Origin: a virus
Strand: one strand, 5' to 3'
IMG/VR virus record: IMGVR_UViG_3300030085_004825
Location: 1-64,000 of that record
DNA: 64,000 nucleotides
In this document: in pieces, positions 1 to 64,000 of the stretch
Layout: every line of letters begins with the position of its first letter
Numbering within the stretch: position 1 is the stretch's first letter
The notes under the pieces: generated by a model
What the model was told of the DNA's origin: nothing
What the model saw: only the letters and a program-made list of their open reading frames with translations
Database searches by the model: none
Made by a program: the position numbers and the translations under genes

Positions 1-173
1 ATTATTACAAGAATTAAATATTATATATGGAAAGTGTATTATGGAGTGTATGGACTGGTTTTAGTGTGGTTATAACCCATTCATTGCCCGGACATGATTT
101 TTTAAGTCTGTTACAAAAATATATACAAAACACAATAAAACACACAAAGGTTTATTAAAAAGAGTATTAACTG

Positions 174-227
174 GGATAAAATTTATTAAAAAAGATTTCG
201 TATATTAAAGTATAATTAAAAAAAAAA
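174..227 (+). promoter_or_regulatory. Early-cassette promoter repeat, copy 1 (GG-N23-CGTATATT..ATAATTAAAAA)
   Basis: TTCGTATATT at 197-206 followed by TATAATTAAAAA directly before ATG 229; the same element recurs at 841, 1060 and 1306. Confidence 0.7.
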
Positions 228-228
228 C

Positions 229-498
229 ATGGAATTAATATTTAAAAAATTTTTAAAGGATAATAACAAATTAATTAATGAGTTATATGATGAATATGGG
301 AGATGTGGTTTTATAGATAAATTATATGACACATACCAATTTGAGAACATGGTTAAAAAATGTAATTTTAATACTGAGGAAGAACAGGGGTATGTAGATG
401 GATGGACTGATGATAAGGATGAGTTATTTTATAAGATGTTAAAGGATTTTTATATATCACCCATAAATCAGTATATATTAGAATATGTTATAGTATAA
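229..498 (+). CDS. hypothetical early protein
   Basis: 89 aa ORF directly behind the repeated promoter element. Confidence 0.75.
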   Translation: MELIFKKFLKDNNKLINELYDEYGRCGFIDKLYDTYQFENMVKKCNFNTEEEQGYVDGWTDDKDELFYKMLKDFYISPINQYILEYVIV

Positions 499-518
499 TT
501 AAAAAATAAATAAAGGTT

Positions 519-818
519 ATGAAAAGTTTTAAGGACAAGTTTAAAGTAGTAAATGGATTAATAAAACAAACATCAGGAGGAATTATTGATGAGGAAAAAG
601 ATGTTGAATTGGATGTAACAGTAGGGTATCGTTCAGAGGATAATTATGGATGGTTTGAATTTTATGATGTTAAAACAGGAGGAAATGAGTGGTATGCTGA
701 GGGAGGATTATGGTTTGATGGAAAGGAATTAACTGATTACGATGGGGTATTTTCATTATCATCTTTTATTATATCATATCTTAAGAAGAAAGGATTTGAT
801 GTTTCATATGCAGAATAG
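519..818 (+). CDS. hypothetical early protein
   Basis: 99 aa ORF preceded by a partial repeat (TAGTATAATTAAAAAA). Confidence 0.8.
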   Translation: MKSFKDKFKVVNGLIKQTSGGIIDEEKDVELDVTVGYRSEDNYGWFEFYDVKTGGNEWYAEGGLWFDGKELTDYDGVFSLSSFIISYLKKKGFDVSYAE

Positions 819-869
819 GAGTAAATTTACTAGAAATTAATTCGTATATTATATTATAATTAAAAAAAA
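818..869 (+). promoter_or_regulatory. Early-cassette promoter repeat
   Basis: GG at 818-819, TTCGTATATT at 841-850, then ATAATTAAAAA. Confidence 0.7.
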
Positions 870-872
870 CAT

Positions 873-1055
873 ATGAATAAATTAAGATTTGTTACGGACG
901 ATATTAAAGAGTTAAAAGAATTTAAAGTTAAATTAAACGAATTGGTAGAGGATCATCATCACGGAATATATTTAATAGATGATATATTTCACTATATAGG
1001 ACAAATAAATAAAACTTTAGATTATGTTATAAAACAGGACGAAGTAAATAAATAA
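873..1055 (+). CDS. hypothetical early protein
   Basis: 60 aa ORF between two promoter repeats. Confidence 0.7.
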   Translation: MNKLRFVTDDIKELKEFKVKLNELVEDHHHGIYLIDDIFHYIGQINKTLDYVIKQDEVNK

Positions 1056-1085
1056 ATAATTCGTATATTATAGTATAATTAAAAA
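1037..1085 (+). promoter_or_regulatory. Early-cassette promoter repeat
   Basis: GG at 1037-1038, TTCGTATATT at 1060-1069, then TAGTATAATTAAAAA. Confidence 0.7.
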
Positions 1086-1093
1086 GAGATAAT

Positions 1094-1297
1094 ATGTTTG
1101 AAAAAGAAATGTTATTGGGGATGCCCAAAGAGATGAAACTAGGTTTGTTGGATGATGCTAATAAAACTGGTGAATACACAATAGTAAGACAAATGATGAA
1201 GATATTATTGGATGCACCCATAAGTGAAGGTGGTATCAGTACTGAGGAGATACAAGAAGTACTTAGTATGAAAAAACAATACGGTAAGTTTAAATAA
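1094..1297 (+). CDS. hypothetical early protein
   Basis: 67 aa ORF between two promoter repeats. Confidence 0.7.
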   Translation: MFEKEMLLGMPKEMKLGLLDDANKTGEYTIVRQMMKILLDAPISEGGISTEEIQEVLSMKKQYGKFK

Positions 1298-1332
1298 TAA
1301 AATAATTCGTATATTACATCATAATTAAAAAA
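1283..1332 (+). promoter_or_regulatory. Early-cassette promoter repeat
   Basis: GG at 1283-1284, TTCGTATATT at 1306-1315, then ATAATTAAAAAA. Confidence 0.7.
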
Positions 1333-1340
1333 GATATAAT

Positions 1341-1589
1341 ATGAAAGTAACGTTTGAATTAGAGGAAAAAGAGTTGTGTGTATTAATTGATTTAATGCAA
1401 GGACATTGTGCAAGCGAGAAAGCGAGAGGTAAGAAAATGATGCCGTATTGGGAATCAGATGATCATGAGTTAAATAAAATGGAGATAGCGGGGCATAAGG
1501 ATAGACTAAATTTAGCTGAGGGATTAACTCATAAACTTGTTAAATTATATTGTGATGAGTTTTGGATAATAGATGGGATTGATGATTGA
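1341..1589 (+). CDS. hypothetical early protein
   Basis: 82 aa ORF behind the repeat, followed by a terminator. Confidence 0.75.
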   Translation: MKVTFELEEKELCVLIDLMQGHCASEKARGKKMMPYWESDDHELNKMEIAGHKDRLNLAEGLTHKLVKLYCDEFWIIDGIDD

Positions 1590-1606
1590 TAGTAGTTGTT
1601 AAGGTT

Positions 1607-1631
1607 AGGGGGTAGTAATACCCCCTTTTTT
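1607..1631 (+). terminator. Rho-independent terminator
   Basis: AGGGGGTA-GTAA-TACCCCCT stem with GNRA loop, followed by a T run. Confidence 0.85.
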
Positions 1632-1800
1632 ATGTGGTACCGTATATGGTAGTATATATATTATATGTATACGGCCATAATATAGTAATATCGTCCCACG
1701 CGCGCCGTTGTCAATATGGATGTGATGCGCGGGAAGGAAAGGATTAGACACCCTTATAAATCGTAAACGATCTACCAACATCGATTAGTATATACTCATA
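1632..1800. other. GC-enriched, palindrome-rich non-coding segment (candidate ncRNA, origin or packaging site)
   Basis: Inverted repeats CCGTATA/TATACGG (1640-1674), TCCC..GCGC/GCGCGGGA (1694-1734), ATCGT/ACGAT (1760-1771), palindrome AGTATATACT (1787-1796). Confidence 0.4.
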
Positions 1801-1913
1801 TACCCCACAATGTAACCCAAATTCTCAAAATGGTAATTTTTTGTTTTTTCCACGGATATCAAATCTTTTTTTTTAAAAATTTTTTTTACTCGACAAAAAT
1901 ATATACCAGCACA

Positions 1914-1922
1914 ATATGTATA
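1914..1922 (+). promoter_or_regulatory. putative late promoter ATATGTATA
   Basis: Member of the ATAT(T/G)TAT(A/T) motif family seen upstream of about 20 genes in the window. Confidence 0.6.
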
Positions 1923-1932
1923 AACAAAAAAT

Positions 1933-2169
1933 ATGAGTAATATTAAACAAGAAATGGATAAAGTAATCCAAGAATTAGAAAGTAAGGGTATCAACCACAC
2001 TACCACAGAACAACAAGTAGTTGGTTTAGGTGATATTGTAGAATCTTCTTTACAAAAGTTTGGAATTACCCAAGATAGGTTTAAAAGTTGGTTTGGTCTT
2101 CAAGAATGTAATTGTACCAAACGCAAAAAATATTTAAATAACCTTTTTAATTGGAAAGTTAATAAATAA
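1933..2169 (+). CDS. small CxC protein (GLGD..E...CNC.KRK..LN type)
   Basis: 78 aa ORF with late motif upstream; resembles small conserved proteins of Bacteroidota phages (from recall). Confidence 0.75.
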   Translation: MSNIKQEMDKVIQELESKGINHTTTEQQVVGLGDIVESSLQKFGITQDRFKSWFGLQECNCTKRKKYLNNLFNWKVNK

Positions 2170-2172
2170 TCA

Positions 2173-2490
2173 ATGTCAGTAAAATTTACATTCCATAATC
2201 CTTCAGCATCAGCTTATTTTATTATGGAGACAACAAAATCTTTTGATGAGGGATATACTTCGGCTACACCTAAGTATGCATCGGGTTCATTTTCCTCATT
2301 TACTGGGTCTGATATTACTACCCAACAAACATTTTTGTTTAAAGATGGGATTGTCCAAGATGATTTTAAATTAGCTCAAGTAGTACCTCCTGGTACTTCT
2401 TCATTTACATTTAATAATACTATTACTATACCTGTTGGGACTGTAATTTTTAGAGGGACAGGAGATTTTGACTTAATTATTGAAACTTAA
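2173..2490 (+). CDS. hypothetical, probable virion protein
   Basis: Beta-rich 105 aa protein with SAS/SGS/TGS/TSS motifs. Confidence 0.7.
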   Translation: MSVKFTFHNPSASAYFIMETTKSFDEGYTSATPKYASGSFSSFTGSDITTQQTFLFKDGIVQDDFKLAQVVPPGTSSFTFNNTITIPVGTVIFRGTGDFDLIIET

Positions 2491-2499
2491 TATATACGT

Positions 2500-3399
2500 A
2501 TGGCTGTTTATAACATAACACGGAAGCAATTAAAGGAGAAAAGTACAATCCGAGGAGGTAGGAAAGTTGAGGGGATTTTAAATACATTTGAAATACCTGT
2601 TGCTGGTGGGTTTACTAATACCTATTCTGCTTTATTTACTGGTGCTACAAATGAAAAAATCGATACTGGTGATAGTTTTAAACCTTCAAGATCATCTTCT
2701 TTTAGTATAAGTGCGTGGGTAAAATATACTGGGGGTGAATATGATTCTAATACTATGCTTGTTTCTAAATTAGCAGCTGGGAGAGGTGCTGTATTTAGAG
2801 GGTATAGGGTGCAATTTAATAGTGAGATAGGCGTTGCATTTTCACTACAAGCTGTTGGGAATAATTTTATCACCCAGCAAACTGCTAAACATAGTGGATC
2901 AAATGCTCTTGTACCAACAAAAAACCAATGGAATCATATAGTAGCAACTTATAATGGAAATTTTAGTGGATCAGGAATGAATATTTATATTAATGGAGTT
3001 AGTTGTGTATCACAATCTGCAGGTGGTGATATTGTAAATAATTTTCAGAGAGGATCAACACCTAATGTATTAGATCTTTCTCAAGGAGAAATCCAAGATA
3101 CTTCAACTATTAGTATTGGATCACGAAGTGGTGGTGCAGGCTCAGTTTGGATTGGTAATATTGATGAATTTGTATTTTTTAATGGAGAGTTAGCCCAAAG
3201 TGATGTAACAGCTTTATATAATAGTGGATTACCTAATTTAGCAACTGATATAGATTATAGTAAACAATTTATAACCCCAGCACATTATTATAGAATGGGT
3301 GATAATGATGGAGGTACTGGTACTACAGTTACAGATCAAGTAGGTAGTGCAAATGGTACGCTTTTCTTTATGAACTTTGAAGAAGATGTACCAGATTAA
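2500..3399 (+). CDS. LamG/ConA-like lectin domain virion protein
   Basis: FSISAWVK, WNHIVATYNG, IYING, GNIDEF..FNGEL...V..LYN motifs typical of Laminin_G_3. Confidence 0.85.
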   Translation: MAVYNITRKQLKEKSTIRGGRKVEGILNTFEIPVAGGFTNTYSALFTGATNEKIDTGDSFKPSRSSSFSISAWVKYTGGEYDSNTMLVSKLAAGRGAVFRGYRVQFNSEIGVAFSLQAVGNNFITQQTAKHSGSNALVPTKNQWNHIVATYNGNFSGSGMNIYINGVSCVSQSAGGDIVNNFQRGSTPNVLDLSQGEIQDTSTISIGSRSGGAGSVWIGNIDEFVFFNGELAQSDVTALYNSGLPNLATDIDYSKQFITPAHYYRMGDNDGGTGTTVTDQVGSANGTLFFMNFEEDVPD

Positions 3400-3401
3400 T
3401 T

Positions 3402-3968
3402 ATGAAACAATATAATGTAAATTTTCAAGATTCTCAAATTACATTTAATAAAAATAATGATCCTAATTTAATTGAACATGTAATGATGGATTGGGAGGAT
3501 GATCTTATGAAGGGTCATGCTAAGGTAGTATGTTATAATAAAGGAGATATTCTAGAATTTGGTTTTGGTATGGGTATATCTGCTACACATATCCAATCTT
3601 ATAAACCAAAATCTCACACTATAATAGAAATCCATCCCCAAATTATTGAAAAAGCCAAATTGTGGGCATTAGATAAACACAATGTTAAAATAATTGAGGG
3701 GGATTGGTTTGAATGTTTAGATCAACTAGATAAGTATGATGGCATATTTTTTGATACTTATAGTGATAATAATTTTACAGCATTTGGTCAAATAGCAAAA
3801 ACATTAACTAAACCAGGAGCTCATATTACGTGGTGGAACTCTATATCTAAACCCGATAATGTATATGGGTTTAAAGATGTTACATATATAAAATATGATG
3901 TAGATCCTCCTAAAAATAGTTATTTTAATGATAAGGCATATTATTTGCCTATAAAAATATTTCCCTAA
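3402..3968 (+). CDS. class I SAM-dependent methyltransferase, RMT2/GAMT-like
   Basis: VMMDWE, ILEFGFGMGI (motif I), HTIIEIHP, GDW, YDGIFFDTY. Confidence 0.85.
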   Translation: MKQYNVNFQDSQITFNKNNDPNLIEHVMMDWEDDLMKGHAKVVCYNKGDILEFGFGMGISATHIQSYKPKSHTIIEIHPQIIEKAKLWALDKHNVKIIEGDWFECLDQLDKYDGIFFDTYSDNNFTAFGQIAKTLTKPGAHITWWNSISKPDNVYGFKDVTYIKYDVDPPKNSYFNDKAYYLPIKIFP

Positions 3969-3981
3969 TATTTATAAGAAA

Positions 3982-4170
3982 ATGGCACATAAAGTATTTA
4001 TTAGACATACTTATATTTATAAATGTAGTGATAATAAATGTAAAGGAGAGTGGAAAATAAATGAAGCCGAAAACATTGAAAAATTGGGTTGTCCCCATTG
4101 TGGAAAACAAGACTATATAGAATATGTTAGAGTAGATCAACGTGAAAAATACAATAAAAAATGGGGATAA
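3982..4170 (+). CDS. zinc-ribbon protein
   Basis: CSDNKC...CPHC; ATATTTATA at 3968-3976. Confidence 0.7.
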   Translation: MAHKVFIRHTYIYKCSDNKCKGEWKINEAENIEKLGCPHCGKQDYIEYVRVDQREKYNKKWG

Positions 4171-4721
4171 AAATAAAACTAATTGTTTTATTTATATTAT
4201 GTTTTTTTTCTTGTAATAAAATTGATGATGATGGGTTTAAAATCTATAAAATTAAAGAAAATAAACATCGCTCTACTTTTAAAGTAAAATATACTGAAAA
4301 AGATTCATTTGATTTCCAAGTTAAATTTAATAAATCTGCTATATATACCTCTAAAGACCCTATAAACCAATTTGATGTTAATAAAATTTGGGGTTTAAGT
4401 GATTGTGGGACTACTCACCATAAAAATTCTATTCGATTTGGTTGGCGTTGGGATTTAAATCAAGAACAAATTGAAATTTTAATGTATCGCCGTTTATTAG
4501 GTGATTTTGATTTTAAATCATTAGGATATACAAATCCTGGGGATGTTAATTATATGTCGTTAGATATAACTGATAATTATTATTATATGTATTTAAATGG
4601 TATAGTAGATTCTATGGGTAGAGATTGTTGTAATGATCCTAAAAGAAGATATTTTTTATATCCTTATTTTGGTGGTACCGAAAAAGCCCCTCATGATATT
4701 ATTATAAAAATAAAAGATTAA
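4161..4721 (+). CDS. putative lipoprotein
   Basis: Basic N-terminus, hydrophobic stretch and lipobox-like FFSC. Confidence 0.7.
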   Translation: MGIKIKLIVLFILCFFSCNKIDDDGFKIYKIKENKHRSTFKVKYTEKDSFDFQVKFNKSAIYTSKDPINQFDVNKIWGLSDCGTTHHKNSIRFGWRWDLNQEQIEILMYRRLLGDFDFKSLGYTNPGDVNYMSLDITDNYYYMYLNGIVDSMGRDCCNDPKRRYFLYPYFGGTEKAPHDIIIKIKD

Positions 4722-4779
4722 AAAAGTAGGTTTTTTAAAAAAATTTTCGTATAGTTAAAAAAATTAAAAAAAATACATT

Positions 4780-5004
4780 ATGAAAACTAAAAAGTTAACT
4801 ACCCCAGATGGAACTATTGTACATTATTTTGAAGGGAAAATGCATAATTGGGATGGTCCTGCTTTAATACCTGAAGGGAAAAGAAAAAATAAAGAATATT
4901 ATTTATATGGTATAAAATATTCTGAAGCTGAGTGGAAAGATGCTAAAAGGAGATGGGAAGGTTTGCCTTGGTATAAAGGATCTACCGCTAAAACTAGATT
5001 TTAA
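4780..5004 (+). CDS. hypothetical protein with HxxDGPA unit
   Basis: MHNWDGPALI..EYYLYG motif; promoter-like TTCGTATAGTT at 4746-4756. Confidence 0.75.
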   Translation: MKTKKLTTPDGTIVHYFEGKMHNWDGPALIPEGKRKNKEYYLYGIKYSEAEWKDAKRRWEGLPWYKGSTAKTRF

Positions 5005-5020
5005 TTTAAAAATATTTATT

Positions 5021-5272
5021 ATGGATAATATTTATGAACAAAAATACCAAGCAGAATTAACAGATTTACAAGATCAATTAATAAATTTACAAAACAATTT
5101 AATTAGTATGTATAATATTAGAGATGATGTTTGGAGATATCACCCTAATAATGAAAATTTTGTAAATCCTATTGTTGAGTATGATAATGTTGTTGGGGAA
5201 ATAGAAGAATTACAAAAAACAATTAGTAAAATAGAATTAAAAGTAATGCATTTAAAGTCTGCTAACCAATAA
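5021..5272 (+). CDS. hypothetical coiled-coil protein (start revised from 4940)
   Basis: ATG 5021 follows ATATTTATT at 5012-5020 and avoids overlap with the previous gene. Confidence 0.7.
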   Translation: MDNIYEQKYQAELTDLQDQLINLQNNLISMYNIRDDVWRYHPNNENFVNPIVEYDNVVGEIEELQKTISKIELKVMHLKSANQ

Positions 5273-5278
5273 TATAAA

Positions 5279-5719
5279 ATGAATATAAATAACATATTTA
5301 GTTTATTTGGATCTAATGATAAAGACGATAAAGAAGATTTAGACGCTTTTAAAGATTCCCCTTTATTTAAAGTTGGGATGTTTAAAAAAATGATTTGGAA
5401 TGGAAAGGTTTTTAGAGATCAAGTTTTAAATTTTTTAAAAAAAGCTGATATTGACATGGAGATTGGGGATGATTTAGATGAAGCTGGGGATTATATGATG
5501 CACACTAGGGCTTATTATTGGGTACAGGATTGTAATTTACAAGACGAAGAATGGAAGAAAGCACTAAATCATTATATAGATGATGAGTTTGTAGTATGTT
5601 TTAAACTTTGTATAAAATATTTTGAAGAATTTGAAGAATTTGAAAAATGTGCTTTTCTTAAAAAAATTCAAACATATATAGAAAAACAAGAAGTTTTAAA
5701 TAAGTTAAAAGAAACTTGA
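5279..5719 (+). CDS. hypothetical protein with C-terminal UVR-like helix
   Basis: EEFEKCAFLKK resembles the UvrB/C motif. Confidence 0.7.
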   Translation: MNINNIFSLFGSNDKDDKEDLDAFKDSPLFKVGMFKKMIWNGKVFRDQVLNFLKKADIDMEIGDDLDEAGDYMMHTRAYYWVQDCNLQDEEWKKALNHYIDDEFVVCFKLCIKYFEEFEEFEKCAFLKKIQTYIEKQEVLNKLKET

Positions 5720-5809
5720 TTTCCTAAAATATTTTTATTACCTTAAAAACATATTTTGATTTTAAAAATGATTAAATAATTAAATGACTAAATAATTAAA
5801 TAAAAAAAA

Positions 5810-5977
5810 ATGAAAAATAAAGAGTTGTTATTAAGACGCTTACAAACTTTAGAAGGTTTACTTAAACGAACTAGAGTATATCTTAGTGAAAATCGTATAC
5901 AAGATACTAAAAAGGTACTTGAGCAAATCCTTGAATTAAGACAGGATATGGAATCAATAGTAGAAAGAGAAAACTAA
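5810..5977 (+). CDS. hypothetical 55 aa helical protein (not in ORF track)
   Basis: Translated by hand: MKNKELLLRRLQTLEGLLKRTRVYLSENRIQDTKKVLEQILELRQDMESIVEREN*; fills the gap, A-rich leader. Confidence 0.7.
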   Translation: MKNKELLLRRLQTLEGLLKRTRVYLSENRIQDTKKVLEQILELRQDMESIVEREN

Positions 5978-5993
5978 AATTAAAATAAAAGTT

Positions 5994-6788
5994 ATGAAAC
6001 TATCAGCAGAACACATACAAGCAAATTGGGAAGTATTTTTAACTAATATTGAACAATATATTTCTTCCCCTAGAAAAGAAAAATTACTCCAATTCTATAA
6101 AAAATATGAAGAACGTATTATGTTAATGCCTGCTTCCCATAAAAAAGAATATCATAATGCATTCCCAGGCGGATATGTTGAACATGTTAATAGGGTAGTG
6201 CGCTGTGCTTTAAAACAATGTGATTTATGGAAAGAAGAAGAAGCAGATATAACTACTTTTACAGAAGAAGAATTAGTATTTTCTGCTATTAATCACGATT
6301 TAGGTAAAATGGGTGATGAAGAAAATGAATCTTATATCCCCCAGACTGATAAATGGAGACGTGATAAATTAGGTGAAGATTATATGTTTAATGATAAAAT
6401 CCCTTTTGCTTCAGTACCAGATAGAGGTTTATTTTTACTCCAATCTCATAATATACAATATACATTTAATGAAATGGTAGCTATTCAAACACATGATGGT
6501 TTATATGACTCAGCAAATGATAAATATTTAAAAGGATGGATGCCAGAACAAAAACCAAGAACATGTTTACCTTTTATATTACACCAAGCCGATTTAATGG
6601 CAGCTCGTATTGAATTTGAACGTGAATGGTTATCTAAATTAAATAGAAAACAAAAATCCGTGGATAAGCCAAAAGAAAATTATACATTAGGAACAACACC
6701 AAATTCATCTAAAAAATTATCTACTAAAGTTAAAGCTTTAGGTTCGATGAAAAGTGATGGATTAAAAAATATGTTAGATAACTTATGA
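5994..6788 (+). CDS. HD-domain phosphohydrolase
   Basis: HNAFPGGYVEH, NHDLGK, HDG, LHQAD motifs. Confidence 0.85.
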   Translation: MKLSAEHIQANWEVFLTNIEQYISSPRKEKLLQFYKKYEERIMLMPASHKKEYHNAFPGGYVEHVNRVVRCALKQCDLWKEEEADITTFTEEELVFSAINHDLGKMGDEENESYIPQTDKWRRDKLGEDYMFNDKIPFASVPDRGLFLLQSHNIQYTFNEMVAIQTHDGLYDSANDKYLKGWMPEQKPRTCLPFILHQADLMAARIEFEREWLSKLNRKQKSVDKPKENYTLGTTPNSSKKLSTKVKALGSMKSDGLKNMLDNL

Positions 6789-7072
6789 TAATTTTAATAG
6801 TAACCGTTTGTATATTAGCAGTTTTATCTATAATTTTAGGATGGACGACTTATAACCTAATGAAAAAACAAGAAAAATCAGAAGATATTCTTTTAGGTTA
6901 TATGGAATACTTAGATAAATTTTCTAGAATAATTGAAGCTTCTAATAAAAAGTTAAAAGAAGTAGATAATAGAAGAATATTTGAAAAAGATGATGATGTA
7001 GGTATTATATTTGATTCAATTTTAAAAATCCAAGAAATTTTAAATGAATTCACAGTAAAAAAAGTTAAATAA
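6785..7072 (+). CDS. membrane-anchored hypothetical protein
   Basis: N-terminal TM helix followed by coiled coil. Confidence 0.75.
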   Translation: MIILIVTVCILAVLSIILGWTTYNLMKKQEKSEDILLGYMEYLDKFSRIIEASNKKLKEVDNRRIFEKDDDVGIIFDSILKIQEILNEFTVKKVK

Positions 7073-7073
7073 T

Positions 7074-7787
7074 ATGCCTCCAATAAAAAAAAAGAGGAGA
7101 AAAAAAAGTAAAAATTATTTTACTCAAGAAACAGAAGATGCTATTGTTTTATACAATAGCATTTCTGACTCTGAAATGAAAAGTAAAATATATGAAGAAA
7201 AAATACACTATCCTTTTTTTAAACTAACCCAAAACATAATACATACTTTTAAATTTTATCACACTGAAGTAGAAAATTTAGAACATTTACAACATGAAAT
7301 CATAGTATTTCTGTTATCCAAAATCCATTTATTCAACCCAGATCGAGGTTCTAAAGCATATTCTTATTTTGGCACTATTGTAAAACGTTGGTGTATTTTA
7401 TATAATGATAAAAACTATAAGAAAAAAATTGTTACTAACCCCATTGAAGAAATAAATGAAGATGAATCTCACTCATATAATTTAGATATTTCAAACGTTA
7501 ATGAAGATCTATCTTTTTTTCTAGATAAATTTGTAGATTATGTTTCTATTAATTTATATAATTTTTTTCCAAAACCTCTTGATGCTAGAATAGCAGATTC
7601 TGTTTTAGAACTTTTTAGAAAAAGAGAAAATATAGATGTTTTTAATAAAAAAGCCCTTTATATTTACCTCCATGAAATGCTTCCTGAGGTAAAAACTCCA
7701 AAAATAACTAAAATATCTCAACAAATATATAACATATTTAAAAAACATTATCTTTTTTATTTAGAAAATGGATATATAAATTTTTAA
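7074..7787 (+). CDS. phage sigma factor (T4 gp55-like late sigma)
   Basis: NYFT...AI start and FNPDRGSKAYSYFGTI, similar to sigma region 2 (FDP.RG..F..Y; gp55 NPFAYFTQ). Confidence 0.65.
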   Translation: MPPIKKKRRKKSKNYFTQETEDAIVLYNSISDSEMKSKIYEEKIHYPFFKLTQNIIHTFKFYHTEVENLEHLQHEIIVFLLSKIHLFNPDRGSKAYSYFGTIVKRWCILYNDKNYKKKIVTNPIEEINEDESHSYNLDISNVNEDLSFFLDKFVDYVSINLYNFFPKPLDARIADSVLELFRKRENIDVFNKKALYIYLHEMLPEVKTPKITKISQQIYNIFKKHYLFYLENGYINF

Positions 7788-7816
7788 GTTTTTATATTTA
7801 TACCCAAATAAAACAT

Positions 7817-8155
7817 ATGGGAAACTTAGAATCAAACATTTTTGGTAAGAAAAAATTTTCTGATATTTTAAAAGAAATCTACGACAACCAAAAGAAAAAA
7901 GAAACCCAAATTTCAGCTTTAATAAATGAATTAAAACCATTAATTAATGATATTGGTGATGCTACTTTAGTAGTTCCTTTAATTAAAGAGTATATGGAAT
8001 TAGGAATTAAAAATGATGAACAACTGATTAAAATGTCTACTATTATCCAACGTGCTTTATCCTCCAATAAATCAGAAGAAGAAGGTTTTGGTATGACTGA
8101 AGAAGAAAAAAAGCAGCTATTAACTGAAATAGAAAAATTTAACCCTAAAAAGTAA
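7817..8155 (+). CDS. hypothetical helical protein
   Basis: 112 aa; ATATTTATA at 7794-7802. Confidence 0.8.
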   Translation: MGNLESNIFGKKKFSDILKEIYDNQKKKETQISALINELKPLINDIGDATLVVPLIKEYMELGIKNDEQLIKMSTIIQRALSSNKSEEEGFGMTEEEKKQLLTEIEKFNPKK

Positions 8156-9462
8156 TGGCTATTTTTAGAGAAGGGCAAACTACTAAACTTGGATTAAAAT
8201 CTAATAATCCTTTTTTAGATTCTGGGGTATTAGCTACTTTATCTGCTTTAACCAATATAACATATGTTAGAGTAACAGATATAGTCTTAAATGAGAAACA
8301 TGATAAATATTCTGAAGTTGGTGAATGGAATGGTATAGGGGCTATATTTTATCAAACTATAGATTTAAATACTCCACAAGAAGGATTTGCTTTACCTTTA
8401 AATTCTAATAATAAAAATTTTCCTTTAATCAATGAGGTTGTATTAATAATGTCTATACCTAGCAGATTTAATCCTGATAGTGAATATTATGAAACCCAAG
8501 AATATTATTTTAATCCTACTAATATCTGGAATCACCCCCACCATAATGCACAACCCAAAAACCCAGATTCTAAGCTTCTCCCAAAAGGGCAAAAAAATGA
8601 TTATGAAATAAATAATTCTTACCAAGTAAGAAAAATTGAAGGTGAAGAAGGAACTGATATAGAATTAAACTATACTGATTTTCCTAATCCTTCACAAGAT
8701 ACATTTAAAGAAAAAAGCAACATTCATCCTTTATTACCTTTTATGGGTGATATATTATTTGAAGGTAGGTATGGACAAAGTATTAGATTTGGGAGTACAA
8801 ATATTTTAGATGAAAATATTGCAAAACCTAGCATATTTAATAATTACTCTAAAACTGGAGAAAATGGTGATCCTATTATTTTAATAAGAAATGGACAACC
8901 TAATAGTTCATCTAGTGAAGGATGGGTTCCTATAGTAGAAAATGTAAAAAAAGATTTATCTTCTATATATTTAACATCTACTCAAAGAATAGAATCATGT
9001 AGTTTAGCTAATGAAAACTTTAACTCATTCTTAATTAAACCTACATCACCTTCAACTTATAATTCTTCTCAAATAATTTTAAATTCTAGTAGAATTCTTA
9101 TAAATGCAAATGAAGATAATGTTCTTATTAGTAGCGAAAATGCTGTAGGGATTTCTGCAAATAAACAGGTAAATTTAGAAGCTACTAAAGATATTAATAT
9201 TGTGGGTGAGGTTATAAATCTTGGTGGTATAAAAGGAGTACAACCCACTCTAAAAGGAGATGAAACTATAGATTTATTAAATGATATATTAGATAACCTT
9301 ATTCAAATATCCACAGCTATAACTAATATTCAAAAACCTCTTATAGGTAGTGGAATGATAGATGGAGGACTTTACCTCCCAGCAAAATCATCTTTAGAAA
9401 ATTTTGAAAAAATTCAAAAAAGATTAAAAGCTTTAAAAACTACTATTGTAAAAGTAAAGTAA
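8155..9462 (+). CDS. baseplate hub/central spike-like protein (gp5/GpV-like)
   Basis: OB-fold-like PLINEVVLI, GDILFEGRYGQSIRFG, beta-repeat C-terminus; lies at the start of the baseplate module. Confidence 0.6.
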   Translation: MAIFREGQTTKLGLKSNNPFLDSGVLATLSALTNITYVRVTDIVLNEKHDKYSEVGEWNGIGAIFYQTIDLNTPQEGFALPLNSNNKNFPLINEVVLIMSIPSRFNPDSEYYETQEYYFNPTNIWNHPHHNAQPKNPDSKLLPKGQKNDYEINNSYQVRKIEGEEGTDIELNYTDFPNPSQDTFKEKSNIHPLLPFMGDILFEGRYGQSIRFGSTNILDENIAKPSIFNNYSKTGENGDPIILIRNGQPNSSSSEGWVPIVENVKKDLSSIYLTSTQRIESCSLANENFNSFLIKPTSPSTYNSSQIILNSSRILINANEDNVLISSENAVGISANKQVNLEATKDINIVGEVINLGGIKGVQPTLKGDETIDLLNDILDNLIQISTAITNIQKPLIGSGMIDGGLYLPAKSSLENFEKIQKRLKALKTTIVKVK

Positions 9463-9463
9463 T

Positions 9464-9850
9464 ATGGGACTAGTTAAAGGTATAATAATTGATTCTAAAA
9501 CAGGTGAACCTATAAAAAATATTAGAGTTAAAGTAATAACTAATGCTTCTCTATATAATATATCTCCTTTAAAAATTGTTAACAAACTTAAAAAAGTTAA
9601 TATAAAATCTATTCCTTTTACTAATAAAAAAGAAAAATCTTGGATTGTAACCATCCCAGTATTAAAAGAAAATATTTTTGTGTTAAATATAGTTATATCT
9701 AATTCACCTGATGTAGATTCTAAACAAGTAATTATAAAAACAGAAAATATAGTTAATTCACAAAATCAACATAAAGCTTTTGAAAATGTAGTTGAAGCTA
9801 CCTTAGATGCTATTATTCCTTTTGTAATTAGAAAATATGATAACATATAA
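9464..9850 (+). CDS. hypothetical; N-terminal half of a carboxypeptidase-regulatory-like beta sandwich
   Basis: VKGIIIDSKTGEPIKNIRVKV. Confidence 0.65.
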   Translation: MGLVKGIIIDSKTGEPIKNIRVKVITNASLYNISPLKIVNKLKKVNIKSIPFTNKKEKSWIVTIPVLKENIFVLNIVISNSPDVDSKQVIIKTENIVNSQNQHKAFENVVEATLDAIIPFVIRKYDNI

Positions 9851-9853
9851 AAC

Positions 9854-10891
9854 ATGAGTAAAACTAATAAAAAGGGAGAATTTGATATAAATGTTAGAGA
9901 AGAAGCAGGTTTTCTTCTTGAAATAAGTAGTAATGGTTATGAAACAATAACTATTAACCCTTTTAAAGGAGATGGTAGTTTAAAAGATGATTTAGGAGTG
10001 ATATTTTTAGATTCCACAGAAAAGTCTAACAGAAAAGAAATCCAAAAAAATTCAATATACACTAAAACACAAATAGATGCTTTAAATTTTGGAAAAAAGG
10101 ATTTTCAATATTATATTATGGAAAGGCTTCGAAAAGAAGCACAAAATTTAAAAACAAAGGCTATCCCTTTTGTTTTAGATATTATAAAAGAGTTTGGAAT
10201 AACTAAATCAACAGAGTTAATAGAAAAATCTAGTGAAGATATACAACAAGCTATTAATGATTCAAAATGTGTTTCTCCTGATCAATTATTAGAATTAATT
10301 AAGAAAAGAAATAAACTTGTTAAAAAAATTAATACTACTTTAAAAATTGTAGATGGTACTCTTATATCATTAGGGATAACAGGAGGAATACTTCAAGGTA
10401 TTAAAATAGCTAAAGAAGCAGTTGTGTTAACTCCTTTTCCTTTACCTCCTATAGCTACTGAACTTATAAAAGAATTTGAAAAAAAGATTGCTAGATTTGA
10501 ATTTGGTATTGATATATTAACAATTATAATAGAATTAGTTCAAGAAATACTCTTACTCATTTTAAACCTCCTATCATTAACCGACCAGCTAATCCAAAAT
10601 TGCTCACCAAATACTGTAGATTTTCAAGAAAGAGTTTCTATAGAGTTAAGTGATTTAACTCAAGAGCAATCAAATGAACAAGAATCTCCCATAATTACTG
10701 AAGTAAATGGTTTTATTATGGATGTAGAAACTGAAATAACTACTAATTCTTTAAAGCGTAAAAGAGCTATAGCTAAAAACAAGCAAGGAGTTATAATGTT
10801 AAAAGGAGAATATTCTTTTAGCTCAATAGAACAAATACTTATAGATGAATTAGTATTTTATATACAACAAAATAATTTAAAAGCAGATTAA
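9854..10891 (+). CDS. hypothetical helical protein; starts with the C-terminal half of the same beta sandwich
   Basis: TNKKGEFDI...LEISSNGYETITI, then hydrophobic helices. Confidence 0.75.
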   Translation: MSKTNKKGEFDINVREEAGFLLEISSNGYETITINPFKGDGSLKDDLGVIFLDSTEKSNRKEIQKNSIYTKTQIDALNFGKKDFQYYIMERLRKEAQNLKTKAIPFVLDIIKEFGITKSTELIEKSSEDIQQAINDSKCVSPDQLLELIKKRNKLVKKINTTLKIVDGTLISLGITGGILQGIKIAKEAVVLTPFPLPPIATELIKEFEKKIARFEFGIDILTIIIELVQEILLLILNLLSLTDQLIQNCSPNTVDFQERVSIELSDLTQEQSNEQESPIITEVNGFIMDVETEITTNSLKRKRAIAKNKQGVIMLKGEYSFSSIEQILIDELVFYIQQNNLKAD

Positions 10892-10911
10892 CCCTATATT
10901 TATAAACATAT

Positions 10912-11256
10912 ATGAAAACAGAAATACTTAAAAAATTAATTAAAGAAGCAGTAAAAGAAGCAATTCAAGATGAATTGAAGGATATTTTATTAGAAGCTAT
11001 TAAAACTCCTAAAACTCAAGTTGTGAGAGAATCTATACAACCCACTATAACCCCCTCACAACCTAAGCCCACCTATACAGAACCTACTATGGATATTAAA
11101 CAAAAATATGCTGATATAATGGGTGAAACTGCTATAAGCATGACAAGTAAAGATGCTTCTTCTTTTAATCCAAGAGGTGTAGATCCAATAAATGGAAATT
11201 TAGGTGATGGAGAGGTTAAAATGGATACAATAATGGGACTTCTAAATACTAAATAA
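10912..11256 (+). CDS. hypothetical protein with LKKLIKE motif
   Basis: ATATTTATA at 10896-10904. Confidence 0.8.
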   Translation: MKTEILKKLIKEAVKEAIQDELKDILLEAIKTPKTQVVRESIQPTITPSQPKPTYTEPTMDIKQKYADIMGETAISMTSKDASSFNPRGVDPINGNLGDGEVKMDTIMGLLNTK

Positions 11257-11666
11257 TGCCATTTAATCCCCAAACTATAGATGTTAACGATTTAGATCCA
11301 AATATAGGACTAGGGATAGATTTACCTTTTACAGGATCAGGAACTTTTAATTTAACTTTTAACACTCAAGAAGCTATAAAAAACAATTTAATTAATTACT
11401 TTTTAACTAACCCTGGTGAAAGACCTTTAAACCCAACATTTGGAGGTGGGTTAAGAAATTTTATATTTGAAGAAATAAATGATCTAACCTTTAATGATAT
11501 CAAATCACAAATCCAAAATAAAATTTCTTCAGTTTTTCCTTTTATTAAAATTAATCAACTTAATATATATTCTCCTTCTCAAGAAGAAAATAATAATGTG
11601 ATAATAGATTTAAAATATAGTATTTCTAGTACCCCCAACACAGGTTCTTTAACTTTTAACTTTTAA
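11256..11666 (+). CDS. gp25: baseplate wedge protein, gp25-like
   Basis: IKNNL..YFLTNPGERPLNPTFGGGL..FIFE is the gp25/GPW signature. Confidence 0.9.
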   Translation: MPFNPQTIDVNDLDPNIGLGIDLPFTGSGTFNLTFNTQEAIKNNLINYFLTNPGERPLNPTFGGGLRNFIFEEINDLTFNDIKSQIQNKISSVFPFIKINQLNIYSPSQEENNNVIIDLKYSISSTPNTGSLTFNF

Positions 11667-11668
11667 AC

Positions 11669-13510
11669 ATGGCATTAAATAAAGATATAAAATATATTAA
11701 CAGGGATTTTACAGATTTTAGAAATCGTTTAATTGAATATACTAAAACTTATTTTCCTAACACGTATAATGATTTCTCCCCTACTTCTCCTGGGATGATG
11801 TTTATAGAGCAAGCTTCATATGTTGGTGATGTTTTAAGTTTTTACCTTGATAATCAATTTCAAGAAACATTTATTCAATATGCTCAACAAACTAATAATG
11901 TTTTTGAATTAGCCTATATGTTTGGTTATAAACCAAAAACTACAGGTGTAGCCCAAGTTAATATATCTTTATTTCAACAAGTACCCTCTAAACTTTCAGA
12001 TGGTGTTTATATACCTGATTTAGATTATTGTTTAACAATTGAAGAAAACACTTCTATTTCTACTAATAATAATATAAATTTTTTAATTCAAGATAAATGT
12101 GATTTTTCCATATCAAACCCACAAGACCCCACTGAAGTTTCTGTATACCAAGTATCAGATGGAAACCCCCAGTATTTTCTTTTAAAGAAAAATAGAATCG
12201 CTATATCAGCTGAAATTAATACTACTACTTTTACTTTTAATGAACCTCAACCTTTTACTACAATTAATTTACCTAATAACAATATTATAAAAGTATTAGA
12301 TATAAAAGACTCAGATGATAATACTTGGTATGAAGTAGATAATTTAGGGCAAGAAATGGTATTAGATACTATAAAAAACACTAATGTTAATAATCCTAAT
12401 AAAAATGATGATACTCCTTATTTATTAAGGTTAAAAAAAGTAGCTAGAAGGTTTTCAACTAGATTTACCTCTTTATCCAATTTACAAATACAATTTGGTG
12501 TAGGTACACCTGAAACAATAGATGAAGAAATAACTCCTAATCCTAATAATGTAGGTTTAGGTTTACCATTTAAACAAGATAAACTAACAGCTGCTTATTC
12601 ACCTACTAACTTTTTATACACAAATACTTATGGTATTTCACCTTCCAATACAACTTTAACTGTAAGATATTTAACTGGTGGAGGAGTAAATTCTAATGTA
12701 TTTGTTAATGAGTTATCAAACTTAGATAAATCTAATACTAAATTTAAACTTACTACTTTAAATACTACTACCTCTAATTATGTATTTGATTCTTTAACAG
12801 CAACTAACGAAGAAGCAGCTACAGGGGGAAAAGGAGGAGATACTCTAGAAGAAATAAGACAAAACACTTTATCACTTATAGCTTCCCAAAAAAGATCAGT
12901 AACATCAGACGATTATTTAATAAGAGCCCTAAGCATGCCTTCAGATTTTGGTTCAATAACTAAAGCTATTATCCAAAAACCTCAATTAACAGATTCACAA
13001 ATTTCAACTATAGAAACTTTAAGTTTATATATATTATCCCAAAATAACCAAAGCCAACTTTCAGTAGCTAATAATACTTTAAAACAAAATTTAAGAACTT
13101 ATTTATCTCAATATCGTATGATTGGAGATAATATTGAAATAAGAGATGCATATATTATTAACATAGGAATAGATTTTGAATTAATAGTATTACCTGAGTA
13201 TAATAACAGTGAAGTATTAATAAAATGTATAGATTCTTTAAAAGAGTATTTTAATATTAATAATTGGCAAATTAACCAACCTATTCAATTAAGGGATATT
13301 TATGTTAGATTAGATAAAATTAAAGGAGTACAAACAGTTAAAAACATTAATATAAAAAATATAGCTGGAGAATCTTTAGGGTATTCTCCTTATGCTTATG
13401 ATATAGTTAATGCTACTCAAAATCAAGTAATATACCCTTCTTTAGATCCAAGTATTTTTGAAATCAAATACCCTAATACAGATATTAAAGGTAGAGTGGT
13501 TTCTTTGTAA
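11669..13510 (+). CDS. gp6: baseplate wedge protein, gp6-like
   Basis: RDF..FRNRL, YVGDVLSFYLD, A..FGYKP, GG...DTLEEIR, QKRSVT.DDY; follows gp25. Confidence 0.85.
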   Translation: MALNKDIKYINRDFTDFRNRLIEYTKTYFPNTYNDFSPTSPGMMFIEQASYVGDVLSFYLDNQFQETFIQYAQQTNNVFELAYMFGYKPKTTGVAQVNISLFQQVPSKLSDGVYIPDLDYCLTIEENTSISTNNNINFLIQDKCDFSISNPQDPTEVSVYQVSDGNPQYFLLKKNRIAISAEINTTTFTFNEPQPFTTINLPNNNIIKVLDIKDSDDNTWYEVDNLGQEMVLDTIKNTNVNNPNKNDDTPYLLRLKKVARRFSTRFTSLSNLQIQFGVGTPETIDEEITPNPNNVGLGLPFKQDKLTAAYSPTNFLYTNTYGISPSNTTLTVRYLTGGGVNSNVFVNELSNLDKSNTKFKLTTLNTTTSNYVFDSLTATNEEAATGGKGGDTLEEIRQNTLSLIASQKRSVTSDDYLIRALSMPSDFGSITKAIIQKPQLTDSQISTIETLSLYILSQNNQSQLSVANNTLKQNLRTYLSQYRMIGDNIEIRDAYIINIGIDFELIVLPEYNNSEVLIKCIDSLKEYFNINNWQINQPIQLRDIYVRLDKIKGVQTVKNINIKNIAGESLGYSPYAYDIVNATQNQVIYPSLDPSIFEIKYPNTDIKGRVVSL

Positions 13511-13538
13511 ATATTATATTTATAATAAAACTATTTAA

Positions 13539-14738
13539 ATGGCTATTTATAAAATATTCCCAACCCAAGATACTACCCTATATTCCTCTCACCCTTCTAT
13601 GAATACAGGAATAGATGCTATTTTAGAAGCATCTAATAAACTAGGAATAGATGGTTTACCTGATGTAGCCCGATATTTAGTACAATTTGATAATAGTGAA
13701 ATTAATGATATTATAACTAACAAAATTAGTGGAAGCACATACAGCGTTTACTTAACAAATTTTATTTCTGAAATTCAAGGAATAACTTCTAATACTTTTT
13801 TAGAAATACTCCCTTTAGCCCAATCTTGGGATAATGGTACAGGACAAACTTTAGATAATCCTATTACAGAAAATGGATGTTCTTGGGGGTATACTGATTT
13901 TAGTGGATCTACTTCTTGGTCTCCTTCTGGTGATTATGATGGTACTGAAGGGGTAATTTCTTATACTAGTTCATTTAATCCTTTATATAGTACACAAGGA
14001 GGAGGAAATTGGTTTTTTAATGGATCTAATAATTTACTTTATGTTTTAGCAGGGTATGTTTTAGATAACTACATAGATAACATAATAACATCTAACCCAA
14101 ATGTTATTAGTCAATCTTTTAATGTAAGAGATACAAAAGATTTAGAAGCTAAAGTAGATAATATAGTAAATAATTGGTATAGTGGTTCAATTCCAAATTA
14201 TGGTTTTATTGTAAAACTTGCAGATTCTTTTGAATTTAACCCTAGTCAATATGTACAACCACAATTTAAGTATTATAGTGTTGATACTAATACTATTTAC
14301 CCACCTCAATTAGAATTTAGATGGAGAGATTACTCTTTATATTCTCCTTCTACTTCTTCTATTGTAACAACTGAACAACTTAAACTCTCTTTATCTGAAA
14401 ATCCTGGAATTTTTACCCCAGAAAGTATAAATAGATTTTATATAAATGTAAGTCCTTTATATCCAACTAGAATATATAAAACAAGTTCATTGTTTACTGA
14501 TTTAAATTATTTACCAACATCTTCTTATTACGCGGTAAAAGATTTGGATACTAATGAATTTATCATTAACTTTGATGACCAATATACCCAAATTAGTTCT
14601 GATGAAAGAGGAAACTATTTTGATGTTTATATGAGTGGTTTAGAACCTGAAAGATATTATAAAATTTTAATAAAAACTGTGTTAAATAATTCAACTAAAA
14701 TTTTTGATGATAATTACTATTTTAAAGTTATAAATTAA
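13539..14738 (+). CDS. virion structural protein
   Basis: Position in baseplate module; late motif at 13516-13524; SGS/TSS motifs. Confidence 0.7.
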   Translation: MAIYKIFPTQDTTLYSSHPSMNTGIDAILEASNKLGIDGLPDVARYLVQFDNSEINDIITNKISGSTYSVYLTNFISEIQGITSNTFLEILPLAQSWDNGTGQTLDNPITENGCSWGYTDFSGSTSWSPSGDYDGTEGVISYTSSFNPLYSTQGGGNWFFNGSNNLLYVLAGYVLDNYIDNIITSNPNVISQSFNVRDTKDLEAKVDNIVNNWYSGSIPNYGFIVKLADSFEFNPSQYVQPQFKYYSVDTNTIYPPQLEFRWRDYSLYSPSTSSIVTTEQLKLSLSENPGIFTPESINRFYINVSPLYPTRIYKTSSLFTDLNYLPTSSYYAVKDLDTNEFIINFDDQYTQISSDERGNYFDVYMSGLEPERYYKILIKTVLNNSTKIFDDNYYFKVIN

Positions 14739-15097
14739 TGAAAAAGCAAATCCCTTTACAAAACAACACTACAGCTTTTTCTAAAGATGAATTTAGCCAA
14801 AATATAGACACTTCTTTCAATGAATTAGGAATTACCTCTTTATCTGAACAAATTGAAAACCAACCCACAGTAGATGAATTTTTTACTTTATATAACGATC
14901 TCTTTTATTCTATCCCAGAAAAAGGGGAAGTTGATTCTCATGAATATTTAATTCAACAAAGTAGTGAATATATAGATTTTAATCCTAATCAAGATGAAAT
15001 AATTGCTTTACAGAATGAAATAGCTGGATTAAGAAAAGAACTACTTGAATCTCAAACACAATTTATTAATCTACAAGTATCATCCTCAACATCATAA
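14738..15097 (+). CDS. hypothetical structural protein
   Basis: 119 aa, translationally coupled (TAATG). Confidence 0.75.
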   Translation: MKKQIPLQNNTTAFSKDEFSQNIDTSFNELGITSLSEQIENQPTVDEFFTLYNDLFYSIPEKGEVDSHEYLIQQSSEYIDFNPNQDEIIALQNEIAGLRKELLESQTQFINLQVSSSTS

Positions 15098-15099
15098 TA

Positions 15100-18000
15100 A
15101 TGGCTATAGAAATTTCTACTCTTCCTTCTACTCCTTATATATATCAAAACTTTGGCTCTGATACAAACAATATACCTTTTACCCAACCTAATAATCAACC
15201 ATTTTCAGGATCTAATAATATAGAATTTTATATTTTTGATCTTAACAATAATATACTATCTGAAAATTATAATTTTTCTGATTATTCCATTTTAAATGAA
15301 GGACAATTACCCTTAACTAATGTAATTTCTTCAATTTATGTAGATTTAGAAAAACAAATTGAAGATAGAGAATTACTTGATGGAGAGTATATAACATATT
15401 TTAATTTTTTTACTCCTAAAATAGGATCTTTTAATTCAAATTTATCTATTAAAGAAATTTCTGGGGATAGAAAAGAATTAGAATTTATATCCCCATTAGG
15501 AAATAATGAAGAAGTCACTAATTTTATAGGAGAAATAAATTCTTTTGATAATAGTAGTTTTCCTTATTTTTATTTAAATTTTGGAGAAAATAAACAAATT
15601 ATTGGTGTAAATTTAATTTCTAATGAAAATGGAAATTTTATAAAATTATATCAACCTCTTCCTGAAGAGTTTGACATTAATTCTAATTTTTGGGTTGTTA
15701 CCCCAATAACAGACCCTATAGCTTATAGTGTTAAAATAGAAAGTGAACCTTTTATTATTGATGAAACAGTAAAAATAAAAGGCCCTAATTTTAACTTAAA
15801 TATAAGAGATCAAGTTAATAATTCAACAAACAATTTATCATATCAAGATTTAATTCAAACTACTTTAACTAGTTCATACGATCAAGTTAACAATTTACTT
15901 CAAGCAAAAGAATTAAATGTAAATATAGATTATACTAATTTTTCCAATTTTACCCATTTTAGCTCAGCTAAAACTAGATTAGAAAATTTTTCTTACAAAG
16001 TTAACCTTATTGAAGAATATTCTTCTTCTCTTAACATATTAAGCAATACTACTGATACCGATACTTCAAGTAGTAAAGCAATATATGAAAGTAAAATAAA
16101 TAACATCATTAAAAATTTTGATGGATATGATCGTTTTTTATACTATGGTAGTAGTTCTTTTTCTTGGCCTAAAACAACACTTACTAAACCTTATCAACTA
16201 GCTAGTAGTGATAGTAATGAGGTTAAAAATTGGTTAGGAAATTTAAATGTTAATTCCCCTTTTTATGGAGGAATAATACTTTCTGCTTCTTTATTTGATG
16301 AAAAAAATGTTAATAGTTTATATTATTCTATCCCTGAATATTTAAGAAGTGATCCTAGTAATTCTCAATATGAATTATTTATTGATATGATTGCTCAACA
16401 TTTTGATAATATTTGGATTTATTATAGAGATGTTTCCCAAAAATATAATGCTGATAATCGTTTAAATCAAGGTATATCTAAAGATATAGTAGCTGATGCT
16501 ATTAAAGATTTTGGTATTAAACTATATCAAAATAATTTTTCTAATGAAGATTTATACACAGCATTTTTAGGGTTAACACCTAATGGAAATTTGTTTCCTT
16601 TCCCAAACATAACAGGATCATTACCCACCCCTACAGGATTTGAATATGTCAATAATTTAATATCTGCTTCTAATGATAGTATACCATTAGATGATGTAAA
16701 TAAGTCGTTATATAAACGAATATATCATAACATACCACATTTACTTAAAACTAAAGGTACTTTACCTGGCCTGCGTGCTCTTATAACTTCTTATGGTATT
16801 CCTGATACTATACTAAGAATAAATGAGTTTGGGGGTAAAGATAAAATTAATGTAAATGATTGGGATCATTGGCAAAGAGAATTTAATTATGCTTTTTCAA
16901 CAACAGGGAGCAACTTTATTTCTTCTTCATGGGATTGCCATGACCATTTCCCACCAGCGTTTGGAGGAGGAGCTAATGGTATTAATAACCAAATAATGTT
17001 TAGGTTTAAAACTAATGGTTTACCTACATCTAATATTCCCCGATCTCAAAGTTTATGGCATGTAAGTGGAAGTGGGTTTGGAGAAACTGCTATAACTTTA
17101 AGATATGAAGGTACAGCTTATGATAGTGCTTCATATAGTGGATCAATTAAAGATCCTTTTTGTGAGTATGCTTATTTAGATTTTTACCCTGACTTAGTAC
17201 ATTCATCATCAATTTCAGCTAGTATATATCTACCGTTTTTTGATGGTGATTGGTGGTCTGTAGCAGCAAGTAGAGATGATAGTACTTCTAAAAATTTTAC
17301 ACTTAGAGCTGCTAATAAATTATATAAAGGAGGTGATAATAATACAAAAATTGGTTTTATATCCTCTTCAATAATTAATCACTCAAACCCAATTGATGGT
17401 TGGAGACGTAAAAACTCAATAAGCTACTTCCCAGCCTCTTCTAGTATTTTAACTAATTACTTCCCTTTTTCAGGTTCATACCAAGAAATTAGATATTACG
17501 CTCCACCTATAACTGAAAGTGTATTTAGGGATTATACGATGAATCCTCATTCAATTGAAGGGAATACTACAAACTCATCTCCTAGTGATTTAACTTTTAG
17601 AGCTTCTTTAGGAGGAGAATTACATACAAGTTCTCTTTCTATCCATCCTAAAATAACAGGTTCATGGATAACAACTCAATCTTTTAGTGGAAGTGGAGAA
17701 GGATTTAGTAACTTTAATTTTAATGTTACCCCAACATTTTTACCTAATACTGAATTTATATTTTTTGATCAACCTATAGCAGGTATAAAAAATACAATTG
17801 GGGATAAAATTAGAATTGAAAATGATACACTCCCTGAGGGTAACACTTTATCTTCTTTTACTTCTTTATCTCAAACAACAAATATATCTCAAAGCTATAC
17901 TCCTAATATAAACTATTTAGAAGTAGCATTTTCACCACAAAATGAAATAAATGAAGACATAATAAATCAAATTGGATTCTTTGATATTGGAGAATACATT

Positions 18001-21000
18001 GGTGATCCAAGACAAAGATCTTCATCTGCTACTTCATATCCTGATTTAGATAATTTAAGAGATGATTATTTTGAAAAATATACTAAAAATTATAATTTAA
18101 AAGATTTTATACGTTTAATAAAATTTTTTGATAATTCATTATTTAAAATGATTAAAGATTTTGTACCTGCTCGTACAAGTCTTGCTTCTGGTGTAGTTAT
18201 AAAACAACATTTACTTGAAAGAAATAAATACCCACAACCACAAGTATCTTTTGAAAACCAAATCCATACAGGATCAATTGATATGGTTGAAATTTCTGGA
18301 GGTGCCGCTGGAGTATTTAACACATTTAATGGGCTAAATACTTCCCCTTATGGAATATCAGGAACAGGCCCAAATAATAAATACTTTTTAACCCAAAGTT
18401 GGGATGAAAATATATTAACTATTTCAGGATCTGCAGTAAAAACTTATTCTAATCAAGATGAATTTTATGATGGAATATTTAGTGGTTCTAATTTAACAGT
18501 TACAACCCAAAGTTTACAATCCCCATATCCTATAAACAATAAAGCTTTTAGCTATAACCAAGTACATTATTATGGTAGTCAAAGTGCCCAAATAACAGCT
18601 TTTAATGAAGGTTTAATTTTTGAAGATTTATTTTTAAATAATGTTACTTCTCCTCAAGATGGAGAAATATTATTTTTTAATGAAACTCCTACTCTAGCTC
18701 TCTTTAGAAAAACTAAATATTTAAAAATAGCTAAAGTTGATTGTAATGGAGTAGATAATACTTTAGTTTTAGGAAATGTAAATAAAGTTTTTGTTTTTTT
18801 ACCATTTTACAATACCTATATTCCTTATTCTTTAGAAATCCAAAATGAACAACAAAACTATTATCTATACCAACTTACAGAACCATCATTTTTTGTACCT
18901 TATGCAGATAACCAACAAGTTTTTCCTAACCAAACATTAAACTATTCTATTAGCGCTAGTACTACTCATTCTTTTGGGCTTAGCCCAGGAGGACAACTTC
19001 TCCCAGCTACAGAATATGATACAGTAATAGGTAATACTATTAATTATTTTGATGCTTTTGGTGGAGATTATACTTTTGAAAATACCCCAAATACTCCTCT
19101 ATATATTTCAGCTTCATTTTTATTTAGTGGAACTGGAGCATTAACTGCTTCAATATCAAGATTAATAGTTGAAAATGGGTTATCTAGTTTTCAACCAATT
19201 ACCTCTTCAGCAATATCGTCTCCTGGGAGTATTCAAATGAGTACTACATATTATGCTCTTAATGGAGATAGTTTGTATCTTACAGCTAAAGGAGCATCTT
19301 CTGCTACTTTTCGTACTGGATCTTTATTTATAACCCAAAGTAGACCTATAAGTACTTCAAGTTGTTACCCAATAATTGTTGAACCTTATATTACAGATGC
19401 AAATTTTTATAATAGTGATTTCAATTCATTAATTAATAATGTTGATTCTTATAAACTAAGTACTATTTTTCAAGATGTAGATTACACAACTAACATTTTA
19501 ACCCCCTCTAATTTTGATTTAATAATATCAGGTAGTGCTCTTAAAGCTCCTGTACAAGACTCTAACTATTCTTCTAAAGCATATACAAATATAAGATATA
19601 ATGGCTCTAAAACCACTTCTAGATTTTTAAATACTTGGTCTTCCAGAGATATAGGTACTTATGGAAAACTTCCCGCTGTAGAAAGTGATAAAGTTTATGT
19701 AGCTTATGGAGACATGGAAGGTGGGTGGCCACCTGAAAGAATGAATGCTTCTTCTTTTGGTATTAGATATTTAATTGATGAAGATGGAGATGTAGTTATA
19801 CCTAATGTTTCTGAAAATTCTTTACAAACAGTAAGAGGAACTTTTCAAACAGGAGAAAGATTTAGAATTAGTTCTAAAACAGAAGGATTTGGAGACCCTG
19901 AATGGGAATATAGAAAAATTATTAGGAGTGGAAATACTATACAACCTATTTTATATACCCAAATAGGAAAACAACCAGGTGCTTTATGGACTTCTTCTAT
20001 CCAATTAGTAGATATACAAGCTATTTCTGGTAGTGCAACTGCTAATTATCAAAATAATGGTAGTATTGGTACAATAAATACTCAATTCCAAAGAGATAGA
20101 TTAATACTCCAAAGCAGCCCATTTAATGACTCTCTCATTGGTATCAATGGAACAGCTACAGGTATCCCTACTACTTTTGGTTATTATGAAATTACATCTG
20201 GGATTCTTAGTGAAAATATTACATTAAATTTTAACATTAACCAATTAAATCTTAAATTCCACAAACCAAATGCTAATGAATATGTGTTTGCTACTACATT
20301 CCAACTTGGGGTAATTTTAAAAAGAAACGACGATACTATAGATGTGTACCAAGAAGAAATTAATACCATAATTATCTTCCCAGATAATGTTACCACAGGT
20401 CAAGTAAATAATATTTCTTTTCAAGTCCCTGCTTCTATTTTATCTGTAAATGATAGAATATCTTTTGAGATCGTTGCAGATATGCTCCCAGAAATCGTAC
20501 CTAATAACATTGCCCCATTACTTTCAATAGAAGGTGGAAACTATTCTATTACCCAAACCCCATTACCTACTTTACCTATCCTAGCAGGAAATAATGCTAT
20601 ATGGGGTTATTATGATAAAACAAATTACCCATATGTAATAACTTCTTCTGATGCTGTATCTGAATCATTAGGTGCACTTTATGGGGATTCTAATGCTAAA
20701 CAAATAGATATTCCTGAATCAGGATTTAACCCTATAACCTACCCTTGGTCAATAGAATATGGGGATGAATTTAGATTTGAAGGAAATGAAGACTTTTCAT
20801 ATACTGTTGGTCCTATTTTTGGACCTAATGAAACTGTATTTACTTACCCATACCAAGAAATAACAGCATCAAGAGTTTCACCAACAGGTTCAATTGAAGT
20901 CCATTTTAATAGAAATCTACCTATAAGTGCTAGCATAGATGTTTTTAATCTTGATCATTTTCTTATTAGAAGATACACAGATGATGCTTCAAGAATGATA

Positions 21001-21126
21001 TTTGAAGGATTTAAACCTTTAAACTCACAAGGCCCATATATTCTTACCCCTGAATACGCCTCAGACAAACTAAATAAATCAATTGACGAATATATTTCAG
21101 ATCTTACACAAAAAGGTTTGCTTTAG
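15100..21126 (+). CDS. large baseplate wedge/tail protein (gp7-like region)
   Basis: 2008 aa; IPEYLR..., LLKTKGT..GLRALI..YGIP and IKDFVPAR motifs typical of wedge proteins. Confidence 0.7.
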   Translation: MAIEISTLPSTPYIYQNFGSDTNNIPFTQPNNQPFSGSNNIEFYIFDLNNNILSENYNFSDYSILNEGQLPLTNVISSIYVDLEKQIEDRELLDGEYITYFNFFTPKIGSFNSNLSIKEISGDRKELEFISPLGNNEEVTNFIGEINSFDNSSFPYFYLNFGENKQIIGVNLISNENGNFIKLYQPLPEEFDINSNFWVVTPITDPIAYSVKIESEPFIIDETVKIKGPNFNLNIRDQVNNSTNNLSYQDLIQTTLTSSYDQVNNLLQAKELNVNIDYTNFSNFTHFSSAKTRLENFSYKVNLIEEYSSSLNILSNTTDTDTSSSKAIYESKINNIIKNFDGYDRFLYYGSSSFSWPKTTLTKPYQLASSDSNEVKNWLGNLNVNSPFYGGIILSASLFDEKNVNSLYYSIPEYLRSDPSNSQYELFIDMIAQHFDNIWIYYRDVSQKYNADNRLNQGISKDIVADAIKDFGIKLYQNNFSNEDLYTAFLGLTPNGNLFPFPNITGSLPTPTGFEYVNNLISASNDSIPLDDVNKSLYKRIYHNIPHLLKTKGTLPGLRALITSYGIPDTILRINEFGGKDKINVNDWDHWQREFNYAFSTTGSNFISSSWDCHDHFPPAFGGGANGINNQIMFRFKTNGLPTSNIPRSQSLWHVSGSGFGETAITLRYEGTAYDSASYSGSIKDPFCEYAYLDFYPDLVHSSSISASIYLPFFDGDWWSVAASRDDSTSKNFTLRAANKLYKGGDNNTKIGFISSSIINHSNPIDGWRRKNSISYFPASSSILTNYFPFSGSYQEIRYYAPPITESVFRDYTMNPHSIEGNTTNSSPSDLTFRASLGGELHTSSLSIHPKITGSWITTQSFSGSGEGFSNFNFNVTPTFLPNTEFIFFDQPIAGIKNTIGDKIRIENDTLPEGNTLSSFTSLSQTTNISQSYTPNINYLEVAFSPQNEINEDIINQIGFFDIGEYIGDPRQRSSSATSYPDLDNLRDDYFEKYTKNYNLKDFIRLIKFFDNSLFKMIKDFVPARTSLASGVVIKQHLLERNKYPQPQVSFENQIHTGSIDMVEISGGAAGVFNTFNGLNTSPYGISGTGPNNKYFLTQSWDENILTISGSAVKTYSNQDEFYDGIFSGSNLTVTTQSLQSPYPINNKAFSYNQVHYYGSQSAQITAFNEGLIFEDLFLNNVTSPQDGEILFFNETPTLALFRKTKYLKIAKVDCNGVDNTLVLGNVNKVFVFLPFYNTYIPYSLEIQNEQQNYYLYQLTEPSFFVPYADNQQVFPNQTLNYSISASTTHSFGLSPGGQLLPATEYDTVIGNTINYFDAFGGDYTFENTPNTPLYISASFLFSGTGALTASISRLIVENGLSSFQPITSSAISSPGSIQMSTTYYALNGDSLYLTAKGASSATFRTGSLFITQSRPISTSSCYPIIVEPYITDANFYNSDFNSLINNVDSYKLSTIFQDVDYTTNILTPSNFDLIISGSALKAPVQDSNYSSKAYTNIRYNGSKTTSRFLNTWSSRDIGTYGKLPAVESDKVYVAYGDMEGGWPPERMNASSFGIRYLIDEDGDVVIPNVSENSLQTVRGTFQTGERFRISSKTEGFGDPEWEYRKIIRSGNTIQPILYTQIGKQPGALWTSSIQLVDIQAISGSATANYQNNGSIGTINTQFQRDRLILQSSPFNDSLIGINGTATGIPTTFGYYEITSGILSENITLNFNINQLNLKFHKPNANEYVFATTFQLGVILKRNDDTIDVYQEEINTIIIFPDNVTTGQVNNISFQVPASILSVNDRISFEIVADMLPEIVPNNIAPLLSIEGGNYSITQTPLPTLPILAGNNAIWGYYDKTNYPYVITSSDAVSESLGALYGDSNAKQIDIPESGFNPITYPWSIEYGDEFRFEGNEDFSYTVGPIFGPNETVFTYPYQEITASRVSPTGSIEVHFNRNLPISASIDVFNLDHFLIRRYTDDASRMIFEGFKPLNSQGPYILTPEYASDKLNKSIDEYISDLTQKGLL

Positions 21127-21165
21127 TAATATTTATTAATATAATATATAACTTAAAAATAAAAA

Positions 21166-21843
21166 ATGGGATATTTAAATAACCAAGTCATAACAGTTGA
21201 CGCTATATTAACCCGAAAAGGTAGAGAATTATTAGCTAAAAATGATGGTTCTTTTCAAATTACACAATTTGCTTTAGCAGATGATGAAATAGACTATACT
21301 CTATATAACCCAACACACCCTTCAGGATCTACATTTTATGGGGAAGCAATTGAAAATATGCCTTTATTAGAAGCATTCCCAGTTGAAACTCAAATCATGA
21401 AATATAAATTAGCTACTTTACCTCGGGGAACAGCTAAATTACCTGTTCTTGATTTAGGTTATGCTGCTATTACTTTAAAACAAGGTTCTTCATTAGCTAT
21501 TACACCTCAAACATTAAATTACTTAGGCGCAGATCAATCTTTTGAAACAAGTGGTTATTCTTGCACAATTTCTGATGCTAGATTATTAAGTACTTTTACA
21601 GGAACAGGAATATCTCAACAAACATCAACTAACAATGTGTTGCCAACTTCAACAACAACTTTAGGAACAGATGTTTCAACTACAATACTTGGTACTCAAA
21701 TTAATTTAAGAGCAACTACTATAAATACTCTATTTGGTTCTAATAGTTCATTATCTGCTACATTAACTTTTGTAGGTATAGATAGTGGAGCTCGTTTAAC
21801 TATACCTTTAACAATAACTAAAATAAACCCATCAACCGTTTAA
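21166..21843 (+). CDS. baseplate-associated structural protein
   Basis: ILTRKGRELLA...ITQFALADDEIDY resembles baseplate/fibre-attachment N-termini. Confidence 0.65.
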   Translation: MGYLNNQVITVDAILTRKGRELLAKNDGSFQITQFALADDEIDYTLYNPTHPSGSTFYGEAIENMPLLEAFPVETQIMKYKLATLPRGTAKLPVLDLGYAAITLKQGSSLAITPQTLNYLGADQSFETSGYSCTISDARLLSTFTGTGISQQTSTNNVLPTSTTTLGTDVSTTILGTQINLRATTINTLFGSNSSLSATLTFVGIDSGARLTIPLTITKINPSTV

Positions 21844-21853
21844 ACTATAAAAA

Positions 21854-22867
21854 ATGGCATTTAAATCTCTTGACCCACAAGATTTTGTAGTAAGTAGTGA
21901 TTCTATTACTTCTACTTTATGGTCAAACAATCTTCCTACATTAACACAATTTTTTACCTCTTCTACTCAAGCAGCAGCTTCTTCTGGTGATTATTATTTA
22001 AAAATCTATAATACCTCATCTGCAGATCAAGAATCACAATTTGAAGTAGTTTATGCTGATGCTTTAGGTAAAGGAAGTGAATTATATAATAGTATTGTGC
22101 CTAATAATTCACCTACAAAAACTATGTATGGGCAATATAGATCTCTTATTTTAGAAGATGAAAACGCTAGTTTTACCTTTGGAACAGATAATAATAGTCT
22201 TACCTCAGATAATTTTTGGGTAATTTCAGTAGATAGAACTAGATATAAACAATCTCTTTTTCCTGGATCTTTAAATTTAACTTTATCAGGGTCAGGAGGT
22301 CAAGAAATTTTACAATTAACAGATGATTCTAAAGATATTTTAGTTAATAGATTTTTAGGAAGTTCTAGATATTATCAATTAATATCTGGGTCAAATGGAA
22401 CAGCAGGTAGCCTAGCAGAAAGTGGGTATGTAGCAGGATCAGGCTCTTATGGTTTAGTATTCCCAGATTTAGGAACAATAATTTTAAACCCTCATGCTTT
22501 ATCCCAATCTATTAATCTTAACCCTTCTCGTTCAATTAATTCTCCTGGTTTAAATAATAAAAGTTTATTTGAGTCTATTAATTTAGGTTCTTCTTTTACT
22601 CTTAACTCCCAAGAAACAGTTACTTCAGATTATGTATTTGTTAGAGCCCGAAATAGTGAATTTAACTATTCAGAAAACCCTTCATTTATATCTGGATCAA
22701 CAGGTGAAGTTATATATGAAGATTTTATAAATCAACCTCAAGTATATGTCACAACAATTGGAATGTATAATAATTCAAATGAGTTATTAGCTGTAGCTAA
22801 ACTATCAAGACCTTTATTAAAAGATTTTACTAAAGAATCTTTAGTTAGAGTTAAATTAGATTTTTAA
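21854..22867 (+). CDS. baseplate-associated structural protein (paralog 1)
   Basis: C-terminal EFNYSENP...YVTTIGMYNN..ELLAVAKLSRP. Confidence 0.7.
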   Translation: MAFKSLDPQDFVVSSDSITSTLWSNNLPTLTQFFTSSTQAAASSGDYYLKIYNTSSADQESQFEVVYADALGKGSELYNSIVPNNSPTKTMYGQYRSLILEDENASFTFGTDNNSLTSDNFWVISVDRTRYKQSLFPGSLNLTLSGSGGQEILQLTDDSKDILVNRFLGSSRYYQLISGSNGTAGSLAESGYVAGSGSYGLVFPDLGTIILNPHALSQSINLNPSRSINSPGLNNKSLFESINLGSSFTLNSQETVTSDYVFVRARNSEFNYSENPSFISGSTGEVIYEDFINQPQVYVTTIGMYNNSNELLAVAKLSRPLLKDFTKESLVRVKLDF

Positions 22868-22872
22868 AATGA

Positions 22873-23793
22873 ATGAGTATTTACAAACCTTTTATAACAT
22901 CAGATATTGTTACTTCACCATTTGAAGTAAATAAATCTTTTACTTTTAAAGGTAATTCTGAACTTACCGCTTCTAATGTTTCAATAGATAGATTTATAGG
23001 CCGAAACCGAGCATTTGTTTCTGGTTCCCACACTACAGGATTAATTACAACTCAATACGAAAGATTAGTATATGACTCTATAAAAACATTATACTATTCT
23101 AATTTTTTAGAAAACCCATCTGGTTCTTCTGTAAGCACTGCTTCTTTTAATATTGATGGAACTATAACAGGTCTTGCCTCTACACCAAATTATTATAACT
23201 ATTTATCTACTACTTTAACCCAATCTAGATATTTCCCTACAGGACCTTCTCAACAAATATTAGTTTTTTCTATTCCTTCTAATTTATATGGTGAGTATAT
23301 TAAACCTGGATCTTTTATTTTAGAATGTAATGATGATGCTTTAAGCTGGGAAACAGACGCTACCATAACTGATGATAATAATGGTAATTTACTTTCAGCT
23401 AGTATTAATGTAGGTAATATAATTTATGAACATGGCATGGTGATATTAACTCAACAAGAGTGGGGGGTTAATGCTAATGATTTAGAAAACATGTATGATG
23501 GATTAAATATAACTTGCTCATTTACAAGTGCAACTATTATCCATGAATCACAATATAAATGTACGTTACGTCAAAATGAATTTAATTTTTCCCAAAACCC
23601 AACCCTTATTTCGGGTAGTTCTTTAGATGGTACTTTATACAATTTTGCTACAAGCTCATATTTTACTCCATATGTGACCACTGTAGGAATGTATAATAAT
23701 GCTAAAGAGTTAATTGCGGTAGCAAAATTAGCCCAACCCCTCCCAATTTCTCAAGTTACAGACACATCAATTCTTGTTAACTTAGACTTATAA
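22873..23793 (+). CDS. baseplate-associated structural protein (paralog 2)
   Basis: C-terminal EFNFSQNP...YVTTVGMYNN..ELIAVAKLAQP, clearly paralogous to the previous gene. Confidence 0.7.
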   Translation: MSIYKPFITSDIVTSPFEVNKSFTFKGNSELTASNVSIDRFIGRNRAFVSGSHTTGLITTQYERLVYDSIKTLYYSNFLENPSGSSVSTASFNIDGTITGLASTPNYYNYLSTTLTQSRYFPTGPSQQILVFSIPSNLYGEYIKPGSFILECNDDALSWETDATITDDNNGNLLSASINVGNIIYEHGMVILTQQEWGVNANDLENMYDGLNITCSFTSATIIHESQYKCTLRQNEFNFSQNPTLISGSSLDGTLYNFATSSYFTPYVTTVGMYNNAKELIAVAKLAQPLPISQVTDTSILVNLDL

Positions 23794-23797
23794 AATC

Positions 23798-24247
23798 ATG
23801 AACTGGACATACAATAAAAAACAAATTGAGGATCTTTCTCATTTTCCTGAAAAAACCTTTGGATTTATTTATAAAATAACCCATACACCTACTAATAAAT
23901 CTTATATTGGTAAAAAAGTATTATTCCATAATCGCAAAGTTAAATTAACCAAAAAAGATTTAGCCTTATATGAGGGAATAGTAGGCCGTAAACCAGGTTA
24001 TAAAATAGCAACCAAAGAATCTGACTGGAAAACCTATTGGGGATCTAATAAACCTTTAAATGAACTCTTAAAATCAGAACCTAAAGAAAATTTTACTAAA
24101 GAAATATTAAAATTTGCCTCTACAAAAAAATTATTAACATATTATGAAACACAAGTTTTATTTGTTTATAGAGTTTTAGAAGAACCTGAAATGTATTATA
24201 ATGATAACATTTTAGGTAAATTTTTTAGAAAAGATTTTGAATTGTAA
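23798..24247 (+). CDS. GIY-YIG family nuclease
   Basis: GFIYKIT...YIGKK, Y.GS, YYN. Confidence 0.75.
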   Translation: MNWTYNKKQIEDLSHFPEKTFGFIYKITHTPTNKSYIGKKVLFHNRKVKLTKKDLALYEGIVGRKPGYKIATKESDWKTYWGSNKPLNELLKSEPKENFTKEILKFASTKKLLTYYETQVLFVYRVLEEPEMYYNDNILGKFFRKDFEL

Positions 24248-24270
24248 GATAAGTTTTATATCTTATAAGT

Positions 24271-25203
24271 ATGGTAAATGAACTACTAGTTAATCTAGTA
24301 AATAAAGTTTTAGGTCGAGGAAAACGTACTGCAAGAGGTAATCAAGCTTATACTTGTCCTTTTTGTAATCACCACAAACCAAAATTAGAAGTTAACTTTA
24401 CTGAAAATAAAAAAGGAGTTAATTTATGGCAATGTTGGGTATGTGGTAAAAAAGGTAAAACTATAAAAAGTTTATTTAAGCAATTAAAAGTATCATCTGA
24501 TTATTATCAACAACTAGGTAAATTAGTAAAAAATGTATCTGATGAAAATTTTACCTCTATTAAGGTTGAACAATTAGAATTACCTAAAGAATTTAAAAAG
24601 TTTACAAATAATAAAAATGATATTATAGCTAAACATGCTTATTCTTATTTAAGAAAAAGAAACATAACAACACAAGATATTTTAAAATATAATATAGGAT
24701 ATTGTGACTATGGACGATATTCAAATATGATTATTATACCTTCATATGATAACAACGGTAAATTAAATTATTTTACCGCGAGATCTTTTGAAAAAAATCC
24801 TTACATAAAATACCGTAATCCTGATGCTTCACGTGATGTTATACCGTTTGAATTGTTTATTAATTGGGATTTACCTATTATATTATGTGAAGGACCTTTT
24901 GATGCTATGGCTATTAAACGTAATGTTATACCACTATTTGGTAAAAACATACAACCTAATTTAATGAAAAAATTAGTTGAATCTAAAGTAGAAAAAATTT
25001 ATATAGCTTTAGATAATGATGCTATAAAACAAGCTTTAAAATTTTGTGAACAACTTTTAAACGTAGGAAAAGAAGTTTATCTTGTAGAACTGCAAGGAAA
25101 AGACCCAAGTGAATTAGGTTTTAAAAATTTTACTAAACTAATACAAACCGTTACTCCATTAACTGAATATAGTTTTATGGAGAAAAAATTATCTCTTATA
25201 TGA
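24271..25203 (+). CDS. DNA primase (Zn finger + TOPRIM)
   Basis: CPFC..H...CWVC, KYRNP, CEGPFDAM, ALDND, KDPSE. Confidence 0.92.
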   Translation: MVNELLVNLVNKVLGRGKRTARGNQAYTCPFCNHHKPKLEVNFTENKKGVNLWQCWVCGKKGKTIKSLFKQLKVSSDYYQQLGKLVKNVSDENFTSIKVEQLELPKEFKKFTNNKNDIIAKHAYSYLRKRNITTQDILKYNIGYCDYGRYSNMIIIPSYDNNGKLNYFTARSFEKNPYIKYRNPDASRDVIPFELFINWDLPIILCEGPFDAMAIKRNVIPLFGKNIQPNLMKKLVESKVEKIYIALDNDAIKQALKFCEQLLNVGKEVYLVELQGKDPSELGFKNFTKLIQTVTPLTEYSFMEKKLSLI

Positions 25204-25964
25204 ACATAAAAAAATCTTACAACCGAATCCTAAAAATATCAGATGATGCTAAACAAATAACATTACCTGATTCTAGATACTATCAAAGAAATGGTGAATA
25301 TTATCCTTCTATTACTTATGTTTTAAGTTATTATCCTAAAGGTAAATTTTTTGAAGATTGGCTTAAAAAAGTAGGATATAATGCTGATTATATTGTTAAA
25401 AAAGCAGGTGAAGAAGGTACACAAGTACATGAAATGATTGAAGAATATTTAGAAGGAAAAGAATTAAATTTTTTAAATTCTACTGGACACCCACAGTATG
25501 ACCCTAATATATGGCAAATGTTTTTAAAATTTGTTGAATGGTGGGAAGAATATAACCCTACCTTAATAGAAACAGAAGTACATTTATTTTCAGATAAGCT
25601 TAAAGTAGCTGGTACTTGTGATTTAGTTTGTGAAATAGATGATGAATTATGGATTATTGATTTTAAAACATCTAATAATTTGCAAACAACCTATGATTTA
25701 CAAACTGCTATTTATGGTGAATGTTATAAAGAATGTTTTGGAAAAAAGGCAGATAGATATGGTATTTTATGGTTAAAATCCTCTAAACGTAAATCTGCTA
25801 AAGGTAAAATGCAAGGTAAAGGATGGGAAATGTATGAATCTAAACGTACCCAAGAAGAAAATTTAGATATATTTAACACAGTTAAAAAATTATTTGATTT
25901 AGAAAATCCTACACATTCTCCATCATTTACTGAATTTAAAACTGTTGCTAAAAGAAATACATAA
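25200..25964 (+). CDS. PD-(D/E)XK exonuclease
   Basis: YPSIT.VL, GT.VH..IE, AGTCD, IIDFKTS, Q..IY. Confidence 0.88.
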   Translation: MNIKKSYNRILKISDDAKQITLPDSRYYQRNGEYYPSITYVLSYYPKGKFFEDWLKKVGYNADYIVKKAGEEGTQVHEMIEEYLEGKELNFLNSTGHPQYDPNIWQMFLKFVEWWEEYNPTLIETEVHLFSDKLKVAGTCDLVCEIDDELWIIDFKTSNNLQTTYDLQTAIYGECYKECFGKKADRYGILWLKSSKRKSAKGKMQGKGWEMYESKRTQEENLDIFNTVKKLFDLENPTHSPSFTEFKTVAKRNT

Positions 25965-25975
25965 TATGTATAATC

Positions 25976-27292
25976 ATGAGTAACATAAATGAAGCAGACC
26001 CTAAAAAAGGCACAGGTAAAAAACCTAAAGGATCAGGTAGACGTCTATACACAGATGAAGATCCATCTGATACAGTTAAAGTTAAATTTTCTACAAGACA
26101 AGATATAGTAGATACTTTAAATAAAAAATCTTTTAAAGCTAAATCTCATGCTCGCCAATCTCAGATTATTAATTTAATACATCAAAGAGTAAGAGCTGCT
26201 TTAAGTAGAACTAAAGATCCTAAAAAGAAAACTAAACTACGTTCTGCTTTTGAATACATTAAAAAACGTAAAGAAGCGTCTAAGAAAAAAACCCAACGTT
26301 TAAAAAAGGAAAATATTGACCCCAAGGCACAATCTAAACATAAAGGCAAAGCAGCACCATTTGGCTCAGCATATGAACCACTAAATGAAAATGCTACATA
26401 CTCTAATCATATAGATTATAAACAAGAAATTAAGGATTTAACAAAACATATGTTAAAAAAAGGTATGAATATCCAACCTTTACCTAAAGTAATATTTAAA
26501 CATAATGATAAAGAAAATGCTCAAGAATTTTTAGGTAGAACTGCTTATTATAATCCTAATAACATGACAATAGTTTTATATACTGAAGGTAGACATCCTA
26601 AAGATATAGCTAGATCATATGCACATGAAATGATTCATCATATTCAAAAATTAGAAGATAGATTAGAAAATATTTCTACTACTAATACTCTTGAAGATGA
26701 CCATTTAAATAATATAGAAAGAGAAGCATATACAAAAGGTAATATGGTTTTTAGAAACTATACAGATGGAAAAGATGGAGAAGAAGTTACTAGTTTAAAT
26801 GAAGGACCACAATTTGGAATATTATACCACTATACAGAATACTTATTAGATGTTTTAGATGATAATATGCTAAGGGGCCCAATAAGTTTAACACGTAGTA
26901 GAGATTCGTTTGTTAAAGATTGGATAGGGAGTGTACCTATTTTAGTATTAGATAAAGATAAATTACGTAATAATTATAAAATAAGACCCTATCAATCATA
27001 TGATGATGATGGTGGGTCCGAAGATGAAATGGAGGAGGTAATAGATAGAGATATTACAAATTTAAATAAATATATTATTAAAGTAATACTACCTAAACCA
27101 AATGAAGAATATGAAGATGCTTTAAAAGAAAAAGGTATACCTTATGAAATAGATAAACCATTAAACGAAAAGAAAAAACCATACAAACATAAACATGGTT
27201 TTGATAAAAATTTAGGTAAAGACCCTTTTGGTTTAAATCAATTTGCTAGAGAATTAGCTAGTTTAGAAGAAACCCCCCAAACCAAAAAATAA
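25976..27292 (+). CDS. modular probable internal head protein: basic domain + zincin + ART-like domain
   Basis: HEMIH..EREAY; LYHYT..ISLTRS..EDEMEE; modules bounded by INE/PLNE/SLNE/PLNE. Confidence 0.75.
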   Translation: MSNINEADPKKGTGKKPKGSGRRLYTDEDPSDTVKVKFSTRQDIVDTLNKKSFKAKSHARQSQIINLIHQRVRAALSRTKDPKKKTKLRSAFEYIKKRKEASKKKTQRLKKENIDPKAQSKHKGKAAPFGSAYEPLNENATYSNHIDYKQEIKDLTKHMLKKGMNIQPLPKVIFKHNDKENAQEFLGRTAYYNPNNMTIVLYTEGRHPKDIARSYAHEMIHHIQKLEDRLENISTTNTLEDDHLNNIEREAYTKGNMVFRNYTDGKDGEEVTSLNEGPQFGILYHYTEYLLDVLDDNMLRGPISLTRSRDSFVKDWIGSVPILVLDKDKLRNNYKIRPYQSYDDDGGSEDEMEEVIDRDITNLNKYIIKVILPKPNEEYEDALKEKGIPYEIDKPLNEKKKPYKHKHGFDKNLGKDPFGLNQFARELASLEETPQTKK

Positions 27293-27303
27293 AATAGTTA
27301 TTT

Positions 27304-27876
27304 ATGTCAGATTCAGTATTAAAAAAACAATTTAAAAAACAAGATGTAGAACGTCTTAGAAATCTTATAAAAGGTAAAACTGGAGCAAAAACCACAACAG
27401 GTATAGGATATCAAGGTGAAGAAGCTGTTAGTTATAAAGAAGGTGATATTTGGAAAGAAAATGGAAAAACTTGGACTATACGTGATGGTATAAAAGAGAA
27501 TATTACTAAATTAGATAAATTTAAAAAAACAGCTGTTCCCATATTTTGTCCAAACTGCAAACAAAATATGGATAAACAGTTAGATCCTTACTATTATAAA
27601 GCATATGGAGAATGTGTTGATTGTAGAGCAGTTACTGAAACAAAGTTAAAAGAAAAGGGCAAATGGAAAGAATACATTAACACTACATTTAATAAAGAAA
27701 TAGACATTAATATAGAAGAATATAAAAAGTTTATGGAAGATATGCTTTCTGAAAGTAATAATAATTATGTTACTGAAGCTGGGGATATTCAAAAATGGGT
27801 AGGAGGTATTGATAAAAAACGTGCTAAAAAAGCAATGGAAGAAGGTATTGAATATTTAAAAAATTTAAAAAAATAA
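27304..27876 (+). CDS. hypothetical zinc-finger protein
   Basis: CPNC...CVDC. Confidence 0.8.
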   Translation: MSDSVLKKQFKKQDVERLRNLIKGKTGAKTTTGIGYQGEEAVSYKEGDIWKENGKTWTIRDGIKENITKLDKFKKTAVPIFCPNCKQNMDKQLDPYYYKAYGECVDCRAVTETKLKEKGKWKEYINTTFNKEIDINIEEYKKFMEDMLSESNNNYVTEAGDIQKWVGGIDKKRAKKAMEEGIEYLKNLKK

Positions 27877-27930
27877 TATTATTTTTATAATATGTATTAA
27901 CTTTATATATTTATAATAAAACATTTTAAA

Positions 27931-28665
27931 ATGAAAGATAACTTTAATCTAAAAAAGTTTTTAACGGAAAATAAAACTATTGAAAATTCTAATCCTTTTT
28001 TAAAAGAAGCAAAAGAAAGCAAAGAAAAATTTAATAAAAGCAAATTAGAAAAAGCTATTAAAGCTGTACTTAAAAAAGAGGGTGGAGCTGCTGGTTTAAA
28101 ACCTTTGGTTGATGCTGCTAAAAAATTAGGAGCAGAAAAAAAGGATTTAATGGGTATTCTTAAAAAAATGTCATCTGTTGAAAAGCATAGACATGGTGAT
28201 TATATTTTAAAAGAAAATCTTCAATCTAAAATTCGTGAAATGATTATTAACGAATTAAGTCCTAATATAGAAGATGAAGAACATTCATATTTAGATTATG
28301 ATGAAATAGAAGATAAAGGAGATGATATGAGCATCACAGCTCGACTTGGGTTAGATAAAACTGATGATTTTTTAATAGATGAACCTTTAGAAGAAGCTAA
28401 AGAAGATGAACCTGAAGAAGATGTTGAAACTGAAGAAACTGAAGAAGATGTTGAAACTGAAGAAACTGAAGAAGATGTTGACATTGACTCTGAAGGAGGA
28501 CTAGAAGATTTAGCAGCTGATGTAGAAGGTGATGAAGGTGACCTTATGAATAACTTAATGGGAGCTTTAAAAATAGCTAAAGGAATGAACAATGAAAAAC
28601 TTACTACCCAAATTGGAAATACTTTAAAATTCTTTATAAGCGAATTTATATCAGATAAAGAGTAA
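27931..28665 (+). CDS. acidic probable internal head protein
   Basis: N-terminal FNLKKFLTE; many LxE sites; late motif at 27907-27915. Confidence 0.75.
   Translation: MKDNFNLKKFLTENKTIENSNPFLKEAKESKEKFNKSKLEKAIKAVLKKEGGAAGLKPLVDAAKKLGAEKKDLMGILKKMSSVEKHRHGDYILKENLQSKIREMIINELSPNIEDEEHSYLDYDEIEDKGDDMSITARLGLDKTDDFLIDEPLEEAKEDEPEEDVETEETEEDVETEETEEDVDIDSEGGLEDLAADVEGDEGDLMNNLMGALKIAKGMNNEKLTTQIGNTLKFFISEFISDKE
28414..28481 (+). repeat. 27-bp tandem coding repeat (EEDVETEET x2.5)
   Basis: GAAGAAGATGTTGAAACTGAAGAAACT twice plus a partial third copy. Confidence 0.9.
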
Positions 28666-28678
28666 AAAACTTTAACAA

Positions 28679-31600
28679 ATGGATAAGTTTAATTTAAAAG
28701 AATATCTTTATAATAATCCACTTTATTCTACTTCTTCTCAAAATATAGAAGAAAAAAATTTAGTAGAAGCTTTAGCTCTTATAAAAGAATTAGGTTTAAA
28801 CGTTGATAATAAAATTCTAAATGAAGGTTTAAAAGATTTTGTAAGTAATGTTAAATCTAAACTAAAAGACTTAAAACCCACAGAACGTTTATTAGCTACT
28901 TTATTTGCTAAAATAAAAAAAGGTTTACCAAAAGAAGTTAACATAAAAAAATTCCTTACTAATTTAAATCAATGGGCTAAAGAAAATAAAGGGAAAATAA
29001 CAAATGAAACTCTTAAAGATTTTCTTTCTACCCAAGATAGTAAAGAACTAAACGAAATAATCCTCTCAGATACTGCTAGTAAAGTAGGTAGTTGGTTTTT
29101 ATTAACTCTAAAAACAACTGCTTTAGTTTTATCACTTCTTACTCCTGCCACAGCTCAATCTTCTATAGATGATTCTGAACAAGATATTAAAAAAATAGAA
29201 ATTTCAGCAGACGATTCAGGTGAATCTTTAGAAGGTGGAGATTCTATTAATAGTGAAGATGTAGCTAAAGAACTTAATGTCCAAGATAAAATCCAAGATC
29301 TTATATCCACAGACTCAGAATCTGACGCTGTTAAAATTTCTTTTGATACTGGAGAATTTAAAACTAATACTGATTCTTATGGTAATGATATATTTAAGAT
29401 GTTAGAAAATGATCTTAAGAATACTAAAAACATAGGAGAAGATGGAGAAGGATATAGCATTGATCTTGAACACTCTGGAAACATATCCAACACACCAGGA
29501 GCCCAAGATGATAACCCAGATGGTCCTGATAAAACAGGTTTAGGAGATAAAAGAAATCAAGCTGCTAAAGAAGGCGCTGAAAAAGGGGTTAAAGAATTTT
29601 TAAAAAAATACCCTAAAGCTAAAGTAAAAATTATTGATGGGGGAACAAATGTAAGTGATCCTGGAGAAGAAGTAGATTTTGATTCTTCTGAAGCTAAAGA
29701 TAAACAAACTTCAATTGTAAAAATAACTAATAAAGATATCCCTCAAGATCAAGATCAAGAATCTGATTCAAAACCTATAGCTTCCCCTGAAGATTTAACT
29801 GCTTTTTATGCTGATAAACCTGTATATAATGGTAGTAGATATATGTCTATTTTATTTCATATTTTACCTAGAATAACAGATAGAGAATCTTTTGAATCTG
29901 TTATTAAAACTATAGGAATAAAAAAAGGAGAAGTAATTAGTGATAGTTTTATAAAAAGAAAATTAGCTGAATTAGAAAAAAAGAAATCAGAAAAAGGAGC
30001 TAACCAAGAAGAAATAGATAATGCTATTAAAACTTTATATTGGACTCGATCTTCTAAAAAAGCTCCATCTACTCTTCTTAATCAATTAAAAAAATTAACA
30101 GATAAAGACCCTAAATTAAAGGATAAAATAGGAGATAGACAAAAATATATTCTCACTAAACCTGGAAAAGCAGGACAAGCTGCCGTTTTAAGAGGAACAG
30201 GAGAAAAAATAGGAGATAAACAAAAAGTTGGCCCACAAATAGGTACAACTAAAAAAGGAGACGATTTAATGGAAACAGTTTCTCTTTTATCTCTTTTATT
30301 AGAAGCTAAAAGTGATTTTGATTATTTACCTTTTTATAAAGAAGATATAGCCACCCAAAATTTAGGTTTTCTTATACCATTTTATGCTGGCATTTGGCCA
30401 GGTGAAGATGAAGATTATATAGCTAGTGCTTTAGATGTTTTTGCTGATAATAGTAAAGATAATTCTTATAAAAGCAGTTTTAGAGAATTTACTAAATTTC
30501 CTGCTTTAACTCAAATTATAAATGATAAATATAAAAAGTTTGATAAAGATCTTTCTAAAACTCAAGATAAAAAACAAGAACCATCTAAAGATGTTAAGAG
30601 AAAAACTATCCCTGCTTCTAAATTATATAATATTATACAAACTACAACCGATGGTAAAGTTACAGTTTACTGGGGAAAGAATAAAAAAGATGAAGATTGG
30701 ATAAATTTAAAAACTGTAAATAATAAAGATTTAAACCCTGAAAAAGATGTAGCTCAATTTATAGGGCCTAATACTAAAATTGATAAAAAATCTGTAACAC
30801 TTTATAGAGATTTTGATACTAAAGATACTCCTACACAAAAAGATGTAGTCGATATAGATAAAAAATTAGATTCTAAAAAGAATATTGATAAATCTTTTAA
30901 ATTTGTAAACAATAAAGAGGAATTAGAAGATTTATTAATATTATTATTATCTAAAGTTAGTGATGAAAATGATGTAGATTCAAAAACTATAAAAAATTAT
31001 CTTCTTCAAATTGTACAAAGATTAGATGCTAAAGGAGAACCTGAACCCTCATCTACATCAACCTCTGGTACTAAAATAACATATGATTACGTGAAAGAAG
31101 ATAATACTAAAGATGTTGAAAGAGTTAATAAAAATATATCTAACTTTACAGCCCTAAACCCAGCAACAGCTAAAATTAATACTAGAGAAGAAATAATCCA
31201 ATACATACTTAGAGTAATCCTCCCAGAATTAAATCCACAATTTTTAAAAAAATCAAGTGATATAAAACAAGCGATTAGGAATGCTTTAAAAAATTATCCT
31301 AGTAAAGAAAACTTAAATGAAGCGTTTACTCCTGAAGAGTCTAAAAAAATATATGATAACTTTTTATCTATAATTGCAACTCGAAGAAACAAATTAGTTA
31401 AAAATTATGGCCCTGAAGCTGAAAAAGTAGCATATGCTACAGCTGTTAAACAAATTAATAAAAAAGCAAAAGAAAAACCTATGGAAAAAGAAATTGAAGA
31501 AGGTACTTGTGGGTATGGTATAGATGGAGAAATTGGAGATACACCAGCTGGCCCAGATATGATGATTAAACTTAAAGAAATGGTTAAAGATGCTTTAAAA

Positions 31601-32038
31601 AAACCCGTATCTGAAAAGTTTACTTCAAAACATGATGATAAATTTGATGATAAACGTAAGAATTTACCTGATGGTTTACAAAAAGCTATCTTAAAAAAAC
31701 AAGGCAAATTAGATGAAGATTTAGACATAGGCCACCAAGACGATGAACCGGGTATGCTAAAAGCAGATTTATATCGTATTGGAAAATATGCTATGGAACT
31801 TTATAAAATGGTTGATAAGTTTGATAAAATGGATAGTGAAGTAGATTTCCCACATTGGTGGCAATCAAAAATATCCAAATCAAGAGGTATGTTAGTTGCT
31901 GCTAAACACTATCTTGATTTTGAAATGAAAGAACCTCAAATTGATGCAATGGTAGATGTTGCAAGTGAGGAAGGAGTAATTGATGAATCTAAGACTAAAA
32001 AACTAGCTGAAGCTATATTTAATAAACTTAGATCATGA
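28679..32038 (+). CDS. 1119 aa modular probable internal head/ejection protein
   Basis: N-terminal FNLKEYL; many LNE/LLE/IEE/LDE sites; internal hydrophobic segment. Confidence 0.75.
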   Translation: MDKFNLKEYLYNNPLYSTSSQNIEEKNLVEALALIKELGLNVDNKILNEGLKDFVSNVKSKLKDLKPTERLLATLFAKIKKGLPKEVNIKKFLTNLNQWAKENKGKITNETLKDFLSTQDSKELNEIILSDTASKVGSWFLLTLKTTALVLSLLTPATAQSSIDDSEQDIKKIEISADDSGESLEGGDSINSEDVAKELNVQDKIQDLISTDSESDAVKISFDTGEFKTNTDSYGNDIFKMLENDLKNTKNIGEDGEGYSIDLEHSGNISNTPGAQDDNPDGPDKTGLGDKRNQAAKEGAEKGVKEFLKKYPKAKVKIIDGGTNVSDPGEEVDFDSSEAKDKQTSIVKITNKDIPQDQDQESDSKPIASPEDLTAFYADKPVYNGSRYMSILFHILPRITDRESFESVIKTIGIKKGEVISDSFIKRKLAELEKKKSEKGANQEEIDNAIKTLYWTRSSKKAPSTLLNQLKKLTDKDPKLKDKIGDRQKYILTKPGKAGQAAVLRGTGEKIGDKQKVGPQIGTTKKGDDLMETVSLLSLLLEAKSDFDYLPFYKEDIATQNLGFLIPFYAGIWPGEDEDYIASALDVFADNSKDNSYKSSFREFTKFPALTQIINDKYKKFDKDLSKTQDKKQEPSKDVKRKTIPASKLYNIIQTTTDGKVTVYWGKNKKDEDWINLKTVNNKDLNPEKDVAQFIGPNTKIDKKSVTLYRDFDTKDTPTQKDVVDIDKKLDSKKNIDKSFKFVNNKEELEDLLILLLSKVSDENDVDSKTIKNYLLQIVQRLDAKGEPEPSSTSTSGTKITYDYVKEDNTKDVERVNKNISNFTALNPATAKINTREEIIQYILRVILPELNPQFLKKSSDIKQAIRNALKNYPSKENLNEAFTPEESKKIYDNFLSIIATRRNKLVKNYGPEAEKVAYATAVKQINKKAKEKPMEKEIEEGTCGYGIDGEIGDTPAGPDMMIKLKEMVKDALKKPVSEKFTSKHDDKFDDKRKNLPDGLQKAILKKQGKLDEDLDIGHQDDEPGMLKADLYRIGKYAMELYKMVDKFDKMDSEVDFPHWWQSKISKSRGMLVAAKHYLDFEMKEPQIDAMVDVASEEGVIDESKTKKLAEAIFNKLRS

Positions 32039-32499
32039 CAAGAGAAGCACTACAAAATAGATTAAAAATTTTAATTAAACAAGTGTATGCTAATAAAAGA
32101 ATTACACCTGAAGAAGCTGTTCAATATGATGAATTGACTAAGTTTCCTGAATTAAAAGCTGTTATTGTAGATCTTTTAACACCTGAATATGATAATTTTG
32201 TAGCTTCAATTGATTGGGTTGCACCACGCCCTTCTACATTTAGAATTAATTTAAAAAATGATCAACTATTCTATTTAATTTATGGTAAAAGAAGTTTTAT
32301 TGCTCAAGTTGAAGGCAAAAAATATTACTTATTAAATCTCCCTGAAGAACAACATGCTGCAGAAGCTATTGCTCGCATTTTAAGATTTGGAACCCCAGTA
32401 GATGAAGAAAATACTGATAATTTAGGTGATAGTCCTGAAGAAGATTCTCCCCCACCTCCTCCAACAGAAGAAGATACAACAGAAGAACCTGAAACATAA
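32035..32499 (+). CDS. hypothetical protein, acidic Pro-rich tail
   Basis: 154 aa, coupled by ATGA overlap. Confidence 0.8.
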   Translation: MTREALQNRLKILIKQVYANKRITPEEAVQYDELTKFPELKAVIVDLLTPEYDNFVASIDWVAPRPSTFRINLKNDQLFYLIYGKRSFIAQVEGKKYYLLNLPEEQHAAEAIARILRFGTPVDEENTDNLGDSPEEDSPPPPPTEEDTTEEPET

Positions 32500-32503
32500 T
32501 ATT

Positions 32504-32947
32504 ATGAAAAATTTTGATTTAAAAAAGTTTATAAAAGAAGGTAAATTATATGAAGCAGCAATGGCTTGTCCTACTGCTACTCAAAATCTTGAATTAAATA
32601 CCAAAAATAGAGATGCTTCCATCCAAGCAGAATACATCCAGTATGGTCCACTAAATGTAGATGAACCAGGAGACTATTGGAAAGATATAGCTGAATATTG
32701 GAATACAACAGAAGAAGCAGCTAGAAAATCATTATGTGGTAATTGTGTTGCTTTTGATATCTCTCCTAGAATGGATGAATGCATGCCCGGCCAAACATCA
32801 GATAAAGATGGAAGATTAGGATATTGTTGGATGCACCACTTTAAATGTCATTCTGCAAGAAGTTGTAGAACTTGGGCTAAAGGTGGTCCCATTGTAAAAG
32901 ATAGTGTATCTTATGACTGGCAAGAAAGAAACGCAGATAAAGTATAA
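32504..32947 (+). CDS. Cys-rich protein, HiPIP-like spacing (start revised from 32426)
   Basis: MKNFDLKKFIKE start; CGNC..C..GYC..C..C..W. Confidence 0.75.
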   Translation: MKNFDLKKFIKEGKLYEAAMACPTATQNLELNTKNRDASIQAEYIQYGPLNVDEPGDYWKDIAEYWNTTEEAARKSLCGNCVAFDISPRMDECMPGQTSDKDGRLGYCWMHHFKCHSARSCRTWAKGGPIVKDSVSYDWQERNADKV

Positions 32948-33870
32948 TGGATATTTTAGATAAATTTTTACATAGTATAGCTTATAAGTTTCCTAAAGGG
33001 TATCCTAATATGGATAATCCTAAAGATAAAATTATACTTGAAAATGAATTTAAAAAAATAGGAGTAAGTCTACAAGAACTTACACAGGATGAACATTATA
33101 ACACTCGAAAAAAAGAAAGAGGAGAAGATATTTTATCTATTACTAATTTAAATCAAAAAATGTTAGGAGATAAATATACTGTTAAAGAAATTACTCCTAT
33201 TATCATAGATAAAATTAAAACTGAATTGCAAAAAAGATTATCATATTTTGAAAAAATGAATAATTTTTCTGCTTCTTTTAAAGAAACTATTGGTTATAAA
33301 ATTTTAAAACCTATACTAAAAATAAATGGTAATGAATATGAATTATCTTTAAAAACCCAATATAGTAAAGGTAAAGATAAACAAGGAGAACCTATAATGA
33401 AAGATAATATAGGAACAACTTACATTCTTACTATTTCAAATGATGAATTACTTACTTTACTACTTTACCCAACAATGGATGATTCTAGTATAGAAGATAG
33501 TTTAGAATCTCATGAAAAAAGAAAAGAAAAATCTAAAGGGGTTAGACTATTAACCTTAGGGGATTTTGAATATATTATAGACCTAGATGAACCAGTTAAA
33601 AAACCTGATGAAAAAATTAATTTAGGTGATTTAGATTATAAAGTAAAAGCATCATATAGAAAAGGTTCTACTTTTACTCACAATAAATATGGTGTTGGGG
33701 AGGTAGTTAATGCTGCTTCTGCTGGTACAAGAGCAGGTGAACCTGATAGTAGAGGGATAGTAGATTGGGTTGAAGTAGATTTTGGAAAACCTTATCTTGC
33801 TAGTGGGGAATTAAAGAAAACTCGTATTATAAAAAATGTTTATACTACTTTATCTCCATTAATTTCCTAA
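32947..33870 (+). CDS. hypothetical protein with C-terminal UvrD/PcrA-type Tudor-like domain
   Basis: YRKGSTFTHNKYGVGEVV...VEVDF. Confidence 0.7.
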   Translation: MDILDKFLHSIAYKFPKGYPNMDNPKDKIILENEFKKIGVSLQELTQDEHYNTRKKERGEDILSITNLNQKMLGDKYTVKEITPIIIDKIKTELQKRLSYFEKMNNFSASFKETIGYKILKPILKINGNEYELSLKTQYSKGKDKQGEPIMKDNIGTTYILTISNDELLTLLLYPTMDDSSIEDSLESHEKRKEKSKGVRLLTLGDFEYIIDLDEPVKKPDEKINLGDLDYKVKASYRKGSTFTHNKYGVGEVVNAASAGTRAGEPDSRGIVDWVEVDFGKPYLASGELKKTRIIKNVYTTLSPLIS

Positions 33871-33876
33871 ATAAAA

Positions 33877-33908
33877 TTTGGATCCTTAAAAAAATAGATG
33901 TATATTCA
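33877..33908 (+). promoter_or_regulatory. host-type (Bacteroidota -33/-7) promoter
   Basis: TTTG-N20-TATATTCA versus consensus TTTG-N19-21-TAnnTTTG. Confidence 0.55.
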
Positions 33909-33926
33909 TTTAAAATCTATTAGATT

Positions 33927-35024
33927 ATGAAAACAAAAACAAAATCCCTATCATCAGAGATTACTGATAGGATAGTAACAGTAGATGGACTTTTAGAAGC
34001 CCATAATATATCTTTAGATAACTGGGATATAGAAAAACAAATAGTAAATACTTGGGAAGTAGGAACTAAAGGCCCTGATGGTAATATATTAACTACTCCT
34101 TTATTTCAAGTTAAAATTTGGTTAAATAGTAAAACTGAACCCATTGTAAAAAATATTAGAGAAGAATTTATAGAAGATTTAAAAAAGTTATCACCCAAAA
34201 TAGAAAAGATTAAATATAAATCTAAAATAGATAAAGATCCTTTATTACTTGAATTAAACATATTTGATTTACATTTAGGTAAAATCTCCTGGTCTGAAGA
34301 AACAAATCAAGAATATAATTTAGAAGTAGCTAGTGATATTTTTAACCAATGTATTGAGGAATTTATTCAAGAAACTTCAAATAAAAATATAGAAAAAATA
34401 GTATTTCCTATTGGAAATGATTTTTTCAACTCAGATAAATCATACCCATTTAATAGTACAACTAAAGGTACACCACAAGAAGAAGATGCTAGATGGCAAA
34501 AAACATTTCGTTTAGGTAGACAACTTCTTGTAAATGCTATAAACAAATTAACTAATATAGCTCCTGTAGATGTAATTATGGTACCTGGTAATCATGATTT
34601 TGAAAGAAATTTTTATTTAGGGGATTCATTAGAAGGTTGGTTTTACAACAATAAAAATGTAACTGTAGATAATTCCGCTAATCCAAGAAAGTATTATGAA
34701 TACGGGGAAGTATTAATTGGTTATACGCATGGTAATGAAGAAAAAGTAATAGATTTACCATTAATAATGGCAAATGAGAAACCTAAAGAATGGGCTATGT
34801 CTACTTTTAGAGAATTTCATTTAGGTCATGAACATCGCAAAAAAGAAATTAAATTTAAATCTACTGAAGAATATCAAGGGGTAGTTATCAGATATTTTAA
34901 TTCCCTTTCAGCTACTGATTCTTGGCACCATAAAAGAGGATATATAGGAGCTAAAAGGTCTGCTGAAGCATTACTTTGGGATAAAACAAAAGGTTTAAAA
35001 AATAATCTGTATTTTATAGTATAA
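33927..35024 (+). CDS. calcineurin-like metallophosphoesterase
   Basis: DLHLG, GNDFF, PGNHD, THG, GHEH. Confidence 0.88.
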   Translation: MKTKTKSLSSEITDRIVTVDGLLEAHNISLDNWDIEKQIVNTWEVGTKGPDGNILTTPLFQVKIWLNSKTEPIVKNIREEFIEDLKKLSPKIEKIKYKSKIDKDPLLLELNIFDLHLGKISWSEETNQEYNLEVASDIFNQCIEEFIQETSNKNIEKIVFPIGNDFFNSDKSYPFNSTTKGTPQEEDARWQKTFRLGRQLLVNAINKLTNIAPVDVIMVPGNHDFERNFYLGDSLEGWFYNNKNVTVDNSANPRKYYEYGEVLIGYTHGNEEKVIDLPLIMANEKPKEWAMSTFREFHLGHEHRKKEIKFKSTEEYQGVVIRYFNSLSATDSWHHKRGYIGAKRSAEALLWDKTKGLKNNLYFIV

Positions 35025-35060
35025 TTTCTAACTTTCTTCTTTTTCTTAGTATTTATAACT

Positions 35061-35918
35061 ATGGAACGATTAACTAATCTTATAAAAGAAGTATTATCCA
35101 CCAAACCAAAAGAAAAAGAAGGTTGTAATTGTGGGTGTGGTGGCTGTGATAAACCAGCTTCTAAAGGTATAACTTTAAATGAAAGTATAGCCCCCAAACA
35201 AATACTATCAGAAAATCTTCAATATCACGTACAAAATAAACTACCTTTAACTGAAAACACATTCCGTTATGGTTCTGAATCGTTTATTAATTTATGGGCA
35301 GAAGCTCGTTCTTTATACTTACGTGAAATTATTAATGTAAATGAAGATGATAAAGAAATTTTAAAAGAAACTGATTTAGGCAATTATGGAATATATGAAA
35401 ATATTAAAGTGCCCTTAGATATGCCTCTTTCAGTTAGAGCCAATGAAGTTCCTTTAATGAATATTTTAAGAAGAGCTGAAGAAAAAGGTCAAGAAGGATA
35501 CCCATTTTATAGAGAATTAGCTGATGAATTAAGACAAGAATCTATAGATTTGAACCGAGTTAAAGAAGTTTTAAGGGATTATGGTGTGTATTATGAATAT
35601 GAAGATCTTTTAAACTTAAATGAAGCAGCTAAAAAGAAAAAGAAAAAAGACCCACCTATAGGAAAACCAAAACGTGGGGGTTCTAAAGCATATTATGTTT
35701 ATGTTAGAGACCCTAAAACTAAAAAAGTAAAAAAAGTTTCATTTGGTTCTGGTGGGTTAAAAGCAAAAATTAATAACCCCAAAGCTAGAAAAGCATTTGC
35801 AGCTAGACATAAATGTGCTCAAAAGAAAGATAAAACAAAAGCATCATATTGGTCTTGTAGATTGCCTCGCTATGCTAAATTATTAGGTTTAAAATCATCC
35901 TTTAGTGGATTTTGGTAA
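35061..35918 (+). CDS. probable internal head protein with basic C-terminal module
   Basis: LTNLIKE start; LNE then KKKKK..KVKKVSFG..RHKC..YWSC. Confidence 0.75.
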   Translation: MERLTNLIKEVLSTKPKEKEGCNCGCGGCDKPASKGITLNESIAPKQILSENLQYHVQNKLPLTENTFRYGSESFINLWAEARSLYLREIINVNEDDKEILKETDLGNYGIYENIKVPLDMPLSVRANEVPLMNILRRAEEKGQEGYPFYRELADELRQESIDLNRVKEVLRDYGVYYEYEDLLNLNEAAKKKKKKDPPIGKPKRGGSKAYYVYVRDPKTKKVKKVSFGSGGLKAKINNPKARKAFAARHKCAQKKDKTKASYWSCRLPRYAKLLGLKSSFSGFW

Positions 35919-35919
35919 A

Positions 35920-36354
35920 ATGGATAGATTAGAAAAAATAATTAAAGAAGTTCTTACTGAAAAAAAGAAAAAACGAGATAGATGCTTACGCATTGCTGAC
36001 CGTAAATTTAAAAAACCTTCAGCTTACAAATCAGGAGCTGTAGTTAGATGTAGAAAAGGGTCTATTTGGAAAGGATTAAAAGAAGAACAAATACGTGAAG
36101 TAGTTAAAGAATCTTTACGTGATTGGTTTAAAAAAGAAAAATGGGTTCGTATTAACACATCAGGTAATATAACTGGTCCTTGTGGTACAATGAAAAAAGG
36201 TAAAGCTACAACTCGTTGTTTACCTAAAGCTAAAGCACAATCTTTAACTAAAGCTGAAAGAAAATCAACTGTAGCTAAAAAAGTTAGAGGAGGTAAAAAA
36301 GGTAAACAATTTGTAAAAAATACTAAAAAAGCTGAATATAAAAAGAAGTCTTGA
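35920..36354 (+). CDS. highly basic probable internal head protein (start revised from 35905)
   Basis: MDRLEKIIKEVLTE; two basic Cys-containing modules. Confidence 0.75.
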   Translation: MDRLEKIIKEVLTEKKKKRDRCLRIADRKFKKPSAYKSGAVVRCRKGSIWKGLKEEQIREVVKESLRDWFKKEKWVRINTSGNITGPCGTMKKGKATTRCLPKAKAQSLTKAERKSTVAKKVRGGKKGKQFVKNTKKAEYKKKS

Positions 36355-36611
36355 AACCCTACATTGATATAGAAGTTACAGATTCCTATATTATTCGTGA
36401 ATTTTCTGAAAATATAGATCCAATAGAATTGTTATGGCATCGTGATGATGAAGATAGAACTTTAGAAATCCTTGGAGAAACAGATTGGAAAATACAACTT
36501 GATAACGAATTGCCAACTTCGTTAAATCAACCGATATTTATACCAAGACACCATTGGCATCGTGTCATAAAAGGAAATAATAAATTAAAATTAAAAATAT
36601 ATAAAAAGTGA
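36351..36611 (+). CDS. cupin-like protein (TTG start)
   Basis: WHRD...IFIPRHHWHRVIKG. Confidence 0.7.
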   Translation: MKPYIDIEVTDSYIIREFSENIDPIELLWHRDDEDRTLEILGETDWKIQLDNELPTSLNQPIFIPRHHWHRVIKGNNKLKLKIYKK

Positions 36612-38650
36612 TATTAGACTGGAGAAATTTTGTGTTACGAAGTGATATAAAAAATTTACCTTTAGAGGAGCAGAGAAGAAAATTTTTAAAAGAACAGTTA
36701 GATCATGATAACCTTTTAAGTGAACAAAAACAGAGACAATATGAATTTTATATGTCTCAAATGCAATCCAAAGGAGGAGCAGCAGGAGGAGGTGGGTTTA
36801 CTGGTAATGCAAGTGATGGCCCTATTGCTGGAGCAACTGTAACCAGTAATATTGGAACTACAACTACTGACACATTAGGAAATTTTACCTTCCCAACAAC
36901 CCCTACCTCAGAAATAACAGTAACAGGTGGTACTGATTCTATTACAGGAGTAGCATTTACAGGAGAGCTAAAAGGATTTCCTCAATTTAAAACTGTTTCT
37001 CCATTAACTACATTAGCATTTCATTTAAAAGAAGAGGATGCAAGTCTAACTGCTGATTCAGCTGTGGATCTTTTATTTGCTAGTTCAAGCACATTGTTTG
37101 GAATAGAATTAGAAGTAGCAGACAAAGATATAATGCTTAATAAGGACTATGTAGCAGAATCAATACTAGAAGACAACCAAAAAGCTATTGCGGCTCAATC
37201 AATAGCAACGTATTTAGAGAGTGTTACTGAGATGGTAGGTAGTGCAGTTAAAAGTGCAGATGAAAGTGCAAAAGGATCAAACTTTACAGTTAATAGTGCT
37301 AAAGTTCAAGGCTATAAATCTATTGCCCGGCAAATACAACAAACGAGAGGAGCTAAAACTGAAATAGATCCTGAAGGACTATTTGATCTTGTTCAACGAC
37401 CAGATGGTCAATCTTTTACAAGGGGTAATACTGGAAGTCTTGATATAACAGCACGTCGAACTGTTAAAACATCGATAAATAATGTACGTACACAATTAGC
37501 AGAATTATCAAGATCTGAATTATATAATGCTAATTATTTAACAACACAAATACAAGCAGTTAACAGAGGTGTAAAAGAAGATTATAAAGTTCAAGCAGAA
37601 AGATTAGCCCGAGGTGATTCATCTAATTTTAAAAGCATAAACCAGATAGTAACTGAATCTACAGGAAGTTTGGCTCAAATTGAAAAAGATAAACCAAATG
37701 AAACAGATGCTAATACATCTAAAAAACCATCACGTGAATTTTTCCAATTAGGTGGAATGACTTACACAATGCAAGAAAAAGGACAAGATGCTGTTACACT
37801 TTCATTTAAAAGTGATCCTGGTCAAATGTTTGTAGTAGGAACTGAAATACGAAAAGGACAATTTTTAAACAATGATTCTGGCCCATTTAGACCAAATGAA
37901 GCTGGTAATTTTGTAAAAGCTGCGCCAACTATCATAGCAACACAAGTTACTGCATCAAGTGGTAAAGTATATGAAATAACATTGGCTAATCCTGGATTCC
38001 AAGTATTATCATCTCAATTAAAAGACGCAATAAAATATTTACCTGTTGCTACAGGTGGTTATACAATGCAAACTGAAAATAAAATCGGATGGTCAAACGC
38101 CGCAACACAGCCATTTACAGCTTCAATTGCTGCAAACCAAACAAAATCATCAGCTACTATCTCAGATAAAATTGGTAGCACACTTTATGAAATAGAATAC
38201 AATTCAGGAACAAGTCGATATGAATTTTCAACCACTCCACAGAAAGGAACAAAAACATTACATGCACATATTGCTGATTTTACTAATGAAGCACAATGGA
38301 CTAGTATTGGAAACCCAACTCCACCTGGTATAAGATTTCAAATTAATAATTTTGACACTCATCATATATCTGATAATGGTAGATATAGTATATCAGCCGG
38401 CGGAACAGCAGAAGTAATGTCTAATAAAACATTTAAATTAGGAGGCAGAATTTTAGAAGCTACGCTTACTGTTGGAAAAAGTAAAGTTAATATAGCATTA
38501 GTCCCAACTGATGGTACAAATGCACCTAATGGCCCCTTTACATTTAGAGTTGGATTAGGTAATGTAACAACAACAGCACAATTTACAAACAATGTACTTA
38601 CTGTTGTAGATGAAGACACTACATACACAATAACATATACACCTAAATAA
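36608..38650 (+). CDS. 680 aa protein with extracellular-type beta domains (GTG start)
   Basis: Helical N-terminus, GGAAGGGG linker, DGPIAGATV..TTD..GNF..GGTD..SPLTTL. Confidence 0.7.
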   Translation: MILDWRNFVLRSDIKNLPLEEQRRKFLKEQLDHDNLLSEQKQRQYEFYMSQMQSKGGAAGGGGFTGNASDGPIAGATVTSNIGTTTTDTLGNFTFPTTPTSEITVTGGTDSITGVAFTGELKGFPQFKTVSPLTTLAFHLKEEDASLTADSAVDLLFASSSTLFGIELEVADKDIMLNKDYVAESILEDNQKAIAAQSIATYLESVTEMVGSAVKSADESAKGSNFTVNSAKVQGYKSIARQIQQTRGAKTEIDPEGLFDLVQRPDGQSFTRGNTGSLDITARRTVKTSINNVRTQLAELSRSELYNANYLTTQIQAVNRGVKEDYKVQAERLARGDSSNFKSINQIVTESTGSLAQIEKDKPNETDANTSKKPSREFFQLGGMTYTMQEKGQDAVTLSFKSDPGQMFVVGTEIRKGQFLNNDSGPFRPNEAGNFVKAAPTIIATQVTASSGKVYEITLANPGFQVLSSQLKDAIKYLPVATGGYTMQTENKIGWSNAATQPFTASIAANQTKSSATISDKIGSTLYEIEYNSGTSRYEFSTTPQKGTKTLHAHIADFTNEAQWTSIGNPTPPGIRFQINNFDTHHISDNGRYSISAGGTAEVMSNKTFKLGGRILEATLTVGKSKVNIALVPTDGTNAPNGPFTFRVGLGNVTTTAQFTNNVLTVVDEDTTYTITYTPK

Positions 38651-38652
38651 TT

Positions 38653-39375
38653 ATGAAAAGTTTAAAACAAACAAACGAAATAAAATTCAGTTCTTATGGT
38701 GTTTGGGAACTTCTTAGAAAAGTTTACCAAGATAAGGAAGAACTTTTACCAAAACTTGGATTTAAAAAATATGAAGATTTTTTAGATTGGATGAAAACAG
38801 GTGATCAAGATACACAAGATGAATTTGAATCTATAGTTGCTAAACATGAAAAAGAAAAAATGACCCCTATGACAGAAAATAAATTAAAACAAACTATAAA
38901 AGAAGAAATTAAACGTATTTTAAGTGAAAATATGTTTAAAAATGGTGATGTTGTTATGTATATGGGAGAAAAACATACTGTTGTTTCTGATGATGGTTTT
39001 ATTATTAAATTAAAATCTAGTAGAGACAATATTGTTAATCTTAATTATACCCAAGCAAAAGAAAAAGTTCGTAAACAAGATGACTTTAAAGAAGGAAAAA
39101 TTAATTTAAATGAGCATGGAGCAGGAAGAACTCCTGAAATTAGAGGTATGGTGAATATGTTATTTAAAGATGAAAGAATGACTAATGCTCCTTTAGCACT
39201 AGTTAAAGCATTAAATCTTTTAGATGATAAAACAGCCCAAGAACTTAACTTTAAAGTAGCAGAATATTTAAAACCTACTTTTAGCTCAGACCCTAATTCT
39301 CCTTCAAACACTGCTGCTATTAAAGCAATGATTGATATGGATAAAGAAAAAGGTAGAAGACCTAGTTTAGACTAA
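38653..39375 (+). CDS. modular probable internal head protein
   Basis: ENKLKQTIKEEIKRILSE and LNE boundaries. Confidence 0.75.
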   Translation: MKSLKQTNEIKFSSYGVWELLRKVYQDKEELLPKLGFKKYEDFLDWMKTGDQDTQDEFESIVAKHEKEKMTPMTENKLKQTIKEEIKRILSENMFKNGDVVMYMGEKHTVVSDDGFIIKLKSSRDNIVNLNYTQAKEKVRKQDDFKEGKINLNEHGAGRTPEIRGMVNMLFKDERMTNAPLALVKALNLLDDKTAQELNFKVAEYLKPTFSSDPNSPSNTAAIKAMIDMDKEKGRRPSLD

Positions 39376-39427
39376 CATACAGACTGATTCATAGCCAGTC
39401 GACTTAAAATAAAAATTTTTTAGAGCT

Positions 39428-39461
39428 GTGGCCTAATCTTTGGATTAGGTCACTTTTTTTT
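39428..39461 (+). terminator. Rho-independent terminator
   Basis: GTGGCCTAATC-TTTG-GATTAGGTCAC followed by T8. Confidence 0.85.
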
Positions 39462-39487
39462 ATATATTTAGCACATAAAATTTACAA

Positions 39488-40843
39488 ATGAATAAAATAG
39501 TAATTGTAGGAGCAGGTGTAGCAGGTATTAATGCTGCAACTAAATTAGTTGATAATGGATATCCTGGTGATAAAATCACTATAATTGACATGGGTAAAGA
39601 CCCATATAATAGATTACCTGAAGAGGTAATGACGGGAATGCTAGGTGCAGGTGGTTGGAGTGATGGTAAATTAACTTACCATACTGAAGTAGGAGGTCAA
39701 TTATCAAAATATTGTGGTAAAGATAAAGCAATGGAATTATTTGATCAAGTTATAGCTAACTTTAAACGATTTCACCCTAAACCAGAAGAAGTACAATGTT
39801 CTGATCCTCAAGCAGAACCTGATTTTATTAAACCATATTTTGGTTTACGCTTATTCCCTGTATGGCATGTTGGAACTGATTATTTACACGAAATAGGTAA
39901 AAATTGGTATGATTATTTAGTTGAAAAGGGTATTAAATTTGTTTGGGAACATAAAGTTTATGACATTAACTTTGATAAACAAGAAGTATCATTAGCAAAT
40001 CATGATTTTGCAGGTGAAATAGAATATGATCATTTAATTTTTGGTGTAGGTAAATCAGGAATTGATTTTGGTAAAAAACTAGCTGAAAAATATAATTTAC
40101 CAACTGAACCTAAAGCAGTACAAATAGGTGTTCGATTTGAAGCACCCCAAAAACATTTCCAAAAATTAATAGATATTAGTTATGATTTTAAATTATATAG
40201 AAAATTTGAAGATAAGGGTGTATCACTACGTTCATTCTGTACAAACAATAACGCCGCTTACGTTGCTGCGGAACATACTTATGGCGATGTAAGTTATAAT
40301 GGACATGCTAAAAAAAATGAAGCATATCGAAATAATATGACTAATTTTGGTATACTAATGGAAATTAGAGGTATAGATAAACCATTTGATTGGTCAAGAG
40401 AGGCAGTTAAAAAATTACAAATTAATGGTGTAGGTACATACTATTCACCAAGTAATAGAACACCATCTAAAACATCAGAAGGTGATTCTGTTAAATGTGT
40501 TAAAGTAGACAACACAGAACCATTATTTGATGCGTTAGGAGAATATGGCAATTATATAGTTGATTTTATTAAAGATATGACAAAAGTATTTCCTACACTT
40601 GGGGATGATTGGGGTATTTATATGCCCGAAGTAAAATATTTGTCACCTGAACCATTAGTAGATTATAATAATCTTAGTTTAACTAAATATTCTAACGTAT
40701 ATTTTGTAGGTGATGCTTTAAGCGCAAGGGGAATTACAGTCTCAGGAGCACAAGGTACTTATGTTGCTGAATCTATATTAATAGATGAAGAAGTAAAAGA
40801 AATGGAAAAAAATTCTTCTGATTTAGAAGATATAGAATTTTAA
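39488..40843 (+). CDS. FAD-dependent oxidoreductase
   Basis: VIVGAGVAG, GAGGWSDGKL, IGVRFE, RSFCTN, YFVGDA..RGI. Confidence 0.9.
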   Translation: MNKIVIVGAGVAGINAATKLVDNGYPGDKITIIDMGKDPYNRLPEEVMTGMLGAGGWSDGKLTYHTEVGGQLSKYCGKDKAMELFDQVIANFKRFHPKPEEVQCSDPQAEPDFIKPYFGLRLFPVWHVGTDYLHEIGKNWYDYLVEKGIKFVWEHKVYDINFDKQEVSLANHDFAGEIEYDHLIFGVGKSGIDFGKKLAEKYNLPTEPKAVQIGVRFEAPQKHFQKLIDISYDFKLYRKFEDKGVSLRSFCTNNNAAYVAAEHTYGDVSYNGHAKKNEAYRNNMTNFGILMEIRGIDKPFDWSREAVKKLQINGVGTYYSPSNRTPSKTSEGDSVKCVKVDNTEPLFDALGEYGNYIVDFIKDMTKVFPTLGDDWGIYMPEVKYLSPEPLVDYNNLSLTKYSNVYFVGDALSARGITVSGAQGTYVAESILIDEEVKEMEKNSSDLEDIEF

Positions 40844-40860
40844 GTAATATTTATTAGAAA

Positions 40861-41079
40861 ATGGCTAAACTAATAGATTTACTAAATGAATCTTTTTATG
40901 ATTCAAATAAATTATATTCTAAACAATATATACTTAATGTTACGGCAAATGCACCACGAAATATTAAGGATGTAGTAAGAAATTTAAAAATTATTGATTG
41001 TGTTGATTCAAACAATAATAAAAAAGAATGTGTAAAAATACCAGAAGTTTTGTATATTTACATTAGTGGTAAATATTAA
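40861..41079 (+). CDS. small probable head protein
   Basis: MAKLIDLLNE start; late motif at 40847-40855. Confidence 0.7.
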   Translation: MAKLIDLLNESFYDSNKLYSKQYILNVTANAPRNIKDVVRNLKIIDCVDSNNNKKECVKIPEVLYIYISGKY

Positions 41080-41091
41080 TTAAATAAAATT

Positions 41092-41622
41092 ATGAAAATA
41101 GGTTTTTGTGGTACAATGAGTGTAGGTAAAACTACATTAGTTAATGAACTAAAAAAATTACCTGAATTTAAGGATTATAAATTTGCTACTGAGCGTAGTG
41201 AGTATTTAAGAGATTTAGGTATTCCTTTAAATACTGACTCTACAATTAAGGGTCAAATAATATTTTTAGCAGAACGATCTTCTGAATTGTTACAAGAAAA
41301 CATTATAACAGATAGAACTATAGTAGATGTTATAGCATTTACAAAATCTGCAAAATCTATTTCTTGGACTCAAGGAAAACAATTTCAAGAATTAGCTAAA
41401 AATTTAATTAATGATTATGATTATTTATTTTATGTTTCTCCTAAAGGTGTAGAATTAGAAGATAATGGAGTTAGAACAATAGATAAAGAATATCGAAAAG
41501 AAATTGATGAATCAATTAAAACCATAATAGGTGATAAATTAGGTAAACACCCTAAATACACAGAAATATCTGGTTCTACTGAAGAAAGAATTAAAAAAAT
41601 TAAACAAGTAATATTTTCTTAA
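41092..41622 (+). CDS. P-loop nucleotide kinase (NadR/Ttd14 AAA_28-like)
   Basis: GTMSVGKTT, ITDRT..D, DNGVR. Confidence 0.82.
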   Translation: MKIGFCGTMSVGKTTLVNELKKLPEFKDYKFATERSEYLRDLGIPLNTDSTIKGQIIFLAERSSELLQENIITDRTIVDVIAFTKSAKSISWTQGKQFQELAKNLINDYDYLFYVSPKGVELEDNGVRTIDKEYRKEIDESIKTIIGDKLGKHPKYTEISGSTEERIKKIKQVIFS

Positions 41623-41650
41623 TATTTATAAATAAATAAAAATATACATA

Positions 41651-42454
41651 ATGAAAAAATCTCGTTTACTTGAAATTATTCGTGAAGAAATTTCCTCAAC
41701 TTTAAGTGAAGTTCCTTTCCCTGATGGACCTCTTGATGTTAAAAATCCTGAAGATATAGCAACTCGCCCTGAAGAGCGTGATGAAAAACCTCTTCAAGAT
41801 GCTATTAAAAGTGCTGTAGATATATTAAAAGCAGAATACCCAAATTTAACTAATGATGATTTAGCTAAATTAATTACTAAAGTTAATTCTGATAAAAATA
41901 GACAAGCTGATAAAGACATCAAACAAAAAACATCAGATGGAGAAACTCTAGAAATAGCAGCGGATTCTCAAATTGGAAAAGATTACAAAGCTGCTTTAAA
42001 TGCTATAGCAGATACTATAGAAGATCAAGCTGAAATATACCAAACAAATAAAATTGATGGTTTAATTAGTCAAAAAGGTGTTGATGCTAAAACAGTAGAG
42101 AGATTAGAAAAATTAAAAGAAAGAGGATATACTTATACTTTAGGATTTCCACAAACTTTAAAAGCAGTTGAAAGGGCAGTAGGTGGAGGTGCAACTAGAA
42201 AACCTTCTAAACCAAAAGCAGAAAAAGCAACAGCAACAGAACCAAAAGCAGAAAAAACAACAGCTTCTGAACCTAAAAATGATAGTTTATCTGATTTAAA
42301 AGATGAAGTAGCTAAAGTTACTACAAATATGAAAGATTTAGCTAAAAAATTCTCAAAAGCTGAAGGAGAAGAAAAAGAAGATTTAAAAAATCAACTTAAA
42401 GATCTAAACAAAAAGAAAAAAGAATTAGAAAAAGAATTAGAAAAACAACTGTAA
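41651..42454 (+). CDS. probable internal head protein
   Basis: MKKSRLLEIIREEI..LSE; PKAEK repeat; late motif at 41622-41630. Confidence 0.75.
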   Translation: MKKSRLLEIIREEISSTLSEVPFPDGPLDVKNPEDIATRPEERDEKPLQDAIKSAVDILKAEYPNLTNDDLAKLITKVNSDKNRQADKDIKQKTSDGETLEIAADSQIGKDYKAALNAIADTIEDQAEIYQTNKIDGLISQKGVDAKTVERLEKLKERGYTYTLGFPQTLKAVERAVGGGATRKPSKPKAEKATATEPKAEKTTASEPKNDSLSDLKDEVAKVTTNMKDLAKKFSKAEGEEKEDLKNQLKDLNKKKKELEKELEKQL

Positions 42455-42467
42455 AAAAGTTTTTTTC

Positions 42468-42827
42468 ATGAATAGGGAAGTTAAATTGAAGTTATGGCAT
42501 ATTTTAATATGTGTAACTGTTTTTATACTTTTATTATATTTTACTATTACTACAATAACATCACCTGTTAAAGTTGGAGATTATACTAAACAAAAGCAAA
42601 AGATAGATAGTTTAAATGTTGTTATACTTGGATTAGAAGATAAACAATTGGAATTAAATAAATCTATTATATACCAACAAAATGAAATTGTTATTTTAAA
42701 TAAACAAATTGATAGTACAAATATAGAAATAGTAAAAGTAAAAGAACATTATGGTAAAAAAATTAAAAATATTACTACTTATACTCCTACTCAACTCGAT
42801 AAGTTTTTCACAGAAAGATACCAATAA
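42468..42827 (+). CDS. TM + coiled-coil protein (spanin-like?)
   Basis: N-terminal TM, periplasmic-type coiled coil. Confidence 0.7.
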   Translation: MNREVKLKLWHILICVTVFILLLYFTITTITSPVKVGDYTKQKQKIDSLNVVILGLEDKQLELNKSIIYQQNEIVILNKQIDSTNIEIVKVKEHYGKKIKNITTYTPTQLDKFFTERYQ

Positions 42828-43179
42828 AATTTGTTTTGATTATAATATTGCTAAAAAAATAGCAGTTGATTTAACTAAAGGTGACTCCGCAATTGCAGAA
42901 CTAACCAAAACCAACCAGTTAATTTTAGAATTAAATGAAAAATCTATTAGACAAGATAGTGTTATAAAAGATTTTGAAACTAAAGATTACAACTATATTC
43001 TTCAAATTGAAAATCATGTTCAAATAAATGAACAAAATTCTTTAATTGTTAAAGGGTTAGAAAAAGATGTTAGTAAATTACAAAAATCAAATAATAGATT
43101 AAAAAAAGGTCTTAAATTTTTAGGTGGAGGTTTTTTGGCTATTTTAACTCCTTTAATTATATTAATAGTACTTAAATAA
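42751..43179 (+). CDS. signal peptide + coiled coil + C-terminal TM protein
   Basis: LLLILLLNSISFS-Q signal; overlaps the previous gene by 77 nt. Confidence 0.7.
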   Translation: MVKKLKILLLILLLNSISFSQKDTNKICFDYNIAKKIAVDLTKGDSAIAELTKTNQLILELNEKSIRQDSVIKDFETKDYNYILQIENHVQINEQNSLIVKGLEKDVSKLQKSNNRLKKGLKFLGGGFLAILTPLIILIVLK

Positions 43180-43180
43180 A

Positions 43181-44764
43181 ATGAGCCAAGATCTTAAACA
43201 GAAAATACGAGAAGAATATGTAAAATGTGCTGCTTCCCCTGCATATTTTATGCGTAAGTATTGTTATATTCAACACCCTAAACGTGGAAGAATTCAATTT
43301 AATTTATACCCTTTTCAAGATAAAGTATTAACTTTATTTCAAGAAAATCCTTATTCTATTGTTTTAAAATCTAGACAGTTAGGTATATCTACTTTGACTG
43401 CAGGTTATTCATTATGGATGATGTTATTTAACCAAGATAAAAATATACTCTGTATAGCAACAAAACAAGAAACTGCTAAAAACATGGTTACTAAGGTTAA
43501 ATTTATGTACGATAATTTACCTTCATGGCTTAAAGAAAAACAAAAACCTTCTGAAGATAATAAATTAACTCTTAGACTAAATAATGGCTCCCAAATAAAA
43601 GCCACTTCAGCAAGTTCAGACGCTGGTCGATCAGAAGCAGTTTCTTTATTAATAATTGATGAGGCAGCTTTTATTAACAACATAGGTGAAATATGGGCTT
43701 CAGCACAACAAACATTAGCAACAGGAGGTGGTTGTATAGCATTATCTACCCCTTATGGTACTGGAAATTGGTTTCATAAAACATGGGTTGCAGCTGAATT
43801 AGGTGATAATAGTTTTTTACCTATTAGGTTACCTTGGGAAGTTCATCCTGAACGAAACCAAGCCTGGAGGGATCAACAAGATGCAGATTTAGGAACAAGA
43901 ATGGCAGCACAAGAATGTGATTGTGATTTTTCTACTTCTGGTGATACTGTTTTTTATGCTGAAAATGTTGATTACTATGAAAAAGAATGTATTAGAGAAC
44001 CATTAGAAAAACGTGGATTAGATAAAAATTTGTGGATATGGGAACCGGTTGATTATTCAAGAGATTATTTAGTTGTAGCTGATGTTGCTCGTGGCGATGG
44101 GAAAGATTACTCAGCGTTTCATGTGTTTGATGTTGAAACATTTACACAAGTTGCTGAATATAAAGGTCAAATGGGTACTAAAGATTTTGGTAATTTATTA
44201 GTTGGTATAGCAACTGAGTACAATAATGCTTTACTTGCACCTGAAAATTCAAGTATAGGATGGTCAACTATTCAAACTATCCTTGATAGAGGTTATCAAA
44301 ATTTGTATCATTCACCTAAAGGTAACAGTATGTCTGTAGATAACTATTTTGATCCTTATATGGATTACAGTAAAATGACACCTGGGTTTACAATGGCTTC
44401 AAATACTAGACCAATAGCAATTGGTAAATTTCAAGAGGCAGTACGAGATCGTGGTGTTATGTTTAGATCTGTGCGACTATTAGAAGAAATGAAAGTATTT
44501 ATATGGAGAAATGGTAGAGCTGAAGCCCAAACAGGGTATAATGATGATTTAGTTTTATCTTTTTCTATAGGCTGTTATTTAAGAGAAACAGCATTTAAGT
44601 TAAGACAACAAGGAATGGATATGGCTAAAAGTATGTTAAATAATGTTAGTAATAACGCTTCACCCTATGCAGGTGGATATTCTAATAATAGTACTTTTAA
44701 AAATCCTTATAAAATAGATAACCCTTACTCAAACGGTCAAGAAGATATTTCTTGGTTATTATAA
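43181..44764 (+). CDS. gp17: terminase large subunit
   Basis: LYPFQ, LKSRQLGIST, LIIDEAAF, STPYG, ADVARG..DYSA, NDDLV. Confidence 0.95.
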   Translation: MSQDLKQKIREEYVKCAASPAYFMRKYCYIQHPKRGRIQFNLYPFQDKVLTLFQENPYSIVLKSRQLGISTLTAGYSLWMMLFNQDKNILCIATKQETAKNMVTKVKFMYDNLPSWLKEKQKPSEDNKLTLRLNNGSQIKATSASSDAGRSEAVSLLIIDEAAFINNIGEIWASAQQTLATGGGCIALSTPYGTGNWFHKTWVAAELGDNSFLPIRLPWEVHPERNQAWRDQQDADLGTRMAAQECDCDFSTSGDTVFYAENVDYYEKECIREPLEKRGLDKNLWIWEPVDYSRDYLVVADVARGDGKDYSAFHVFDVETFTQVAEYKGQMGTKDFGNLLVGIATEYNNALLAPENSSIGWSTIQTILDRGYQNLYHSPKGNSMSVDNYFDPYMDYSKMTPGFTMASNTRPIAIGKFQEAVRDRGVMFRSVRLLEEMKVFIWRNGRAEAQTGYNDDLVLSFSIGCYLRETAFKLRQQGMDMAKSMLNNVSNNASPYAGGYSNNSTFKNPYKIDNPYSNGQEDISWLL

Positions 44765-44776
44765 AAAAATAAAAAA

Positions 44777-46684
44777 ATGGCAGATACTGGATTATTTGGT
44801 AGATTAAAAAGATTATTTTCAACTGATGTAATTATTAGGAATGATGGTGAAGACCAATTAAAAGTAGTTGATATAAATAAAGTTCAAGTTTCAGGTGAAT
44901 ATGAAACAAATGCTTTAATAGATAGATTTAATAGAATTTATACTAATTCTAATACTTCAATTTATGGTTATCAAAGTAGTTTTAACTACTTAATGTTAAG
45001 ACCTCAATTATATTCTGAATATGATGCAATGGATACTGACGCTATTATAGCTTCTGCTTTAGACATTATTTCAGATGAATGTACTTTAAAAAATGATATG
45101 GGGGAAGTACTCCAAATTAAAAGTTCAGATGAAGATGTTCAAAAAATTCTATATAACTTATTTTATGATGTATTAAATATAGAATTTAATTTATGGCCTT
45201 GGATTAGAAATATGTGTAAATATGGGGATTTCTTTTTAAAATTAGAAATTTCTGAAAAATTTGGTGTTTATAATGTTATACCTTACAATGCATTTCATAT
45301 AGAAAGACAGGATGGTTTTGACCCTGATAGACCTGCTGATGTAAGATATAGATTTGATCCAGATGGCATTAACCAAGCATATGGCCAATACTCAGTACCT
45401 ACTTCTAATTATCAAAATAATGATAACGACAAAGCTATCTATTTTGATAACTATGAAGTAGCACACTTTAGGTTACTTTCAGATACTAATTTTTTACCCT
45501 ATGGTAGATCATATTTAGAACCTGGTCGTAAATTATTTAAACAATATACAATGATGGAAGATGCTATGTTAATTCATAGAATCGTCCGTGCTCCTGAAAA
45601 ACGTATATTTTATATTAATGTTGGAAATATTGCACCTGCTGAAGTAGAAAACTTTATGCAAAAGACAATATCAAAAATGAAACGCACCCCTTACATTGAC
45701 CAAGAATCAGGTGATTATAATTTAAAATATAACATGCAAAACTTACTTGAAGATTTTTATATACCAGTAAGAGGCAATGATCAAGCAACTAAAATAGATA
45801 ATTTAGGTGGGTTACAATATGATGGAATTCAAGATGTAGAGTATTTAAGAGATAAATTATTTGCTGCTCTTAAAGTACCTAAAGCATTTATGGGTTATGA
45901 AAAGGATTTAACTGGTAAAGCTACATTAGCAGCTGAAGATATTAGGTTTGCTCGTACAATTGAACGTATACAAAGAATTATAGTTTCTGAACTTAATAAA
46001 ATTGCTTTGGTTCATTTGTATGCTCAAGGTTATAAAGATGATGCTTTAGTAAATTTTGAACTTTCATTAACTAACCCTTCTGTAATTTATGATCAAGAAA
46101 GAGTAGCTTTAATGAGGGATAAAGTAGATTTAGCTAACTCAATAGTAGAAAATAAGTTAATGCCTACTGATTTTATTTATGAACATATATTCCATTTAAG
46201 TGAAGATGAATATGAAGAATATCGTTCTTTAAATGTACAAGATGCTAAACGTAAATTTAGATTAGCTCAAATTGAAAATGAAGGTAATGATCCTCGTGAA
46301 ACAGGAAAATCTTATGGAACACCTCATGATTTAGCTTCATTGTATGGCAGAAATAGGTATGATGGTGGAGAAGTACCTGAAGGGTATGATGAAGATAAAG
46401 AAGCGTTAGGGAGACCAAAAGAAAAAACGTCTAATAGAAATACACAAGATAATGCTTTTGGTAAAGATAGAATAGGAGCTATTGGAATGAAAAAAGATAA
46501 TGATGAATCTGATTCAATAAAGCCTAACTATAAAGGTGGATCTCCTTTAGCTTTAGAAACAAAAAAGAAACGAAATAAAAATCTTAAAATGTTTAATGAC
46601 ATCAAAAACCAGAAAAAACAAATGATATTTGAAAAAGAAATTAAAGGAAATTCATTATTAGATGAAAATCAAATAAAACAATAA
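44777..46684 (+). CDS. gp20: portal protein
   Basis: EDAMLIHRIVRAPEKRIFYINVGN, EDFYIPVRG, DVEYLRDKLFAALKVP. Confidence 0.95.
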   Translation: MADTGLFGRLKRLFSTDVIIRNDGEDQLKVVDINKVQVSGEYETNALIDRFNRIYTNSNTSIYGYQSSFNYLMLRPQLYSEYDAMDTDAIIASALDIISDECTLKNDMGEVLQIKSSDEDVQKILYNLFYDVLNIEFNLWPWIRNMCKYGDFFLKLEISEKFGVYNVIPYNAFHIERQDGFDPDRPADVRYRFDPDGINQAYGQYSVPTSNYQNNDNDKAIYFDNYEVAHFRLLSDTNFLPYGRSYLEPGRKLFKQYTMMEDAMLIHRIVRAPEKRIFYINVGNIAPAEVENFMQKTISKMKRTPYIDQESGDYNLKYNMQNLLEDFYIPVRGNDQATKIDNLGGLQYDGIQDVEYLRDKLFAALKVPKAFMGYEKDLTGKATLAAEDIRFARTIERIQRIIVSELNKIALVHLYAQGYKDDALVNFELSLTNPSVIYDQERVALMRDKVDLANSIVENKLMPTDFIYEHIFHLSEDEYEEYRSLNVQDAKRKFRLAQIENEGNDPRETGKSYGTPHDLASLYGRNRYDGGEVPEGYDEDKEALGRPKEKTSNRNTQDNAFGKDRIGAIGMKKDNDESDSIKPNYKGGSPLALETKKKRNKNLKMFNDIKNQKKQMIFEKEIKGNSLLDENQIKQ

Positions 46685-46724
46685 TAAATTTTTATATATT
46701 TATAAATAAATAAACTTATTAAGA

Positions 46725-47579
46725 ATGCAAATTAAACATTCAAAGTATAAAAACACAGGTATTTTATTTGAATTATTAGTACGTCAAATTACAACGGATA
46801 CTTTAGAAAATAAAACTTCACCTGCTAAAGATATATTACAAAAATATTTTGTAAAATCTGAATTAGGAAGAGAATATAGACTATATGAATCTCTTTTAAA
46901 AAAAACCTCATTAACTGAAGCTAAAGCCTCTATTACAGTTTCTACTTTAGTTGAATCATCTAAATCATTAAATAGAGGAGCTATTAAAAGACAAAAATAC
47001 AATCTTATTAATGAAATTAAAAAACATTATGATTTAACACACTTTTTTAATCATAAACTTCCTAATTATAAGCCTTTTGCTGCATTTTATACTTTACTAG
47101 AATTAAATAATTCTACCACCCCAAACCCAGAACAATTAATTCAAAATAAAATTACTATTTTAGAACATTTAACTGTTGCTTCTATTAAAGAAAGTAAAGT
47201 TAGAGATGAGGTAATGGATGAAGTAAATAAATCTGATAAAGATACTAAACTTCTTACTTATAAAATTTTAATGGAAAAATTTAATGGTAAGTACGATAAT
47301 TTAGCATCAAAACAGAAATTAATTCTTAAAGAATATATTAACTCAATTGATAATGCTCCTCGTTTAAAAAGATTTTATACAGATAAAATATATGAAATTA
47401 AAAAGGAATTATTAGATTTAAATAAAGGTACTAAAAATAAAGTTACTAAAATAAAAATTGCTGAAGTTGTTTCTTTAATTAAGGTTCCATCTAAAAACTA
47501 TAAACTTAAAGATAAAGATTTAGTTGATTTATTGCAATATTGTGATTTAATAGACGAATTAGAAACAGCTAATGGATAG
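46725..47579 (+). CDS. conserved hypothetical head-module protein
   Basis: 284 aa after portal; late motif at 46696-46704. Confidence 0.8.
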   Translation: MQIKHSKYKNTGILFELLVRQITTDTLENKTSPAKDILQKYFVKSELGREYRLYESLLKKTSLTEAKASITVSTLVESSKSLNRGAIKRQKYNLINEIKKHYDLTHFFNHKLPNYKPFAAFYTLLELNNSTTPNPEQLIQNKITILEHLTVASIKESKVRDEVMDEVNKSDKDTKLLTYKILMEKFNGKYDNLASKQKLILKEYINSIDNAPRLKRFYTDKIYEIKKELLDLNKGTKNKVTKIKIAEVVSLIKVPSKNYKLKDKDLVDLLQYCDLIDELETANG

Positions 47580-48003
47580 AATTAAAGAAATAGTAAGAAA
47601 AAAATTAAAAGAAATGTCCGCTACTAACCAAAGTGGCGCTTCTTTTACCCCAGGTGAAGGGGCTAACTATGCTACTCCAACAGTTTTTAATAAAAATAAA
47701 AACGCTAAAGGAGCTAAAAATATTTATTATTATAAATTAGGATTTAAAAATGTTCCTAATATAAAACCTAAATCATACGACAAGAAAAAATTATGGGAAA
47801 TGAATGATTTCCAAAAACAACGTATAGCTGGGTTAGATGAAATTGAAAAATTAATGAATGAAATAACACCATTAGTTTCTAATGCAAAAAATGATACAAT
47901 TGAATTATATGGTGGAAACGTTGGTTCATATGATATCACACAACCAATAGAAATAGTTAAAAGCTATTTAAAAGAAATAAAAGAACTACTAACAGAAAAA
48001 TAA
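47572..48003 (+). CDS. probable prohead core/internal protein
   Basis: MDRIKEIVRKKLKE start. Confidence 0.75.
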   Translation: MDRIKEIVRKKLKEMSATNQSGASFTPGEGANYATPTVFNKNKNAKGAKNIYYYKLGFKNVPNIKPKSYDKKKLWEMNDFQKQRIAGLDEIEKLMNEITPLVSNAKNDTIELYGGNVGSYDITQPIEIVKSYLKEIKELLTEK

Positions 48004-49851
48004 ATGAAAAAGACATTACAAGACCAGTATTTGTTAATTAAAGAAGGTAAAGGCCACAAAGACGTCTTTATTAAGGAAGCTAAACGACAGTTTCCTGGTT
48101 TAATTCGTAACGCTGCTACATATACAGAAGTAGCAAATGTACTTAAAACTAAAAATCTTATTAATGAAAACGTTGTTGGTTTAGAACCAATTAACCAATT
48201 ACAACCTTCTAAAAAAGAATCATTTGAAGTTGCTTTTGAAAACTTTTTAGCTGAAGCAAAGAAAGAACATTTTGATGATGAAAAAGCTGAACTTAAAAAA
48301 CCTTCAAAACAAGTAGAAGAAGATGCTGAAAAGAATTTTGACTATGAGGATAAGAAAAATCCTGATAATTTAATTTTTGATCAGATTATGAAAGGATACT
48401 ACACTGAAATGAAAGATCCTAAAAATGAAAATAAAACAATGGAACAATTAAAAGCCATTGTAATTAAAAATCTTGAAAAAAATCCTATATATTACACTGA
48501 AAAAGGTCAATTCGGTGTAAAAGATTTAGGGTATGCAGTAGACCATCCTGGTTTAGGTGAACCAAAAGAACCTAAAGGAAAATACAAGTCAAGTGGATAC
48601 GGTGATTTAAAAGAGTCTATTCAACCAAAACTTAAAAAAGATGAAGCATCTAAATTATTTGATTACCATGAAAGAACAGGAATACTTCCCCAAGATATAA
48701 CTCCAGAAGAATATAATGAAATAATGTCATATTATGGTATTAAAAGAGATAATGAGGATTTTACTGACCCTTCAGGTGGGAGTGGTTTACATAGCCACTT
48801 AGAAGAAGCTAAATTGCGTAAAGTAATCCGTGAAATGGTTGATTCTGAATTAGAAGAAATGATCAACATCAACCCAGTAAGTGGTGGTGGTGGTAGACGA
48901 AAAATACCTACAAATTATCTTTTACCTGATTCAATTATTAGTAAACTTAATTTAAGTAACCCAGGCCCTAATGCCCCTACATATGATGAATCAGCACAAA
49001 TTCCCCACATTAAAGTATTTTCTAAAGGTGAAGAGGTAATTCTTGCTATATCTGATTTAATGTATATTGCTTTAAAAGGAGTAACAAGAGGTAGATCTAC
49101 AAGAGCTCAAAATGTTGCTAAAGCTACCTTACAAAAAATCCAAGATAATTTTACTGAAAAAGATTGGCCAGCAATTAGAGCATTAATCAAGAAATTTACT
49201 GATGACAGAATTTCAGAATTACCAGTTAAAGGACAAATGAGACCTTACCATATGGTATCCTTCCCTGAGGGGTATTCATTAAAAATAGTTGATGATGGTA
49301 TAATGATAGACTTACCCCCCTATAAACCAGATACTCTACCAGAAGCTAAAATACGAAAAGTAATTAAAGAAAATGTTAATAAAGAATTAGCTGAAATTAA
49401 TAAATTAGCTGAATATGAAGTGTATGAATCTAAATTAGCTAAAATTATGGAGTTAATTGAAAAGAAAAATTCATTTCTTGAAAGAATTAACGAAGATGAA
49501 GACATGAAAGCTTTAACTGATAAAAAGAAAGTTAAAGAACTTAAAAAAGATGTTAAAATTTTAGAAAGAGCTAAAGCTAAAATTGAAAAAGCACTTGCTA
49601 AAGAAGCTAAAAAAATTAAATCTATTCCTAAAAAAGAAGTAATTGATGAAGATGAACCACTTGAAGAATTTGATAATTCTACTGAACAAGCTAAAGAATT
49701 AGATCAAACAGTTGGAGAATTAAACCCAGAAATAGAAAAATTAAAAGATACTATTGATTCTCTTGAAGAAAACTATTCTGAACCATCTGATGAAGATGAA
49801 GACGTAGAGCCGGATTGGGAATGGTTAAATGATATAAGAAGAGGAAGATGA
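48004..49851 (+). CDS. modular probable prohead core/internal protein
   Basis: Many (L/I)xE sites; duplicated EAK(L/I)RKVI(R/K)E. Confidence 0.75.
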   Translation: MKKTLQDQYLLIKEGKGHKDVFIKEAKRQFPGLIRNAATYTEVANVLKTKNLINENVVGLEPINQLQPSKKESFEVAFENFLAEAKKEHFDDEKAELKKPSKQVEEDAEKNFDYEDKKNPDNLIFDQIMKGYYTEMKDPKNENKTMEQLKAIVIKNLEKNPIYYTEKGQFGVKDLGYAVDHPGLGEPKEPKGKYKSSGYGDLKESIQPKLKKDEASKLFDYHERTGILPQDITPEEYNEIMSYYGIKRDNEDFTDPSGGSGLHSHLEEAKLRKVIREMVDSELEEMININPVSGGGGRRKIPTNYLLPDSIISKLNLSNPGPNAPTYDESAQIPHIKVFSKGEEVILAISDLMYIALKGVTRGRSTRAQNVAKATLQKIQDNFTEKDWPAIRALIKKFTDDRISELPVKGQMRPYHMVSFPEGYSLKIVDDGIMIDLPPYKPDTLPEAKIRKVIKENVNKELAEINKLAEYEVYESKLAKIMELIEKKNSFLERINEDEDMKALTDKKKVKELKKDVKILERAKAKIEKALAKEAKKIKSIPKKEVIDEDEPLEEFDNSTEQAKELDQTVGELNPEIEKLKDTIDSLEENYSEPSDEDEDVEPDWEWLNDIRRGR

Positions 49852-50480
49852 GTAAAGAACTCTTAATAGAAACTAGACAATTTAAACCAAGTCCTGTTCA
49901 ACTTGTAGAAGGGTTAAACAGAGGTGGAAACATTTTTGTTGAAGGTATCCTAGCTACTGTTGAAGTTAAAAACGGTAATGGTAGATACTATAAAAAAGAG
50001 TTATGGGAGCGTGAATTAGCAAACTTTCAAAAGAAAATAGATCAAAAATCAACTGAAACGTGTGGTGAATTAGATCATCCTGACTCTCAAATAATTAATT
50101 TAAAAAATGCATCGCATGCTATTAGAGAAATAAGATGGGATGGTGATGAAATTTTAGGTACTGTTGAAATATTTTGTGATCCCGGAGATAAAGGAACTGA
50201 ATCTGGCCGTATAGCAGGAGCATTAGTTAAAAATGGTTTAATTATAGGTATATCTTCTCGTGGAATGGGTTCACTAAAACAAATGGGTGAAGTAATGGAA
50301 GTACAAGATGACTTTGAATTACTTACTTGGGATTTAGTATCTAACCCATCAAACCCAGATTCTTGGATGAAAAATGGTCAATTAAATGAATCTAGATCTA
50401 CATTCCTTCATCCATATGCGCGCACTAATTCAATTATTACCGAAATATTATGCGCTAAGGGCACCTGTCCTGTAATGTAA
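49848..50480 (+). CDS. gp21: prohead protease
   Basis: KNGNGRYY, GELDHP, SH.I, GISSRGMGS, WDLVSNPS. Confidence 0.95.
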   Translation: MSKELLIETRQFKPSPVQLVEGLNRGGNIFVEGILATVEVKNGNGRYYKKELWERELANFQKKIDQKSTETCGELDHPDSQIINLKNASHAIREIRWDGDEILGTVEIFCDPGDKGTESGRIAGALVKNGLIIGISSRGMGSLKQMGEVMEVQDDFELLTWDLVSNPSNPDSWMKNGQLNESRSTFLHPYARTNSIITEILCAKGTCPVM

Positions 50481-50481
50481 A

Positions 50482-50580
50482 TGCGACTTTAATTCCTCCT
50501 CATATATGTATATGAGAATATGCCACGATTCTATGTGGCATCGCAATTAATTATTCTATTACGTTTTTTAAATAAACGTA
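50482..50580 (+). promoter_or_regulatory. structured leader/promoter of the scaffold-capsid operon
   Basis: Four stems (see findings); late motif ATATGTATA at 50504-50512. Confidence 0.55.
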
Positions 50581-50608
50581 CTTTCCCAACAAAATAAAAT
50601 TTAGGAAA

Positions 50609-51778
50609 ATGGCAACAAACAGAGATTTGCTTAAAGAAGCAATCGCAGATGCTAAAGCTGTAAAAGAAATGGCAATAGCAAACGCTAAAGAAGCTTTAGA
50701 AGAAGCCTTTACACCTCGTTTAAAAGAAATGTTATCTGCTAAAATCCAAGAAATGGAATATGAAGAAGATGATGTTAAAGAAATGAAATCTTACGATGAA
50801 GATGATTCTAAAATGGAAGAAGCTATGCATGACGAAGATGATTCTAAAGATAGTATGGAAGAAATGAAATACGAAGAAGATGATTCTAAAAATAGCATGG
50901 AAGAAGACATAGACGAGATGAATTTGGAAGAACTATTAGCTGAATTAGAAGAAGAAGAAAAAGTGGAAGAAGGAAAAAAATCCGACGACGAAGAAAAAGT
51001 AGAAGAAGGAAAAAAATCCGACGACGAAGAAAAAGAAGATGTTAAAGAAGCTATGGATGAAGAAGATGATGACATGGCTGGTGATGACATGGATGAAGAA
51101 GGAGAACCACTTGATCTTGAGGACATGACTGATGAAGACCTTAAAAAGATGATTGAAGACGTAATCGCTGACATGATTGAATCAGGGGAACTTGAAGCAG
51201 GTGAAGGCGCTGAGGAAGAATCAGAAGAAGAAGGTGAAGAAATGGAAATGTCTGATGAAGAAGAAGTTGATTTAACAGAATTATTGAAAGAAATTGAAGC
51301 AGAAGAAATTTCTGAAAGGAAAAAAAGTAGTGCTAAAAAAGATGCTACTAAAAAAGATGCTGCTGAAGAAGAAGTTGAAGACACTAAGAAAAAGCTTAAA
51401 GAAGCTGAACTTAAAATTGAATCTTTAGAAAATAAACTTCAAGAAAAGGATCTTCAATTAAATGAAGCTGTTAAAGAAACAAATACATCTAACTTGTTAA
51501 ATGCAAAACTTCTTTATTCAAATAAAATTTTCAAGTCTAAAAACTTGAATGAAAGTCAAAAAGTGAAAGTATTAAGTTCGTTTGATAAAGCAAATACCGT
51601 TAAGGAAGCTAAATTAGTGTACGAAACTTTAAGCGAAGGTTTAAAAGTTAAAAAGAACACTATTAAAGAAAACTTAGGTAGAGCTTCTAAAACAACAACA
51701 ATACCAACAACTAAAAAACCAATTGTTGAATCTAACGAAGTATTCGCTAGAATGCAAAAATTGGCAGGTATTAAATAA
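50609..51778 (+). CDS. prohead scaffolding protein (gp22-like)
   Basis: Very acidic coiled coil between protease and MCP; repeated MEE/VEE/LNE sites. Confidence 0.85.
   Translation: MATNRDLLKEAIADAKAVKEMAIANAKEALEEAFTPRLKEMLSAKIQEMEYEEDDVKEMKSYDEDDSKMEEAMHDEDDSKDSMEEMKYEEDDSKNSMEEDIDEMNLEELLAELEEEEKVEEGKKSDDEEKVEEGKKSDDEEKEDVKEAMDEEDDDMAGDDMDEEGEPLDLEDMTDEDLKKMIEDVIADMIESGELEAGEGAEEESEEEGEEMEMSDEEEVDLTELLKEIEAEEISERKKSSAKKDATKKDAAEEEVEDTKKKLKEAELKIESLENKLQEKDLQLNEAVKETNTSNLLNAKLLYSNKIFKSKNLNESQKVKVLSSFDKANTVKEAKLVYETLSEGLKVKKNTIKENLGRASKTTTIPTTKKPIVESNEVFARMQKLAGIK
50954..51035 (+). repeat. 36-bp tandem coding repeat (EEKVEEGKKSDD x2)
   Basis: Two near-identical copies, differing at GTG/GTA. 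Confidence 0.9.
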
Positions 51779-51807
51779 ATTTAAAAACGACAAAAACTAA
51801 AAAACAA

Positions 51808-53487
51808 ATGTCAACAATTAATTCATTACTCGAAAACTCTGCAAATAGTTATAAAAACTTGCAGAGCGATGCTGCTAAAATGGCATCAAAATGGGGTAAA
51901 ACCGGATTGTTAGAAGGTCTCGGAGGCGAGATTGAAAAAAACAATATGGCGATGATCCTCGAAAACCAAGCTAAACAGCTTGTAACTGAAGCTTCTGCTA
52001 CTAACCAAGGTGGCGGTACCTTTTCAGTAGGACAAGGTGAACAATGGGCTGGTGTAGCACTTCCATTGGTAAGAAAAGTATTTGGATCTTTATCTACTAA
52101 AGAATTCATGTCTGTTCAACCAATGAACCTACCTTCAGGTCTTGTATTTTTCCTTGATTTCCAATATGGACAACAAAAAGAACTAGACTTCGGTCCTGCA
52201 GGAGATGTTTATACTGCTGGTTCTTCAATGTATGGTAATACTGACCCAGGTGCTAATGCTGACCCATCAGGTGGTCTTTATGGTGCTGGTAGATTTGCTT
52301 ATTCAATTAACCAAAGATCAGCTTCATTAGACGGTACTATTTCTTCAGCTACTTGGGCACAAGTTGATTATGATTCTGCTAAATCTGCTTCTATAGCAGC
52401 AGGAGTTACATATTCAGCGGTTGCTATTGATATGTCAACGTTAACTGGATCTGGTGCTACAAACCCAGATTTTAAAGGAGCTAGAGCATTTACTGCTACT
52501 TCAGCTTCTATTGCTACAACTTCAAATATCTTACCACAATATACTTCTGTTAATGCAGCTACTGGTACTGTAACATTTATTTATGAACAATCTTCAGCTT
52601 CATTTGCTGATTTAGATGAGCCATTCTATGTTACTTATAACCTACAACCAACTGATAACAACAGAGGTGATTTTGAAGATACTACTGGAGGTGGATTCCC
52701 TAATGCTGAATCAACAACTGCTGATCAATTAGCAATCCCTCAAATTGATATCAAAATGAAATCTGAAGCTATTGTTGCTAAAACACGTAAGTTAAAAGCA
52801 CAATGGACACCAGAATTTGCTCAAGATTTGAACGCTTACCAATCTTTGGATGCTGAAGCGGAATTAACTTCAATCATGAGTGAATATATTGCATTAGAAA
52901 TTGATTTGGAAAACTTGGATATGTTGATTCAAGATGCATCTGCTGCTGATGAGTATTGGTATGCACAAAACAATAGAGTTCTAAATGCTAACAGTGATGG
53001 ATATGATAATCCTGGATTCTTTAATACACAAGGACAATGGTTCCAAACTTTAGGAACTAAAATGCAGAAAGTATCTAACAAGATTCACCAAAAGACCCTT
53101 AGAGGTGGTGCTAACTGGTTAGTATGTTCTCCATCAGTTGCTACAGTCCTAGAATCAATTCCTGGATTTGCTTCAACATCTGATGGTGATGCTGCAAAAG
53201 CGTCTTATGCATTTGGTATCCAAAAAGCAGGTAACTTGAATAACCGTTATACGGTTTACAAGAACCCATACATGACTGAAAATGTAATCCTAATGGGTTA
53301 TAGAGGTTCTCAATTCTTGGAAACAGGAGCAGTATTTGCACCATATGTTCCATTAATTATGACTCCTCTAGTATACGATCCAGATACATTTACACCACGT
53401 AAAGGTCTCTTGACTCGTTACGCGAAGAAGATGATTCGACCTGAATTCTTCGGACGTATCTTTGTAAATGATTTACATCAACTATAA
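51808..53487 (+). CDS. gp23: major capsid protein
   Basis: LENQ, VQPMNLPSGLVF, AKTRKLKAQWTPEFAQDL.A, APYVPL, PRKGLLTRY. Confidence 0.96.
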   Translation: MSTINSLLENSANSYKNLQSDAAKMASKWGKTGLLEGLGGEIEKNNMAMILENQAKQLVTEASATNQGGGTFSVGQGEQWAGVALPLVRKVFGSLSTKEFMSVQPMNLPSGLVFFLDFQYGQQKELDFGPAGDVYTAGSSMYGNTDPGANADPSGGLYGAGRFAYSINQRSASLDGTISSATWAQVDYDSAKSASIAAGVTYSAVAIDMSTLTGSGATNPDFKGARAFTATSASIATTSNILPQYTSVNAATGTVTFIYEQSSASFADLDEPFYVTYNLQPTDNNRGDFEDTTGGGFPNAESTTADQLAIPQIDIKMKSEAIVAKTRKLKAQWTPEFAQDLNAYQSLDAEAELTSIMSEYIALEIDLENLDMLIQDASAADEYWYAQNNRVLNANSDGYDNPGFFNTQGQWFQTLGTKMQKVSNKIHQKTLRGGANWLVCSPSVATVLESIPGFASTSDGDAAKASYAFGIQKAGNLNNRYTVYKNPYMTENVILMGYRGSQFLETGAVFAPYVPLIMTPLVYDPDTFTPRKGLLTRYAKKMIRPEFFGRIFVNDLHQL

Positions 53488-53510
53488 GATATAAATTATA
53501 AAGATTAAAT

Positions 53511-53537
53511 AAGCCTGGCGAAAGCCAGGCTTTTTTT
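53511..53537 (+). terminator. Rho-independent terminator after the MCP gene
   Basis: AAGCCTGGC-GAAA-GCCAGGCTT followed by a T run. Confidence 0.92.
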
Positions 53538-53564
53538 GTATATGTATAATCAAATGTTATAATA

Positions 53565-54227
53565 ATGGCTAAATCAAATATAGAAAAAACCCCACCAAAA
53601 GGAGCAGTTAAATTTTCAATAACACTTTCTGAAGAACAAAAATCAGCTAAACAAGCAATGTTTCATCATCCTTATAATTTTATTGTAGGTAAAGCAGGTA
53701 GTGGTAAAACAATGTTAGCATGTCAAGTTGCACTTGATATGTTTTTTAAAAGAATGATAAATAAAATTATTATAACTCGTCCTACTGTTTCAACTGAAGA
53801 CAATGGTTTTTTACCTGGTGATGAAAAAGAAAAAATGGAACCATGGTTAGTACCTATTCGTTCTAATATGAGAAAGGTGTATAATAAACCTGCTATTTTA
53901 GAAAAAATGGAAGCAGATGAAAATATTGAATTAGTTTCTTTAGCTCATTTTAGAGGTAGAACATTTGAAAATTCTGTAGTAATAGTAGATGAATTTCAAA
54001 ATTTAACCCGCTCACAATTAGGAATGGCTTTAGGTAGATTAGGTAAAGGTTCTACAATGATATTTTGTGGTGATAATCAACAAATAGATTTAAAAGATAA
54101 AAATTATTCTGCAATACATGATATGGCAAAAATTGTAGAATCTGAATATGTGTATAAAAGAATTTTACATGATAACCACAGACACCCAGCAATTGATGAA
54201 GTCTTTGAAATGTTAAGTGGGATGTAA
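53565..54227 (+). CDS. phoH: PhoH-like ATPase
   Basis: GKAGSGKT, ITRP, GFLPG, RGRTF, VDEFQN, RLG, GD..QID, RHP. Confidence 0.93.
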   Translation: MAKSNIEKTPPKGAVKFSITLSEEQKSAKQAMFHHPYNFIVGKAGSGKTMLACQVALDMFFKRMINKIIITRPTVSTEDNGFLPGDEKEKMEPWLVPIRSNMRKVYNKPAILEKMEADENIELVSLAHFRGRTFENSVVIVDEFQNLTRSQLGMALGRLGKGSTMIFCGDNQQIDLKDKNYSAIHDMAKIVESEYVYKRILHDNHRHPAIDEVFEMLSGM

Positions 54228-54263
54228 GTTTTCCAACATTTTTTATATTTATAATAAAAAATA

Positions 54264-54665
54264 ATGGCTGCAGGAAAATATTCTTTTACTATTGAACAAG
54301 GAACTACTACAAATTTTGAAATCCAATATAAAGATTCAAATAACACCCCAGTTGATTTAACTAATTATTCAGGTAGACTGCAAATTAGATCTACTTATGC
54401 TCAAGATAGTGGTGAACTATTTTTAACATTATCATCTTCTTTAAATTCTGATGGAACTGGATTAAATTTTAGTGGTTCAAACGGATCTACTTCCCCCACA
54501 TCAGGATCAATAGGTATTTATATTGCAGCTTGCACTAGTTCAGCTTTAATTTTTAATGAAGCAAAGTACGACCTTGAACTTTATTCAGGAAGTGGTGAAT
54601 GTCCCTTTACTATAAGATTATTAGAAGGGAACGTAAAATTAAGTAAAGAAGTAACTCGAATATGA
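54264..54665 (+). CDS. virion structural protein
   Basis: IEQGTT..PVDLTNYSGRLQIR..YDLEL..RLLEG.V adaptor-like beta sandwich. Confidence 0.75.
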   Translation: MAAGKYSFTIEQGTTTNFEIQYKDSNNTPVDLTNYSGRLQIRSTYAQDSGELFLTLSSSLNSDGTGLNFSGSNGSTSPTSGSIGIYIAACTSSALIFNEAKYDLELYSGSGECPFTIRLLEGNVKLSKEVTRI

Positions 54666-56329
54666 GTAAAATAAGCATTTCAAGTCAAAATGTCCAAGTA
54701 ACCCCTACAGTTACAGAAAATAAGGTTGAAATAAAAACATCTAACCATAATGATGTTACTATAACTCAACCAAATACTGAAATTGTTGAAATAGTTACAG
54801 GACCACAAGGGGCTAGAGGTCTCCAAGGCCCTTCAGGTTCTCAAGGCCCTTCAGGTTCTCAAGGATTGATTGGTCCCCAAGGTCCTTCAGGTTCTCAAGG
54901 CATCCCAGGCCCAATAGCTAATACAGGTTCATTTGTTACAAATGATCAAACATCTTCAATGTCAGTATTAACTGCTTCATATGCTTTAAATGTTGAAACT
55001 TTTGATCCTTTCCCATATACTGGAAGTGCTATAATTACAGGTAGTTTAGATGTAATAGGACCTGTTACATTAGCTCATGATGGAGGAACTAATTTAACTC
55101 TTGAAACAACTAACACTTATGGAGAAATATCATTCACAGGTAGTGGTGTAGCAAACATAATTAGTAAAGAATCTGATTTACGCCTAAAAGGAGGCTCAGG
55201 AAATCAATTATGGTTAGGTGCTAATGATGTAAATGGGTTATTTAGAATTATTGAAGATGGTAATGCAAATATAAAGGGTGGATTAAGAAATGTTAAAATA
55301 AGAGCAGATGAAGGATTTACTTTAGGTTTAGGAGCAAATAATGTAAATGATATTCTTCTTATTAGTAGCAGTACCACCTCTATCTCAGGATCACAAATTG
55401 TATATGGAAGTACACCTTCTGAACTTGTAAGAATTACTCAAACAGGAACTGGCCCTGCTCTTTTAGTAGAAGACTCAGCAAACCCTGATTCAACCCCAAC
55501 TATCATAACTAAAGATGGGGATGTATTTATAGGATCTGGGTCTGCCCCTGCAACATTAGGAGGGTTAACCCCTAAGCTATATATTAAAAATGGAGATAGT
55601 GGATATGATTCACATTTAGCTATTGATACTGCAATGTTATTTGAAGGGCAAGGAGCTACATATTTTGCAACATTAACCCAAGACTCAGTTGTTGGTGGTT
55701 TTTATATGGGCAGCAATTCAGACCCATTTGGAGCTGTAGTAAGATGGGGATACGATGCTGGTAATTTAGAACTTATAGCTGCATCTGTAGGACATGGTAT
55801 TACATTTCAAGTTGGAAATAAACCAACTGCTTCAATGACATTACAACCTATTAGTAGTGGTACCTCTGACCCAACAGCTGTTTTAAATGTAACAGGAAGT
55901 ATAATAACAAATAATATAACAGCATCAAATAATATTAGTGCTAGTAATATTGTAACAGGTTTAACGGGCTCATTTGGATTATTAACGGGTTTATCTCCTA
56001 TAATAGTTAGAGATCAAATAACATTTGAACAACCTATTACAGCATCATCTAATATAAGTGCAAGTGGAACTATAGAATCTGCAGGTAACATAACAAATGG
56101 AACATCAAGAACCTTATTTACCACAGCAAGTATAGTTTATAGTGGAAGCAATGTTACACAAGTAACACAAAGTTTTGGTGCAACCCAACAAATAACAAAC
56201 ATAATATACTCAGGATCATTTGAAGATGGAAATCCTTTATCAGTATCCGTGACTGGATCAGATGGGGTTAATAAATTATACACTCTAACATATAGCGCAA
56301 GTTTAGTTACACAAATAATACAAAGTTAA
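54662..56329 (+). CDS. collagen-repeat fibre protein
   Basis: Gly-X-Y run near the N-terminus; ITGS/ISAS-rich fibre body. Confidence 0.8.
   Translation: MSKISISSQNVQVTPTVTENKVEIKTSNHNDVTITQPNTEIVEIVTGPQGARGLQGPSGSQGPSGSQGLIGPQGPSGSQGIPGPIANTGSFVTNDQTSSMSVLTASYALNVETFDPFPYTGSAIITGSLDVIGPVTLAHDGGTNLTLETTNTYGEISFTGSGVANIISKESDLRLKGGSGNQLWLGANDVNGLFRIIEDGNANIKGGLRNVKIRADEGFTLGLGANNVNDILLISSSTTSISGSQIVYGSTPSELVRITQTGTGPALLVEDSANPDSTPTIITKDGDVFIGSGSAPATLGGLTPKLYIKNGDSGYDSHLAIDTAMLFEGQGATYFATLTQDSVVGGFYMGSNSDPFGAVVRWGYDAGNLELIAASVGHGITFQVGNKPTASMTLQPISSGTSDPTAVLNVTGSIITNNITASNNISASNIVTGLTGSFGLLTGLSPIIVRDQITFEQPITASSNISASGTIESAGNITNGTSRTLFTTASIVYSGSNVTQVTQSFGATQQITNIIYSGSFEDGNPLSVSVTGSDGVNKLYTLTYSASLVTQIIQS
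54800..54916 (+). repeat. collagen Gly-X-Y repeat
   Basis: GPQGARGLQGPSGSQGPSGSQGLIGPQGPSGSQGIPGPI. Confidence 0.9.
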
Positions 56330-56347
56330 TATTTATAATAAAGAATT

Positions 56348-56638
56348 ATGGCAACATACACACTACCAAATGGATCAACATGGAACACCGGTTTAGATTA
56401 TTTTAATCAAACCGACCAAAACGTGTATCAATTTATTAAAGAAGTAGAAACAGCAAATACTCCTGTTAAAACATTTATTTCTGGAGCTAATGCTAATATA
56501 CCAAGAATGACTCAACAACAATGGACTGAGTCTTCATACGACAATTATAACTATATACGCAATACTGTCTACACATACAAGGATAACACATACACTAGAC
56601 AGCATGTAACAGAAACATTTGAAATACAAAGTAAATAA
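56348..56638 (+). CDS. hypothetical protein
   Basis: 96 aa; late motif at 56329-56337. Confidence 0.75.
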   Translation: MATYTLPNGSTWNTGLDYFNQTDQNVYQFIKEVETANTPVKTFISGANANIPRMTQQQWTESSYDNYNYIRNTVYTYKDNTYTRQHVTETFEIQSK

Positions 56639-56640
56639 TT

Positions 56641-58068
56641 ATGGCATGGACATTATCAGGTGATTATTATGTAGACGCAGTAGCCGGTGATGACGGTAAT
56701 GCAGGAACATCTACAGCACCATTTAAAACAATACCTGCAGCAATAGCAGCTGCTGAAGCAGAAGCCTCTGGATATTATGACATCATAGTTGGAGCTGGAA
56801 CATACACAGACAGACTAGTATCTGGAAATAGTTCTAGATACATGTGCCTTAAAGCAGATGGTGAAGTAATATTTGACGCTAGTAGCACCGGCGACAGTGC
56901 ATTTTACAACGGTAAGTTTTGGGTAGTAGAAGGATTTAAAATAATTGATGTTGAACAAGCACTACAAAAATCAACTAGCGATGCAAATCGAGTAAATTTT
57001 CACAAATGCTATATAAAAAATTGTGCTGATTGGTATATAGATTTAACAATGAATGAACTATCATTTTATAACGACACTGGTTGTATATTTGAAAACGTTG
57101 GAAGCACAAACCTAAGCACATCACACTATGCTCGCTATTTTAATTTTTATAATTGTATGTTTATTAATAGTTGGATGCCAGGTTATAGAGATACTGGTGG
57201 TCAGTTTAGTAGTAATACTTATCAACCATCAGCCAATGAATGTGTATTTGTAAACACTGAAAATAATGGAATCACTAATTATTATTCTGGACCAGCTTCT
57301 GTAGCTTATGGAAATGTTAGAAATAGCGTATTTAATGAATTTGCTGTATACAGGGATAAAAACGCCATAAAACGATCAGGATCTGCATTAGCCGAATTCT
57401 TTGACACAGGCAACAACGGCAATTACTGGGAAGCTGGAGCTAAAGTTGTCAGTATGTCATTTAACACAGATATATCTGGATCTAATATGATGTCAGACGC
57501 AATATACACTCTATCTGGTGTTGCATCTAATAAAGATTATTTCCAAAATTCCCGTATGGGTAATACTAGATTTGCTGGTACTAACAACATGGCAACAGCT
57601 TATGGATATCAAGACATTGCATCCAATCCATTTCACACTGCCGGTGGAGCAACTTGGACGAATATTACTGCATCAGATGTAGGAGGCCTACAAATTTCAG
57701 CATCAACTGTACCAACTGGTACAATAGAGTCTGCAGTTATAGATCAAGGGAGTGTTAAAGTTATACGACAAATTAAAACTTCATTTACTTCTACAGAACT
57801 AGGAGCAACAGGTATATCAGTACACACTGCAAGTGTAGACAATAAATTCCCAACCAGACAAACATTTGAAATGCGTTATGGAAATACTTCTGATTTATCT
57901 AGTACTCCATATCAAATATTTGATACTAGTTTACCAACATATATAGATTCAAATGGTAGTGGAAGTGGTGATATAACATTTAACTCTGGTAGTAACTTTA
58001 ATTTTCCAAGTGCAAGATATTTACAACTTAAATTTACATTAAGAACCAACATGACTGGATCAACCTAA
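56641..58068 (+). CDS. pectin-lyase-like beta-helix protein (tailspike/receptor-binding candidate)
   Basis: YYVDAVAGDDGNAGT..APFKTI..AI...V.AGTY cap; repeated xCxF rungs. Confidence 0.75.
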   Translation: MAWTLSGDYYVDAVAGDDGNAGTSTAPFKTIPAAIAAAEAEASGYYDIIVGAGTYTDRLVSGNSSRYMCLKADGEVIFDASSTGDSAFYNGKFWVVEGFKIIDVEQALQKSTSDANRVNFHKCYIKNCADWYIDLTMNELSFYNDTGCIFENVGSTNLSTSHYARYFNFYNCMFINSWMPGYRDTGGQFSSNTYQPSANECVFVNTENNGITNYYSGPASVAYGNVRNSVFNEFAVYRDKNAIKRSGSALAEFFDTGNNGNYWEAGAKVVSMSFNTDISGSNMMSDAIYTLSGVASNKDYFQNSRMGNTRFAGTNNMATAYGYQDIASNPFHTAGGATWTNITASDVGGLQISASTVPTGTIESAVIDQGSVKVIRQIKTSFTSTELGATGISVHTASVDNKFPTRQTFEMRYGNTSDLSSTPYQIFDTSLPTYIDSNGSGSGDITFNSGSNFNFPSARYLQLKFTLRTNMTGST

Positions 58069-58547
58069 TGGCAGTAGATGATAGAATATTATTTTATGGT
58101 GCAGCTATACAAAGCGATACTCCTAGATTTTATGGAGCATCTATAGTTGCAGATACACCTCGTTTTTATGGTGCTTCTATAGTTACAAATAATTACATGA
58201 ATGGAGATATACTTGTAATTGATGGGGAAACATCCGAACCTATTAATGGAGCAACCATAACTATAACATCTACACAAACAAATCCTATACATTATGTTGG
58301 AAATTTATCTGGCACAACTAATAGTGATGGTATATTTACAGCAACAGGTTCATCAACAACTGGAACTACCCTAACCATTGAAGCAAATGGATTTACAACA
58401 TATACAGGACCATTAACATCTACAGATTATGATTTTGGATTAACTATACCTTTATTTAAAGGTGGAGGAACATCTAAAAAGATATATACTACAAATAAAG
58501 GTAATATCCTTATTAATCCTAATGATACTGTTCTTATAGAACTCTAG
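58068..58547 (+). CDS. structural protein with 12-aa repeats and carboxypeptidase-regulatory-like domain
   Basis: FYGA(A/S)I x3; VIDGETSEPINGATI..TTNSDGIF..IEANGF. Confidence 0.75.
   Translation: MAVDDRILFYGAAIQSDTPRFYGASIVADTPRFYGASIVTNNYMNGDILVIDGETSEPINGATITITSTQTNPIHYVGNLSGTTNSDGIFTATGSSTTGTTLTIEANGFTTYTGPLTSTDYDFGLTIPLFKGGGTSKKIYTTNKGNILINPNDTVLIEL
58092..58184 (+). repeat. 36-bp degenerate coding repeat (DTPRFYGASIV)
   Basis: Three TTTTATGG units spaced 36 nt apart. Confidence 0.8.
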
Positions 58548-58579
58548 GTTTTTTTTAATATTTATAACAAAATACTAAC

Positions 58580-59734
58580 ATGGCAAATATACCTATATGG
58601 CCAGGATCAAGTAGTTTCTTCCCAGGAGCTACACCTTTTGGCTTTTATGATAATGATTCTCAATTCCAACAAGATACTGATAGATTTGCTAAGTTTGCAG
58701 CTCAACGTTTAGGATATCCTCTTGTAGAAGTTGAATTGCAAGATTTAAATTTTTATACAGCATTTGAAGAAGCGATTACAACTTATGGGAATGAGTTATA
58801 TGCTTATCAAGTAGCAGATAATTTATTGTCTTTTCAAGGTGCTTCTTCCTCTATTGGTCCTGCTAATGAAGAATTACCTCAAGAAAATTTTTCTGAAATA
58901 GTACGTCTTTCTAATCAATATGGAACTGAAGCAGGAGTAGGTGGAACTGTAACATACCATAAAGGAATATTACCTCTAGAACCAGGAAAACAAACTTATG
59001 ATTTAAATGAATGGGCTATAAGTGAATCAATTGAAGGTAGGATTGAAGTTAAACGAGTTTACTATGAAATTTCTCCTGCAATTATGAGATACTTTGACCC
59101 ATATGCAGGCACAGGTGTAGGAATGCAACAAATGATGGATTCATTTGGTTGGGGGTCATTTTCTCCTGCTATCAATTTTATGTTAATGCCTATTAATTAT
59201 GATATGCAAAAAATCCAAGCAATTGAATTTAATGATCAAATTAGAAAATCTCAATATACTTTTGAATTAGTAAATAACCAATTAAAAGTTTTTCCAATTC
59301 CAATACAAAGAAGTATAAAAGCATTATGTTTTCAATATGTTAAATTAAATGATACAAACCAACCTTATTACGATAGAGATGGTAGAGAAATTATAACCAA
59401 CGCTTCTAACGTACCATATGAAAATCCTAACTATACACGCATTAACTCAGTTGGTAGGCAATGGATATTTGAGTATGGTTTAGCAATTGTAAAAGAAATT
59501 TTAGGATATGTTAGAGGAAAATATTCACAAATACCCATCCCTGGATCTGAAGTAACTCTAAACCAATCAGATTTAATTTCTGCTGCAACAGCTGAAAAAG
59601 GAGCATTAATAGAAAGATTAAGAGCATATTTTGAAACAACCTCTCGTAAAACATTACTTGAGAAAAAAGCAGCAGAAGGTGAAGCACAAAATAAAACTTT
59701 AGGGCAAGCCCCTATGACAATTTTTATAGGATAA
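58580..59734 (+). CDS. neck/head-tail adaptor protein (gp13-like)
   Basis: RLGYPLVEVEL, WIFEY.LA..KE.LG..RGKY..IP.PG..VTLN. Confidence 0.8.
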   Translation: MANIPIWPGSSSFFPGATPFGFYDNDSQFQQDTDRFAKFAAQRLGYPLVEVELQDLNFYTAFEEAITTYGNELYAYQVADNLLSFQGASSSIGPANEELPQENFSEIVRLSNQYGTEAGVGGTVTYHKGILPLEPGKQTYDLNEWAISESIEGRIEVKRVYYEISPAIMRYFDPYAGTGVGMQQMMDSFGWGSFSPAINFMLMPINYDMQKIQAIEFNDQIRKSQYTFELVNNQLKVFPIPIQRSIKALCFQYVKLNDTNQPYYDRDGREIITNASNVPYENPNYTRINSVGRQWIFEYGLAIVKEILGYVRGKYSQIPIPGSEVTLNQSDLISAATAEKGALIERLRAYFETTSRKTLLEKKAAEGEAQNKTLGQAPMTIFIG

Positions 59735-59735
59735 T

Positions 59736-60245
59736 ATGGCACTATTTGGTACACAACGTGATGTTTCTTTAATAAAAAAAATAAACAGAGAGTTATTAGG
59801 AGATATAATAACTCAACAATGTGCTGTGTATAAACTAAATATTTCCGAAACTAAAGTAAACATATATGGTGAAGCATCAGGAGAAAAATACTATCAAGAT
59901 CCTGTATTATTTAATGTTTTAATTGAAAGAGGTGATCAAACTTATTCTACAGGAGATATGGGTGTTGATTATGGAAGAGAAATGGAGTTTAGGTTCTTTA
60001 GAGATGATTTAGTTGATGCTAGTGTAGTTATGGAACCTGGAGATATTATTATGTACTATGAAGCATATTTTGAAGTAGATAGTGTAGTAGATAACCAACT
60101 ATTTGTTGGTAAAGACCCAAGATATCCATATAATGAAAATCCACTAAACCCAGGACTAGAAAATTTTGGTGCTAATGAATCAATAATATGTAAAACTCAT
60201 CATGTACCTGCTGATAAAGTACAAATTACTAGAGAAAGATTATAA
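59736..60245 (+). CDS. neck/head-closure protein (gp14-like)
   Basis: NIYGE, PGDII...YFEV; follows the gp13-like gene. Confidence 0.6.
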   Translation: MALFGTQRDVSLIKKINRELLGDIITQQCAVYKLNISETKVNIYGEASGEKYYQDPVLFNVLIERGDQTYSTGDMGVDYGREMEFRFFRDDLVDASVVMEPGDIIMYYEAYFEVDSVVDNQLFVGKDPRYPYNENPLNPGLENFGANESIICKTHHVPADKVQITRERL

Positions 60246-60248
60246 AAT

Positions 60249-61151
60249 ATGCCCCAATCAAGAAAACCTAACCCCAAATCACAAAAAGAAATATCTAATA
60301 ACCAGATAGACCCTTATGTTTTTCCTGAAACAGGGCAAACTCTTGGGAATCCTAATACTCCCTTAGATTATAAACCATTCACTGATAAAAATCAAAGTGG
60401 TTTAGATTTTAATAGATCTGAAAAATTATCTTTAAAAGGTGATAAAGTAAAAAAATTTTCAATAGGTTTACAAGATATAGATGAATCTATAATGTATTAT
60501 TTTAATAATGTAATACGTCCTTTTGTTTATCAAAACACAGACAGAATACCTGTACCTGTAATATATGGTTCCCCTGAAAAATGGAAATCAGTACAAAAAG
60601 ATGGTTATTATAGAGATAAAAATGGAGCTATAATGTCTCCTTTAATAATGTTTAAAAGAGATACAATAGATAAAAATAGATCTTTAGCTAATAAATTAGA
60701 TGCCAATCACCCTCATGTATACACCACCCATAAATCAGTATACAATAAAAAAAATGCTTATTCTAATTTTAATGTTTTAAATAATCGTATACCTACAGAA
60801 CAATTTATAGTAAATGTTGTACCTGATTATGTTACTTTAACTTATTCATGTGTTGTACAAACTTATTATTTTGATCAACTAAATAAAATTTTAGAAGCTA
60901 TTAATTATGCTTCAGATGCATATTGGGGTGACCCTGAACGTTTTAAATTTAAAGCTTCAATAGATAGTTATTCAACAACTGTAGAAGTTTCTGATAATAC
61001 TGATAGAATTGTAAGAGGTAGTTTTTCTATAAAATTGTTTGGGTATATAGTTCCTGATAATATCCAAAAAGAATTAACAGCTATTAAAAAATATAACAGT
61101 AAAAGTAAAATTGTAATAGGGATTGAGTCTGTTGATACTCTTCCTAAATAA
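60249..61151 (+). CDS. tail terminator/sheath stabiliser (gp15-like)
   Basis: IPVPVIYGSPEKW, P.YV.L.Y, QLNKILE. Confidence 0.7.
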   Translation: MPQSRKPNPKSQKEISNNQIDPYVFPETGQTLGNPNTPLDYKPFTDKNQSGLDFNRSEKLSLKGDKVKKFSIGLQDIDESIMYYFNNVIRPFVYQNTDRIPVPVIYGSPEKWKSVQKDGYYRDKNGAIMSPLIMFKRDTIDKNRSLANKLDANHPHVYTTHKSVYNKKNAYSNFNVLNNRIPTEQFIVNVVPDYVTLTYSCVVQTYYFDQLNKILEAINYASDAYWGDPERFKFKASIDSYSTTVEVSDNTDRIVRGSFSIKLFGYIVPDNIQKELTAIKKYNSKSKIVIGIESVDTLPK

Positions 61152-61163
61152 TTTTTATAAATT

Positions 61164-61646
61164 ATGGCTGAACCTAGTAAACCTACTTTATATAATCATA
61201 GATTTAGAGCTAGCAAATTAGATAGTTTTGCTTTAAAAGATACTCCTATACCAACTGCATCTAAAGCCATATTTGCTGAAAGTGGAGATGGCAATTTTAG
61301 TGGTAATTTTACAGGTAATGGGTCAGGTTTAACTAACTTACAAAGACCTATTTCAAATTCTATTTCAACCCATTTTACAGCAAGCAATTTAAATGCAGGG
61401 TTTTATTTTAGAGTAGGTGGAAATGTGACTTGTTCTATTCAATCTTCTTCATTAGTAACTTGTGATGTAGGAAATGAATTTAAACTTTTTCAAACCTCAT
61501 CAGCAGGGCAAACTTTAATTTTAACAGGTAGTGGTGTAACTTTAAATTCTAAAAATGGTAATATTAATCTTAATGGTCAATTTTCTTTAGCAACTTTAAA
61601 AAAAGTTGGAAACGATGAGTGGGATTTAACAGGAGATATAAAATAG
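61164..61646 (+). CDS. small fibre-like structural protein
   Basis: GNFTGNGSGLTNL; C-terminal ATLKKV..DEWDLTGD. Confidence 0.7.
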   Translation: MAEPSKPTLYNHRFRASKLDSFALKDTPIPTASKAIFAESGDGNFSGNFTGNGSGLTNLQRPISNSISTHFTASNLNAGFYFRVGGNVTCSIQSSSLVTCDVGNEFKLFQTSSAGQTLILTGSGVTLNSKNGNINLNGQFSLATLKKVGNDEWDLTGDIK

Positions 61647-61703
61647 AAAATTGGAATATCAAAAAATTTTACGTATTATAAAATAAACAAATAAAAATAA
61701 ATT

Positions 61704-61976
61704 ATGGCAATAGTTACAAATCAAAAAGAAAAAGTTTTTTTAACAGAGGAAGAACTTAAAACATTAAGAGATATTCAATCCCAAACTAAGGGAATAATTT
61801 TAGAATTAGGAGAAATCCAAGTAATGAAACTTCAATTAGAAACTAGAGAAAAAAATGCTAAATCTATTTTTGAACAAACTCTTAAAAAAGAAAATGATTT
61901 TACCCAACTCCTTTTAAAAACCTATGGTACTAGTGAATTAAACCCAGAAACTGGGGAAATTATTAAAAGTGTTTAA
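61704..61976 (+). CDS. hypothetical coiled-coil protein
   Basis: 90 aa ending YG...LNPETGEI. Confidence 0.75.
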   Translation: MAIVTNQKEKVFLTEEELKTLRDIQSQTKGIILELGEIQVMKLQLETREKNAKSIFEQTLKKENDFTQLLLKTYGTSELNPETGEIIKSV

Positions 61977-62012
61977 TTTAATTATATTTATAACAAAACT
62001 TAATAAAATAAT

Positions 62013-64000
62013 ATGTCTGAAATTATTATTTCTCCTGGAGTAGACGTAACAGAAAATGATCAAACTTTTAATTTTCAACAACCTGCTCAAGCTGATGTTG
62101 CTATTATAGGCCCTACAGTAAGGGGAAAAATTAATATTCCTACTATAGTTACTTCATATGAAGATTATATACAAAAATATGGTGATGATTTTTTAAGTGG
62201 GAGTAGTAATTATAACTATTTTACTTCTTTAGCAACGTATAACTTTTTTCAGAATTTAGGAGATGCACCTGGATCAGTCTTAATAACTCGTGTTGTAAGT
62301 GGTAGTACAGTAACAGATTGGACTCCTGCTACATCTTCTAGAATAGAAACTTCTTTTACAGAAATACAAGCTTCAGCAAGTGTTCCTTTTACACCATTTT
62401 TTCCATCATCATCATTTTTTATTTCCCAAGGTGCTTCTTCTGATAATCTTACAGGAACTTTTTCAATAAATGGTATAACTTTAGTTATTACAGGTAGTGC
62501 TCATAATTCTTCTTATAGTGGAAACTTTACTAATACTTCTACTTTAATATATGTCCCTTCAGGTTCAAATGTTGCTAATACGGTAATCTCAGCTTCAGAA
62601 CATTTAGCTGCTAGTAGTTCTTTACCAGCTTATAGTTCTTCTTTAGGAAATATATCATCCTCAGCAGACACAAATAATTTATTATTAACATATATTGGAC
62701 AAAACTCTGCAGGTATAGGAAATAACCAAGTATTTACTTCAGGAAGTACTGCTAGTGGTAACATTACATATACTTTTTCAGGTGGTGTAAATACAGAAGC
62801 ATTTGTGCTAGAAACTATATCTGAGGGAGAAATAATGAATAGTGAGGGTCCTACAGGACCAGATGGTACTTTATTAAGTGGGTCTGAAAATAATTACAGA
62901 TACCAAATAACATCTCCAAATGTAGAAGATGGGACTTTTAATTTACTTATTAGAAAAGGTAATGATACTACAACTTTTCCTTCTGTATTACACACAATAG
63001 GTCCTATTTCATTAGATCCTAATTCTTCAAATTATATTGAAAAAGTAATAGGAAACCAAATTCATACTTTAACCCAAGATAGTACAACAAGTGAGTATTT
63101 CATTCAAACCACAGGCAATTACCCTAACAGATACCCTACTATTAGAGTTAAACAAGTAAATGCTACTACTGTAGATTATTTTAATAATGATGGAACTGTA
63201 AAATCTGAATATACAAGTTCAATGCCTCTTACTCAAAGTGGGGTATTTGGAGGAGCTTTAGGAAATAATATACCAACAAATGCTGCTGGTAACTATTATG
63301 AAAATATTACTGATTCAAACATTCAAGGTCTTTCTCCTAGTAACTATTCTGAATCTATTTCTTTATTATCTAATAAAGATGCTTATAGATATAACACTAT
63401 AATCACTCCTGGATTAATAGCTGATCCTAATTTTTACCCTAATAGTAATATTATTGTTTCTCAATTAATATCTATGGTAGAAAATAGAGGAGATTGTATG
63501 GCTATAATAGATATTTCTAAATACAATGAAAACACTGGCCAGATAATAGCTAATGCTCAAACTAGAAATACTTCATATGCTGCTACTTATTGGCCTTGGG
63601 TGCAAACACCTCTTCCTAATAATCTTTCTACTTTAGTATGGGCTCCTACATCTACTTTTATCCCTGGAGTATATGCCTTTAATGACTCAAATGGTTACCC
63701 TTGGCTTGCCCCTGCAGGCATAAATAGAGGAATTATTAGTAATGCTACTCAAACTGAAAAAGTATTAACTCAAGGTATTAGAGATACATTATATCAAAAT
63801 AGAATTAATCCTGTGACTACTTTTATAACTCCTCAAGGGAATTCTATTGTTGTATTTGGACAAAAAACTTTACAAAAACGTAATACTTCTTTAACACGTA
63901 TTAATGTAAGACGTTTGTTAATTAATTTAAAAAATTACATATCTCGGGTAGCAAATGAATTTGTTTTTGAACAAAATACCCCTGAAACTAGAGAAGATTT
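62013..64000 (+). CDS. gp18: tail sheath protein, partial (runs off the window; not in ORF track)
   Basis: Hand translation MSEIIISPGVDVTEND..IGPT.RG..; YWPWV, WLAPAGINRG, INPV, VFGQKTLQ, RINVRRLL..K; late motif at 61984-61992. Confidence 0.93.
   Translation, partial: MSEIIISPGVDVTENDQTFNFQQPAQADVAIIGPTVRGKINIPTIVTSYEDYIQKYGDDFLSGSSNYNYFTSLATYNFFQNLGDAPGSVLITRVVSGSTVTDWTPATSSRIETSFTEIQASASVPFTPFFPSSSFFISQGASSDNLTGTFSINGITLVITGSAHNSSYSGNFTNTSTLIYVPSGSNVANTVISASEHLAASSSLPAYSSSLGNISSSADTNNLLLTYIGQNSAGIGNNQVFTSGSTASGNITYTFSGGVNTEAFVLETISEGEIMNSEGPTGPDGTLLSGSENNYRYQITSPNVEDGTFNLLIRKGNDTTTFPSVLHTIGPISLDPNSSNYIEKVIGNQIHTLTQDSTTSEYFIQTTGNYPNRYPTIRVKQVNATTVDYFNNDGTVKSEYTSSMPLTQSGVFGGALGNNIPTNAAGNYYENITDSNIQGLSPSNYSESISLLSNKDAYRYNTIITPGLIADPNFYPNSNIIVSQLISMVENRGDCMAIIDISKYNENTGQIIANAQTRNTSYAATYWPWVQTPLPNNLSTLVWAPTSTFIPGVYAFNDSNGYPWLAPAGINRGIISNATQTEKVLTQGIRDTLYQNRINPVTTFITPQGNSIVVFGQKTLQKRNTSLTRINVRRLLINLKNYISRVANEFVFEQNTPETRED

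Follow-up and report, generated by a model that had tools for sequence, protein, structure and literature searches.

A lineage-specific serine motif on the outer virion proteins of immuto-related myophages as a candidate O-glycosylation sequon

The outer virion proteins of a marine phage carry a short recurrent motif, hydrophobic-[S/T]-[G/A]-S-hydrophobic, which is lineage-specific and which is predicted here, with a probability of about 0.5, to be the clade-wide acceptor site of a phage-encoded protein O-glycosylation, read by a module of glycosyltransferases. The DNA analysed (the window, 64,000 nucleotides of IMG/VR record IMGVR_UViG_3300030085_004825) is part of a 122-kb contig that is 75% complete. 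By its sequence the source phage is a T4-distant myophage and kin of Flavobacterium phage immuto, and its likely host phylum is Bacteroidota because two of the phage proteins bear T9SS sorting domains. IMG/VR contains several hundred stretches from relatives, one search giving 153 confirmed matches and a second at least 589.

Within the window, 63 open reading frames were each compared with 1000 whole-protein shuffles, using the seven tripeptides named by an earlier, sequence-only reading and written here as [ST][GASQ]S. That reading had described the external proteins as rich in these words, which is borne out by 161 occurrences against 64.7 expected; it had also proposed composition-preserving shuffles as a check, and the excess held even when residues were shuffled locally in 15-aa blocks (161 versus 74.1), with z above 11 under both nulls. 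SGS is the most over-represented of all tripeptides in the window (43 versus 9.4, z 11), followed by SAS, TAS and TGS. The claimed predominance of Ser over Thr at the third position is likewise found, with [ST][GASQ]T showing no excess in the window (62 versus 59.6) and SGT, TGT and TAT standing at shuffle expectation. The sequon had nevertheless been drawn too wide: Gly and Ala at position 2 stand, whereas Gln is without excess (SQS 6 versus 5.2, TQS 7 versus 4.6) and SSS and TSS are weakly enriched (z 1.6-3.3).

When the full contig is counted, [ST][GA]S occurs 164 times against 56.9 expected (z 13.7), and 89 times against 18.4 when led by a hydrophobic residue (z 16.8), whereas [ST][GA]T is not enriched (54 versus 53.3). 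Of 105 core sites, 62% have a hydrophobic residue at position -1, compared with a background of 32%. The position-3 Ser of these sites is encoded by TCA (40), AGT (31), TCT (28), AGC (5) and TCC (1), and since both Ser codon families are used the signal lies at the protein level. The sites are scattered single motifs and do not form tandem arrays. Neither the N-glycosylation sequon N-x-S/T (222 versus 214.5 in shuffles, z 0.6) nor the Bacteroidota O-glycosylation sequon D-(S/T)-(A/I/L/V/M/T) is enriched (66 versus 60.5, z 0.8), the latter in agreement with the initial remark that the host motif differs.

The motif-bearing genes of the window all lie on the + strand, and their counts are given as observed versus shuffle expectation for the wide form ([ST][GASQ]S) or the core form ([ST][GA]S). 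A 105-aa protein of unknown family and without a PHROG match (2173..2490) has 4 wide motifs versus 0.8 and 3 core motifs versus 0.4. In the baseplate region, a 399-aa protein whose gene adjoins that of the Baseplate_J-like protein (13539..14738) has 8 wide motifs versus 2.2, and its family (30 distinct sequences including orthologs) averages 5.2 core motifs versus 1.0, spread over 21 alignment columns. The 2008-aa baseplate or wedge-periphery protein (15100..21126), the N-terminal part of which is homologous to immuto gp109, contains 46 wide motifs versus 10.6 (z 11) and 24 core motifs versus 4.3 (z 10). Two adjoining paralogs follow: a 337-aa protein (21854..22867) with 7 wide motifs versus 3.6, in whose family of 72 distinct sequences five SGS sites are present in 92-100% (mean 6.0 motifs versus 1.5 expected), and a 306-aa protein (22873..23793) with 8 versus 2.2, in whose family of 65 distinct sequences there are 22 motif columns, 5 of them occupied in more than 90% and 14 in less than 20% of sequences.

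Further downstream, the major capsid protein of the gp23 family (51808..53487; Pfam Gp23, E 1.4e-74) has 5 core motifs versus 1.4. It is followed by a 133-aa Ig-like protein (54264..54665; 5 wide motifs versus 1.6) related to phage T5 p132, with a profile match to chain 7qg9_R (PDB name L-shaped tail fiber protein p132; E 0.0027); in its family of 25 sequences one SSS, three SGS and one TSS site are each present in at least 90%. The 555-aa tail fibre (54662..56329), which begins with a collagen-like repeat and has tail-fibre and collagen PHROG matches, contains 25 wide motifs versus 5.8 (z 8.6) and 22 core motifs versus 3.1, three of the sites falling inside GPSGSQG collagen triplets. A 475-aa protein whose N-terminus belongs to DUF1565 (beta-helix type; 56641..58068; Pfam E 3e-5) has 8 wide motifs versus 3.5 and 8 core motifs versus 2.2 (z 3.9), and a 160-aa virion protein (61164..61646), the C-terminus of which matches PHROGs of virion structural and minor tail proteins, has 5 wide motifs versus 1.3. 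The last is the tail sheath, first of two tandem paralogs (62013..64000, the gene running to 64211 beyond the window; PHROG 23, E 4.9e-41), with 16 wide motifs versus 5.2 in the 662 aa within the window and 9 core motifs versus 2.3. The approximate manual counts of the sequence-only reading agree with those found for the fibre (25), the 337-aa (7), 306-aa (8), 133-aa (5) and 105-aa (4) proteins and the sheath (16), while its estimate of about 30 for the 2008-aa protein fell short of the 46 found.

When 16 enriched outer proteins are taken together, a set chosen after the counts had been seen, they hold 141 sites against 29.7 expected, while the remaining 112 ORFs hold 23 against 25.8. The latter figure means that the motif is not avoided in non-virion proteins, which counts against reading it as a sequon. 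No wide motif occurs in the protease or in the portal, primase, exonuclease and scaffold, the last four of which the sequence-only reading had already described as poor in it or free of it. Core sites are absent from the portal, protease, tube, tape measure and hub and from the Baseplate_J-like protein. Within single proteins the placement is also uneven. All five core sites of the capsid protein lie at residues 171-263, in the variable insertion region only and between blocks conserved with T4 gp23, which itself has none; all nine of the sheath lie at residues 62-289, and the C-terminal part aligning with T4 gp18 residues 467-651 has no core site. Conservation of the position-3 Ser of the motif (0.75) exceeds that of other Ser (0.51; p 9e-5). 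At one site NGS, DGS and SGS alternate among family sequences, and such swapping, together with the positionally fixed sites, is as found in structural beta-turns and counts against a sequon.

Beyond this phage, the hydrophobic-led [ST][GA]S is enriched in immuto (96 versus 27.1), Rhodothermus phage RM378 (51 versus 12.9) and Microcystis phage Mel-JY01 (62 versus 21.9) and shows no excess in the controls T4 (7 versus 12.6) and cyanophage P-HM2 (6 versus 10.4). Hydrophobic residues flank the motif at positions -1 and +3 in each of the four motif-positive phages, the hosts of which belong to three phyla, but not in T4. In addition, ten proteins that occupy the fibre slot in relatives, and that have no BLAST similarity to the 555-aa fibre, together hold 122 motifs against 34.9 expected.

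The sequence-only reading had proposed a phage-defined sequon on external proteins, a proposal strengthened by the lineage specificity, the outer-protein enrichment and the conserved Ser, and weakened by the lack of a transferase on the contig. It had seen no glycosyltransferase in the window; in fact, none is found on the entire 122-kb contig, either among the Pfam families listed (127 of 128 ORFs) or by six-frame searches with PF00534 and PF00535. The contig ends within a nuclease gene. In relatives, this nuclease heads a row of genes for a GT-B enzyme of about 480-500 aa (GT1a), a second GT-B of about 420-440 aa (GT1b), a 154-aa protein and a GT-A of about 206 aa, after which come strain-variable sugar-nucleotide genes. 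In 53 of 54 loci of relatives GT1a comes directly after the nuclease, and all five large relatives, four of them at least 96% complete, have it. The missing enzymes are thus likely explained, because the contig is 75% complete and ends in the gene that precedes the module in 53 of 54 relatives, and we infer that the module is present in the unassembled quarter of the genome. Consistent with this, contigs of depth 19-25 from a sequencing run flagged as the possible source tile genes of a relative (those for the nuclease, GT1a, GT1b and the 154-aa protein) with an identity of about 86-88%, although these contigs cannot be assigned with certainty. In the phage collection, GT1a homologs occur in immuto, Mel-JY01, LR756508 and RM378, plus three weak matches, and the phages with clear homologs are those of the common capsid lineage. 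All four motif-positive phages form one clade, so the co-occurrence of motif and module counts as a single evolutionary event.

Among solved structures, both GT-B profiles match chlorovirus B736L best (E 1.9e-13 and 8.6e-5), a virus-encoded enzyme that, as a review suggests, may add D-rhamnose to the virus glycan (PMC4691112). The GT-A best matches SunS (E 2.9e-4) and GmaR (E 5e-3), while GT1a is marginally similar to Gtf1 (4pqg; E 1.1e-3 and 2.5e-3) and the second GT-B shows a weak resemblance (26% over 139 aa, E 7e-8) to transferases encoded in the structural module of Arthrobacter phages. This weak likeness to protein-modifying enzymes, and the fact that the acceptor of B736L is not established, count against the sequon reading. 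DNA is an unlikely target of the module, because immuto DNA is reported to have three canonical nucleosides, including dA and dC, with fdPreQ1 replacing dG, and the word stem 'glycosyl' is absent from the passages that describe it (bioRxiv 10.1101/2023.04.13.536721). The module could instead act on host surface glycans.

If the motif is an O-glycosylation sequon, one transferase would read it late in infection, in the cytoplasm, on exposed surfaces of proteins already folded, and would place the first sugar on the Ser of the motif, the acceptor being guessed as position 3 because this is its most conserved residue. Other transferases would extend the glycan with sugars from the variable cassette, and the resulting coat would cover the virion exterior (capsid insertion domain, outer sheath domains, baseplate periphery, collar and fibres), serving stability, reduced sticking or masking. 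The cassettes differ between strains: the close relative L016 has a full nonulosonic-acid pathway (PseB/PseC-like, NeuB, CMP-transferase) beside the module, immuto has aminotransferase, epimerase and acetyltransferase-type genes, read as bacillosamine-like, and Mel-JY01 has methyltransferase and further transferase genes. We entertain, as a picture somewhat short of an even bet, a deep-branching group of myophages from the sea, fresh water and hot springs with a common O-sequon, a three-transferase module, a strain-swapped sugar supply and new fibre genes that gain the sequon. Each strain would draw on its own supply (nonulosonic acid, bacillosamine-like sugar, or the products of the methyltransferase and transferase cassette), and its virions would then be covered all over by a glycan coat unlike that of other strains, and freshly acquired fibre genes would be 'domesticated' by sequon gain.

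The sites could also be a structural idiom, a turn or strand cap inherited or converged upon in the clade's beta-rich outer domains, with the module serving some other purpose, of which alteration of host surface polysaccharide is an example. The invariance of several sites (the SGS sites of the 337-aa family and those of the 133-aa family), the NGS, DGS and SGS interchange at one site, the fit of Gly or Ala between small polar residues with hydrophobic flanks to a tight turn, the frequent NG, TG or G directly after the motif and the kinship of all positive phages speak for this possibility. However, the physics of turns is universal, yet the outer proteins of T4 and P-HM2, including Ser/Thr/Gly-rich fibres, stand at or below expectation; NGS and DGS are not in excess on the contig (15 versus 15.4 and 12 versus 12.3); Thr is not accepted at position 3; and the motif recurs on unrelated folds (capsid insertion, sheath, Ig-like collar protein, collagen-like repeat) and in fibre proteins without detectable mutual similarity. 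On balance a purely structural origin appears unlikely, although it has to be taken seriously.

The same arguments for a trans-acting, lineage-specific reader leave its chemistry unnamed, so that the motif might be recognized by another factor, through a different Ser modification (phosphate, acyl or other) or as a docking site. The docking partner envisaged is either a fibre-assembly factor or a chaperone of the phage, for instance its GroEL/GroES; the clade does encode its own GroES and GroEL. Against such a factor, neither protein kinases nor acyltransferases for virion proteins appear among the Pfam families listed, and no conserved lineage-specific enzyme other than the glycosyltransferases was found to accompany the motif, which makes this explanation rather improbable. 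Far less credible still is an artefactual enrichment caused by composition, low-complexity patches or a DNA word: the enriched proteins are indeed richer in Ser, Thr and Gly than others, but whole-protein and local shuffles both preserve the signal, mirror-image and Thr-ending words are less enriched, the Ser codons are diverse, and the G+C content of the positive phages spans about 29-42%.

To our knowledge, documented virion glycosylation is limited to few phages and no phage O-sequon has been published; a literature search found none for this clade. If the sequon is true, glycosylated phage proteins would be predictable from sequence alone, the motif would mark a very abundant aquatic phage group with strain-variable glycan coats that bear on adsorption, particle stickiness, stability and recognition, and a compact acceptor tag and enzyme set would be at hand for cytoplasmic glyco-engineering. 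The question is open to direct test in immuto, RM378 and Mel-JY01, all of which are in culture.

Among known systems, the virions of some actinobacteriophages are glycosylated by phage-encoded glycosyltransferases, as known from mycobacteriophage work. Both there and in the relatives of the present phage, tailed phages have their own transferases, the proposed targets being proteins of capsid and tail, synthesized in the cytoplasm; in contrast, the present phages are T4-distant myophages of Bacteroidota, Cyanobacteria and Rhodothermus, with a three-enzyme module, swappable sugar cassettes and a putative sequon that is short, dispersed and statistically defined, on many proteins rather than a tail extension. 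In one genome note, two putative transferases are said to suggest capsid glycosylation (PMC11256854). Bacteroidota general O-glycosylation shares the likely host phylum and operates outside the cytoplasm, where virions do not assemble; its sequon is unenriched, and the phage motif is also found where hosts are not Bacteroidota. Chlorovirus glycans are N-linked to Asn, whereas the candidate acceptor here is Ser and the hosts are bacteria. Otherwise the proposed phage system would resemble that of the chloroviruses in being virus-encoded, cytoplasmic, independent of the host secretory pathway and based on unusual sugars (PMC4691112). In Aeromonas flagellin, as one paper describes, pseudaminic acid is carried on S-x-S-spaced Ser pairs with hydrophobic flanks (PMC9290775), a cytoplasmic O-glycosylation of exposed Ser/Thr on a self-assembling structure that resembles the system proposed here, as does the nonulosonic-acid pathway next to the module in L016. 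However, the middle residue is Leu/Ile in the flagellin and Gly/Ala in the phages, NeuB is present in one of the five large relatives, and Maf (PF01973) in none of them, nor among the 10 ORFs that follow the nuclease of L016, which speaks against a Maf-type transferase. The serine-rich-repeat adhesin type (GtfA/GtfB) is disfavoured as well, as there are no tandem Ser-x arrays and the similarity to Gtf1 is marginal. Finally, and against the sequon reading, LR756508 carries a GT1a homolog of 32% identity but shows weak motif enrichment in the two 50-kb stretches examined (21 versus 16.4 and 21 versus 13.2).

The excess of short Ser/Thr motifs that the sequence-only reading had proposed as a candidate glycosylation sequon on external virion proteins, [S/T]-[G/A/S/Q]-S, is confirmed and, at the same time, narrowed. 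The per-protein counts given for seven tripeptides were reproduced, except for the 2008-aa protein (46, against about 30 in that reading), and SGS came first when all tripeptides were ranked against per-protein shuffles (43 observed versus 9.4 expected, z 11.0), with SAS, TAS and TGS next among those that are frequent. The reported preference for Ser over Thr at the third position was equally evident (161 versus 64.7 for [ST][GASQ]S; 62 versus 59.6 for [ST][GASQ]T), with SGT, TGT and TAT at expectation. Among the residues proposed for the second position, Gly and Ala stood, Gln proved not to be enriched, and SSS and TSS are enriched only weakly. The excess persists in shuffles of 15-residue blocks (161 versus 74.1, z 11.2), so that Ser/Thr/Gly-rich patches do not explain it and local low complexity is ruled out. 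Furthermore, the position-3 Ser is written with TCA, AGT and TCT codons in similar numbers, which rules out a DNA-level word and indicates selection on the amino acid. Hydrophobic residues precede the motif at 62% of 105 sites, compared with a background of 32%, and hydrophobic or aromatic ones are also enriched directly after it. As a working definition, the motif reads hydrophobic-[S/T]-[G/A]-S-hydrophobic.

Across the whole record (the contig), 141 of the 164 core sites, [ST][GA]S, lie within 16 proteins for which 29.7 would be expected; this set was picked post hoc with the counts known, and its z is descriptive only. The remaining 112 ORFs contain 23 core sites versus 25.8 expected, and as motif avoidance in non-virion proteins is thus not seen, no argument from a restriction-site-like depletion can be made. 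Besides the capsid protein and the tandem pair of sheath paralogs, the 16 comprise proteins of the baseplate periphery, an Ig protein resembling T5 p132, the collagen-like fibre and, outside the window at 100.7-109.5 kb of the contig, four large proteins. No core motif is found in the portal, tail tube, tape measure, protease, hub or Baseplate_J-like protein. All five capsid-protein sites are confined to residues 171-263, a variable stretch that separates the blocks conserved between it and T4 gp23; the capsid sites of relatives fall in the same stretch. In both sheath paralogs, as well as in the sheaths of the cultured relatives immuto and Mel-JY01, every site is N-terminal to the region aligning to residues 467-651 of T4 gp18. 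This conserved region would form the inner layer of the sheath, with the variable domains turned to the outside. Residues ~46-90 of the 555-aa fibre (window 54662-56329) form a G-X-Y repeat of the collagen type, where the triplets GPS-GSQ make up three of the motif copies; at these sites the motif would lie inside a presumed triple helix rather than in beta structure.

The contig, a single virus record of 122,391 bases of which the window is the first 64 kb, is linear according to IMG/VR and 75% complete according to CheckV. It has no terminal overlap or repeat, and complete relatives measure 160-166 kb with direct terminal repeats; about 35-40 kb, including the slot of the transferase module described below, are therefore probably missing. 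The earlier statement that no glycosyltransferase is visible in the window is borne out, for 127 of the contig's 128 ORFs (all but one of 1231 aa), by a Pfam scan run on six groups of ORFs, the negative resting in two of these groups on the first 25 of 36 and the first 25 of 33 matching families, and six-frame searches of the contig for PF00534 and PF00535 also found none. At 122198-122391 (L005:7198-7391), outside the window, the contig breaks off within the gene of a PD-(D/E)XK nuclease, its final 192 bases coding for the N-terminal 64 residues; this fragment shares 94-98% protein identity with many close IMG/VR relatives. In immuto, this nuclease is followed by one small ORF and about ten sugar genes, five of which are annotated as glycosyl- or mannosyltransferases, the others including two of aminotransferase type, an epimerase, a methyltransferase-domain gene and a ‘pilin glycosylation’ protein. 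The gene order in Mel-JY01 is the same, and in a third cultured relative, RM378, the gene of the first transferase precedes that of a second, which is only weakly similar.

Of 80 relative loci kept, 54 extend at least 1.5 kb beyond the nuclease, and in 53 of these the next gene encodes a GT-B transferase (GT1a), beyond which, where the sequence permits, a second GT-B (GT1b), a 154-aa protein and a GT-A follow. In the closest large relative (L016; 155.7 kb, 96% complete) the next genes encode a Glyphos_transf-like protein, a PseB-like dehydratase, a DegT aminotransferase, NeuB and a CMP-transferase, which jointly make up a nonulosonic-acid pathway. Since GT1a is present in all five large relatives and NeuB in one of them, the module is constant and the sugar supply varies; a Maf enzyme is absent from these five. 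In a possible source run, Logan contigs at a depth of 19-25 tile the nuclease/GT1a/GT1b/154-aa region of a relative at about 86-88% identity, and the Logan piece overlapping the contig's own tail has a similar depth (23.4), which fits the same genome running on into the module without being proof of it.

The distribution of the motif among phages was compared using one ORF caller and one shuffle scheme throughout. The core motif is in excess in immuto (181 versus 86.8; hydrophobic-preceded form 96 versus 27.1), Mel-JY01 (139 versus 65.0; 62 versus 21.9) and RM378 (81 versus 34.7; 51 versus 12.9), the genomes compared spanning about 29% to 42% G+C and hosts from three phyla. In the controls, the counts are 27 versus 40.7 (hydrophobic-preceded, 7 versus 12.6) for bases 70,001-168,903 of T4, which hold structural genes, and 39 versus 36.5 (6 versus 10.4) for bases 85,001-135,000 of cyanophage P-HM2, which include large Ser/Thr-rich fibre proteins. 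The enrichment is thus not a general property of phage outer proteins. The record LR756511 has no GT1a match and shows 10 versus 9.9 in the 50 kb surrounding its capsid gene, a single stretch out of 595 kb, and LR756508 shows a weak excess at most (21 versus 16.4 and 21 versus 13.2 in two 50-kb stretches). Among the independent lineages with a weak GT1a match (Tetrasphaera phage TJE1, S-CBS4, S-EIVl and Arthrobacter phages), TJE1 was the one compared and is not enriched (25 versus 19.4). The hydrophobic-preceded Thr-ending form is not significant in RM378 or Mel-JY01. The phage immuto is looser, with [ST][GA]T at 135 versus 90.0, SGT at 44 versus 24.6 and TGT at 40 versus 26.7, which, together with a sugar cassette unlike that of the contig's closest relative, may reflect a shift in site rules.

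Both GT-B profiles find their best solved-structure match in chlorovirus B736L (E 1.9e-13 and 8.6e-5), a virus-encoded retaining GT-B. The best matches of the GT-A are weak, namely SunS, a peptide S-glycosyltransferase (E 2.9e-4), and a chain named GmaR (E 5e-3), GmaR being a flagellin O-GlcNAc transferase. In a review, B736L is put forward as a possible transferase of D-rhamnose to the virus's oligosaccharide, with the acceptor unproven (PMC4691112). Homologs of GT1a in the phage collection belong to phages of this capsid lineage, apart from three weak matches. In the available portion of a preprint on immuto DNA, dA and dC are named among three canonical nucleosides, fdPreQ1 replaces dG, and the word ‘glycosyl’ does not occur (bioRxiv 10.1101/2023.04.13.536721), which makes a DNA role of the transferases unlikely for immuto. 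A precedent for the shape of such a site is Aeromonas caviae flagellin, where pseudaminic acid is carried mainly on S-x-S Ser pairs (S159/S161, S167/S169) with hydrophobic flanks, and where L160A and I168A, substitutions of the hydrophobic residue between the paired serines, severely lower motility and flagellin levels (PMC9290775). The phage motif shares this spacing and these flanks, but its middle residue is Gly or Ala. Literature searches on glycosylation in Flavobacterium phages, on nonulosonic acids in phages, on the transferases of RM378 and on Mel-JY01 turned up nothing about virion glycans.

At a probability of about 0.5, we favor a clade-wide O-glycosylation sequon that would be read by the conserved phage transferase module, lying in the unassembled quarter of the genome. 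The main rival, which we consider less likely, is that the motif is a structural turn peculiar to the clade and that the transferases serve another purpose. The slot after the gene of the motif-rich 133-aa protein holds very different fibre proteins across 22 IMG/VR relatives, for 10 of which BLAST finds no match to the fibre of this phage at E 1e-5, and all 10 are still enriched (summed, 122 versus 34.9). Such persistence of the motif along the phage lineage, in unrelated proteins, speaks for a lineage-specific reader and against inheritance with a fold.

Conservation, as seen in six IMG/VR ortholog families, cuts both ways. The position-3 motif Ser is more conserved than other Ser (0.75 versus 0.51, Mann-Whitney p 9e-5), as is position 1 (0.65 versus 0.51, p 0.03), and for position 2 no difference from Gly/Ala elsewhere is seen. 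Five SGS sites of the 337-aa family are retained in 92-100% of 72 sequences and all five sites of the 133-aa family in at least 90% of 25 sequences; in the 306-aa family, 14 of the 22 motif columns are occupied in less than 20% of sequences. One site interchanges NGS, DGS and SGS, which is the behavior of a structural turn and keeps the structural explanation alive. A search of solved structures with the 337-aa family profile returned no solved relative.

All 128 ORFs called on the contig are on the + strand, and the G+C content of the phage sequence is about 25-35%. The capsid protein is of the gp23 family and, in the phage collection, is nearest to that of the Flavobacterium phage immuto, which grows on Flavobacterium sp. 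LMO8 (59% identity); next come Mel-JY01, a Microcystis phage (50%), the uncultured LR756508 (48%) and RM378, a phage of Rhodothermus marinus (35%). The runs containing contig sequence are marine metagenomes. A Bacteroidota host is indicated by sorting domains for type IX secretion at the ends of two phage proteins: CHU_C (contig 67832-68041, outside the window; L184) ends a 402-aa ORF between tail tube and hub, and Por_Secre_tail (contig 92552-92743, also outside; L183) ends a 932-aa ORF. Their presence suggests that some phage proteins might be exported via the host's secretion system.

The two sheath paralogs (732 and 657 aa), both with Pfam sheath domains, lie in tandem at window 62013-64000, continuing to contig 64211, and at contig 64259-66232; immuto has one sheath gene at the corresponding place. 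Outside the window, 7-deazaguanine DNA-modification genes at contig ~96.5-100.3 kb encode homologs of immuto DpdA, QueC, QueD and QueE, the same region also containing a FolE2-type GTP cyclohydrolase, and GroES and GroEL are encoded at contig 115341-117270. The annotation of RM378 includes a UDP-galactopyranose mutase-like gene. A 451-aa protein (window 39488-40840) matches FAD/NAD Rossmann families in its first 45 residues only. A Laminin_G_3 domain, of the concanavalin-like lectin type (E 1.5e-15), makes the 299-aa protein at window 2500-3399 a possible carbohydrate-binding component of the virion.
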